Shown here piece by piece: positions 1 through 64,000 of a DNA stretch of 64,000 bases. This DNA comes from Lytechinus pictus. Lineage: Eukaryota. Numbering within the stretch: the first letter of the stretch is position 1; every line of letters starts with the position of its first letter. The position numbers and the translations under genes are program-made. The stretch covers positions 62,001 to 126,000 of the forward strand of contig NC_087252.1 of NCBI RefSeq assembly GCF_037042905.1, given 5' to 3'. Below the pieces are notes generated by a model. The model saw nothing but the letters and a program-made list of their open reading frames with translations. It had not been told where the DNA came from and ran no database searches.

Positions 1-355
1 CCACCATCATCATCACCATCACCATCATCGTAGTCATCTTCCTCCTCCTCCTCCACCTCATAAAGCTCTTTATAAGTTACAAGCGACTTTACAATGACTG
101 GTGACCCTTTTATACAAACAAATTTTCATTGGTGTTGATTTAGATCATATATACTTATTTTTCATGTTCATAAAGTCACATGTAACTTACAAACAGCTTT
201 ATTATTATTATGGTAAATTTGCCATGCAATGGTAATTACCATGGTTCGCTGATCACCAACCAATCAAAATCAAGGATTCCGTGCAAGTTATCATTGGATG
301 GCAAAGTTACCATAATGGTAACTTTTATGCAATTTTTAGGGCCTTGGTCTCTTAC

Positions 356-450
356 CTCAGATCCCACATCAACCCATTGGAATGCATTATCAATCAGCTT
401 GATAGGCTGGGACATCATAGTGGGTGATGCTAACCTCTTATGAATCGGAA
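356..450 (-). CDS. SMG9: SMG9 third coding exon
   Basis: (V)PIHKRLASPTMMSQPIKLIDNAFQWVDVGSE; polypyrimidine tract plus TAG acceptor, GAG|GTAAGA donor. Confidence 0.85.
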
Positions 451-3400
451 CTATTTAAAGAAAAACAAAACATAAAGCAGATCTCAAAGACAATGAAAAT
501 GAATACTCAACTCTTATGGATTGAAACTATTTAGAGAAAACAACAGATAAAGCAGACCTCAAAGACAATGGAAATGAATGCTCAACTCTTATAGATTGGA
601 ACTATTATCAGAAGAAATAAAAAGATGTACTCTACTTTAAAGGGCACACCAAACAGAACCTCATTAGCCAAACCTCAACTTCTCAACTACTCATACCTAG
701 CCAGGATCATTCCCCATAATGCAATATTCTGAGTAGTGTAGTCTTGTAAAATAAACCCACTTGAATGGTAACACACTAATTCACAACTCCATACATTCAT
801 ATTGCAGTAATCAATAATAACATTAACCATATTTCTAATGTGCACTCCAAGGAATACTCAAGGCACCTGACAATTTTGAATAAATTTAAAATAATAAACA
901 GTAAATTTGAAAAATATCAAATCATACAAAAAGTCATTAACAGAAATTACACTGTAATTCATAGGAAGAGGGGGTTTATTAGGATACATTTATTAATGGA
1001 CATTATGAGACATAAGATAGGTTTTCAAGTTCAATTATGTTACCATTATAGCTAGAGGTATCTCTAATCTTAAACACATTTTAGTTTCTCCATACAGGTA
1101 GAATAAATCCATAGTGTGAAATTTTAGTGTATTTTTTTAAAAATATTTTGTACTATGCTTTGTATTCTGATGTTTTGTGATTTTCTTCTGTAATGGTGTC
1201 TTTGACATCTTTTTATGTACGAATGTTGAAATAAACTTATGAACTTAGTGTGAAGACCAACATGTTGATCAAAGTTTCAATCAGGGTCTGTGCCTGTAGA
1301 CTATTCAATGTCCCGACTCACCCTCTATAGAAATACCAGGCATCTGACCTCCTGTCACTCTCTGGCTTGGTGAATAAAGCCTCCCAGTAGGGGTGCTACT
1401 CCGCCCCCTTGGGTCCCCTTCACTCCCCTGCTTCACCTTTGCTACCGGTACTGGCTTTGGTGTAACAGGGGTAGTAGTATGGGATGGTGAACCGGTGGAT
1501 GGAAGGGGTTGGCTATGGGTGGGTGTGTCCTCTCTATCCCTCACTTTGATTTTAATCTGGGGTCCTGGGGACGCAGCTCGAGAAGGTCGACTAGAACGTT
1601 CAGAACCACTGGCTTTGTCAATGTCCTGCATTTTGGTAAAACATGGATTGATATTCATTCTTAACTCTTTCTTTTCTTTGTGGCAATTATCTTCAAGTCT
1701 AAATTGATAACATTATCAAAGTATATAAAAATTAATTAGGTAATAAATGTAAAGTTGATACAAAACAACTGTGTATTGTAAAATGTGAGCAAATAAAATT
1801 CCACAAATGAATGGAATGATGGTTCTACTTCACTCTAAAACATTCAAATAATCAGTTTTCTCAAGAACCTACAGACAATTTTTTTTTTTTTTTATCAAGA
1901 TAAAGATCACAAATTTGTTCAAAGATACATACCAAGCTGAATATTTTGCAAAATGAATCATTCTAAATCTACATAATGTGTCATTTTACTCCCTTTAAGA
2001 AATGAGAGCTTCATAATATCAGTATATGGATGGCCTACAATAATTTGTTACATAAAAAAATACTAATTTGGGATGGATTTCTAAGAGCAAATGCAACCAT
2101 TTTTACATGCATTAAGTCAATTATAGTTTCTATAACCATTCAATATATCAGAATGAATAAGATTCTCCATATCTAAAATGAGGAGATCGTTATGTTCATA
2201 AAGTATATATTCTTATTGACTCATTTGGTTGAGTACTATTACCATGCTTATTTCAAAACCAGTAGTATGGACTCAAAGAACAGAGCTACAGACGGGAGGG
2301 GACAGATAAGCAGTACGCCATCCCGCCCCCCTCACCTCATCATAGTTCCTTTTTTTTCAAGTAGTGTGAAAAAATAGATTAAAAATAATAGAGTAAAGAA
2401 GATAGTTCTGGTGGTGTCACAGTTATGTAATTGAGTGAAACGAAATGTCATGTCTTGCTGTGTTGCCCCCCCCCCCCCCCCGAAATACCCTAGAGCTGCT
2501 CCTGTCTGTACTGTACCTTATTGTCAAGTCCTGCTACCTTTGATAAGATCATAGGAGGAGGTTTATGACCACTACCACCACCACCACCTTCACCATTGCC
2601 CCCCCCCCCAATCAATTTTACCTGAAATGATACTGATAACAATATACAATAGTATCGTTCTACCTTATTTGACATATTGTAATGTTGCCTAGGGAAACAC
2701 TTTCAAGTATTATCTTGATAAACTGAGAGTATTGCAGAAAAGGGCAATACGACTTATAACAAATTCTAATTATAGACATCCAAGTACTCTGTTATTTCTT
2801 TGTCTGAAAATGCTACCACTAAGTGAACTTGTGTCATTCAATTGTGCATTGTTCATGTTCAAACTACAATCAATGCCTCAAGAATGTACCTTTAAACAAA
2901 ATTTTCTTCAGAATTCACAAATACATAATTATAATACACGTCAGAGGGATCTTATTCGTCAGGGTTGCGAGAATAAATGTCACTCTGACCTCCTTTCATA
3001 TATCCTGTATTAAAGAGTGGAACAATTTACCTGTTGATATAACAAAATACTAAAACTCTTTTCATGTTCAAAAGATTATCCAAAACTTGCTTTCTTAACA
3101 GATCATGATTATCTTCCGTCAATATGTATTTTAAGTTGATTTATTTGCATTTAAGTTGATGACCTACTCATTAATGTTTAGTATGTGCATATGTGGGTGG
3201 ATGTGGTTGTGGGTGTGTGGATGTTCGTATATATTGTGTTTGTAACAGTTTTTTCATTCAATTTTTAGCATCTTAACCTTAATATATATATTTTTCTCTC
3301 TCCTTTTGTATCTTGTAGATTAGTATATTCTATGTTTTATGTTAATAATCATAAGTATTCCAGGGCCCCACTCACAAGCTTTGCTTTTAAAGGGGTCCTA

Positions 3401-6400
3401 AAACCAATCCATCTATGCTATAATTCAATTGATGCATGTTTATGTACTCATTTACGTTGTATGTATTTCTATTTTGATTATGATGTGATGTTTTTGGTTT
3501 TGAATAAATAAACTTGAAACTTAAACACACACACACACAGAACTACCCTGGTGCCGCTCCTGTCTGTACTGTACCTTATTGTCAAGTCCTGCTACCTTTC
3601 ATAAGATCATTGGTGGAGGTTTACAACCACCAACCTCTCTGTTGCCCCCCCCCCCCACACACAGAACTACCCTGGTGCCGCACCTGTCTGTACTGTACCT
3701 TATTGTCAAGTCCTGCTACCTTTGATAAGATCATTGGTGGAGGTTTACAACCACCAACCTCTCTGTTGCCCCCCCCCCCACACACAGAACTACCCTGGTG
3801 CCGATCCTGTCTGTACTGTACCTTATTGTCAAGTCCTGCTACCTTTGATAAGATCATTGGAGGAGGTTTACAACCACCAACCTCTCTGTTGCCCCCCCCC
3901 CCCACACACAGAACTACCCTGGTGCCGCTCCTGTCTGTACTGTACCTTATTGTCAAGTCCTGCTACCTTTGATAAGATCATTGGTGGAGGTTTACTACCA
4001 CCAACCTCTCTGTTGCCCCCCCCCCCCCACACACAGAACTACCCTGGTGCCGATCCTGTCTGTACTGTACCTTATTGTCAAGTCCTGCTACCTTTCATCA
4101 GATCATTGGTGGAGGTTTACTACCACCAACCTCTCTGTTGCCCCCCCCCCCCCCCCACACACAGAACTACCCTGGTGCCGATCCTGTCTGTACTGTACCT
4201 TATTGTCAAGTCCTGCTACCTTTGATAAGATCATTGGTGGAGGTTTACTACCACCAACCTCTCTGTTGCCCCCCCCCCACACACAGAACTACCCTGGTGC
4301 CGATCCTGTCTGTACTGTACCTTATTGTCAAGTCCTGCTACCTTTCATAAGATCAATGGAGGTTTACTACCACCAACCTCTCTGTTGCCCCCCCCCCTAC
4401 ACACACACAGAACTACCCTGGTGCCGCACCTGTCTGTACTGTACCTCATTGTCAAGTCCTGCTACCTTTGATAAGATCACTGGTGGAGGTTTACGACCAC
4501 CAACCTCTCTGTTGCCCCCCCCCCCCACACAGAACTACCCTGGTGCCGCACCTGTCTGTACTGTACCTCATTGTCAAGTCCTGCTACCTTTGATAAGATC
4601 ACTGGTGGAGGTTTACGACCACCAACCTCTCTGTTGCCCCCCCCCCCCCACACAGAACTACCCTGGTGCCGCACCTGTCTGTACTGTACCTCATTGTCAA
4701 GTCGTGCTACCTTTGATAAGATCACTGGTGGAGGTTTACGACCACCAACCTCTCTGTTGCCCCCCCCCCCCCCACACAGAACTACCCTGGTGCCGCACCT
4801 GTCTGTACTGTACCTCATTGTCAAGTCCTGCTACCTTTGATAAGATCACTGGTGGAGGTTTACGACCACCAACCTCTCTGTTGCCCCCCCCCCCCACACA
4901 GAACTACCCTGGTGCCGCACCTGTCTGTACTGTACCTCATTGTCAAGTCGTGCTACCTTTGATAAGATCACTGGTGGAGGTTTACGACCACCAACCTCTC
5001 TGTTGCCCCCCCCCCCCCACACAGAACTACCCTGGTGCCGCACCTGTCTGTACTGTACCTCATTGTCAAGTCGTGCTACCTTTGATAAGATCACTGGTGG
5101 AGGTTTACGACCACCAACCTCTCTGTTGCCCCCCCCCCCCCCTACACACGCACAGAACTACCCTGGTGCCGATCCTGTCTGTACTGTACCTTATTGTCAA
5201 GTCCTGCTACCTTTGATAAGATCACTGGTGGAGGTTTACGACCACCAACCTCTCTGTTGCCCCCCCCCACACACAGAACTACCCTGGTGCCGCTCCTGTC
5301 TGTACTGTACCTTATTGTCAAGTCCTGTTACCTTTGATAAGATCAATGGAGGTTTACTACCACCAACCTCTCTGTTGCCCCCCCCCCCCCAACACACAGA
5401 ACTACCCTGGTGCCGCTCCTGTCTGTACTGTACCTTATTGTCAAGTCCTGCTACCTTTGATAAGATCATTGGTGGAGGTTTACGACCACCAACCTCTCTG
5501 TTGCCCCCCCCCCCCCACACACAGAACTACCCTGGTGCCGCACCTGTCTGTACTGTACCTCATTGTCAAGTCGTGCTACCTTTGATAAGATCACTGGTGG
5601 AGGTTTACGACCACCAACCTCTCTGTTGCCCCCCCCCCCCACACACAGAACTACCCTGGTGCCGCACCTGTCTGTACTGTACCTCATTGTCAAGTCCTGC
5701 TACCTTTGATAAGATCACTGGTGGAGGTTTACGACCACCAACCTCTCTGTTGCCCCCCCCCCCCACACACAGAACTACCCTGGTGCCGCTCCTGTCTGTA
5801 CTGTACCTTATTGTCAAGTCCTGCTACCTTTCATAAGATCAATGGAGGTTTACTACCACCAACCTCTCTGTTGCCCCCCCCCCCCCCACACACAGAACTA
5901 CCCTGGTGCCGCACCTGTCTGTACTGTACCTTATTGTCAAGTCCTGCTACCTTTCATAAGATCAATGGAGGTTTACTACCACCAACCTCTCTGTTGCCCC
6001 CCCCCCCCCCCACACACAGAACTACCCTGGTGCCGCACCTGTCTGTACTGTACCTTATTGTCAAGTCCTGCTACCTTTGATAAGATCATTGGTGGAGGTT
6101 TACGACCACCAACCTCTCTGTTGCCCCCCCCCCCCCACACACAGAACTACCCTGGTGCTGCTCCTGTCTGTACTGTACCTTATTGTCAAGTCCTGCTACC
6201 TTTGATAAGATCACTGGTGGAGGTTTACGACCACCAACCTCTCTGTTGCCCCCCCCCCCCCCCACACACAGAACTACCCTGGTGCCGCACCTGTCTGTAC
6301 TGTACCTCATTGTCAAGTTGTGCTACCTTTGATAAGATCACTGGTGGAGGTTTACGACCACCAACCTCTCTGTTGCCCCCCCCCCCCCCACACAGAACTA

Positions 6401-6858
6401 CCCTGGTGCTGCTCCTGTCTGTACTGTACCTTATTGTCAAGTCCTGCTACCTTTGATAAGATCATTGGTGGAGGTTTACGACCACCAACCTCTCTGTTGC
6501 CCCCCCCCCCACACACAGAACTACCCTGGTGCTGCTCCTGTCTGTACTGTACCTCATTGTCAAGTCCTGCTACCTTTGATAAGATCATTGGAGGAGGTTT
6601 ACTACCACCAACCTCTCCGTTGCCCCCCCCCCCCACACACACAGAACTACCCTGGTGCCGCACCTGTCTGTACTGTACCTTATTGTCAAGTCCTGCTACC
6701 TTTGATAAGATCATTGGTGGAGGTTTACGACCACCACCACCACCCCCTTCACTGTTTCCTCTCTCACGTGGAGGTTTCTTTCTGCGTCTCCGCCCACTGC
6801 CTGGCACTCCAGCATTGGCCCCGCCCCCTCCACGCCCTCCTGTTCCTGGGGAATCCAT
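356..6858 (-). CDS. SMG9: Nonsense-mediated decay factor SMG9, 5' portion (first three coding exons; gene continues off the left edge)
   Basis: Exons 6700-6858, 1337-1625 and 356-450 join in frame (phases 0, 1, 0). Motifs RRRRKKP, PPMILSK and IKLIDNAFQWVDVGSE correspond to human SMG9 RRRRWKEP, TPIILSK and IKLVDDQMNWCDSAIE just before the G domain (recalled, not searched). Confidence 0.85.
432..620. repeat. ~76-bp tandem repeat (about 2.5 copies) spanning the SMG9 exon acceptor
   Basis: AACTCTTATG.AT.G.AACTATT.. recurs; minus-strand TAG acceptors at 451, 527 and 602. Confidence 0.85.
1337..1625 (-). CDS. SMG9: SMG9 second coding exon, Pro/Ser-rich disordered N-terminal region
   Basis: DIDKASGSERSSRP...GGQMP; CAG acceptor, GTATTT donor; 289 nt, phase 0/1 fits both neighbours. 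Confidence 0.78.
2611..3524 (+). mobile_element. 5'-truncated non-LTR retrotransposon (CR1/L2-group LINE) 3' end
   Basis: Decayed RT C-terminal peptide IYNSIVLPYLTYCNVA*G..LQKRAIRLIT..HNYNTRQR..KEWNNLP with a stop and a frameshift, then a 3' UTR ending AATAAATAAACTTGAAACTTAAAC. Confidence 0.85.
3525..6740. repeat. ~125-bp minisatellite, ~26 copies, each with a variable poly-C (poly-G on gene strand) run; outlying copy at 2461-2610
   Basis: Unit ACAGAACTACCCTGGTGCCG...TCCTGCTACCTTTGATAAGATCATTGGTGGAGGTTTAC.ACCACCAACCTCTCTGTTGC(n); includes the SMG9 exon 3' end and donor. Confidence 0.98.
6700..6858 (-). CDS. SMG9: SMG9 first coding exon (MDSPGTGG...RRRRKKPP...PPPMILSK); exon begins at 6918 with 5' UTR
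   Basis: Acceptor TTTTTAATAG at 6919-6920, ATG at 6858, first donor AAG|GTAGCA at 6699. Confidence 0.8.
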
Positions 6859-6949
6859 TCCTCTGTTAATCAACTGGGATATTCTTCAGTTCTCCGTCTC
6901 CTCTTGTTCTCTGTCAATCTATTAAAAAGGAAAGACATTAAGTAGTAAT

Positions 6950-7450
6950 TTGCTTGCAGATGTTGATAATAAATTCGTGTTTGATAACTTATTTTATTTT
7001 GTCTTATAAGCTGCATGTTCCATGGCACTTTCCAATAATAATATGCTCGCGTTCGTATCGTGACGCTCATCAAGTTCTATCGATGCGCTGCCGATCGACA
7101 GCTCTACTCACGGTAAACCTCGCGCATGGGTACCTTGAGAACTAGCCATCGACGATCACCCACAATACACCACACCTCATCATTCGATCGAAGGAGTGGA
7201 CGAGATTGAAATTCGGCAAATCAGACCCATATTTCCGTTAGAAAATACATCAATTGTTAATACAAAACTATGTTATATGATATTTTAGAGATAATTTGGT
7301 AAAAGTTGGATTTTTCGCCTTGTTTTTGCAATCTTGTTCTATGTATTGCTCTGTGAAATTGAATTGCGGAAGTCTTACGGTACGAATTTGTTTTAGAACG
7401 CAGTAATATGTGCGTCCGGAATCATAATAGTGTCCGGTGATACAATACGT
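6950..7450. mobile_element. Non-autonomous DNA element; related copy in opposite orientation at ~45410-46070
   Basis: TGCGTCCGGAATCATAATAGTGTCCGGT end; internal stretches (e.g. CATGTTCCATG.C.TT, GAGATTGAAATT.GGCAAATCAG.CCCATATTTCCGT) match the reverse complement of 45430-45920. Confidence 0.75.
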
Positions 7451-7700
7451 GACTATAGGATGGGGGATCGGGTGTCCGGACACTTTATATTTTTGAAGCC
7501 TTCTTTTTTGTCTTAAGATTACACTAAAAATCACTCTAGGCGACACCCCAATACTTACCCGTGCTAATAAACTGGGACTCCACTCACGCGCATTTGGGCC
7601 GCCCTAGCTTAGAACTAAGCTTTGTTTTACTAAAAAATAAATCTTGTAATGATTCAATAAATGTTACTTAATAAATTAGTACTGTTAAATCGGTACTCAC

Positions 7701-7775
7701 CGGTTCTTTTCTTGAATTTTCTGGCAATTTCCCACGCTTCTGGCTTCAATTCTGCGGCTGTTCCTGTCGCGGTAG
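7701..7775 (-). other. SMG9: Probable non-coding first exon of SMG9
   Basis: Strong donor CCG|GTGAGT at 7700 in a CpG-containing segment upstream of the 6918 acceptor; 5' end uncertain. Confidence 0.5.
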
Positions 7776-8190
7776 ACAGCTACATATGCAACTTTATTTA
7801 TAAATAGAGCGCCCCTTACGATAGTTGTTAAGAACGCGGCCAAATTGTTAGGTTTTTTGCACTGTGTCCAAGGCGTTTTTATTTTGTTTGATTTTTTATT
7901 TTTAATAAATATTTTGTTAAATAGCGATTTTTACTTCAAATATTAAATTCATATCACAAAATATTTTTAATTGTAGAAATATATATAATATCATGCAATT
8001 ATTCATTCTATATATATTTTATAATAAAATTTATAATTGTTGCGGTCTTTAAAAAAGGATAGTCGATTGATCAGGTGATGACCACACGTATCACGTGATC
8101 TGAAAATCAGCTTCATACCGCTTTGATCGCACTCGACGGTGACCGGACTGACTGCCAAAAAAAGATCGAAAAATGACTCAAATGTAAGTT
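7775..8190. promoter_or_regulatory. Putative bidirectional promoter region with palindromic E-box ATCACGTGAT (8090-8099)
   Basis: Lies between an outward-facing minus-strand donor (7700) and a plus-strand donor AAT|GTAAGT (8184); both flanks are locally CpG-rich. Confidence 0.4.
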
Positions 8191-8934
8191 TCCCTTTATT
8201 TTATTAATATTAAATTCAAATCAGGAATAGGAATATATTTAATGGGCAATCTTTTAATAAATGATAAACAAACGAGGACAAAACTCATATTTTGGGAGTA
8301 ATATCATACTTGGGTGCAGGAAACAGTACGTTTAGAAGTTCTAACCCGTTTTTAACGCATTGTCGCCTATGAGGTCCATACATGTTAATGTTTGGACCTC
8401 ATTGGTCTAGGTCTAGGAGTGCTAAAAATATGAATTCAATAGTTGTAATCATCTTCTATTTTGTTCTCTATAATATTTTCTAAAATTTTTTACTAAAATT
8501 TGATGAAACTTCGCTTGTAATTTTTTCCAAACGACTTTCTAAAATTGATCGTCCGGACACACAACCTGTCCGGACACACAACAACTGGGTATAGGCCTAA
8601 CCGTATACCACTTTGTCTTTTAAAATTAGTTTTCACGATTTCACAAACACAAAATTTAGGACACGGGACTGAAGCAATTTAATTACACTCCCGGTCTGTC
8701 TTCACCTCCCATAACAGACACGAGCTCGGCGAGTTTCTGACAATTTACTTATATTATAAACGTATATACCTTTTTCTTGTTTTAAAAATATATAAATACC
8801 GATACAGAATGACGATTTCTAGCATGAAACTTCCGAAACTTACAAGATAATTTTCTGCTATCGAATCGGCATTGCACTTAGCACCAACGTAGAGGGCACT
8901 CGACCAATTTTGAAGCAGCTCGCTCAGATCAGCT

Positions 8935-9367
8935 GCACCATTGAAGGAAGTTGTAAAAATAGCAGAAAAAAGGTTCGACAAAAATCCATTAAATATTAAG
9001 AAAGTTATCAGAATTTGTACTTTTGGATTTTTGATGTCATAAAAAAGCAGCTGCCCCATGTTATGTAATATAAAATTTATATATAGGTTCGTGATGACTT
9101 ATTTTCTTTTTAGGAGCGCGTGAGTGCGAAATGACTTGCTGAAGATGAAATAAAAACCTTTTCAATTTTCTGAGAAAATTACATTTCATTGATATTTTAC
9201 CATACGATATGTAGGAAAGCTGCCACATATGACATCACAAATCAAATAATTAGAATTATAAGGACTCTTTTTATTCTTTGATGGATTTTTCTTCAACCAA
9301 TATTTATTTTATTTTTTTTTTGCTATTTTTACAATTAACTTTTTGGCAGGTTAAAGTTCCCGTTTAA
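8935..9367. mobile_element. MITE (TTAA-ended, Kolobok-like); related copy in opposite orientation at ~14265-14720
   Basis: Shared AAAAATAGCAGAAAAAA..AAAATCCAT..AAGAAAGTTAT sub-terminal inverted segments and GCAGCTGCCCCAT motif. Confidence 0.65.
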
Positions 9368-9591
9368 CAGATCAGTGAGTGATTACTTCTTCTAAGACAG
9401 GTCTACTTTTATATTCTTTCTTCTTACATCCCCTATCCTTTTTCTTCTTCATCTTCTCCTTTTATCTTCATATTTTCAACTTTCTCTCTTTTTTCATCTC
9501 TAAGCTCCTTTTCCTCCTTTACATTCTCATCAACCTCCTTCTTTCTAATTCTCTTTTCTGTCTTTATCATCTTTCTCTCCTTGGTAACAAG

Positions 9592-12500
9592 TCTTTCACA
9601 GAATCATTCCTACGAGTTGATGGTGCTTTATAATGTAAATCTTTCACAGAATCATTCCTACGAGTTGATGGTGCTTTATAATGTAAATCTTTCACAGAAT
9701 CATTCCTACGAGCTGATGGTGCTTTATAATGTAAATCTTTCACAGAATCATTCCTACGAGTTGATGGTGCTCTATAATGTAAATCTTTCACAGAATCATT
9801 CCTACGAGTTGATGGTGCTTTATAATGTAAATCTTTCACAGAATCATTCCTACGAGTTGATGGTGCTTTATAATGTAAATCTTTCACAGAATCATTCCTA
9901 CGAGTTGATGGTGCTCTATAATGTAAATCTTTCACAGAATCATTCCTACGAGTTGATGGTGCTTTATAATGTAAATCTTTCACAGAATCATTCCTACGAG
10001 TTGATGGTGCTCTATAATGTAAATCTTTCACAGAATCATTCCTACGAGTTGATGGTGCTTTATAATGTAAATCTTTCACAGAATCATTCCTACGAGCTGA
10101 TGGTGCTTTATAATGTAAATCTTTCACAGAATCATTCCTACGAGTTGATGGTGCTCTATAATGTAAATCTTTCACAGAATCATTCCTACGAGCTGATGGT
10201 GCTTTATAATGTAAATCTTTCACAGAATCATTCCTACGAGTTGATGGTGCTTTATAATGTAAATCTTTCACAGAATCATTCCTACGAGTTGATGGTGCTC
10301 TATAATGTAAATCTTTCACAGAACCATTCCTACGAGCGGATGGTGCTTTATAATGTAAATCTTTCACAGAACCATTCCTACGAGCTGATGGTGCTTTATA
10401 ATGTAAATCTTTCACAGAACCATTCCTACGAGCTGATGGTGCTTTATAATGTAAATCTTTCACAGAATCATTCCTACGAGTTGATGGTGCTTTATAATGT
10501 AAATCTTTCACAGAATCATTCCTACGAGTTGATGGTGCTTTATAATGTAAATCTTTCACAGAATCATTCCTACGAGTTGATGGTGCTTTATAATGTAAAT
10601 CTTTCACAGAACCATTCCTACGAGCTGATGGTGCTTTATAATGTAAATCTTTCACAGAATCATTCCTACGAGCTGATGGTGCTTTATAATGTAAATCTTT
10701 CACAGAATCATTCCTACGAGTTGATGGTTATAATGTAAATCTTTCACAGAATCATTCCTACGAGCTGATGGTGCTTTATAATGTAAATCTTTCACAGAAT
10801 CATTCCTACGAGTTGATGGTGCTTTATAATGTAAATCTTTCACAGAATCATTCCTACGAGTTGATGGTGCTTTATAATGTAAATCTTTCACAGAATCATT
10901 CCTACGAGCTGATGGTGCTTTATAATGTAAATCTTTCACAGAATCATTCCTACGAGTTGATGGTGCTTTATAATGTAAATCTTTCACAGAATCATTCCTA
11001 CGAGTTGATGGTGCTTTATAATGTAAATCTTTCACAGAATCATTCCTACGAGCTGATGGTGCTTTATAATGTAAATCTTTCACAGAATCATTCCTACGAG
11101 CTGATGGTGCTTTATAATGTAAATCTTTCACAGAATCATTCCTACGAGTTGATGGTGCTTTATAATGTAAATCTTTCACAGAATCATTCCTACGAGTTGA
11201 TGGTGCTTTATAATGTAAATCTTTCACAGAATCATTCCTACGAGCTGATGGTGCTTTATAATGTAAATCTTTCACAGAATCATTCCTACGAGCTGATGGT
11301 GCTTTATAATGTAAATCTTTCACAGAATCATTCCTACGAGTTGATGGTGCTTTATAATGTAAATCTTTCACAGAATCATTCCTACGAGCTGATGGTGCTT
11401 TATAATGTAAATCTTTCACAGAATCATTCCTACGAGCTGATGGTGCTTTATAATGTAAATCTTTCACAGAATCATTCCTACGAGTTGATGGTGCTTTATA
11501 ATGTAAATCTTTCACAGAATCATTCCTACGAGTTGATGGTGCTCTATAATGTAAATCTTTCACAGAACCATTCCTACGAGCGGATGGTGCTTTATAATGT
11601 AAATCTTTCACAGAATCATTCCTACGAGTTGATGGTGCTTTATAATGTAAATCTTTCACAGAATCATTCCTACGAGTTGATGGTGCTCTATAATGTAAAT
11701 CTTTCACAGAACCATTCCTACGAGCGGATGGTGCTTTATAATGTAAATCTTTCACAGAATCATTCCTACGAGCTGATGGTGCTTTATAATGTAAATCTTT
11801 CACAGAATCATTCCTACGAGTTGATGGTGCTTTATAATGTAAATCTTTCACAGAATCATTCCTACGAGTTGATGGTGCTTTATAATGTAAATCTTTCACA
11901 GAACCATTCCTACGAGTTGATGGTGCTTTATAATGTAAATCTTTCACAGAATCATTCCTACGAGTTGATGGTGCTTTATAATGTAAATCTTTCACAGAAT
12001 CATTCCTACGAGTTGATGGTGCTTTATAATGTAAATCTTTCACAGAATCATTCCTACGAGTTGATGGTGCTTTATAATGTAAATCTTTCACAGAATCATT
12101 CCTACGAGTTGATGGTGCTTTATAATGTAAATCTTTCACAGAACCATTCCTACGAGCTGATGGTGCTTTATAATGTAAATCTTTCACAGAATCATTCCTA
12201 CGAGCTGATGGCCTGCTTTATAATGTAAATCTTTCACAGAATCATTCCTACGAGTTGATGGTGCTTTATAATGTAAATCTTTCACAGAATCATTCCTACG
12301 AGCTGATGGTGCTTTATAATGTAAATCTTTCACAGAATCATTCCTACGAGTTGATGGTGCTTTATAATGTAAATCTTTCACAGAATCATTCCTACGAGTT
12401 GATGGTGCTTTATAATGCAAATCTTTCACAGAATCATTCCTACGAGTTGATGGTGCTTTATAATGTAAATCTTTCACAGAATCATTCCTACGAGTTGATG

Positions 12501-13862
12501 GTGCTTTATAATGTAAATCTTTCACAGAATCATTCCTACGAGCTGATGGTGCTTTATAATGTAAATCTTTCACAGAACCATTCCTACGAGCTGATGGTGC
12601 TTTATAATGTAAATCTTTCACAGAATCATTCCTACGAGTTGATGGTGCTTTATAATGTAAATCTTTCACAGAATCATTCCTACGAGCTGATGGTGCTTTA
12701 TAATGTAAATCTTTCACAGAATCATTCCTACGAGCTGATGGTGCTTTATAATGTAAATCTTTCACAGAATCATTCCTACGAGTTGATGGTGCTTTATAAT
12801 GTAAATCTTTCACAGAATCATTCCTACGAGCTGATGGTGCTTTATAATGTAAATCTTTCACAGAATCATTCCTACGAGCTGATGGTGCTTTATACTGTAA
12901 ATCTTTCACAGAATCATTCCTACGAGTTGATGGTGCTTTATAATGTAAATCTTTCACAGAATCATTCCTACGAGTTGATGGTGCTCTATAATGTAAATCT
13001 TTCACAGAACCATTCCTACGAGCGGATGGTGCTTTATAATGTAAATCTTTCACAGAATCATTCCTACGAGCTGATGGTGCTTTATAATGTAAATCTTTCA
13101 CAGAATCATTCCTACGAGTTGATGGTGCTTTATAATGTAAATCTTTCACAGAATCATTCCTACGAGTTGATGGTGCTTTATAATGTAAATCTTTCACAGA
13201 ATCATTCCTACGAGTTGATGGTGCTTTATAATGTAAATCTTTCACAGAATCATTCCTACGAGCTGATGGTGCTTTATAATGTAAATCTTTCACAGAATCA
13301 TTCCTACGAGTTGATGGTGCTTTATAATGTAAATCTTTCACAGAATCATTCCTACGAGTTGATGGTGCTTTATAATGTAAATCTTTCACAGAATCATTCC
13401 TACGAGTTGATGGTGCTTTATAATGTAAATCTTTCACAGAATCATTCCTACGAGTTGATGGTGCTTTATAATGTAAATCTTTCACAGAATCATTCCTACG
13501 AGTTGATGGTGCTTTATAATGTAAATCTTTCACAGAATCATTCCTACGAGTTGATGGTGCTTTATAATGTAAATCTTTCACAGAATCATTCCTACGAGCG
13601 GATGGTGCTTTATAATGTAAATCTTTCACAGAATCATTCCTAAGAGTTGATGGTGCTTTATAATGTAAATCTTTCACAGAATCATTCCTACGAGTTGATG
13701 GTGCTTTATAATGTAAATCTTTCACAGAATCATTCCTAAGAGTTGATGGTGCTTTATAATGTAAATCTTTCACAGAATCATTCCTACGAGTTGATGGTGC
13801 TTTATAATGTAAATCTTTCACAGAATCATTCCTACGGGTTGATGGTGCTCTATAATGTAAAT
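9592..13862. repeat. 48-bp tandem array, 89 copies
   Basis: Unit CTTTCACAGAATCATTCCTACGAG(T/C)TGATGGTGCT(T/C)TATAATGTAAAT. First to last unit offset is 4222 = 88x48 - 2 (a -4 indel at ~10728 and a +2 indel at ~12212). Confidence 0.99.
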
Positions 13863-14023
13863 GTACCTACATGGCAACAAAATCACACATACAAGAAAGA
13901 TAAATTAAAACATTATCTGTGTTCATTTGATCTTCTTTATATATCAAAGATACAAAAATATCAGGAATATGTTCTACACATTCATAATTCATAATAAGGG
14001 CAAAGGCATATTATCCACTAATC

Positions 14024-14185
14024 CAGGGAGTGTTTCATCAACATTTTTGTCCAGACAAGTTGTCAGATCTGACATCTTTCCTTGATTCTGATTGGCTGAG
14101 AAGCACTGTTACTATGGTAACTGTCGGATAAATGGGACTTGTCGGATAAAACGTCCGAAAAGTCCTTTCATGAAACGCCCACCAG
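14024..14185. mobile_element. Short (~160 bp) MITE with GGGAGTGTTTCAT...ATGAAACGCCC ends; similar small CCAAT-containing TIR elements at ~31785-31918, 35440-35668, 37438-37568, 41380-41545, 61003-61152
   Basis: Imperfect terminal inverted repeats visible by eye; central GATTGG/CCAATC motif; no coding capacity. Confidence 0.65.
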
Positions 14186-16297
14186 AACTCTGGTTGAATT
14201 CTAAAGTTGGAATATAACTATGGGTAGCCTACTGTGATGCAAATATTCATATAAAGTTGATCAACTTAAATTGAAACTTCACCCTGACAGAAAGTTTATT
14301 ATAAAAATTGCAGAAAAAATATATTGGTGAAGATTTGAGGAAAATCCATAAAAGTTATTATAATTTGAATTGTTTGATTTGTAACATCATATCCAAACAG
14401 CTTTTCCACTGATCATATGGTAAAAAAAAAATGTCATTTTCTGAGAACAGTTTTTAGTATGCCTTCAATATATCGATAGCCAAATCATTTCACACCAGCT
14501 CCCGAAATAAAACTCTTAGTCATCACAAACCATTAAAATTTGAAATGTATGTATTCATATCATCCAACATATGGGGCAGCTGCTTGTTTTTGATGTCACA
14601 ACTCAAAAAAATTACATTTTAATAACTTTCTTAATCTGATGGATTTTCCTCAAACCTTTACCAATATTTTTCATTACTTTTTCTGCTATTTTTATAAAAA
14701 ATCATTCAATTTGGTTGGCTGAGAGTAAACTTGTTACAAAAATTTTACATTTGTATTTATAGCAAGTGTTCATAAAACAGGACCTAGCTTGCTATGAATA
14801 TATTTCTAACTGCTTCAGACATCAATATGCTTTTGACAGAGGTACAGGTGAATGATGTCCCTCCTGTCCTCTGCCAGATGATAGTCTGCATGCATAGACC
14901 CTGATTGAAAATTTAGTCAACAAGTGTGCCTCCACGTAAAGACTAGCACATACAAAGATGGCCTTCAGTACACTAGGCATGAGTAGGCTGCACTTTCAGA
15001 TCCTTAACTCGAGTAAAGGATCATTACTTACATAACGGTAGATTGTTTCTCACATCTCTGACTAAATTTTAAGAAACAAGCACAGAATCAAAATTATTTT
15101 ATCAAATTCATACCACTCTATTCTTTAGAAGATGCTGTAATTAAAAATACAAACAGAATATAAACATGACAAACAAAAAGTACTTAAACCATCTTTCCTG
15201 TTTCCATTAATAATAACAATGATAATAAAGGGCAACATTTATATAGCACTTAATACAATGTTTTTGAACAAGGCAAGGCATGCTATTAACCTGGCTTTAG
15301 CATGGCTACCCTGATTTGGATTGCTCAAGCATTTACCAGTCTCAAAACCTGCTAATCTAACTTTTTCCCAGCATCACTGTAACTCAAAAACTAATAGGGC
15401 TTCTTGACTTGTCAATTTCATTTCTAGCTTAGCTTTTGGCAGTTCTTTGAAAGAATTCTTCCCCCAGACCGATTGGGCTCTGCATAGCGAGACTCTGACA
15501 TATGGGTGCTTATCTATTATAGGTGTCTTGGATACCAATACCAATAAACTGTTAACTAGAAAAAACTTAATTATGGCAAGAAATAAAAGTCCAGTCATTC
15601 ACATAAATTATAAATTGGCTTCTAACTTGTGGTTTTAACACACTTGACATGTCGGGGAAGGGGGGAGGGGTTAGCTTGAGACTGGAAATAACAACGACAA
15701 CCTTGAAATCACAAATTTCCAAATCACCGAGGGTTCTTATTGGTGAATGGGGATATTATGCATAGACCAGTAGTATTTCTTGGTTCAGCAGATGATATTT
15801 TATACCAGCGCTAAACACAAAGTACCAATAAAGTTTCCAAGGTCAATATCAACATCTGCCTCATTTCAAGTACAGTGTTGTGACTGGTGTTGGTGTTTTC
15901 ACAACACCAGCAAAACAATGTACTTTAAAACACCCACTGTATGGGATCATATAAGAAGTTCATTTAGCTAGACCAACTTTGGCAATGTACTGTAAGGGAC
16001 CATCTAAACAGTTCAATTAGCTGGAACCACAATGTTCAGCAATTCAGTTGAAAATTTGAGCATTTTACATGATCACCTCAGAAGCTCAGTAAGCTGAAAC
16101 CACAATGTTCAGTCAGAGACTCCACCATTGTAAGAGATTAACTAAACAAACTCTTAAATCAGTCCAGTTTTGTCAGGCATCATCTTAACAAGCTGATTTA
16201 GTTGGAACCACAATATTCACAAATTCAACTGGTCATTCCAGCATTGTAAGGGATCATCTAACAAGCTTTGGCAGTATTAATAGTTCATCTGATAAGC

Positions 16298-16411
16298 TCA
16301 ATAAGCTGGCACAACAATGTAAGGTTGGTAAGGGACCATCTTGAGTTTCTCATTACAAGCAAACAGCCATCGTGGTTTGACAAATGTAAGAGATGAGTTG
16401 TCTGATAGAGC
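16298..16411 (-). CDS. XRCC1: XRCC1 exon 14 (last coding exon), end of BRCT2
   Basis: [37 protein letters not shown] (cf. human ALMDNPSLAFVRPRWIYSCNEKQKLLPHQLY); TTTTACAG acceptor. Confidence 0.95.
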   Translation of the reverse strand, partial: ALSDNSSLTFVKPRWLFACNEKLKMVPYQPYIVVPAY

Positions 16412-19400
16412 CTGTAAAAAGGATGCAAAGAAAAGACAGATAATGGTTGTGGATGGAAGGTTAGACATTATCAGAGTGAATAAGGTCTTGTTAAAGTTTA
16501 ACAATTTATATACACAATGACTAAATTTTAATACACAATTTGCTATAGAATGAGCGGGGGGGGGGGGGGGGGAGGGTAAGATACTACTCATACTTTTAAA
16601 TGATAAGGCTATTCATGTTTTTCCAATACCACAAGGGAAGCTGTTATTTTCGCGAGGCTTTTATATTCGTGAATTTTGCAGATAGAACATCACCCGCAAA
16701 TTTAACAACATGCTAAAATTTTATCTTTATAAACACACAACAGGACAAGAGCACATTAGCAATACAGTGCGCGTTCAAAAGGCCTAGGAATACTAGTGAC
16801 ATAAAGGGTTTACAAGAGCACATTTGCTAGCCGAACACAGTGTGTATTCTAAAGGCCTAGGAATACTAGTGACATAAAGGGTTTACAAGAGCACATTTGC
16901 TAGCCGAACACAGTGCGTATTCTAAAGGCCTAGGAATACTAGTGACATAAAGGGTTTACAAGAGCACATTTGCTAGCCGAACACAGTGTGTATTCTAAAG
17001 GCCTAGGAATACTAGTGACATAAAGGGTTTACAAGAGCACATTGGCTAGCCGAACACAGTGTGTATTCTAAAGGCCTAGGAATACTAGTGACATAAAGGG
17101 TTTACAAGAGCACATTTGCTAGCCGAACACAGTGTGTATTCTAAAGGCCTAGGAATACTAGTGACATAAAGGGTTTACAAGAGCACATTTGCTAGCCGAA
17201 CACAGTGTGTATTCTAAAGGCCTAGGAATACTAGTGACAAAGGGTATACGAGAGCACATTTGCTAGCCGAACACAGTGTGTATTCTAAAGGCCTAGGAAT
17301 ACTAGTGACATAAAGGGTTTACAAGAGCACATTTGCTAGCCGAACACAGTGCGTATTCTAAAGGCCTAGGAATACTAGTGACATAAAGGGTTTACAAGAG
17401 CACATTGGCTAGCCGAACACAGTGCGTATTCTAAAGGCCTAGGAATACTAGTGACATAAAGGGTTTACAAGAGCACATTTGCTAGCCGAACACAGCGTGT
17501 ATTCTAAAGGCCTAGGAATACTAGTGACATAAAGGGTTTACAAGAGCACATTGGCTAGCCGAACACAGTGTGTATTCTAAAGGCCTAGGAATACTAGTGA
17601 CATAAAGGGTTTACAAGAGCACATTTGCTAGCCGAACACAGTGTGTATTCTAAAGGCCTAGGAATACTAGTGACATAAAGGGTTTACAAGAACACATTTG
17701 CTAGCCGAACACAGTGCGTATTCTAAAGGCCTAGGAATACTAGTGACATAAAGGGTTTACGAGAGCACATTTGCTAGCCGAACACAGTGTGTATTCTAAA
17801 GGCCTAGGAATACTAGTGACATAAAGGGTTTACGAGAGCACATTTGCTAGCCAAACACAGTGTGTATTCTAAAGGCCTAGGAATACTAGTGACATAAAGG
17901 GTTTACAAGAGCACATTTGCTAGCCGAACACAGTGCGTATTCTAAAGGCCTAGGAATACTAGTGACATAAAGGGTTTACAAGAGCACATTTGCTAGCCGA
18001 ACACAGTGTGTATTCTAAAGGCCTAGGAATACTAGTGACATAAAGGGTTTACAAGAGCACATTGGCTAGCCGAACACAGTGTGTATTCTAAAGGCCTAGG
18101 AATAATAGTGACATAAAGGGTTTACAAGAGCACATTTGCTAGCCGAACACAGTGCGTATTCTAAAGGCCTAGGAATACTAGTGACATAAAGGGTTTACAA
18201 GAGCACATTTGCTAGCCGAACACAGTGCGTATTCTAAAGGCCTAGGAATACTAGTGACATAAAGGGTTTACAAGAGCACATTTGCTAGCCGAACACAGTG
18301 TGTATTCTAAAGGCCTAGGAATACTAGTGACATAAAGGGTTTACGAGAGCACATTTGCTAGCCGAACACAGTGTGTATTCTAAAGGCCTAGGAATACTAG
18401 TGACAAAGGGTTTACGAGAGCACATTGGCTAGCCGAACACAGTGTGTATTCTAAAGGCCTAGGAATACTAGTGACATAAAGGGTTTACAAGAGCACATTT
18501 GCTAGCCGAACACAGTGTGTATTCTAAAGGCCTAGGAATACTAGTGACAAAGGGTTTACAAGAGCACATTGGCTAGCCGAACACAGTGCGTATTCTAAAG
18601 GCCTAGGAATACTAGTGACAAAGGGTTTACGAGAGCACATTTGCTAGCCGAACACAGTGTGTATTCTAAAGGCCTAGGAATACTAGTGACAAAGGGTTTA
18701 CAAGAGCACATTTGCTAGCCGAACACAGTGCGTATTCTAAAGGCCTATGAATACTAGTGACATAAAGGGTTTACGAGAGCACATTTGCTAGCCGAACACA
18801 GTGTGTATTCTAAAGGCCTAGGAATACTAGTGACATAAAGGGTTTACAAGAGCACATTTGCTAGCCGAACACAGTGCGTATTCTAAAGGCCTAGGAATAC
18901 TAGTGACAAAGGGTTTACAAGAGCACATTGGCTAGCCGAACACAGTGCGTATTCTAAAGGCCTAGGAATAATAGTGACAAAGGGTTTACGAGAGCACATT
19001 TGCTAGCCGAACACAGTGTGTATTCTAAAGGCCTAGGAATACTAGTGACAAAGGGTTTACAAGAGCACATTGGCAAGCCGAACACAGTGCGTATTCTAAA
19101 GGCCTAGGAATACTAGTGACATAAAGGGTTTACAAGAGCACATTTGCTAGCCGAACACAGTGTGTATTCTAAAGGCCTAGGAATACTAGTGACATAAAGG
19201 GTTTACAAGAGCACATTTGCTAGCCGAACACAGTGTGTATTCTAAAGGCCTAGGAATACTAGTGACATAAAGGGTTTCCAAGAGCACATTTGCTAGCCGA
19301 ACACAGTGTGTATTCTAAAGGCCTAGGAATACTAGTCACATAAAGGGTTTACAAGAGCACATTTGCTAGCCGAACACAGTGCGTATTCTAAAGGCCTAGG

Positions 19401-22400
19401 AATACTAGTGACATAAAGGGTTTACAAGAGCACATTTGCTAGCCGAACACAGTGCGTATTCTAAAGGCCTAGGAATACTAGTGACATAAAGGGTTTACGA
19501 GAGCACATTTGCTAGCCGAACACAGTGCGTATTCTAAAGGCCTAGGAATACTAGTGACATAAAGGGTTTACGAGAGCACATTTGCTAGCCGAACACAGTG
19601 TGTATTCTAAAGGCCTAGGAATACTAGTGACATAAAGGGTTTACAAGAGCACATTTGCTAGCCGAACACAGTGTGTATTCTAAAGGCCTAGGAATACTAG
19701 TGACATAAAGGGTTTACAAGAGCACCTTGGCTAGCCGAACACAGTGCGTATTCTAAAGGCCTAGGAATACTAGTGACATAAAGGGTTTACAAGAGCACAT
19801 TTGCTAGCCGAACACAGTGTGTATTCTAAAGGCCTAGGAATACTAGTGACATAAAGGGTTTACAAGAGCACATTGGCTAGCCGAACACAGTGCGTATTCT
19901 AAAGGCCTAGGAATACTAGTGACATAAAGGGTTTACAAGAGCACATTGGCTAGCCGAACACAGTGCGTATTCTAAAGGCCTAGGAATACTAGTGACAAAG
20001 GGTTTACGAGAGCACATTTGCTAGCCGAACACAGTGTGTATTCTAAAGGCCTAGGAATACTAGTGACATAAAGGGTTAACAAGAGCACATTTGCTAGCCG
20101 AACACAGTGCGTATTCTAAAGGCCTAGGAATACTAGTGACATAAAGGGTTTACAAGAGCACATTTGCTAGCCGAACACAGTGCGTATTCTAAAGGCCTAG
20201 GAATACTAGTGACATAAAGGGTTTACGAGAGCACATTTGCTAGCCGAACACAGTGTGTATTCTAAAGGCCTAGGAATACTAGTGACATAAAGGGTTTACG
20301 AGAGCACATTTGCTAGCCGAACACAGTGTGTATTCTAAAGGCCTAGGAATACTAGTGACATAAAGGGTTTACAAGAGCACATTTGCTAGCCGAACACAGT
20401 GTGTATTCTAAAGGCCTAGGAATACTAGTGACATAAAGGGTTTACAAGAGCACATTTGCTAGCCGAACACAGTGTGTATTCTAAAGGCCTAGGAATACTA
20501 GTGACATAAAGGGTTTACAAGAGCACATTTGCTAGCCGAACACAGTGTGTATTCTAAAGGCCTAGGAATACAAGTGACAAAGGGTTTACGAGAGCACATT
20601 TGCTAGCCGAACACAGTGTGTATTCTAAAGGCCTAGGAATACTAGTGACATAAAGGGTTTACAAGAGCACATTTGCTAGCCGAACACAGTGCGTATTCTA
20701 AAGGCCTAGGAATACTAGTGACATAAAGGGTTTACAAGAGCACATTGGCTAGCCGAACACAGTGCGTATTCTAAAGGCCTAGGAATACTAGTGACATAAA
20801 GGGTTTACAAGAGCACATTTGCTAGCCGAACACAGCGTGTATTCTAAAGGCCTAGGAATACTAGTGACATAAAGGGTTTACAAGAGCACATTGGCTAGCC
20901 GAACACAGTGCGTATTCTAAAGGCCTAGGAATACTAGTGACATAAAGGGTTTACAAGAGCACATTTGCTAGCCGAACACAGTGTGTATTCTAAAGGCCTA
21001 GGAATACTAGTGACATAAAGGGTTTACAAGAGCACATTTGCTAGCCGAACACAGTGCGTATTCTAAAGGCCTAGGAATACTAGTGACATAAAGGGTTTAC
21101 AAGAGCACATTTGCTAGCCGAACACAGTGCGTATTCTAAAGGCCTAGGAATACTAGTGACATAAAGGGTTTACAAGAGCACATTGGCTAGCCGAACACAG
21201 TGCGTATTCTAAAGGCCTAGGAATACTAGTGACATAAAGGGTTTACAAGAGCACATTTGCTAGCCGAACACAGTGTGTATTCTAAAGGCCTAGGAATACT
21301 AGTGACATAAAGGGTTTACAAGAGCACATTGGCTAGCCGAACACAGTGTGTATTCTAAAGGCCTAGGAATACTAGTGACATAAAGGGTTTACAAGAGCAC
21401 ATTGGCTAGCCGAACACAGTGCGTATTCTAAAGGCCTAGGAATACTAGTGACATAAAGGGTTTACGAGAGCACATTTGCTAGCCGAACACAGTGTGTATT
21501 CTAAAGGCCTAGGAATACTAGTGACATAAAGGGTTTACGAGAGCACATTTGCTAGCCGAACACAGTGTGTATTCTAAAGGCCTAGGAATACTAGTGACAT
21601 AAAGGGTTTACAAGAGCACATTTGCTAGCCGAACACAGTGCGTATTCTAAAGGCCTAGGAATACTAGTGACATAAAGGGTTTACAAGAGCACATTTGCTA
21701 GCCGAACACAGTGTGTATTCTAAAGGCCTAGGAATACTAGTGACATAAAGGGTTTACAAGAGCACATTGGCTAGCCGAACACAGTGTGTATTCTAAAGGC
21801 CTAGGAATACTAGTGACATAAAGGGTTTACAAGAGCACATTTGCTAGCCGAACACAGTGCGTATTCTAAAGGCCTAGGAATACTAGTGACATAAAGGGTT
21901 TACAAGAGCACATTTGCTAGCCGAACACAGTGCGTATTCTAAAGGCCTAGGAATACTAGTGACATAAAGGGTTTACAAGAGCACATTTGCTAGCCGAACA
22001 CAGTGTGTATTCTAAAGGCCTAGGAATACTAGTGACATAAAGGGTTTACGAGAGCACATTTGCTAGCCGAACACAGTGTGTATTCTAAAGGCCTAGGAAT
22101 ACTAGTGACAAAGGGTTTACGAGAGCACATTGGCTAGCCGAACACAGTGTGTATTCTAAAGGCCTAGGAATACTAGTGACATAAAGGGTTTACAAGAGCA
22201 CATTTGCTAGCCGAACACAGTGTGTATTCTAAAGGCCTAGGAATACTAGTGACAAAGGGTTTACAAGAGCACATTGGCTAGCCGAACACAGTGCGTATTC
22301 TAAAGGCCTAGGAATACTAGTGACAAAGGGTTTACGAGAGCACATTTGCTAGCCGAACACAGTGTGTATTCTAAAGGCCTAGGAATACTAGTGACAAAGG

Positions 22401-25400
22401 GTTTACAAGAGCACATTTGCTAGCCGAACACAGTGCGTATTCTAAAGGCCTATGAATACTAGTGACATAAAGGGTTTACGAGAGCACATTTGCTAGCCGA
22501 ACACAGTGTGTATTCTAAAGGCCTAGGAATACTAGTGACATAAAGGGTTTACAAGAGCACATTTGCTAGCCGAACACAGTGCGTATTCTAAAGGCCTAGG
22601 AATACTAGTGACAAAGGGTTTACAAGAGCACATTGGCTAGCCGAACACAGTGCGTATTCTAAAGGCCTAGGAATACTAGTGACAAAGGGTTTACGAGAGC
22701 ACATTTGCTAGCCGAACACAGTGTGTATTCTAAAGGCCTAGGAATACTAGTGACAAAGGGTTTACAAGAGCACATTGGCTAGCCGAACACAGTGCGTATT
22801 CTAAAGGCCTAGGAATACTAGTGACATAAAGGGTTTACAAGAGCACATTTGCTAGCCGAACACAGTGTGTATTCTAAAGGCCTAGGAATACTAGTGACAT
22901 AAAGGGTTTACAAGAGCACATTTGCTAGCCGAACACAGTGTGTATTCTAAAGGCCTAGGAATACTAGTGACATAAAGGGTTTCCAAGAGCACATTTGCTA
23001 GCCGAACACAGTGTGTATTCTAAAGGCCTAGGAATACTAGTCACATAAAGGGTTTACAAGAGCACATTTGCTAGCCGAACACAGTGCGTATTCTAAAGGC
23101 CTAGGAATACTAGTGACATAAAGGGTTTACAAGAGCACATTTGCTAGCCGAACACAGTGCATATTCTAAAGGCCTAGGAATACTAGTGACATAAAGGGTT
23201 TACGAGAGCACATTTGCTAGCCGAACACAGTGCGTATTCTAAAGGCCTAGGAATACTAGTGACATAAAGGGTTTACGAGAGCACATTTGCTAGCCGAACA
23301 CAGTGTGTATTCTAAAGGCCTAGGAATACTAGTGACATAAAGGGTTTACAAGAGCACATTTGCTAGCCGAACACAGTGTGTATTCTAAAGGCCTAGGAAT
23401 ACTAGTGACATAAAGGGTTTACAAGAGCACATTTGCTAGCCGAACACAGTGCGTATTCTAAAGGCCTAGGAATACTAGTGACATAAAGGGTTTACAAGAG
23501 CACATTTGCTAGCCGAACACAGTGTGTATTCTAAAGGCCTAGGAATACTAGTGACATAAAGGGTTTACAAGAGCACATTGGCTAGCCGAACACAGTGCGT
23601 ATTCTAAAGGCCTAGGAATACTAGTGACATAAAGGGTTTACAAGAGCACATTGGCTAGCCGAACACAGTGCGTATTCTAAAGGCCTAGGAATACTAGTGA
23701 CAAAGGGTTTACGAGAGCACATTTGCTAGCCGAACACAGTGTGTATTCTAAAGGCCTAGGAATACTAGTGACATAAAGGGTTAACAAGAGCACATTTGCT
23801 AGCCGAACACAGTGCGTATTCTAAAGGCCTAGGAATACTAGTGACATAAAGGGTTTACAAGAGCACATTTGCTAGCCGAACACAGTGCGTATTCTAAAGG
23901 CCTAGGAATACTAGTGACATAAAGGGTTTACGAGAGCACATTTGCTAGCCGAACACAGTGTGTATTCTAAAGGCCTAGGAATACTAGTGACATAAAGGGT
24001 TTACGAGAGCACATTTGCTAGCCGAACACAGTGTGTATTCTAAAGGCCTAGGAATACTAGTGACATAAAGGGTTTACAAGAGCACATTTGCTAGCCGAAC
24101 ACAGTGTGTATTCTAAAGGCCTAGGAATACTAGTGACATAAAGGGTTTACAAGAGCACATTTGCTAGCCGAACACAGTGCGTATTCTAAAGGCCTAGGAA
24201 TACTAGTGACATAAAGGGTTTACGAGAGCACATTTGCTAGCCGAACACAGTGTGTATTCTAAAGGCCTAGGAATACTAGTGACATAAAGGGTTTACAAGA
24301 GCACATTTGCTAGCCGAACACAATGTGTATTCTAAAGGCCTAGGAATACTAGTGACATAAAGGGTTTACGAGAGCACATTTGCTAGCCGAACACAGTGTG
24401 TATTCTAAAGGCCTAGGAATACTAGTGACATAAAGGGTTTACAAGAGCACATTTGCTAGCCGAACACAGTGCGTATTCTAAAGGCCTAGGAATACTAGTG
24501 ACATAAAGGGTTTACAAGAGCACATTTGCTAGCCGAACACAGTGCGTATTCTAAAGGCCTAGGAATACTAGTGACATAAAGGGTTTACAAGAGCACATTG
24601 GCTAGCCGAACACAGTGCGTATTCTAAAGGCCTAGGAATACTAGTGACATAAAGGGTTTACAAGAGCACATTTGCTAGCCGAACACAGTGCGTATTCTAA
24701 AGGCCTAGGAATACTAGTGACATAAAGGGTTTACAAGAGCACATTTGCTAGCCGAACACAGTGTGTATTCTAAAGGCCTAGGAATACTAGTGACATAAAG
24801 GGTTTACAAGAGCACATTGGCTAGCCGAACACAGTGTGTATTCTAAAGGCCTAGGAATACTAGTGACATAAAGGGTTTACAAGAGCACATTGGCTAGCCG
24901 AACACAGTGCGTATTCTAAAGGCCTAGGAATACTAGTGACATAAAGGGTTTACGAGAGCACATTTGCTAGCCGAACACAGTGTGTATTCTAAAGGCCTAG
25001 GAATACTAGTGACATAAAGGGTTTACGAGAGCACATTTGCTAGCCGAACACAGTGTGTATTCTAAAGGCCTAGGAATACTAGTGACATAAAGGGTTTACA
25101 AGAGCACATTTGCTAGCCGAACACAGTGCGTATTCTAAAGGCCTAGGAATACTAGTGACATAAAGGGTTTACAAGAGCACATTTGCTAGCCGAACACAGT
25201 GTGTATTCTAAAGGCCTAGGAATACTAGTGACATAAAGGGTTTACAAGAGCACATTGGCTAGCCGAACACAGTGTGTATTCTAAAGGCCTAGGAATACTA
25301 GTGACATAAAGGGTTTACAAGAGCACATTTGCTAGCCGAACACAGTGCGTATTCTAAAGGCCTAGGAATACTAGTGACATAAAGGGTTTACAAGAGCACA

Positions 25401-28400
25401 TTTGCTAGCCGAACACAGTGCGTATTCTAAAGGCCTAGGAATACTAGTGACATAAAGGGTTTACAAGAGCACATTTGCTAGCCGAACACAGTGTGTATTC
25501 TAAAGGCCTAGGAATACTAGTGACATAAAGGGTTTACGAGAGCACATTTGCTAGCCGAACACAGTGTGTATTCTAAAGGCCTAGGAATACTAGTGACAAA
25601 GGGTTTACGAGAGCACATTGGCTAGCCGAACACAGTGTGTATTCTAAAGGCCTAGGAATACTAGTGACATAAAGGGTTTACAAGAGCACATTTGCTAGCC
25701 GAACACAGTGTGTATTCTAAAGGCCTAGGAATACTAGTGACAAAGGGTTTACAAGAGCACATTGGCTAGCCGAACACAGTGCGTATTCGAAAGGCCTAGG
25801 AATACTAGTGACAAAGGGTTTACGAGAGCACATTTGCTAGCCGAACACAGTGTGTATTCTAAAGGCCTAGGAATACTAGTGACAAAGGGTTTACAAGAGC
25901 ACATTTGCTAGCCGAACACAGTGCGTATTCTAAAGGCCTATGAATACTAGTGACATAAAGGGTTTACGAGAGCACATTTGCTAGCCGAACACAGTGCGTA
26001 TTCTAAAGGCCTAGGAATACTAGTGACAAAGGGTTTACAAGAGCACATTGGCTAGCCGAACACAGTGCGTATTCTAAAGGCCTAGGAATACTAGTGACAA
26101 AGGGTTTACGAGAGCACATTTGCTAGCCGAACACAGTGTGTATTCTAAAGGCCTAGGAATACTAGTGACAAAGGGTTTACGAGAGCACATTTGCTAGCCG
26201 AACACAGTGTGTATTCTAAAGGCCTAGGAATACTAGTGACAAAGGGTTTACAAGAGCACATTGGCTAGCCGAACACAGTGCGTATTCTAAAGGCCTAGGA
26301 ATACTAGTGACATAAAGGGTTTACAAGAGCACATTTGCTAGCCGAACACAGTGTGTATTCTAAAGGCCTAGGAATACTAGTGACATAAAGGGTATACAAG
26401 AGCACATTTGCTAGCCGAACACAGTGTGTATTCTAAAGGCCTAGGAATACTAGTCACATAAAGGGTTTACAAGAGCACATTTGCTAGCCGAACACAGTGT
26501 GTATTCTAAAGGCCTAGGAATACTAGTCACATAAAGGGTTTACAAGAGCACATTTGCTAGCCGAACACAGTGCGTATTCTAAAGGCCTAGGAATACTAGT
26601 GACATAAAGGGTTTACGAGAGCACATTTGCTAGCCGAACACAGTGCGTATTCTAAAGGCCTAGGAATACTAGTGACATAAAGGGTTTACGAGAGCACATT
26701 TGCTAGCCGAACACAGTGCGTATTCTAAAGGCCTAGGAATACTAGTGACATAAAGGGTTTACGAGAGCACATTTGCTAGCCGAACACAGTGTGTATTCTA
26801 AAGGCCTAGGAATACTAGTGACATAAAGGGTTTACAAGAGCACATTTGCTAGCCGAACACAGTGTGTATTCTAAAGGCCTAGGAATACTAGTGACATAAA
26901 GGGTTTACAAGAGCACATTGGCTAGCCGAACACAGTGCGTATTTTAAAGGCCTAGGAATACTAGTGACAAAGGGTTTACGAGAGCACATTTGCTAGCCGA
27001 ACACAGTGTGTATTCTAAAGGCCTAGGAATACTAGTGACATAAAGGGTTAACAAGAGCACATTTGCTAGCCGAACACAGTGTGTATTCTAAAGGCCTAGG
27101 AATACTAGTGACATAAAGGGTTAACAAGAGCACATTTGCTAGCCGAACACAGTGCGTATTCTAAAGGCCTAGGAATACTAGTGACATAAAGGGTTTACAA
27201 GAGCACATTTCCTAGCCGAACACAGTGCGTATTCTAAAGGCCTAGGAATACTAGTGACAAAGGGTTTACGAGAGCACATTTGCTAGCCGAACACAGTGCG
27301 TATTCTAAAGGCCTAGGAATACTAGTGACATAAAGGGTTTACAAGAGCACATTTGCTAGCCGAACACAGTGTGTATTCTAAAGGCCTAGGAATACTAGTG
27401 ACATAAAGGGTTTACAAGAGCACATTGGCTAGCCGAACACAGTGCGTATTCTAAAGGCCTAGGAATACTAGTGACATAAAGGGTTTACAAGAGCACATTT
27501 GCTAGCCGAACACAGTGCGTATTCTAAAGGCCTAGGAATACTAGTGACATAAAGGGTTTACAAGAGCACATTGGCTAGCCGAACACAGTGCGTATTCTAA
27601 AGGCCTAGGAATACTAGTGACAAAGGGTTTACAAGAGCACATTTGCTAGCCGAACACAGTGCGTATTCTAAAGGCCTAGGAATACTAGTGACATAAAGGG
27701 TTTACAAGAGCACATTGGCTAGCCGAACACAGTGCGTATTCTAAAGGCCTAGGAATACTAGTGACAAAGGGTTTACGAGAGCACATTGGCTAGCCGAACA
27801 CAGTGTGTATTCTAAAGGCCTAGGAATACTAGTGACATAAAGGGTTTACAAGAGCACATTTGCTAGCCGAACACAGTGTGTATTCTAAAGGCCTAGGAAT
27901 ACTAGTGACAAAGGGTTTACGAGAGCACATTGGCTAGCCGAACACAGTGCGTATTCTAAAGGCCTAGGAATACTAGTGACAAAGGGTTTACAAGAGCACA
28001 TTGGCTAGCCGAACACAGTGCGTATTCTAAAGGCCTAGGAATACTAGTGACATAAAGGGTTTACGAGAGCACATTTGCTAGCCGAACACAGTGTGTATTC
28101 TAAAGGCCTAGGAATACTAGTGACATAAAGGGTTTACAAGAGCACATTTGCTAGCCGAACACAGCGTGTATTCTAAAGGCCTAGGAATACTAGTGACAAA
28201 GGGTTTACGAGAGCACATTTGCTAGCCGAACACAGTGCGTATTCTAAAGGCCTAGGAATACTAGTGACATAAAGGGTTTACAAGAGCACATTTGCTAGCC
28301 GAACACAGTGTGTATTCTAAAGGCCTAGGAATACTAGTGACATAAAGGGTTTACAAGAGCACATTGGCTAGCCGAACACAGTGCGTATTCTAAAGGCCTA

Positions 28401-31400
28401 GGAATACTAGTGACATAAAGGGTTTACAAGAGCACATTTGCTAGCCGAACACAGTGCGTATTCTAAAGGCCTAGGAATACTAGTGACATAAAGGGTTTAC
28501 AAGAGCACATTGGCTAGCCGAACACAGTGCGTATTCTAAAGGCCTAGGAATACTAGTGACAAAGGGTTTACAAGAGCACATTTGCTAGCCGAACACAGTG
28601 TGTATTCTAAAGGCCTAGGAATACTAGTGACATAAAGGGTTTACAAGAGCACATTTGCTAGCCGAACACAGTGTGTATTCTAAAGGCCTAGGAATACTAG
28701 TGACAAAGGGTTTACGAGAGCACATTGGCTAGCCGAACACAGTGTGTATTCTAAAGGCCTAGGAATACTAGTGACATAAAGGGTTTACAAGAGCACATTG
28801 GCTAGCCGAACACAGTGTGTATTCTAAAGGCCTAGGAATACTAGTGACATAAAGGTTTTACGAGAGCACATTTGCTAGCCGAACACAGTGCGTATTCTAA
28901 AGGCCTAGGAATACTAGTGACATAAAGGGTTTACAAGAGCACATTTGCTAGCCGAACACAGTGTGTATTCTAAAGGCCTAGGAATACTAGTGACATAAAG
29001 GGTTTACAAGAGCACATTTGCTAGCCGAACACAGTGTGTATTCTAAAGGCCTAGGAATACTAGTGACAAAGGGTTTACGAGAGCACATTTGCTAGCCGAA
29101 CACAGTGCGTATTCTAAAGGCCTAGGAATACTAGTGACATAAAGGGTTTACAAGAGCACATTTGCTAGCCGAACACAGTGTGTATTCTAAAGGCCTAGGA
29201 ATACTAGTGACATAAAGGGTTTACAAGAGCACATTGGCTAGCCGAACACAGTGTGTATTCTAAAGGCCTAGGAATACTAGTGACATAAAGGTTTTACGAG
29301 AGCACATTTGCTAGCCGAACACAGTGCGTATTCTAAAGGCCTAGGAATACTAGTGACATAAAGGGTTTACAAGAGCACATTTGCTAGCCGAACACAGTGT
29401 GTATTCTAAAGGCCTAGGAATACTAGTGACATAAAGGGTTTACAAGAGCACATTTGCTAGCCGAACACAGTGCGTATTCTAAAGGCCTAGGAATACTAGT
29501 GACATAAAGGGTTTACAAGAGCACATTGGCTAGCCGAACACAGTGCGTATTCTAAAGGCCTAGGAATACTAGTGACAAAGGGTTTACAAGAGCACATTTG
29601 CTAGCCGAACACAGTGTGTATTCTAAAGGCCTAGGAATACTAGTGACATAAAGGTTTTACAAGAGCACATTTGCTAGCCGAACACAGTGTGTATTCTAAA
29701 GGCCTAGGAATACTAGTGACAAAGGGTTTACGAGAGCACATTTGCTAGCCGAACACAGTGCGTGTTCTAAAGGCCTAGGAATACTAGTGACGTAAAGGGA
29801 TTTCTCCCTCTTGCCTCGTGTATGCAGGGTCTCTGTCTTTGGTATCGAGGGTTTACAGCAGCAAGCGTACGCGGCTAGCTGGCTTGTGAGTTTGAGCGGG
29901 AGAGGGTCATGAAGGTTGGCAGAATGTGATTGTATTTGGGGTTGGGCTGAGTGCATGTACTGGGAGTACTAATATGGAAATATATGTGTGCACTGCAATT
30001 TCGAGGGATATAAACTGAGTTGAAATGAGTAAAATGCAGCAGGAGTTGTGTTTAATACAGCAATAACGAAAGTTCGAGCTTTTGTTTGCAATCAGCATAA
30101 TCTTAAACTAGTTATGTCAGGGAAGTCCCCTAGCTGTTGTGAGGTAGTGAATGCTAAGTTAAAGACCACGGGAATATGTGACAGTGGCCGCCTTTCGCTA
30201 AAATATCTGTACGCGAAAATATTAGCTTATACAGTAACACAGCATACTATTTATTTCCACAGGAAACAATCAGACTACTCTTCTACCAAGCAAAAGAGAC
30301 AGGAGATTATTAAATTAAAGTACCAAAATATTGACAATATGTCTTCTTATTATAACATTGGGGGAAAACTGAGGACAAATCGATCACTCTAAACTTTAAC
30401 ACAAAATACAATTTAATGAGCTACTTCACTGTACAAATCCTATGGAATTCAGGAGTTAACCTACTGGTCACTGTATAAAGCCTATGGGATTCACAGAATT
30501 CAGCAGTGAACAGATTAACTAGGCTTAGCTAGTAACTTACCTCTTCAAAATTCTTATCCCAGTTTGAGTTGGTGATGACGTAGTCGACTTTTTCATTCAT
30601 ATAGTTCTCAATAACCCTGTGAAAAAGGGGGAAACAATCAAAACTGAATGCAATTTGTGCAATCCAAATTTCACTTTACATTGACAACATTCTCATTTAT
30701 ATTGCTTTTAAAAAAAAGTTTTTTTAATTATTATTACCTTCCGGATGTTTATTTTCATTTTAATTGTTTATATAACGATGAATACATTCTTAATAACAAT
30801 AATAATTTGTATAGCGCTTATCAGAAAACATGTCTCTAAGCGTTTAGGAAAAAATCTTACCCATTAAATGCAATCATGAATACACTTTTACCCATTAAAT
30901 ACAACAATGAATACATTCTTACCTATTAAATGCAATGATGAATACATGCTTACCCATTAAATGTAACGATGAATACATTCTTACTCGTTAAATGCAATGA
31001 TGAATACATTCTTACCCATTAAATGCAATGATGAATACACTCTTACTCGTTAAATGCAATGATGAATACATTCTTACCCATTAAATGCAATGATGAATCT
31101 ATTGATTTGCCTCCTTTCTTCTTTATCAAATTTGCCAAAGAGAAAGAATCGTTTGCTGCTGAAGAAATCAGGAAGATCAGGGATGTTTCCGCCACTTGAA
31201 CTTTGACCTTTCTTATCTGGGCTTCCTCCCAACTGTTTTTTAACTTTTAATTTTGATTGAGCTCTACAAAAACAAGAATAAAATCAAATTTAGTTGAAGT
31301 ATCCCATCAAATACAAGTACTCTATACATAAAAAAGGATCTCATTTTAGTATCGATACTGACAGAATAGTTCTGCATAATTAAAATGGTGGCATGACATT

Positions 31401-34400
31401 TGCTCCTGTGACAATTGCTCAGGGCTTAATTTCGTAAGGACGAGGGTTTGTTGTTAGGTTTAGTGTAGGGTATAGTGTTACACCCAGGGTTGAAGTTGGT
31501 CATTCAATTGCTGTGTGGAATTCAAAGTGGAGCAATTGTTGCTGGAGCAAATGTCAAGGAACCAGTTGAAACATTACCCGTTTTATCTCTTGCCTCCACA
31601 ATACAAGGAACTTAAATATGTTGAAGATTTGTACGGATTTTAAACATTTAAGAAACAAAAAAAAATTGTTTCATTTCCTACACAGAATTATGAAAATCTT
31701 CCAATGCAAAAAGATTAAAACATTATATTGCTGATTTTATGATGCAAAATAAGCAACAACAAAAATGTCAAGTTTCACCAATCTGGGCCCCGATACATAA
31801 TGCTTAGCAATTGATAACAGGGCGATTCCTACAATTAAGTGCATTGGTTATTGTGTATGATCAATGTAAAACTCGATCCTACAATCAATCGCTAAGTTTA
31901 ATGTAACAAGACCCTGGATCATTCATAACTGACGTCACTCTTTTCATTTTTTTCATTTTCTACCCAAACCAATCCTAAGCATGCATAAGAGAAAATAAGT
32001 GTTTCTATATCAATTTGTAGATGAATTATGAAAAAGAATGACATACTTTCTGATTTCATCCTCTGTATCATCCCCAGATGAACCTCCTGCTGACATTGGT
32101 TCTGTATCGTTCCCTTCTTCATCCGTAGAACCACCGTATTCATCATCATCTTCAGCAGGCTTCTAAAAAATACAAATAATAATAAATAAAAGAGGTAAGG
32201 GTTTTTATCACTAATGTAAACCTCCTGTCAACATTGGTTCTGTATCGTTCCCTTCTTCATCCGTAGAACCACCGTATTCATCATCATCTTCAGCAGGCTT
32301 CTAAAAAATACAGATAATAATAAATAAAAGAGGTAAGGGTTTTTATCACTAATGTAAACCTCCTGTCAACATTGGTTCTGTATCGTTCCCTTCTTCATCC
32401 GTAGAACCACCGTACTCATCATCATCTTCAGCAGGCTTCTAAAAAATACAGATAAAAATAAATAAAAGAGGTAAGGGTTTTTATTACTAATGTAAACCTC
32501 CTGTCAACATTGGTTCTGTATCGTTACCTTCTTCATCCGTAGAACCACCATATTCATCATCATCTTCAGCAGGCTTGTAAAAATAGGCATGATAATAAAT
32601 GAAAGGGGTAAGAGTTGTTACCCCAGGGTACCTTCATGTATAGGTGCAGGGGGCAAAGTGCCCCCACGTGTCAAAGTTCATAATAACAAGTCATTTTGCC
32701 TCCGACGAAGATTCTGCTAGGATCGAAAGCTTAGGCCCCTTTTTGACTTTGTAAGTAAATAAAGTGGAAGATAGACCATCTGGGCATTATACTAAATGAT
32801 AATTAAACCAAACAGTAATTTGACCCAATTGACAGTAGATCCTGGGGGTTGAGCCATGATCCTGATCAGGCATTCAAAAAATTAGACCAACTGGTAGTAA
32901 ATAATACTAACATCGATAATAATAATAATAATAATAACAATAATAATAAATAATAATAATAATAATTGGATTTATAAAGCAACTTTTGCAGAGGATACAA
33001 AGTGCTATAAATGGCATAAGACAAGTAGACCCTATGGCCTACATTCTGAGGTCTGGTTTAACTTGGGCCATGGTCTAACTCTGTGCTAAAATTATGGGGG
33101 AAAAAAAACTTACAATATGGATGTTTCTTATGTTCACTGTGCTTTTTCATCATGCTATAATGGGAAAGAAAACTAATTCAGGTATTCCTGAAAAGTTATG
33201 AATGATCTGAGTGACATATGAGCTAATAAATCAAACTCATATTAATTTTAGAGAATGGTGTCACAATTGGCTATCCATAGGTAAATGATAAATTTAGATC
33301 AGAATATAAATCTGATAAATCCAACCTATAATGTAAGAGAATTGTGTCACAATCAGCTATCCACAGTTAAACCACAACTTTAGTCCAGAGTTTAAATCAA
33401 ACCAGAATACAGACCAGTTCTACATAATTATGGTATCTCACCTTTGGTGTTGGTGCTTTTGTTTGAGGACTCTTAGATGGTGTTGCTTTTACTGGTGTCT
33501 TCTTTTCTTGTTCCACCTCTTCTTCTTCTTCTGATTCACTCTCATCACTAGAACTATCTTGTCCTCCCGATAATTTGTATCTATGGCAACAGAAATGTGA
33601 AAACATCAAAGGCAATCGATGACCATGACTTTGGATGCCCGACTGATTGGCCTCAATGAATATATTTGTGAAATCACCTGCAACTCACCCAAAAGGCTTG
33701 CAAAGAACAATGTGACAGAGCCTCAACGATAAACTAAATATGCTAGGTCACTCGAAAGAAGGTACCTGATTGGTCAGGTCACTTGATAAAAGAGCTGTGA
33801 TTGGTCAAGCTAGCTCTCCTGGTAAATCAATTGTCTGCATTATATAACACATGATATGTGCGTTTGGTAATCAAATATACCACAAAATATGCAACCATAA
33901 GATACAATTTCTGCCGAAGATTATCACACGAGGTGAGATAACTCATTAGCAATGGTATGATATATTCATGTTCAAATAATACCATCAATAATCATCATTA
34001 TTATTCATGACTTTCATCCAACAAATGAATATTGCATGCTTGATCTCAAAATAACCACAGGACAAATGTCAATGGCAGTGCTCATTTCTCAACCAAAAGA
34101 AAAATATTTCAGAATGAAGAGAAAATTGAGGTACTTCCATGACAAATTTGATAAACACAAAAGTTCAGAAGTTAATTTGTATTTCATATTTTATCTTATC
34201 AAGTATATGCTTTTCATTTCAATCAGAATTTTCTTTGCATATTCCTTTCTTTTCATTTGGAAATTTTCCAATACCCATATAAACTTACCGTCTCCATGGT
34301 AACAGGATACGTTTCCTGTAGCAATCTGTAATCCATTCTTTCTTGACAATCTTTCCTTTTCCCTTTACTTGGTTATACTTGGGTGTGTTTGCAAAGGCAC

Positions 34401-37400
34401 AGCTAAATCAAACATGAAATCAAGGAGAAATGTACAAAATATGGATATGTAAAGCCCCAATGAGATCAGATTTTCAAATGATATGATCATTCCAACCTAT
34501 AAAATCTTAAAAGATCAAAGTTGTGAATGGTGATATGAATACTAAAATCAAAATCCCAATCTCTTTTGAGTCTCCCTGTAGGAACAAAATTCAATACAAT
34601 TTCAAATCATAATGGTGTCATCATCATCGGCTGTGACTTAAAGCAGACTTGGACTTATCTATGATCACAAGACTTGCAGTAAAGCCAAATTCTGATATAC
34701 AGTAAGTAATCCCAGCACCATGCCAAACTTCATATGAAATCACATTCAATACAAAATGTGATTTGTTAAAAAGAACTGCATCACAGTCAGATCATGTAGT
34801 GTGTGTCAGGCTTAAAAAAAAATCACATGACTACACATGCTACATACACCGCAATACTATACAAATATACCATGATGCCATGGATCTGGCTAAAAATATT
34901 CACATCAAAGGAACCTCAAATAGCATTCTTCACCTGAGGGCCAATAGCCGAAGGGAGAAATGTACTAATGATGTTTCTGTACCAATAATACTCTTTATGA
35001 TGGAAAAATCAGGCCAAAAAGATCAAATAAAAATGAAGTTAAAGAAACATCCTCTTATAACAGCACTTTAAAATACTTGGTGATACTTACATGAGATGAG
35101 TAGCACCAGGGCCCCAATCTCCCTGGTATTTAGCCCCCATCTCCATAGCCTTCTGTCTCAGCTCACCCCGTAATGGATTCTGAAAACCACTCATCACAAA
35201 TACAACCTTCTTCATCAGTTTCTCAAATGCTTCTCCAGTGGCTGGTTGAGGTTTGGATTCTGTAATCAGAAATGTAAAAACTAGATGGATTCTCATTTAG
35301 AAGCATGTAAAATTGTTTATATTTGCTTGGTCTATAAACTGTCAGCTTACTTCTCAGATACCCATTAACCCATTTGGTCTACTTTAATTTTGGTCTCATT
35401 GCTGTTCGGTTTACACTACCTTTGGTCTACTACTCACTTAGGGGGTGTTGCAAGAAAATATTTGGAATCAATTGCAAATATTCTGTTGCAATTTTACAAT
35501 TTACCAGTAATAGGTGAATTTTATCTGTAGCAATTCAGAAAACACTCCTTTTTTCAAGAAGCAGATTAGCAATCGACCACAAATTTTAAATCAATTTCAA
35601 GAGATATGAATGATTTAGGGACTGGAAATAGACTTGCAATTGATCGCAAGTTTCTTGTAACACTCCATAATTCCTAGACGTTCTAATTTACACTTCATCT
35701 TACTTTCTTCTCATTTTTATTTTGCCAAAATAATGACTTTTTTTTCATTATCTAATCGTATAGACGTAGTGGATATTAGACTAAATGTGTATAACATAAT
35801 TAGAAATTTGACACAATGGTATGGGCACAGTGAAAATAAGTTAAAATAGTTAGTAGACGAACTGGTTTTAGACGATCCAGAATTAGACCTTGTGGGATGA
35901 GACCAAACGGAAAGTAGGCAAGTGGCAATTTATGACTGAAATTTAAGTCTCTGTCAGTGCACAATCTACAATATATTTTAATTGCCAATATCTTAATACA
36001 TTAAACCTCATCACAAACGATAATACCTCCCAAATAACCTACAGTGGGTGGGTGGAGGCAGATAAAGTGATAAACCTTTAGCAATAACATGACTGCACCT
36101 CAAAGATTTTATTGCTAATGTGTAGTCAAAACTGGATTGAATAGTGGCAGATCTAGGAGACTAAATGAAGGGGGCGTAAATAGCAAATAGAGGGGTGCAG
36201 ATGACATTTTTTTTAGATTTAGCTATAGGGCCTAATATTGAATGGGCAGTTCTCAAAATACAAAGGAGGGAAGTGCCCCATGGTCCCCCACCTGGATCCG
36301 CTACTGGAATAAACTTATACAGAAATAGAGTTTTTGTTTAAGCTTAATCTTTTAAGCAACACTATTGAATAAATATCAAAGAGTCAAATTAGCTATACAG
36401 ACCTTTCTTTGGAATAGATTGTTGCTTGCGTGTTTCTTCTCTCTTAGGCTCAACGGCTGGTTTCTTGTGGCTCTTCTCTCCCTCTTTTTTATCAGCATCA
36501 GATAAACGTCTCTTGGCTGATGGCTGGGATGTCTAGAAAAGTAAACATTTTAGCACAGAATTTTTTATGATTACTCCTGCAGTAATAAAGCTTTCAAGAC
36601 ACAATCTCTGTTAAAGTCTTTCAATTAAAGGCCCATTGTCACGTGTTCTCAGGGAATTTGACACTATTCGGATATATATCACCCAGAGTAGAACAAGATT
36701 TTCAATCAGCAGACATTATGTAATGCTCCTGGAAATTTCTTCTGGTACACTGAGTTTGCTTTCTCCAAAAGATGTCTCTATTACAGGTATTTTCAAAGTT
36801 TTTTCACAAAGTCCGGGGTCAGCAAATAATATTCCACTCCATATAAAAGATGACCATCTGACTTTAATCCCTAAATATCAATGTGGAACAAGACCAGAGT
36901 CAATTTGTTCAAAAGAAGATCAGCATTGTATTTTGAAGGTTTGCATAATGACAATAGAGGAAGCGGTTTACGGTATACCATGTCTTCTCTCCTGCTCCTG
37001 CTATACAACTCCATTCATTGACTAAAGCTAGCCTTCCCTCAGCTACTCTCAAGTCTCTCAAGCCAGCCTTCCCTCAGCTACTCTCAAGCCTCTCAAGCCA
37101 GCCTTCCCTCATCTACTCTCAAGCCTCTCAAGTCTGCCTTCTACTCAGCTTACCATTCCTTCTCGTTCACAGTCCTTCTCGTTCACAGTCCTTTTTAAGG
37201 ACTACACTCATTTTCAATAAAAATACTCTACTTCCCAACCTCCCCTATCTCGCCTTACAATTTCACTTCTATTTCTATCCACTTTCTATCTCAGTCCTTC
37301 CAGGGCTTTACACATGGTGTACCGTAAACCACTTCCATGATCAGCATCGTTCTTTCTCCTCTCTGATGACACTCCAAACTCTGCACTGAGAGCAGCAGTT

Positions 37401-40400
37401 CACCAACTGCCTTTACTGCTTTCATCCTTTACATCTATGGGGAGTGTTTCATGAAGCATCTTCTCAGTGATTTCTGTTGTTAAATTTGCTCTAAGCCAAT
37501 CAGATACAAGGATATCAGTAGCTTATATTTCAAATAGTAAGTGAAAGTCTTCATGAAATACTCCCTTGGTATTCCTTGTACTCTCAAACCAGCCACCTCC
37601 AAAACCCTGCTGCACAAAATCTAACAGAAACGTAACTTTGCCATCCAAGTATTCTTAGATCAGCACCACAATACAGTCTTTCATTTATCAATTACTACAG
37701 ACCAAGCAGGTCTTTGCGCTCATCCACTTCTGGCTTCCTTGCTGTTCCAAAAGTTTCAAAAACTTGGGGGGAAAGATCATTTGCTTTTGCATGCCCCACT
37801 TTGTGGAATAGCCTTCCTGAAGACATAAAAAAATGTACCTCTGTCGAAACTTTCAAAAATCTTTTTTATTTAACTCTGAGTTCTTTATGCGCCTTGAGTA
37901 CTCTTCAGAGTGGATTTGGCACTTTATAAGTCACATTATTATTATTATTATTACCATGGTAACAATGCTCAACAACCAATCAGAATGAAGGATTCCACAT
38001 GAGATACATTTGGATGGCAAACTTTATCATTATATCAACCTTTAACAGAAAAGTGCCTGGATCCAGGCTCCTTGCAAAATTTAAAGATATTTAAAGACCA
38101 CAATAAAACTAACACAGGTGTCATAACTCTTCCCAAGGTAAATGTACCCTGTGGGCATAATTCTTACTATTACCCTGAATGATGTGTATTGTATCATACT
38201 AACGCACCTGTTTAGGTGATGATGTAGATGAAGACTGGTGAGTCTGTGGAATGCTGGATGCGGCCCTTACTGCAGCAGCTCCTGAGAAATATCAAACATT
38301 TATCATTGATAGAGAGGGAATCTCCACTGGATCATAAGAAAGTAATGATTAAACACTATACATTTTCTGTGAGGAATCAAACAAAGTTCATCTATGAATG
38401 AGAATTTTCCGTTAACCAGTAAACAAAAATGGAAAATCCATTTTGTTCTTTACTTTTCGTGGAAAAATTCACCTCTACAAGATGGAATCCATGTTTTTAA
38501 TGTTCATTCTTTATGACAAAACAGAACTTCTATTTAAGATCAACTTTAAAATGGAGTTACGGGCTTCCAGAAACAGAAAAGGCCATTTTTAAACAACAAG
38601 TGGAACGCCTCTGGCAGTCTCGCCTGCATTACGCGATTTAACATAGCAGCAGTGCTAACTTTGAAAACTACTATAAAATAATCATTCACAAAAAACACTT
38701 TTCATATAATGACATAATACCACGTTCATTGACCATAAATGACATTTGAACGGTGACTTAAGACTTGTCAACTACACCCATGTCCACATTTCATTCACTC
38801 TATCCATAAACTTTCAAAGTTATGATGGCAATTCAACAATTACCCCAACATGGCCTAAGTTTATTGACCTTAACTGACCCCTGACCTTGGTTTTGTGACC
38901 TGAAACTCACAGGGGATGTTCAGTGATACTTGATTACTCTTATATCCCAAGTTGTATGAACTAGATCCATAAACTTTCAGAGTTAGGATGGTAATTCAAC
39001 AAATACCTCTAACACGGCCAAAGTTCATTGCCCTTTAATGACCTTTGACCATGGTCATGTGACCTGAAACTCATACAGGATGCTCAGTGATACTTGATTA
39101 CTCTTATGTCCAAGTTTTATGAACTAGATCCATAAACTTTCAGAGTTAGGATGGTAATTTAACAAATATCCCCAACACGGCCAAAGTTCATTGACCTTAA
39201 ATGACCATTGACCATGGTCATGTGACCTGAAACTCGCACAGGATATTCAGTGGTACTTGATTAACCTAATGTCCAAGTTTCATGAACTAGATCCATAAAT
39301 TTTCAAAGTTATGATGGTAATTCAACAAATACCCCCAACTTGGCCAAAGTTCATTGACCCTAAATGACCTTTGACCTTGGTCATGTGACCTGAAACTCAG
39401 GCAGGATGTTCACTAATACTTGATTAAACTTATGTCCAAGTTTCATTAAATAGATCCATAAATTTTCAAAGTTATGATAGTAATTCAACAAATACCCCCA
39501 ACTTGACCAAAGTTCATTGACCCTAAATGACCTTTGACGTTGGTCACGTGACCTGAAACTCAAGCAGGATGTTCAGTAATACTTGATTAACCTTATGCCC
39601 AAGTTTCATGAACTAGGTCCATATACTTTCTAAGTTATGATGTCATTTCAAAAACTTTACCTTCGGTTAAGATTTTGAAAATAATTCTCCCAACATGGTC
39701 TAAGTTCATTGACCCTAAATGACCTTTGACCTTGGTCATGTGACCTGAAACTCAGGCAGGATATTCAGTAATACTTGATTAGGCTTATGTCCAAGTTTCA
39801 TGAACTAGGTCCATATACTTTCTGAGTTATGATGTAATTTCAAAAACTTAACCTTAGGTTAAGATTTGATGTTGACGCCGCCGCCGCCGTCGCCGTCGGA
39901 AAAGCGGCGCCTATAGTCTCGCTCTGCTATGCAGGCGAAACAAAAATCACTATCCCTATTCATCATTATTGGAGGAAAGGAAATTGTGGGTGTGTTTTGT
40001 TCTCTCATCTGTATATCACTCAATTGAATAAGCAAGATTGAAATGTAATACTTTTCTTATTTACAGTTGTCATCATAAGAGGAACTATTATTTGCTCTTC
40101 AAAAAAAATCATTTCATCAAAAAATAAAAAATAATCAAGATTACAACTGTTTAATATTTTGTAAATAATGAATAAATTTGAATTGCATAATTGAGGAAGA
40201 CTGACTGAAATACATACAGAATATTGTAGAAATAATCATTTAAATATCAAGCAATATTGACATGCACCTTTACCTGTGAGCGGTTTCTGTGTAGGTTCAG
40301 TATCCTTGCTCTTAAAAAAACTTCCAACCGATAGAGAAGACTTGCTTTCTTCCTTCAATCTGAACTTGCCCAGAGTAGTCTAGGGAAAGAAATCACAGAG

Positions 40401-43400
40401 AATTATTGATAAACATTGCACTTCATTGACGAGGTGTTAAAACATTGTAGGATGGGAGGTCTGGTGTCCAGACACTTAAAAATTTAAAAAAATTTTGAAC
40501 CTTCATTTTTGTCTTTGTATCGCACAAAAATGATGAATTCCAGAGTGGTAACATTTTTCAGTTTTGTTCTCTATAATATTCCCCAAGACTTTGTACTAAA
40601 AATTTATGAAGCTTTGCTTGTTTAAAATTGATTGTTCATACACACACAACAACTGGGTATACCTCATTTGTTCTTAATTTTAAGAAAATAGCCCAACTGA
40701 TTCTAGGTCCAAAACCCAATATCTGAAGTAACAAAATCATTATTTTCTTAATGAAATAAAGAAACCTGATTACAAAGAGAAATTCCCTTCAATGAATGAA
40801 AGATTTTTCTTGATGTGACTCCAGAAGACCCTGGGAGCATCAAATCATGCATATAAAAGGTTATCTGCACACCAGTTTAAACCTATTTTTATATGTCTTC
40901 TGAGGAGGTGTTCTTATATTAGTGAGAGCCCTGTTGCACAGACTTCACCATACTCCATACTAACCTGTCCTGTAGCGCCCTCTTGCTGCTCACCAGATCC
41001 AGGTGGACCATGAAGCTTGATGAACGATAGTCCATACTTACAACGCTGTTAACAAAAAAATCCATAAAGAAACTCACGGCTATACACACTGATCTTCAGA
41101 AACCATCTCAGTGTACATGTATATTATTAGCCTTGCACGCTGTTTATAAAGAGTATGAACTACATGTACATGCTAGAAATACAAAATTCATATTAACTTG
41201 GCTAAATATCTAACGAGTTGTGTATCATATGAAAGATAAAGTAATTTCCTTTGTTTTTCAATAAGGTTCAAATTTTGATCAGATATGCATGAATAATTAT
41301 TAATCATTAAAGTGCGACAATGTATGATCTCAGACCTTTCTATGTTCATTAAAGTGTATTTTGCAATGCTCCAATGATCAGGGCTCCGTAACACAAAGAT
41401 TACCGTAACTATCAATCGCTAAATGAACTGACCAATCAAGATAAAAATTACACGCGCATTAGGCGAAAAATACTGACCAGGAACCAATCAGAAGTGTTCT
41501 CTCATATTTGCAATTCATTGTTAATATTTGTGTTACGGAGCCCAGGACTCATTCTTTTCTTTTTTTTTCTAAGAGATGAAATATGCTTCAAAATTCTGAT
41601 ACTTTTTATTGGTTTTCTTCTTTTTGACAGAAAATGAAATATGAAAATCATCAGTCTTATTGCAACCCTGAACAAGAGTCAATGAGGCAACAGAAAACAG
41701 ACATTTGTACCTTTACAAAATGTGCAATACAAACTATGTATCTAGACGTACACTGTACATAGCCTCAATTATAATTGATTAAAATAGATTCAGAAATAAC
41801 TTTGATTAAAAAACTTTAATACTTTAAGTATTCAAACTGTAAATGCAAAGCAAGCTGAGGAGTATTTCACGAAACAAATATTCAGATATTTTCACTGACA
41901 AATGTTATAAGCTACTAAAATCCTGGCATCTAATTGGCTCAGATTGAAATATTCAGTGAAAATCCCTGACAAAATATACTCCATACATTTTTGCAACAAT
42001 GAATCATTTACCTTATTAAAAGGCTGAGTACAAACGATCTTGACGCGATCAAACTTCTTATCGGAGACGGCTTTAGAGAGGCTCTCTGGTCCAAACATCC
42101 GAACACGATTTTGATTGGTGTTATTCCTACTTTCTATTGGTGACATGAATGATGATGTTACTAAGATAACCTGTCATAAGATAAACACAATAGTTTATAG
42201 CAGTTGATGTTTATATCTTCAGCATTGTTTAAGGTTAATTGGTACATTTGTCAATGTAGCTGCTATGAGCTTCTTTGGACTATGTATCCTCTCTATTTAT
42301 CCACACCTATCAAATCTACAACAAGAACAAATTATGGCAATGCTTTTGACCAGTAACCAGCCGTGATTTTTTGGCACAGACCAATAAAATAAAGAAATAT
42401 CTGTACATGAGAAATTAAGTGTGACTGATGACTATGACTAATGTATCCAACACTTTATCAAGGCCTATAAAATATGTAATTCTTCATTTTAGGTGTCCAC
42501 CAGTCTGAAAAAACTCACCAGTGGACGGAGACAGACAGTTATTGGTCAGTCACATGTGGAAGACACCCTTTGACTTAGCCCAAGTAGGGACAGTATTTGT
42601 TGACACTTTCTGCATCCAATTTGATGCTTATGACATTAGTACAGTATATGTATTTTATTTTCAACGAAACTGTTAGAACTTCAAGTTTTTAATGCGGCTT
42701 ATTAATCTAATTGCTCTTTCTTTGAAATCAAAGACTGAATTCAAAATGATTTTTAAACATAATCTATTATATAGATAGCAATACTGTTAACATAAATGAG
42801 TGTTGATCTTTTTTGCTTCTGATAGTACCTTGATCAAGCAATTACAAGAGTATCCTATGTATAAGAAACAGAATGATAACAAGTGTTATTAACAAAGATA
42901 CAAGATCCTCTATAAAAATAGAAATCTTGCATTTCAAGGGATTCATTCCTGCCAGCAGCTATCTTTACCTTATGGAGTCAGAGTGTAGCAATACAAATCT
43001 GTACACAACCACTTTCTTTGATAAGTCAATATAAAGCTACATAATTTACAGCATTATTTATTATAGTTTTTGAAGCAACCTAGTCATGTTTAATTTACTC
43101 AGAATTGAAAGAAAGTAAGAAGTAACTGAAGGGGTGTATCTGACTCTGAGTAGGAAATAATTCTTCTTCTGGGGTAATATCTTTTTCACATTTGGGCGAC
43201 TGCTGAATTTTTGGGGACAATATCCTCCTTTTGATGGGCGGCCTTTTTTTTGCTCAATACTGAAAATACATAATCAGTCTGCTGTACACAGAATGGTCTA
43301 ATACTAATATTTTCTAGGGGCAGATCTTGGGGGTGACTCCAGAAAAGATCCCAAAGTATTTCTTACTTTAACTTAAGGGAATTTTAAGGGACAATTTGAG

Positions 43401-44016
43401 CTGTGATGGTGAAATGTATTTCCTACGCTGAGTACCTGAAATTCATCTGAACCAGAGCTTGAATGTCCGCCGAGAATCTCAACGAATGCAGACGACTCAT
43501 TGCCGACATCTATGGAATAAATGGAAGAAGCCTTCTCTAGTTGAAGGATGACAGACACCTGTTTCTCTCCTTCTGATCCTCCTGTCCATTTCTTGTAAGA
43601 GTCTGCCTTTAAAAGGTTCTCTGCCTTGTGCAACTATAATCAATAAAAGAGAAGAGGTTATTGCATTATATGGCAAGTACAAGTGAACACTATTAAGGGA
43701 GAAAAGGGACGGAGAGGAAGATGATGAGAACAACAGACAATTAAATGCCAATAACAGACAAATTCAATTTAAAAGGAGTATTCATTGATAAATATTGGCA
43801 AAGTATTGCACTTTAAATAAGCTACGTCTCCTCATGCATGCCCATGAAGTAGCAGCTTTTCAGCAACACTAAGAAGCTACCGGGACTTACAGGCTCCCGC
43901 CTTCATCCCGAACCAGATGACGATGATGATGATTATGATGATTATGATGGTAATGATGATGATGATGATGATGATGATGTTGATGATGATAATGATAATG
44001 ATGATGATAATGATGT

Positions 44017-44048
<32 letters not shown>

Positions 44049-47000
44049 ATGATGATGATGATGATGATAATAAGGAGAGGAGGGGAAGATGAAGAGGATG
44101 AGATGAAGGAGAAGAGAAAATCTAATTTTTTCATATACCGTAAGTAACGGACTATAAACCGCACCTGTGGATTAACCGCACCCCCAACTTTGGACTAAAA
44201 AAAAAAAAAAAAAATCCTCACATTATATTTGAGGTACGAAGAAACAAAAACTAAGTTAAAGATTTCAAAGTATCCAAAGAGATTACCGGTATGCGGAAAT
44301 CTGCTGTTCTTGATCAATTCATCTACAAATGTTTGCAAGAAAGAAAGGTCCCGACAATATTGGCCACTTACACACTCACTCACCTCACAGTCACAGTGTA
44401 CACACACACAGCACTGCCGTTCTTGTACATTGCAAACTATGATACGGTACCAGTACATCTTATCAAATAATGATCTGTGTCTTTCCCGCCGTAGGAGGAA
44501 GAAACATTCACATTTCTTGCATCACAAACTCACAATCACTTTCAGAATTTGTCTAGCTTTCGATGTCTTAGCATGAATTTTGGATACGGGATTACAGGAA
44601 GGTTCAAGAAACAAAGAAATTTGCTTTTTTTACAGTTGTTTTGACGGATTTGTGCCGTCTCTCTCGTTGCGTGGTGTACATGGTATCTTATGAAAAGCAA
44701 ACGGGAAAGAAAAAATAAGCTGGCGCGAAACGGGACTTTGGAGGGGATTGAGGGTTAAAATGAATAGCGCCAGCTTAAGTCGCACTATTACCACAATACA
44801 ACGCAAGCTAGCTCAGCTAACTCAACTCTCGCGCTAGCTCAGCTGTGACAAAATATTACCGAGTATGCTTGGCTTCTCTTTGAACTTAGCCAGGGAACTT
44901 CGCTGCTTTGAACCGAGAATAAAAGTCGAAATTAGTGTCATGAAGGTGGGTGCGTTTGTTATGGACAATATTTGATAAAATCGTAATAATCGCTTCTCAT
45001 TTCCCGCGGCTCATACCCCTCTAAACGACATTGCCCTGGGCGGCTACGCCCGGCCACTCGATGTGTTGTGAACTGGCAGACGTCTTACATGTTCGGGAAG
45101 GGTTACGACGGGCTGGCTCAGACCCGTCACCGTGGATAAACCGCACCCCCGACTTTTGCTTCTATCCCGCCGAGAAAAAGGTGCGATTAATAGACCGTTA
45201 CTTACGGTACTCTGATATGAATGTTAATTTATTTGATGAAGCAACTAAAAGAAAATGGCAAATTTATGCATATCTCAGAGTCAGACTTACATGTAATTGT
45301 TGAATTTAAATTAATTACATTATTCTAGTTGAATATAGATCTGCTTCTTCTTCTACTTTGGATACACAGTGGGGAATGTATTTAAGTTATCTAACAAAAA
45401 ATATACCTAGTATAGTCATGTGTTGTATATTACCGGACACTATCATGATTCTGGACGTGCATATTACTGCGTACGAAAACAATTTTGTATCATAAAACTT
45501 CCACAGAGCAATACATACAAGATTGTAAAAACAAGGCGAAAAATCTACTTTTTACCTCATTTATCTAAAAAATGACAGAAAATGCTTAAAATATCATACA
45601 ACATAGTTTTGCATCATTGATAAGAGTTCACTTTCTGACGGAAATATGGGCCTGATTTGCCAAATTTCAATCTCCTCCGCTCCTTTGATCAAATGTTGAG
45701 GTGTAGTGTATTGTGTGTGGGTGACGGCGCCGGCTGGTTCAAGGTATAGGCCTACTGTGCGCAAGGTTTACCGTAATTAGAGCCTGACGTCGACGATCGA
45801 CAGCGCATCGAACATGATACGAATGAGCATAATATTGGAAAAAGTCATGGAACATGCAGCTAAAATTAAGAAAAAATAAGATTAGATCTAGTTAGCAAAC
45901 ACAAATTTATTACCAAATCTGCTCAGATTCGATATGAAAAAAGCAAGCGAAAATTTAGAATTTACTCATATGATGTATGAAGAAAAAATCACCCCAATTC
46001 TTAATTACATCATTATTAATCAAGAATATATATATCTTTACCTGTCTGACGTGCGTCCGGAATCATAATGTAATTTGTCACACACGAAAATAATTACGCG
46101 AGCGTCGCGTAACGTTGGGGAAGTACAATAAGAAACAAGATGGCGGCGTAAACATCGGGCAAGTCTCTTCCGTCTTTTCACAATATTTTTTCATTTTTTT
46201 TATGAATTCTTGTTTTAAAAATAACAACGAGAGCGTAGAAATGTCGGAAATGAAGTTTTAATATTTATCCCATGTTCATGATTTAGACTAGAGCTAGATC
46301 TTGTAGAAGGAAAGTAGAAATCTCGGGGGCGAAAGTTTCAGGGTTTTTTGCGGTACACGCAGATGAATAGGGAGGACTCCCTGGCTTCGTTTAGAGTAAG
46401 CCTACGTTAGTAAATGATTTTTACTCTCAAGAAGCCGCCTGGCTAGAGCTGGAGGGGTATGCGGCAAGCGCCATGCAATTATAAAGAAAACGGTTGGTAA
46501 ATATAAAATAATTTTACCATTACCATCATAATTTTCATATTTGGAATCACCCATGGGTACAGATGTACATTCCCGCCGCCGTCCACAGGATAACCACTTG
46601 CACGGCACTTGCAATGCCTTTCGGGCTATATATTTTGAATTAGCAATATATATGGATTTAAGATCAGATAAGCTTTGGATATGAAACTTACAAAACGATA
46701 TGAAGCCAATTTCAATTCCTCTCTGTCTTTCTGGTACTTTATATCGATGATTTTTCTTGATGTCGAAGCAGGCATGGCCCCGATTCGCTGGTTCTCTCTA
46801 TACGCACAGAGAGGGCGCGCGATATTATTTAATAAACTTGCTTGTTTACGTCGTTTAGTACGTCAGATCAGCTGTACTGCTGGCTGCGTTCTAGGCGCTC
46901 CGCATTTTTTTTGGCTGTTCAGCGTTATTTTATGATGTAGCGCCATCAGCGATTATACGTGACATGCAACCTGTTGATTTTTGGTACAATTTCCTATTAC

Positions 47001-48189
47001 ACGCCGGCGACTTGAATCTAGACAGTTCGATAGGAAAAATTCGCATTTTGATTGTTGTTTGCGTAATTTCCACCGCAGTATGAAGGATGACTAAGTCTAA
47101 GGTCTTTAAGGACGGATCGAACGAAGTATCGTGGTTGAGATTTGGAGGTAAGCGATAAAAACACTTTTATAAATAATTTCCAATTCCTTTTTACAATGAA
47201 CTTAAATCATACGATCAAGATTAACATAGTGGAAAAATATTAAAAGGTTTGGCGTGTTATACTTTTACTTAGTCCCTCACATTCGTGTGATGAATGAAAA
47301 CGTCAAAATAAACTATGAGTATGACTATTACTAAGTCTAAGACCTAAGTATGAGTATGAAATCACATGCGTTGTGCGAGGTTAGTAAAATACTAACCTCG
47401 CATGTTGTGTGAGTGATTTGGAATAATAGCTAGTGCCGAATTTTTCTTGATTGTATTTCCTCCAAGGATACACTCACTGCCATGGCATAGCTCAGTCCAC
47501 TCATGGGATCAATGCATCTCGCGTGCGAAGGATATATGCACATGGTGCACGCGAATTTTTCACACCCTTTTTACTAAAATAACTAAGCCATTCCTTTTAA
47601 AATAATGTTTCTAATTGTGCTATGACACTTACCGAACCATATGGATCGTTTCTTGTCTTCTCTTTGGTGTGTTTTTAAGAAAAAAAATGCATTTTCTCGT
47701 GATCTTCACGTAGATACCGCAGGGTCATTGTGGTTGTAAACTTTTGCTTAAAGAGGGCGCGCGATATTATTCACAAGATGTTTGTTTACGGTTCTGCAGC
47801 TTGTACTGCTAGCTGCATTTTAGACGCTCAGCATTATTTTCCTCTTTCTGTTTTTTTTTTTGCTGTCAAGCGGTATTTTCTATTGTAGCGCCATCAGCGA
47901 TGATGAAATGTAAAGAGTCGCCTTGAAATGAAGAAAAATTATGTCACATTAATTCGTTAGTTTGTTTCCTATTTTTTTTCACTTTTTTCTTCTTCCTCAT
48001 CTATGATCAAAGGTGAATACCTTTTTTTGATATCTGTTCTAAAAGCTGGACATTTTAAATATTTTGTTCAAGTAAATAAATCAACAGGATAGTAATCAAA
48101 ATGCGATAGAGCTGCCCGAGCTGAAAATTCTGATACAAGGACTTGAAAATAAAACATTCTGAGCACTTTTTATAACAATGATGAGGAGA

Positions 48190-48248
<59 letters not shown>

Positions 48249-48263
48249 CTTGATTTATTTACG

Positions 48264-48312
<49 letters not shown>

Positions 48313-50599
48313 ATGTATATGAGATAAGCTAACACGAAAAAAATACGTTTTGGGGACTGTTAAATAAGAATTCATGAGTGGGATAGGTAACTATCTATTC
48401 TATTCTTGTTCGTTTTCTATTATTATTTGTGTGTTGTGTTTATTTTTCTTGAAGCACCAAAAGGTGGACATGTCCGCTAAGATATATTAATGAAGTCACC
48501 ATTATTATCACAAGCTAACGGATCAATTAAAATGCGAGCGTGAAACGTGAGCTTCTTTTTTTCTTAATTCAGTCTTAACGATACTTTTTCATCATATTTT
48601 AAAGGTGAATCTCATGATTCAAAATGATAAATGCTTGTCGCACGGGCAGAAATAGCGGGACCAATAGTTATTTTCAATATTCCGAACTGCATTCTGGACG
48701 TTGTATAAGCGCCTTTGTATAACAATTAAAAGGGTAGATCTATATACCTTACAAATTATGCGAGCGCTGAACTTTTTGACATTTAAACCTCAACAAATGG
48801 ACATTTTTAAAATATGAACAACATCATAAATGTCACTTACAAAAATGATGCCAGCGCGAAGCTCGCGCTTAGAGTTTTTGATATAAATGAAAAATAATGC
48901 GAGGGCATTTGCGCTTAAGATTTAAATTTGGGATTTGAAAAGTCCGACAGATTACCTATATACTTTTAAAAGAGGAATGACCTCCAGAATTCAAGCGCGA
49001 AGCGCCAGTAGATTTATGTTGAAGTTTAGACCTAGAACAGGGACGTTGAACCTTTATAATCATGAAAAAGATGGTATTTTTATAAATAAAACATGGGAGT
49101 CTAATTTTGTTTTAGTGTTAATATTCAGATCTTCAAACTTGACATTTTCCTATCCCCTTCATTATCCCCTCTCCTTCTCCCTTTCCCCATTTTCGTTCTC
49201 CCTTCTTTTCTTCTCTCCCTTTCCCTTCCCTTTTTCGCTTTTCCTTTCCCTTCTTTTCTTTCCTTTCTCCCTCCCCTACTCTTTTCTCGCTCTTTCCATT
49301 TTTCTTTCCCTCTCCCTTCCCCTCTTCCTTTCTTTTGTTTTCTTTCTATTTTATGGTCTCCTTTTCCCTCTCTCTCCTCTACCTTTCCCCCTCCCCTGAT
49401 CTGTCTTTTATTGTCTCTCCTTTCCTTTCCCGCCCCCTCCATTCCCTTTCTCGCTTTTTCCTTTCCCTTCTTTTCTTTCCTTTCTCCCTCCCCTATATAC
49501 TCTTTTCTCGCTCTTTCCACTTTTCTTTCCCTCTCCCTTCCCCTCTTCCTTTCCTTTGTTTTCTTTCTATTTTATGGTCTCCTTTTCCCTCTCTCTCCTC
49601 TACCTTTCCCCCTCCCTTTTCCTTTCCCTTTCCCTCTCCTTTTTTGTGCAAACATTAACACGAACATCTTGCTTCCTACACACACACAAACGCCCGCAAT
49701 CTAACACACGTAATGCGAAACAATCGGGACATTATCATTTTGTTCATACATATATATGTATATTTTCTCAATGAACATTTTCATCTATTTAAAGCTTTGA
49801 AAATTATCAAACAATGATTCCACAGGCGAAATCTCAATGATCGTTAGAAAGGTACTTTACCCATTTTCATTTTATGTCATTGTGATTATTCCATTCTAAG
49901 GCAACATATTTTGGATATAAAAATACGTGAAGGATATGTTCCTCTTCTGTTTTATACTTTAACAGAAAACATTTTGTTCAACCAAATTATGATTTGTATT
50001 TCCAAGTTCCATGTAATATTTTGATTGGAAAATCTCTTAAAGGTCAAGTGCACCCCAGAAAAAATTGTTTGAATAAATAGAGAACTATGTTGATTTTTGG
50101 TACAATTTCCTATTATGCGCCGACGACATGAATCGAGAATGTTCGATAGGAAAATTTCGCATTTCGATTGTTGTTTGCGTAATTTCCACCGCAGTACGAA
50201 GGATGACTAAGGACGGACCGAGCGAAGTATCCTGGTTGAGATTTGGAGGTAAGCGATAAAAACACTTTAATAAATAATTTATAATTGTTTTTTCAAATAA
50301 ACTTGATCATACGATCAAGATTAACATAGTGGACAAATATTGAAAGGTTTGGCGTAGTTTAGTCCCTCACATTCGTGTGATGAATGAAAACGTCAAAATG
50401 CACTATGAAATCACATGTGTTGTGCGAGGTTAGTATACTAACCTCGCATGTTGTGTGAGTGAGCTCAGTCAGCCAGTGAGCGTGTTCTGTTTGGATACCC
50501 ACCCCTCAGATACGGCAGAAAACAATTTCGTGTTGCGCTAGAACTTACCGTGTCTTCGCTGCTACAAGATACAACATGCTTTACTTGAACAATTGTCAT
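16298..50599 (-). CDS. XRCC1: DNA repair scaffold protein XRCC1, whole gene span, 14 coding exons, 570 aa
   Basis: Hand-assembled exons 50549-50599, 43436-43633, 42012-42170, 40965-41045, 40274-40379, 38208-38281, 36403-36532, 35091-35259, 34289-34402, 33442-33580, 32047-32162, 31078-31263, 30541-30616, 16298-16411. All introns are GT-AG, phases match, total 1713 nt. Translation has the XRCC1 N-terminal domain ([36 protein letters not shown]), BRCT1 ([22 protein letters not shown]), the YGGSTDE motif and BRCT2 (PDLPDFF..FVKPRW). Confidence 0.96.
16745..29798. repeat. 73-bp satellite array (~179 copies, 13 kb) in the last XRCC1 intron
   Basis: Unit GGCCTAGGAATACTAGTGAC(AT)AAAGGGTTTAC(A/G)AGAGCACATT(T/G)GCTAGCCGAACACAGTG(T/C)GTATTCTAAA, with a 71-bp variant; no long ORFs. 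Confidence 0.99.
30541..30616 (-). CDS. XRCC1: XRCC1 exon 13, BRCT2
   Basis: [25 protein letters not shown]; phase 2/0; GTAAGT donor. Confidence 0.95.
30856..31097. repeat. 31-bp tandem repeat (~8 copies) spanning the XRCC1 exon 12 donor
   Basis: Unit ATTCTTACCCATTAAATGCAATGATGAATAC is the reverse complement of the exon end (FIIAFNG codons) plus GTAAGAAT. Confidence 0.93.
31078..31263 (-). CDS. XRCC1: XRCC1 exon 12, start of BRCT2
   Basis: ...[36 protein letters not shown]; phase 2/2; GTAAGA donor. Confidence 0.95.
32047..32162 (-). CDS. XRCC1: XRCC1 exon 11, CK2/FHA-binding YGGSTDE motif
   Basis: [38 protein letters not shown]; phase 0/2; TAG acceptor and GTATGT donor. Confidence 0.9.
32081..32620. 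repeat. 138-bp tandem repeat (4 copies) spanning the XRCC1 exon 11 acceptor
   Basis: Exon starts recur at 32162, 32300, 32438 and 32576; each unit is ~59 nt of intron plus ~79 nt of exon. Confidence 0.95.
33442..33580 (-). CDS. XRCC1: XRCC1 exon 10, acidic linker 2
   Basis: [21 protein letters not shown]...KAPTPK; phase 2/0; GTGAGA donor. Confidence 0.9.
34289..34402 (-). CDS. XRCC1: XRCC1 exon 9, BRCT1 second half
   Basis: [37 protein letters not shown]; phase 2/2. Confidence 0.96.
35091..35259 (-). CDS. XRCC1: XRCC1 exon 8, BRCT1 first half
   Basis: [45 protein letters not shown]; phase 1/2; GTAAGT donor. Confidence 0.96.
36403..36532 (-). CDS. XRCC1: XRCC1 exon 7, basic NLS-like linker
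   Basis: [43 protein letters not shown]; phase 0/1 fits; TAG acceptor and GTCTGT donor. Confidence 0.8.
37685..37955 (+). mobile_element. LINE (L2/CR1-group) 3' end fragment
   Basis: [42 protein letters not shown] followed by GGCACTTTATAAGT and an (ATT)n tail. Confidence 0.85.
38208..38281 (-). CDS. XRCC1: XRCC1 exon 6
   Basis: (G)[24 protein letters not shown]; phase 1/0 fits neighbours; CAG acceptor and GTGCGT donor. Confidence 0.82.
38595..39946. mobile_element. Non-autonomous Helentron/DINE-1-like element with internal ~160-bp tandem repeats
   Basis: Sub-terminal inverted repeats GTCTCGCCTGCAT (~38617) and ATGCAGGCGAAAC (~39929), terminal hairpin, (GCC)n microsatellite, and ~6 internal copies of GACCTTTGACCTTGGTCATGTGACCTGAAACTC. 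Confidence 0.75.
40274..40379 (-). CDS. XRCC1: XRCC1 exon 5, linker 1 with FF (RIR-like) motif
   Basis: [26 protein letters not shown]...; phase 0/1; TAG acceptor and GTAAAG donor. Confidence 0.9.
40965..41045 (-). CDS. XRCC1: XRCC1 exon 4
   Basis: [27 protein letters not shown] (cf. human FGLSFVRFHSPP); CAG acceptor and GTTAGT donor. Confidence 0.92.
42012..42170 (-). CDS. XRCC1: XRCC1 exon 3, N-terminal domain
   Basis: [15 protein letters not shown]...NRVRMFGP...[17 protein letters not shown] acceptor and GTAAAT donor. Confidence 0.96.
43436..43633 (-). CDS. XRCC1: XRCC1 exon 2, N-terminal (Pol beta-binding) domain
   Basis: [16 protein letters not shown]...VILQLEK...[14 protein letters not shown]...EFQ; TAG acceptor, GT donor, phase 0/0. 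Confidence 0.95.
43916..44070. repeat. (GAT)n microsatellite
   Basis: Imperfect GAT/GGT/AAT triplets; accounts for the poly-M and poly-I ORFs. Confidence 0.95.
44138..45207. mobile_element. Non-autonomous Tc1/mariner-superfamily (Tc2/pogo-like) element
   Basis: TIRs CCGTAAGTAACGGACTATAAACCGCACC / GGTGCGATTAATAGACCGTTACTTACGG, with TA on both flanks. Confidence 0.9.
45410..46070. mobile_element. Non-autonomous DNA element, same family as 6950-7450
   Basis: CATGATTCTGGACG ... TGCGTCCGGAATCATAATG inverted ends; internal similarity to the reverse complement of 6950-7450. Confidence 0.7.
46972..47412. repeat. Dispersed duplicated segment; second copy at ~50088-50460
   Basis: GTTGATTTTTGGTACAATTTCCTATTA...GGTTGAGATTTGGAGGTAAGCGATAAAAACAC...TGCGAGGTTAGTA.TACTAACCTCGCATGTTGTGTGAGTGA in both copies, same orientation. 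Confidence 0.9.
48192..48320. repeat. (TA)n microsatellites
   Basis: Two long TA runs. Confidence 0.97.
49150..49642. repeat. CT-rich low-complexity tract with an internal ~220-bp duplication
   Basis: TTTCTCGCTCTTTCCA..TTTTATGGTCTCCTTTTCCCTCTCTCTCCTCTACCTTTCCCCCTCCC occurs twice. Confidence 0.9.
50549..50599 (-). CDS. XRCC1: XRCC1 exon 1 ([17 protein letters not shown])
   Basis: ATG at 50599-50597, 17 codons, donor GTAAGT; matches the XRCC1 N-terminus (human MPEIRLRHVVSCSSQDS). Confidence 0.92.
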
Positions 50600-50825
50600 C
50601 TTCACCGTTTCTTTCGTTATCTTGATGTACTAGCAAAGTCAAATATGCGAATTTCAGAGTGAAATTGACAAAACAATGACTCAATCCTCAATAATTCAAG
50701 TCGAAATAAATGATCGTGGCGGTGACGATCGCGAGGCTTTGTTTTTCCCGCAACATGCACCGACCTGATGATGACGTCATAATCCAAAGGGGCGGGGATA
50801 TCCGCGATAGATCCGACGACAAAAA
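50600..50825 (-). promoter_or_regulatory. XRCC1 5' UTR/proximal promoter with CRE (TGACGTCA 50772-50779) and GC box (~50788-50797)
   Basis: CpG-rich patch immediately upstream of the ATG; perfect ATGACGTCAT palindrome and GGGGCGGGG. Confidence 0.55.
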
Positions 50826-51007
50826 TTACAAAGGTGGATGTTTTTGATGGAGGGGGGGGGGGGGGGTACTCGGATTTAGGATGGGTAGGAAGTTCTGTGG
50901 CTCCAAAATCTGAAACCATGCTATTGAGAACTAAACTTGATTGATAAAATTATGAAAATATCGCTCCTAAACGCACTTGGCAGTCATTTTATGGGGTAGA
51001 CCTAAGG

Positions 51008-52996
51008 CCCAGGACCAAAATCCAATTAAAACCAGTTGGATTTCCAACTGGTTTCAATTGGTTTTAACTGGTTTCAATTGGTTTTAACTGGAATTTAACA
51101 ATTTCCAGTTGAAACCAATTGAAACCAGTTGGGCGACTGGAAATCCTAACTGGAACCAGTTGGGTAACTGGAAATGACTTCCAATTGGAAATGATTTCTA
51201 ACTGGAACCAATTGAGTAACTGGAAATCCCAACTGGAACCAGTTGGGCAACTGGAAATCCCAACTGGAACCAGTTGGGCAACTGGAAATCCTAACTGGAA
51301 CCAGTTGGGTAACTGGAAATGACTTCCAACTGGAAATGATTTCTAACTGGAACCAGTTGGGTAACTGGAAATCCTAACTGGAACCAGTTGGGTAACTGGA
51401 AATGACTTCCAATTGGAAATTATTTCTAACAGGAACCAGTTGAGTAACTGGAAATCCCAACTGGAACCAGTTGGGCAACTGGAAATCCCAACTGGAACCA
51501 GTTGGGTAACTGGAAATGACTTCCAACTGGAAATGATTTCTAACTGGAACCAGTTGGGTAACTGGAAATCCTAACTTGAACCATGCAGTTGTGTAACTGG
51601 AAATCCTAACTGGTACCAATTGGGTAACTGGAGATGACTTCTAACTGGAAAGTTGGGTAACTGGAAATGAATTCTAATTGGAACCAGTTGGGTAACTGGA
51701 AATAAAACTGGAACCAGTTGGGTAACTGGAAATGACTTCCAACTGGAAATGATTTCTAACTGGAACCAGTTGGGTAACTGGAAATCCTAACTGGAACCAG
51801 TTGGGTAACTGGAAATGACTTCCAATTGGAAATTATTTCTAACTGGAACCAGTTGAGTAACTGGAAATCCCAACTGGAACCAATTGGGCAACTGGAAATC
51901 CTAACTGGAACCAGTTGGGTAACTGGAAATGACTTCCAACTGGAAATGATTTCTAACTGGAACCAGTTGGGTAACTGGAAATCCTAACTTGAACCATGCA
52001 GTTGTGTAACTGGAAATCCTAACTGGTACCAATTGGGTAACTGGAGATGACTTCTAACTGGAAAGTTGGGTAACTGGAAATGAATTCTAATTGGAACCAG
52101 TTGGGTAACTGGAAATAAAACTGGAACCAGTTGGGTAACTGGAAATGATTTCCAATTGGTTTCCAATTGGACATTTTCCAGTTACCCAACTGGATCCAAT
52201 TGAAACCAGTTAATTTGCATATTATCTGCCAGTGTGCACAGATTAAAGTTTTATGAGATTCATCATCATTAACAATGTATCTATTTAATTCTTTTCAATT
52301 TCAAGTGCCACACTTTTTAAAGATAAGTATTTAGAATACTTAGCAGTGAAAACCATGTTCATAAATGTTATAGATTATAATTAAAACAGATTAAAGGATA
52401 ATTAGTACACCACTAACTGTTACCAAATTACATCAAATAAAAATGCATATATTTGAAGATCTTCCATATAATATATACACATGAAAGTCTGTATTTTATC
52501 AATGCCCTTTACATTGGTATTAATAGACATATAATACTGCTTCTGTGTTGGCATATGAGCAATAGTTAGTGCAAATGCTAATTAATTTGTAATTAATTAA
52601 TTTCATTCCAATTAGTTCCAATTGGATCCAGTTGGAAACCAATTGGTTTCAACTGTTTCCAGTTGAAACCAGTTGTCTCCAATTGGTTTCAACTGGAACC
52701 AATTGAAACCAGTTGCCTCCAAGTGGATTCAATTGGTTTTAATAGGGAAATTGGAACAACTGGAACCAATTGACACCAATTGCCAACTGGTTCCAGTTGC
52801 CCAATTGGTTTTAACTGGAACCAATTGGCAACTGGTTTTCAATTGGAACCAGTTGGCAACTGGTTTTCAATTGGAACCAGTTGGCAACTGGTTTTCAATT
52901 GGAACCAGTTGTTCCAATTTCCCTATTGAAACCAGTTGGCCAACTGGTTTCAATTGGTTTTGCCCTTATTGGTTTTAACTGGATTTTGGTCCTGGG
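51008..52996. mobile_element. Non-autonomous TIR element with CCC..GGG ends and AACTGG/CCAGTT sub-terminal repeat arrays (CMC/EnSpm-like or foldback)
   Basis: TIR CCCAGGACCAAAATCCA.TTAAAACCA at both ends, GG dinucleotide on both flanks, dense AACTGGAACCAGTTGG repeats at 51030-52210 and 52605-52980. Confidence 0.82.
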
Positions 52997-53814
52997 GGAG
53001 TAAGGGCATCAAAAAACACAGATTTTCATTTGTAGTTTTGAAAGACTGGTCAATGGTCAATCGCAGGGTCAAACGTAATTTGGGTATTTTTTTCCAAAGC
53101 TTTTTTTTTAAGACTAGGACTAGCCAAACGTGTTTAGGGTATGTTTTTCCCCAAAGCTTTTTCCCCGGGGTCATATTCTGGCGACAACTTGTTTAGGGGC
53201 CAAACTCTGTAAATAAAGCCCGCGAAAAACTTGTTTAGGGGTTATTTTACCCCGGTATTTTACACACAGAGAAATACCTGTTTCTATAAGGTGGTGTTTG
53301 GAAATAATTTGGCCACGCGTGCGTACAGCAATACATTTGACCCCCCCCCCCCCCGCGGGGGCCAATCCATTTTCCAATTTTTTCGGAATGCACCCTCATC
53401 TCCCCCCCCCCCCCTTCTCATTATGTTCAAAGTTTTGAATTATTTCAGTGAACCATGCAATTATATGCATATCTACACAATAATATTTTGCTATGAACAA
53501 ATTGATGATAATTTATATACCCACTATTTTTTTGGGTACTTTATCACAATGAAATCATTTATTCATTTTGCCCTCCAAGAATAAGAACAATTGGATTGAC
53601 TACTGATACTTTCATTGCTGCAATTCATTTCGTAATTAAAGGAAATGCAAGTCCACCCCAACAAAAAAAAACTTGATTTGAATGAAAAAAAGAAAATCCA
53701 ACAAGCATGACACTGAAAATTTTATCAAAATCGGATGTAAAATAAAAGTTTCGCTTCATTAAAAAAAAATCAAAATATGCCAATTCTGGTCGGTATGTAG
53801 GCCCTAAATGAGGA

Positions 53815-54740
53815 CAGTGGCGTAGCCAGGCGCGGATCCATGGGGGGGCCGAGGGGGCCTTGGCCCCCCCCCCCCCCCTTCGGCTAAAAAAAAAGAGAGG
53901 GAAAGAAAGAGAAAAAAGAGGGGAAAGAAAAGAAGAAAAAGAAGAGAAGGAAGAGGGGGAAGAAGGGAAGAAAAAAGAGGAAAAGGGGGGAGAGGAAAGG
54001 GGAGAGGGGGGAGGAAAAGGAGAAAAAAAGACAGAGGAAGAAGGAAGAAAGAAGAGAAGAAAGAGAAAGGGGAAAAGAAGAGGGAAAAGAGAGAGGAAAA
54101 GGGGGAAGGAAGAAAAGGAGAAAAAAGAAAGAGGAAAGGGGGAAAGAAAAGAAGAAAAAGGGAAGAGGGGGAAGGAAGGGAAGGAAAAGGAAGAGGAAAA
54201 GGGGAAAGAAAGAGAAGGAAAAAGAGAGGGAAAGGAAAAGGAGAAAAAAAAAGAAAGAAGGGAAAGGAAGAGAAAAAAAAGAGAGCGAGGAAAAAGAGGA
54301 AAGAAAAGGAGAAAAAAAGGAAGAGAAGAAAAGGGAGGGGGAGGGAGAGGGGGAAGAAAAAAGAGGAAGAGGGGAAAAGAAAAGGAGAAAAAGGAGAGAG
54401 GAAAGAAGAGAAGAAAAAAGAGAGGGGAAAGAAAAGAAGAAAAAAGAAGAGGGGAAAGAAAAGAAGAAAAAAAAAGAGAAGAAGAGGGGAAAGAGAGAAA
54501 AAAAGAGGAAGAGGGGGAAGGAAGAGAAGAAAAAGGGAGGGGGAGGGGGAAGAAAAAAAGAGGAAGCGGGGAAAGAAGAGGGGGAAGAGAGAGGAAGAGG
54601 GGAAAAGGAAAAGGAGAGAGAGGAAGAGGGAAGAAAGAAGAGAAGGAAAAAGAGAGAGAAAGGTGGGAAAGAAAAGAAGAAAAGGGGAGAGGAAGAGGGG
54701 GAAAGAAGAGAAGAAAAAAAAGGAAGAGGAGGAAAGAAAA
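53815..54740. repeat. ~850-bp polypurine (GA) tract behind nested CAGTGGCGTAGC/CAGGCGCGGATCC MITE ends
   Basis: Almost pure A/G on the plus strand from 53887 to 54740; accounts for the spurious K/E/R/G and F/S/L/P ORFs. Confidence 0.92.
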
Positions 54741-56280
54741 TGATGTTCGAACCAAAAGGGCGCCGAAATGATGTTCGAATGAATGTTAAAATGATGTTCT
54801 AACTGGGGGCCGAATTGATGTTCGAACGGGGGGGGGGGGCGAATTGATGTTCGACGTAGGGGCGCCAAATTGATGTTGGAACTAGGGGGCGCCAAATTGA
54901 TACTCGAGCTAGGGGGGGGGGGCGAAATGATATTCGAACTAGGGGCGGCAAATTGATGTTGGACCTACATGTAGGGGCGCCGAATTGATACTCGAACTAG
55001 GAGGAAGCCGAAATGATGTTCGAAGGGATGTTAAAATGATGATCGAACTGGGGGCGCCAGATTGATACTCGAACTAGGGGGGGGGGGAGGGGGCCGAATC
55101 GATGTTCGAACTAGGGGGGCGCCAAATTGATACTCGAACTAGGGGGGCTCAGAATTGATGTTGGAACTAGGGGGCGCCAAATTGATACTCGAACTATGGG
55201 GCGCCAAATTGATGTTGGACCTACATGTAGGGGCGCCGAATTGATATTCGATCTAGGAGGGCGCCAAAATGATGTTCGAAGGGATGTTAAAATGATGTTC
55301 GAACTGGGGGAGCCAAATTGATACTCAAACTAGGGGGGGGGGGCTTATCAATGTTCGTGCTAGGGGGCGCCAAACTGATACTCAAACTAGGGGGGCGCCG
55401 AATTGATGTTCGAACTAGGGGGGCGCCAAATTGATACTCGAGCTAGGGGGGGGGCGAAATTATATTCGAACTAGGGAAGCCAAATTGAGTTCGAAGGGAT
55501 GCCAAAATGATGTTCGAGCTGGGGGTCGAATTGATGTTCAAACGGGACGGGGGGGGGGGGCGAATTGATGATCGACCTACATGTAGGGGCGTCGAATAGA
55601 TACTCGAACTAGGGGGGGCGCCGAATTGATGTTCGAACTAGGGGCACCACATTGATGTTTGAACTAGGGGGCGCCGAATTGATATTCGAACTAGGGGCGC
55701 CAATTTGATATTCCAACTGGGGCGCCAAATTGATGTTCGACCTAGGAAGGCCAAATAGATGTTCGACGTAGGGGGGGGGAGTTGCGCCGAATTGATGTTC
55801 GACGTAGGGGCGCAAAATTTATGTTCGACATCGGAGGGCGCCGATTGAATGTTCGAACTAGGGGCGCAAAATTCATGTTCGAACTAGGGGGCGCCGAATT
55901 GCTATTCGAACTTGGGGCGCCAAAATGACGTTCGAACTATGGGGCGCCGAATTGATGTTCGAACAAGGGGGAGGGGGCGAATTAATTTTCGAACTAGATG
56001 GGGGCGCCAAATTGATGTTTGAACTGGGAGGGGCGCCAAATTGATGTTCGAACTAGGGGAGCGCCGAATTGATGTTCAAACTAGCGGGGCGCCAAATTGA
56101 TGTTCGAACTAGGGGAGCGCTTATTTGATGTTTGACCATAAGGCGACAAATACATGTTTCAGAAGGGGGAGGGCAAAGTGATATTTAACATGGCGCCAAA
56201 TTCGTGTTCAACCGAGGGCGCCAAATTGACCTTGAACTTAGGGGGCTCCATGCAAATTTAGGTTCGACCGGGGGCGCAAC
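54740..56280. repeat. Degenerate ~26-bp minisatellite (AATTGATGTTCGAACTAGGGGGCGCC)
   Basis: Dozens of copies with a variable G run; contains TTCGAA and GGCGCC palindromes. Confidence 0.93.
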
Positions 56281-56918
56281 ATTGCTCGTATTGCCTGTTT
56301 ATAGTGAAATTTATTTCCTGCCCAAAAAGGTTAAATTAATGCGGCTGAATTAAAATATTCCGTTTTTACGATAATAGGCAAAAATCAATGTGCTCGAGTT
56401 TGAAGTTTGTTTGGCGAGATAGGTATCCTGTTCAGGGTCAGAAAAGGGGTTAATATCAAATTCAGCTAGCGCTACGCGCTCGCAATATTTGATTAGTGAG
56501 GTATGTATCCTCTCCATCGATCACACGTACATAAGTCCTTAAAATGTTAGTGTTTTTCAAGTCAATATACATAGGCCGATCCAGGGGGCAAAGTTTTTGC
56601 CCCCCCCCCCCCCATGGTGGCGCAATAAAAGGAAATAAAAAGAAAAGAAAAAGACGAAAAGAAAAAGGAAAAACTTTTAGAATAGGAATTATACCTTAAA
56701 AGAGTCCTTCTTAAGTCAGTATATAAAAAAAATTGAGCTCGCGCTTCGCGCTCGCATCACTGTTTGGTTATATACGCATCCCGACCTCACAGTTTTTTTA
56801 TGCGAACGAGAAGCACAAGCTGAAAATATTTTATATTCTAATCTAACAACTGAAAATGTCCTTTTCATTTCATCATTAAAAAAGTTTTCAGCTAACGCTT
56901 CGCGCTTGCATTCATTTC

Positions 56919-57415
56919 TTAAAGGACAAGTCCACCCCCCCAAAAAAAAATGTTGATTTGAATAAATAGAAAAAAATCAAACAAGCATTATGCTGAAAAT
57001 TTCATCAAAATCGGATATAAAATAAGAAAATTATGACATTTCAAAATTTTGCTTATTTTTCACAAAACAGTGATATGCACAACTCAGTGACATGCAAATG
57101 AGACAGTCGATGATGTCCCTAACTCACTAATTCCTTTGTTTTTATTGTTAGAATATTATTTCATTTTTTACAGATTTTACAATACGGACCAACTTGATTG
57201 AACCATTTAGTATTAAACAATGCTAATTGCTCATGTTCAGGGAGGAATTAATCGTTGTTTCACACGACAACGGAGAAAAATGGAATATTTCATATTTCAT
57301 GTACTAAAATACAAAAAGAAGTAGTGAGTGAGTGATGTCATCAGTCTCCTCATTTGCATACCGACAAGGATGTGAATATAACTGGTTTGTGAAATTAAGC
57401 GAAACTTTAAAATGT
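56919..57415 (+). mobile_element. TTAA-AGG-ended MITE (Kolobok-like), right end truncated; fragments at ~53636-53750 and ~50037-50085
   Basis: TTAAAGGACAAGTCCACCCC..AAAA..TTGATTTGAATAAA..CAAGCAT..CTGAAAATTTCATCAAAATCGGAT shared among the copies. Confidence 0.7.
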
Positions 57416-57554
57416 TGTAGGCCTACCTATTATCTTTGTGTATTTATAAGATTCTCAAAATATTCCTTTTCAGGTGTCTCGATTGTAAAAAATGAAGGCC
57501 TATGAGCTAGCGCTGTGCGCTCGCATTTTGATTGGTGAGTTCTGTATACCTATA

Positions 57555-58652
57555 CAGTGGCGTAACTAAGGGGGGCATGGGGGGCACGTGCCCCCCCCCC
57601 ATCGGCTGCCCCCCCCCCCCCAAAAAAAAGAAATTATTGTTTATTATAATGTTATATTATATCATAATTATGTTACATAAGAAGCATTTTTTTTCATGAC
57701 TTTATGAAACAGTTTGCTCAGGGTCTATGTCTTCATTGTTCCTGGTGCTCGCATAGACTGTTTAACGAGATGTATAATCCCGTTTTCAAATCAATGTACA
57801 CCAAATATATTTCCTCGCAATTCGAGTTATTATTGTTTTATGAAGTGACATTTGCTTCTTTTTCATGACTACTTAAAGTGATTGCCCAATTTTAAGGTCT
57901 TAATATAAAACATTTCCTGTCCGTGCTAACGTTCGCATTAGTTTATTGGTGAGATGTCTGCTCTTCATGAATTCCTAAAATCAGTCCTTAAAATGTCAAT
58001 TTTTCTGATCTGAATATCAAAAAATTTTAGCTCGCGCTTCGCGCTCGCATCATTTGGTTAGTGAAATACGTAAGGACTTAGTGAATTCCTACAAACAAGC
58101 CTTAGAATGCCCCTCTTCAGGTCTGAATTTCATAAATTTTCAGCTCGCGCTTCGCGCTCGCAGTATTTGATTAGTGAGATGCGTACATGATAATCATGAT
58201 TGCAATGACTACAAAAATGCTCATATGTTTAGATGTAATTCTAACAAAATCAGCAAAGGATGGCACTATCATTAGATGACTATGCTGAGATATTTATACT
58301 CTTAATGGTTACCTAAAATATAGTCCTTAAAATGTCCCTGTTTGAGGTCAATATGTACAAAAATTTCAGCTCGCGCTTCGCGCTCGCATTGTTTGTTTAG
58401 CGAGACAGGTACGTATCACGATTACAAAAAATTTGCTTATAATGTCCCTTTCAGGTCTGAATATCAAAAATTTTCAGCTCGCGCTTCGCGCTCGCATTAT
58501 TTAATCAGTGAGATACTTATCCGTTTAATGGCATTGCATGTCCTTAAAATTTCTCTATTAGGTCAGTATACCTGGCAACTGAGCGCGCTCCCTAAGTGAC
58601 ACCAAATTTGTGGTGGTGCCCCCACAATGCCGTGACCCACGGTACGCCACTG
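57555..58652. mobile_element. Non-autonomous hAT-type element
   Basis: CAGTGGCGTA...TACGCCACTG TIRs with a perfect 8-bp TSD TACCTATA (57547-57554 and 58653-58660). Confidence 0.9.
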
Positions 58653-61600
58653 TACCTATATATTCTACTAGTATAACAAACTACTTGAATCCCCCATTTA
58701 AAAATTTCGGATCGCGATTTGCGCTCGCATTATTCTGCTATATCAACCCATGAATCCTGTTCATGATTACAAAAATATAAAATATCCAGTTTTTCAGGCC
58801 TCATGCACTGTCAACAAATTTCACGCACTCATTAGGCTTATTAGATTGATAAATATGAAATTATTTTTTTTATGAATTCATAACTAAATTGTCCCTTTTC
58901 AGAAAAAAATATCGACAAGTTTTAGGAAGAGGAATAGAAGATAGGCATCATTTTTATATAATGACAAAATGTCCTTAGGCCTAAAATGTCTCGATCCTAG
59001 TTTAAAATAATAATAAAATATCAGCTCGCGCTTCGCGCTCGCATCATTTATTAAGTGCTTTCCACACCCACTTCACAATTCCCCTATATATACAGTGCTT
59101 TAAATATTGCTTAAATTGACCCATTTCATATCGGAATTTCAAATATTTTTTCCAGCTCGCGATCCGCGCTCGCATTATTGATTTTCATGATGAAAAATGA
59201 AATGTATTCAGAATGCCCAGATTCTGTCTAACTATAAAACACGTGCACGCATGTTTATTGAGATACGCATCTTCAGTTAATATTATTACAAACGTGCTAA
59301 AATTATCCAGTTTCAGATCAGAATATCAAAATTTTCTGCTCGCGCTTTGCGCTCGCATTATTAATGTAGGAAGATATCAAAAACTACCCATCATTTTTCA
59401 TGAGTGACAAAACATGAATCGAGTGTCCCGTTGGGGGTTTGAAATCTAATTTTTTAGGTTGGAGTATCAAAAAAGTTCAGCTCGCGCTTCGCGCTCGCAT
59501 TATTTAATCGTTGAAATATGTATCGTCTTAATGGCTAACTGCAAAACTTCCTTAACAGGTCCCTTTTCGACCAGGCCAGAACGCACATTAAAAATTTCTG
59601 CTCGCGCTTCGCGCTCGTTGTAATTATCTAGTTACATATATACGCATCTTGTTCAGGTTCACAAACATTGCCCAGAATGTTCAATTTTCAGGTCAAAATA
59701 TATGAAATTTTATTATTTTTTTATCTCGCATAGGGCTTATGAGATTATTGCACATTAATGTTGTTTATAAAGTAAAGCTAGGAAATGACTGTTAGGATAT
59801 GGGCGTTTTGCCCCCCCCCCCCAAAAAAAAAAAATCACGACCAAGAAAAAAAAAGAGAGAAAAGGAAAGGGATTATGGTGAAATATAATATTATTTTCCA
59901 AATATTATGTCAAATATATCGCGCTTCGCGTTATCATTATTTATTTAGGCCTTGTGAGATACGTCAATGTGTTTTTAAGAATAAAATGTCGGAATTTCTT
60001 TAACTTCTACCCCCCCATTTTATTATTTTTTTTATCTTGGTGCCCTCTACAAAAGTTCAACAAGCCCCCCCCCCCCCCCCCGTGCAACCCTGCTGAATAA
60101 ATCACAGCTTCGCCACTGATGAGGAGATTGAGTCGATTGCTTCGAGATTGCATTATTCCCAAGAGGTTATCATTGATATTATTGAAGGCTATTCTAAACA
60201 ACTAGTAAAGAAACTATAGCTCCCGTTCACACAATATTCTAGTAGGGCCTACTCTGGTGAGAAGTTAACCCAAATTGAGACCCCCCACAATCGCTCGCGC
60301 TTCGCGCTCCCATTGATATTACATTATATATTCATGGATTATTTTTTTTCAAGAACACGTTAAAAAAGTAGTCTTTAATTGCCTTTTTTTGATGTGATTA
60401 TGTAATAAGATAATTCAAAATACATTTAAGGCATTTAAGTTAGCCTGGCCGGGAGGGAGGGGGCGCCATTTTTCGAAAAGTACACATGGGCGCCAAAAAT
60501 CAGGTCAAACTTGGGCCCCCCTCCCCACGAAATCTTGGATCCGCGCCTGGGCGTAGCTACGGGGGGTCTGGGGGTGGCACGTGCCCCCCCCCCTGAGATT
60601 TGGTGTGCCCCCCCCTGAAAAAATTGGCGGAGCAAAAAAAAAGAGAAAGAAGAAAAGAAAAGAAAAAGAAGGGGAAAGACAGAAGGAAAAAAAGAAGAGG
60701 GAAATAAGAAGAGGAAGACGAGTGAATAAAATAATGTTGTGGGAAGACTTGCAAAACAAAAAATCTTTCACGTTGATAAATAAAATTTGCGCTCGAGCTT
60801 CGCGCTCGAATTTCCTGTTCGATGAGATTCATATCTCGCTCAATAGGCTGATACGGAGGGTTAAAATATCAAGTTTTGAAGTTAATTTACAAAACATATT
60901 TCATCTCGTATACATCGAGCTTTCATTATTTTTTTCCATTTACAAATTTAATGCACTCTTATTTATTTATTTATTTATTCTCGAATATTTATACAGAATG
61001 ACCTGGGGCCTGTTGCAGAAAGAGTTGCAATCAATCGCAACTCTAAAAATCATGCGCAACTTGATTTTCGACCAATCAACAGCGCGCATTTCGGACTTGC
61101 GATTGATATTTTGACTTGCATTTAAACGCAACTCTTTCTGCAACGGACCCCAACAGCATAAAAAACATACAATATACGAAAAACATAGTAAAACAGGATA
61201 TTATGAGATACAGAAAAAAGTAACAAATACAAAGTAAAAATACGAGAATATGTTACGAGATGGCAAGATACATGATATAAATATGCAAAATATTAACATT
61301 AAAAGCTGGTATTCCTCAGGGCTCTGTGAATATATTTATTTTAAAAAAAATGTTATAAACAAAAAAAGATGAAAGATCGTAAAACATAAGGCAATGTATT
61401 ACACAGTACTAATGAATTTAATTCTAGAATAAAAAATAAGCAGAAGACATATTGCATCATTTGGTAATTTTATCACTCTGTAAAATGTCCGTTAATATGG
61501 TCTACATAAAAAATTATAAACATTTTAAGCTCACGCTGCGTGGTCGCATTATTTGATTTGCCAAGTTCCTATTGTCTTCGTGTATTCAATATAGTTATCA

Positions 61601-61676
61601 AAATATCCATTTTCAGATGTGACTGTCAAAACGTAGGCCGATAAGTTAGCGCTGCGCGCTCGCATTTGATTGGTGA

Positions 61677-62212
61677 CCCGGGGGGCCACTTCCATTGACG
61701 AGTGGATACCATGCGCGACCATGGGGTCTCAAAAAGCACCCTAAACACGTATTTCCATATTCTGAAAATGCACCCCTGGCGTATTGGCGTGTGAACAAAA
61801 CGATACTCTTGGCAAGTAGGGCCTATTCCCTGAAATGAACCCCTAAACAAGTACAGGAATATTTTATCACGGGTCCTTCGGTAGTTGGTTTTACCTTTTA
61901 ATACACATCATTTGGTTTAGTACGACCCCACCTTCCACACCTCGTGCAAATCGGACTCTAAACACGTATAGTGTTGGGGCAAAAAGGACATCCTTTATAA
62001 AACGTTTTAATTTTGTTTTATCATCCCCGCAAATTTGACCCTAAACACGTAACTTTCCTAGCGAAATAGATACCCTTTTTCATTATTTTTGTGTTTTTGA
62101 CACCCTTATCACGTTACGTACGTAACGTGCCCTATCTTGAAAAAGACATCCTTTTTACGTGTTTGTTTGGTCGCGCATGGTATCCACTCGTCAATGTAAG
62201 TGGCCCCCCGGG
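61677..62212. mobile_element. MITE with ~45-bp TIRs
   Basis: CCCGGGGGGCCACTTCCATTGACGAGTGGATACCATGCGCGACCA / TGGTCGCGCATGGTATCCACTCGTCAATGTAAGTGGCCCCCCGGG. Confidence 0.9.
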
Positions 62213-62223
62213 ATTGGTATGAG

Positions 62224-62406
62224 CAGGGGCCGCGGAACGGTTTTCAAAGTGGGGGGGGGGGGACTGAGCCAAAAGTGGGGGGGGGGGGGCTGACAATGCA
62301 AAAAATCACAACCGTATGGTCATTTTTACGTTTTTGTACATGGTTTTGGAAAAAAGTGGGGGGGGGGCTGAAGCCCCCCCAGCCCCCCCTGCTTCCGCGG
62401 CCCCTG
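62224..62406. mobile_element. Short MITE with CAGGGGCCGCGGAA TIRs
   Basis: CAGGGGCCGCGGAA / TTCCGCGGCCCCTG; ATGAG directly on both flanks. Confidence 0.88.
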
Positions 62407-63194
62407 ATGAGTACTCTTTCAATTCTATATATATATAAGCAAACAGACCTAAAAAAAGGAACATGTAAAAAGACCCTTTTTAGGAAAAAGACGATAGGTA
62501 TCTCAGTACGAGTGCGAAGCGCGAGCTTATTTTTGTTTAATAGGCCTATATTAAGATCTTAACAACGAATATTCTATGCACTTTTTGTTATAATTATCAT
62601 GATGCATATTTAAGTGGCCATAATCAAATAATGTACAAACTATTTTTTAAAGTTAATCATGATTTGGCAACCGCCTTGATGAAAATCTATAAACACTGAA
62701 ATAGATTTTCATTAAGGCGGCTGCCAAATCATGATTGACTTCAGCGACATAAATTAAGCCTCACTTATAAGTTGTAGTAACCCTCTTCTGTGTATTCATA
62801 TTCCGCAAATTTATTTGTACATTATGGCCACTTGTTTCTCTTGTACTTCAGATAGCTGAAGAAGGCCCATTTATGGCCGAAAGCTTGTGAGCGGAAGCGC
62901 TTGTTCCGACTCTGGCACGCAAAACTCAATTCTGCTTTCAACAATGCAGGCTGATTTTCCATAATTTAGTTCCACCTCCCCAGGATGTTCACCCCCACCC
63001 CCCCCCCCCCTCTTACCACTTTATTTCCAGTCCACCTCGGATGTGCACCTCCTCATGCTCAAGCCAGCCTATATACGATTTCGTATAACTGTCATTTGGG
63101 TCTATTATGGCACGCTCATAGGGAAACAATTAAATATATGTTTCACTTGAAAAAAATATGTTTCTCTTCCACTAAACCATTTCACTCAAAGAAA

Positions 63195-63645
63195 TTTATA
63201 TTTCACTTATCAAAAAAATATGTTTCACTTTAAGAAAAAAAAATATATTTAACTTTTCAAAAAAATATATTTCACTTTTCAAAAAAAATATATTTCACTT
63301 TTCAAAAAAATATATTTCACTTTTCAAAAAAATATATTTCACTTTTCAAAAAAAATATATTTCACTTTTCAAAAAAATATATTTCACTTTTCAAAAAATA
63401 ATATATTTCACTTTTCAAAAAAATATATTTCACTTTTCAAAAAATATATATTTCACTTTTCAAAAAAATATATTTCACTTTTCAAAAAAAATATATTTCT
63501 CTTTTCAAAAAAATATATTTCACTTTTCCAAAAAAATATATTTCACTTTTGAAAAAAATATATTTCACTTTTCAAAAAAATATATTTCACTTTTCCAAAA
63601 AAATATATTTCACTTTTGAAAAAAATATATTTCACTTTTCAACAA
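63195..63645. repeat. ~22-bp AT-rich minisatellite (AAAAAAATATATTTCACTTTTC), ~20 copies
   Basis: Direct tandem repetition. Confidence 0.96.
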
Positions 63646-63734
63646 TTTTTTTTTTAATTTTGAGAGAAAACAAATCCTTTCACTTTTGTTGGATAACACA
63701 TGCGGCTGCCGTATTCGACCGTACGTAGAATTCA

Positions 63735-64000
63735 TCTATCTACCTACGTGATATATCTATCTATCTATCTATCTGTCTGTCTGTTTATCTATCTATCTCT
63801 CAAACTATTTATTTTTCTATCTATCTGTCTAATAATTATCTGATTAAATATGTCTGTCTATCTATCTACGAATCTATCTATCTGTCTGTCTGTCTCTTTA
63901 TCTATATATCTATCTAATATTTTTTAATATGTCTGTATATCTGTTTATTTATCAATCAATCAATCTATCTATCTATCTATCTTATGATTTATCTGTCTTT
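63735..64000. repeat. Degenerate (TATC/TGTC)n microsatellite
   Basis: Tetranucleotide periodicity up to the window end. Confidence 0.9.

Follow-up and report, generated by a model that had tools for sequence, protein, structure and literature searches.

Four tandem arrays that run across exon-intron boundaries of the neighbouring genes SMG9 and XRCC1 in the sea urchin Lytechinus pictus are best explained as "mirage" minisatellites. They would be ordinary local duplications that are tolerated at exon edges, that stay visible because of a conserved exon anchor, and that are carried as passengers without a selected function, a reading that is given a probability of roughly 0.68. The enrichment of such duplications at exon edges is at most modest, and it is not robust. 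The window analysed is a stretch of 64,000 nucleotides (NC_087252.1, positions 62,001 to 126,000).

Arrays across the splice junctions of SMG9 and XRCC1

The gene names and exon numbers of an earlier note on this DNA are correct according to protein-matched exon models. The SMG9 model reproduces 516/516 residues of the 516-aa database protein, and XRCC1 is composed of 14 coding exons, whose product is identical at 548 positions to the L. variegatus protein of 572 aa. SMG9 isoform X1 arises from an alternative donor 15 nt inside the intron after the first coding exon. A search for family PF10220 recovered SMG8 and did not recover SMG9. On the contig that carries both genes, C8, the telomere repeat occupies positions 1-6694, and the SMG9 and XRCC1 arrays are located 62-95 kb away from the telomere. 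The features of the window are as follows.

356..450, minus strand: SMG9 coding exon 3, acceptor 450, from the spliced model (516/516 against database SMG9)
427..613, minus strand: 76-bp mirage-type array at this acceptor, about 56 nt of intron and 20 nt of exon per unit
1322..1625, minus strand: SMG9 coding exon 2, both ends free of arrays
2458..2600, minus strand: isolated 124-bp unit, diverged further than the array copies, from sequence comparison
3532..6736, minus strand: 124-bp mirage-type array at the SMG9 donor, 25.8 copies, about 60 nt of exon end and about 60 nt of intron with a G-run
6679..6918, minus strand: SMG9 first coding exon, ATG 6858, donor 6679, acceptor 6918 placed by eye
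9592..13862, no strand assigned: 48-bp minisatellite, 89 copies, between the XRCC1 stop and the SMG9 5′ end, from Tandem Repeats Finder (TRF), locus-specific
15947..16330, minus strand: degenerate copies of the end of the XRCC1 coding sequence, stop included, a coding-edge repeat
16298..16411, minus strand: XRCC1 exon 14, coding part, stop 16298
16774..29799, no strand assigned: 73-bp array, 179.5 copies, purely intronic, wholly within XRCC1 intron 13
30855..31103, minus strand: 31-bp mirage-type array at the XRCC1 exon 12 donor, 7.9 copies, 21 nt of exon and 10 nt of intron per unit
31078..31263, minus strand: XRCC1 exon 12, from spliced contigs and protein match
32047..32162, minus strand: XRCC1 exon 11, joined in the spliced contigs at acceptor 32162
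32081..32620, minus strand: 138-bp mirage-type array at the exon 11 acceptor, 3.9 copies, 82 nt of exon and 56 nt of intron per unit

The four junction arrays are real, and each covers a verified splice site (450 and 6679 in SMG9, 31078 and 32162 in XRCC1). TRF returned them from the window at 435-606 (75 bp x 2.3, SMG9 acceptor), 3532-6736 (124 bp x 25.8, SMG9 donor), 30855-31098 (31 bp x 7.9, XRCC1 exon 12 donor) and 32081-32620 (138 bp x 3.9, XRCC1 exon 11 acceptor), and in 4/4 the unit spans the exon-intron boundary. The anatomy that had been described, in which a unit straddles the edge, its copies lie in the intron and the functional exon is intact, holds and recurs beyond the window, at the donor of SMG9 exon 7 (212 bp x 3) and at the acceptor of the first coding exon of HYOU1 (4 copies). 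The arrays had also been called seeded exactly on the junctions, which is not confirmed, as their ends do not coincide with splice junctions. Among 14 junction cases (8 acceptors and 6 donors), the junction is placed at 0.16-0.73 of the unit, which is not distinguishable from a uniform distribution (KS p 0.22). Short words shared at the unit junctions, as judged by eye, measure 4-5 nt for the 124-bp unit and 7 nt for the 31-bp unit.

The copied sites differ in what their use would produce. In the 76-bp array, AG recurs twice, at -76 and -151, and use of the -76 copy would lead to a stop after 6 codons. GT is kept in 25/25 copies of the 124-bp array and in the isolated copy, and read-through as far as the copies at +126 and +249 would keep the frame and meet no stop. 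In the 31-bp array, GT is found in 7/7 copies and read-through gives an immediate stop, while the 138-bp copies carry AG, AG and, outermost, AC, with the -138 acceptor leading in frame to a stop. Altogether, use of the nearest copy results in a stop in 4/5 arrays tested.

Concerted evolution with more diverged end units is seen, in pairwise comparisons rather than on a tree, in the 138-bp array, where the nearest copy has 4/138 differences and the outermost 14/126, and in the 124-bp unit, where the isolated copy has 11/115 differences versus 2-6 for the array copies. The isolated copy probably formed the distal end of the SMG9 donor array originally, until some 0.9 kb of inserted sequence (about 2600-3525) separated the two.

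In XRCC1, contigs from two runs of two studies, which were treated as RNA because they are spliced, contiguously join 34289-34402, 33442-33580, 32047-32162 and 31077-31263; the innermost sites are the only ones used in these contigs, which drop rare forms. Copy-derived residues are absent from the 7 SMG9 and 4 XRCC1 database proteins aligned, and no isoform among these contigs and proteins uses a copied splice site. Regular mRNA splicing is thus undisturbed, as judged from contigs for XRCC1 and from database proteins only for SMG9. Intron gain by tandem duplication was considered and rejected on the same proteins and on the contigs, in which no join uses a copied donor together with a copied acceptor. 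Many but not all units keep AG or GT: GT is present in 39/41 donor copies scored, and the splice dinucleotide is kept in 10/14 outermost or representative copies, which is about what neutral decay would leave. One of the 4/14 outermost or old copies that lost the site may represent an alignment shift.

Amphioxus mirages and other boundary repeats

The original mirage paper is reportedly that of Canestro from 2002, and the work of Zhuo et al. from 2007 is said to be grouped with internal tandem repeats at boundaries. The earlier note had not recognised the arrays as a named system, but the passages on amphioxus mirages already name the phenomenon and describe it in Adh3, the globins BflGb6 and BflGb9, PGBD5 and troponin C (PMC3087553, PMC3902484). 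As described in those passages, the amphioxus units also lie in tandem across the boundary between exon and intron, whether at the acceptor or at the donor, AG or GT is retained in many copies though not in every one, regular splicing is undisturbed, and the end units are more diverged; their mechanism is stated to be unclear (PMC3087553, PMC3902484). Unlike the mirages of these passages, the sea-urchin cases come from an echinoderm, reach 26 copies and have units of up to about 212-290 bp. They add one junction common to two species and an approximate frequency, about 4% among unselected junctions, with a matched control.

Another example is the 37-bp VNTR in intron 7 of human F7, the first element of which lies across the exon-intron boundary, as in the sea-urchin arrays. 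According to the relevant passages, its downstream pseudo-donors are functional but silent, and the most upstream site is chosen (PMC1557585). It is, however, a single human locus with copies on the donor side only, and the scanning result does not cover acceptor arrays (PMC1557585). Internal tandem repeats at exon-intron boundaries of human segmental duplications likewise duplicate splice sites and are described as creating new introns and alternative splicing, whereas no use of the copied sea-urchin sites was seen (PMC2812944).

A literature search, with most subscription journals outside its scope, found no echinoderm mirage. With the present cases, a class of lancelet repeats that has drawn little attention extends to echinoderms and gains a first rough frequency with a control. 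Junction copies can mislead gene models, and the origin of mirages, an open question in the amphioxus paper, becomes testable with the Lytechinus genome and a sister species.

Duplication at exon edges and its explanation

If the arrays are tolerated local duplications, slippage or microhomology-mediated repair would create a tandem duplication of 30-300 bp in place, largely irrespective of where the splice site lies. Duplications within exons would be purged, and those that straddle an edge would leave the exon intact, as the arrays partly show, since splicing takes the innermost site and a stop would be present in most alternative products. The source copy would be anchored in the conserved exon and splice signal, across which deletion would not be possible, and the pair would therefore diverge more slowly than a purely intronic one. 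Straddling duplicates would thus be recognisable for longer, giving a 1.5-3-fold apparent excess on a biased measure. Unequal exchange or gene conversion may then enlarge some seeds and make their copies more uniform, above all in the repeat-rich subtelomere. Copy and anchor differ by 12.5% over the exon portion, by 23.5% over the splice signals and by 42% farther into the intron, figures that are biased because exon parts are defined by the alignment and the "deep intron" may exceed the duplicated stretch. In three old single copies (L110, L112 and L116), the alignment extends no more than 9-15 nt beyond the exon portion into the intron.

The argument that exon boundaries are a tiny fraction of the sequence relies on the wrong null, as the target is unit length times the number of edges, and pseudo-edges score similarly. 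In place of the whole genome, a sample was taken of 69/70 myosin-head matches and 35/126 kinesin matches (the top 32 by rank and 3 neighbours), and 300 bp of flanking sequence was taken with each match; at C9:19.768 Mb, four kinesin matches, all of them partial, were counted as copies and not as exons. Splice calls were made for 198/208 ends with a matrix trained on three annotated genes. Plain TRF recovered only 2/8 myosin/kinesin cases, and duplications at edges were therefore called by self-BLAST. The pseudo-edges were taken from the non-coding DNA of one subtelomeric 250 kb, overlap (400-bp step) and may hold unannotated exons. One pseudo-edge event near C8:170.3 kb, which resembles an exon copy, was counted twice.

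Duplicates were found at 8/198 myosin/kinesin edges and 29/992 pseudo-edges (OR 1.4, p 0.37), or at 9/198 and 40/992 with dust off (OR 1.1), so that matched pseudo-edges have rates of 2.9-4.0% versus 4.0-4.5% for unselected real edges. In unique context, the counts are 8/165 versus 14/723 (OR 2.6, p 0.046), and 13/246 real edges when the C8 genes are included (OR 2.8, p 0.011). A within-locus control gave 5/198 edges versus 0.74% (p 0.017), against a background of only 3-5 events. In the three C8 genes, units of up to 100 bp are no more frequent at the edges (2/84) than at 30-140 bp into the intron (3.6%). Copies of at least 90% identity occur at 6/282 edges and 5/992 pseudo-edges (OR 4.3, p 0.019). 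Three of these 6 edge events are the discovery arrays, and the myosin/kinesin sample alone has 2/198 (p 0.33). Two of the 8 myosin/kinesin cases are weak, with E values of 9e-5 and 7e-4; when E is limited to 1e-5, events remain at 6/198 sample edges, 6/84 C8-gene edges and 27/992 pseudo-edges. Kinesin edges (6/68) exceed myosin edges (2/130; p 0.021), and two kinesin loci have two events each, a clustering that a uniform model does not predict. The other roughly 39 edges of HYOU1 have no array, but this gene was annotated once its array had been seen and is therefore not an unbiased test. The claim that arrays lie at exon edges beyond chance thus stands as a modest excess in some tests, is not robust, and fails in others.

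A bias coupled to transcription or splicing, in which polymerase pausing, R-loops or nicks in germline-expressed genes turn exon edges into duplication hotspots, is rather unlikely but is the most serious competitor. It would account for the 2.6-3.4-fold excess in the unique-context and within-locus tests, for the difference between kinesin and myosin and the clustering of events in single genes, and for the presence of five arrays, one of them beyond the window, in SMG9 and XRCC1. Against it, there is no excess over all non-coding pseudo-edges or inside the C8 genes, breakpoints do not coincide with splice sites, the XRCC1 stop region is copied likewise without a splice site, and the anchor effect would be expected to give up to about 2-fold without any bias. 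The edge-targeted mutational process proposed earlier is neither shown nor excluded by these split results.

It is tentatively conceivable that in Lytechinus, and perhaps in other large marine invertebrate genomes, a gene-dependent process raises edge duplication several-fold, mostly in germline-expressed housekeeping and cell-division genes, leaving spare sites at about 1/25 junctions overall and at 1 in 5-10 in some genes, some of them kept across species. If so, the genome would be a large natural panel for splice-site choice among identical sites and for intron gain. Duplication mutagenesis would be tied to splicing or transcription if the edge enrichment held for new mutations. The SMG9 donor array, whose 26 donors score identically and some of which are in frame, is a natural setting in which to test first-site selection.

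Banks of decoy or alternative sites selected to tune SMG9 or XRCC1, through NMD-coupled splicing or an in-frame extension of the SMG9 N-terminus, are improbable. The GT count of donor copies, the stop-free SMG9 copies at +126 and +249, and the retention of the 138-bp junction and probably of the 31-bp array in a second species are compatible with selection. High retention is, however, expected without it in young homogenised arrays, outermost or old copies have lost sites, and the units, genes and copy numbers are unrelated. The copied sites are also unused in the listed proteins and in the contigs, where rare forms are dropped, and the earlier suggestion of decoy banks is accordingly not supported.

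A related-species contig from an independent DNA run crosses the junction between 138-bp units at 32356/32357, with 86 letters on one side and 52 on the other. False tandem expansion during assembly is therefore dismissed for this array and is very improbable in general, as copies differ from each other and from the anchor, although for the long arrays (124, 48 and 73 bp) the number of copies is that of the assembly. Depth in the related-species runs is raised over both XRCC1 arrays, which is only a hint, summed depth not being copy number.

Other arrays in the window

The 48-bp array had been interpreted as a bank of microexons, for which neither the gene model nor protein comparison offers exon support. 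The interpretation was based on AG and GT-like motifs 33 nt apart on the plus strand, leaving a 15-nt "intron"; a spacer of 15 nt is below workable intron size. A coding role was also rejected, as the minus-strand frame has two shifts and none of 41 matches in a representative protein library exceeds 45% identity. A dispersed satellite was rejected as well, since every one of the 40 matches of the unit is local. An additional gene between XRCC1 and SMG9 was ruled out for lack of a convincing reading frame, and 14882-15014 is a dispersed repeat.

Four copies of the XRCC1 stop region, each 35-54 nt long, are indeed present at 15947-16214, but they are not at a splice site and probably sit in the 3′ UTR, judging from the extent of the spliced contigs. 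The earlier list of arrays was selective, as it omitted the 73-bp array and XRCC1 intron arrays of 86, 35, 16 and 163 bp, which have no contact with any exon. The 73-bp array, the largest of the window, ends 363 bp from the acceptor and 742 bp from the donor of intron 13, and its right end resembles a dispersed sequence on another contig.

Splice-junction arrays in the SMG9 and XRCC1 genes

Tandem repeats whose unit straddles an exon-intron boundary were named mirages in amphioxus, according to the consulted part of PMC3087553, and the splice-junction arrays of the sea urchin are real, recurrent and belong to this already known kind, which the earlier note did not recognise as a named system. 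The window (C8:62001-126000, C8 being contig NC_087252.1) belongs to a genome of 812 Mb and is a Lytechinus subtelomere, the contig starting with 6.7 kb of telomere repeat. Nine arrays take up 22.8 kb of its 64 kb. One XRCC1 exon is 90% identical to a Lytechinus variegatus protein, and one SMG9 exon matches a protein labelled L. pictus at 100% identity; the SMG9 model with its exon 1 donor at 6679 matches the database protein exactly.

Genes and arrays at splice junctions
XRCC1: 50599-16298, minus strand, 14 coding exons, all with canonical sites
SMG9: minus strand, three coding exons inside the window, seven more in the DNA fetched from its flank
76-bp array: SMG9 exon 3 acceptor
124-bp array, 26 copies: SMG9 exon 1 donor
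31-bp array, 8 copies: XRCC1 exon 12 donor
138-bp array, 4 copies: XRCC1 exon 11 acceptor

All four arrays proposed to straddle splice sites cover verified sites of the two genes. The XRCC1 stop-codon region is indeed copied as well, although no splice site is present there. At 2458-2600 a 124-bp unit stands alone; it was probably the original end of the SMG9 array before an insertion separated it. An insertion of ~60 bp (30796-30854) with a possible 5-nt target duplication breaks the 31-bp array at its distal end.

A 153-nt contig from a DNA run of a related species aligns to 32271-32408 and spans the intron-to-exon-copy junction at 32356/32357 of the 138-bp array. This junction requires duplication, and the array is therefore neither an artefact nor new-born. 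The exon 13 changes of the same species encode the two residues that distinguish the L. variegatus protein there. A weaker sign of the 31-bp array in this species comes from several contigs inside it and a long contig beginning at 31069.

Other arrays lie away from splice junctions. The earlier note omitted a 73-bp array of 13 kb (16774-29799) that fills XRCC1 intron 13, and four smaller, purely intronic arrays in XRCC1. The last unit of the 73-bp array and its flank are 94% identical to sequence on contig C1, so the array may have started at the margin of a dispersed element and expanded from there. The 48-bp array, which in the earlier note appeared to hold the splice sites of a microexon, is confined to its locus and frameshifted, and a search of representative proteins found no support for it; nothing in the sequence shows a microexon. 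The top match of its frame (P0027), a gene model for an amphioxus helicase in which a 16-residue motif recurs ~18 times, looks like an amphioxus mirage translated as coding, and its resemblance to the 48-bp unit is probably chance, boosted by periodicity. On the plus strand (8174-8190), divergent from SMG9, a strong GTAAGT donor comes after an ATG, and a 200-nt pyrimidine tract precedes the 48-bp array; these could mark a divergent transcript with its acceptor in the first unit.

Splicing across the copies

In contigs of two sequencing runs from two studies, XRCC1 exons 9, 10, 11 and 12 are joined through the innermost sites, and the record coordinates run on without a gap. Rare forms drop out of such contigs, and low-level use of the copied sites is therefore possible. 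No sequence derived from the copies is present in the 7 SMG9 and 4 XRCC1 aligned proteins. SMG9 isoform X1 is spliced from a second donor that lies 15 nt inside the intron, within the first unit of the array, and gains five residues (6664-6678, minus strand); isoform X3 begins at a later Met within the repeated exon part. By reading frame, splicing to the nearest copy leads to a stop in four of five arrays, and in the SMG9 exon 1 array the frame is open across two copies. The human F7 intron 7 array has the same anatomy, and there the most upstream donor wins, as the consulted part of PMC1557585 reports.

Recurrence and enrichment at exon edges

Beyond the window, a 212-bp array lies at the SMG9 exon 7 donor and a 149-bp array at an acceptor of HYOU1, a gene picked after its array had been noticed. 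Straddling duplicates were found at 8 of 198 called interior edges, from 104 myosin and kinesin exon matches (69 of 70 myosin-head matches; 35 of 126 kinesin matches, the top 32 by rank and 3 neighbours) at 89 loci on many contigs, so mirage-type duplication is not restricted to the subtelomere. They include a donor array with a 73-bp unit in at least 5 copies, and an acceptor array with 5 units of 148 bp.

The same detector was applied to these edges, to the edges of SMG9, XRCC1 and HYOU1 (C8 genes) and to 992 pseudo-edges in non-coding C8 DNA. The unique-context set comprises positions clear of dispersed and low-complexity repeats, and the within-locus control uses offsets of 20-100 bp.

Straddling duplicates at real and control positions
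Low-complexity filter on: interior 8/198 (OR 1.4, p 0.37); C8 genes 6/84 (2.6, p 0.049); both (1.7, p 0.096); pseudo-edges 29/992
Filter off: interior 9/198 (OR 1.1); C8 genes 6/84 (1.8); neither significant; pseudo-edges 40/992
Unique context: interior 8/165 (OR 2.6, p 0.046); C8 genes 5/81 (3.3, p 0.034); both (2.8, p 0.011); pseudo-edges 14/723
Within locus: interior 5/198 vs 0.74% background (p 0.017; few background events); C8 genes 2/84 vs 3.6%; overall 7/282 vs 1.6% (p 0.17)

Kinesin edges (6/68) were positive more often than myosin edges (2/130; p 0.021). The p values are generous, because the tests overlap, the discovery cases lie in the C8 genes and events cluster by gene. We read the excess at real edges as 1.1-3.4-fold, short of the large one that a process targeted at exon edges would imply. 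Among the control DNA, flanking piece L020 (C8:170210-170580) holds a 155-165 bp duplicate, 97% identical at an offset of 200, with AG and GT around an open frame; it is possibly another exon-edge copy that was scored among the controls, and the exon downstream is presumably TEN1-like.

Origin of the arrays

Random local duplication would supply the seeds and selection would filter them; a conserved exon would hold one copy, keeping the duplicate visible longer, and some seeds would later expand and homogenise. Several features fit random duplication with filtering and anchoring: the junction lies at 0.16-0.73 along the unit in 14 cases, acceptors (8) and donors (6) are about equal, the unspliced stop-codon edge was copied as well, and copies differ from the source copy at the functional edge least in exon parts (12.5%), more in splice signals (23.5%) and most in deeper intron (42%), a gradient biased by the definition of the parts. 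In old copies, the alignment has shrunk to the exon part plus a few bases of intron. Two junctions judged by eye suggest a microhomology origin. The main rival, a mutational bias coupled to splicing or transcription, has a fairly low probability; selected decoy splice sites, also put forward in the earlier note as banks of decoys, are unlikely: of 14 copies, outermost or representative, 10 retain the site, about what neutral decay would leave.

In the parts consulted, PMC3902484 adds PGBD5 and troponin C to the amphioxus cases, PMC2812944 describes boundary repeats in human duplications, and PMC10078293 catalogues splicing-linked repeats, with straddling units not treated in those parts. Within an incomplete coverage of the literature, neither a published echinoderm case nor a genome-wide enrichment test for mirages was found. 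The finding would gain importance should new duplications prove, in a proper genome-wide test, to prefer splice junctions.

A segment of roughly 350 bp in XRCC1 intron 1 is present twice (47000-47420 and 50085-50470), 3 kb apart, ending, by eye, before the exon 1 donor. The 5' ends of SMG9 and XRCC1 both lie near related dispersed elements (7020-7530, 8361-8594, 45430-46080). Neighbouring ORFs in flanking pieces L011-L012 (C8:25741-29147) and L021-L022 (C8:185600-190800) may represent a gene like RPS25 and an IkB-like gene with ankyrin repeats. Position 63197-63642 and L016 (C8:131808-132249), ~6 kb apart, share a 22-bp array and a TATC-type tract in opposite orientations.
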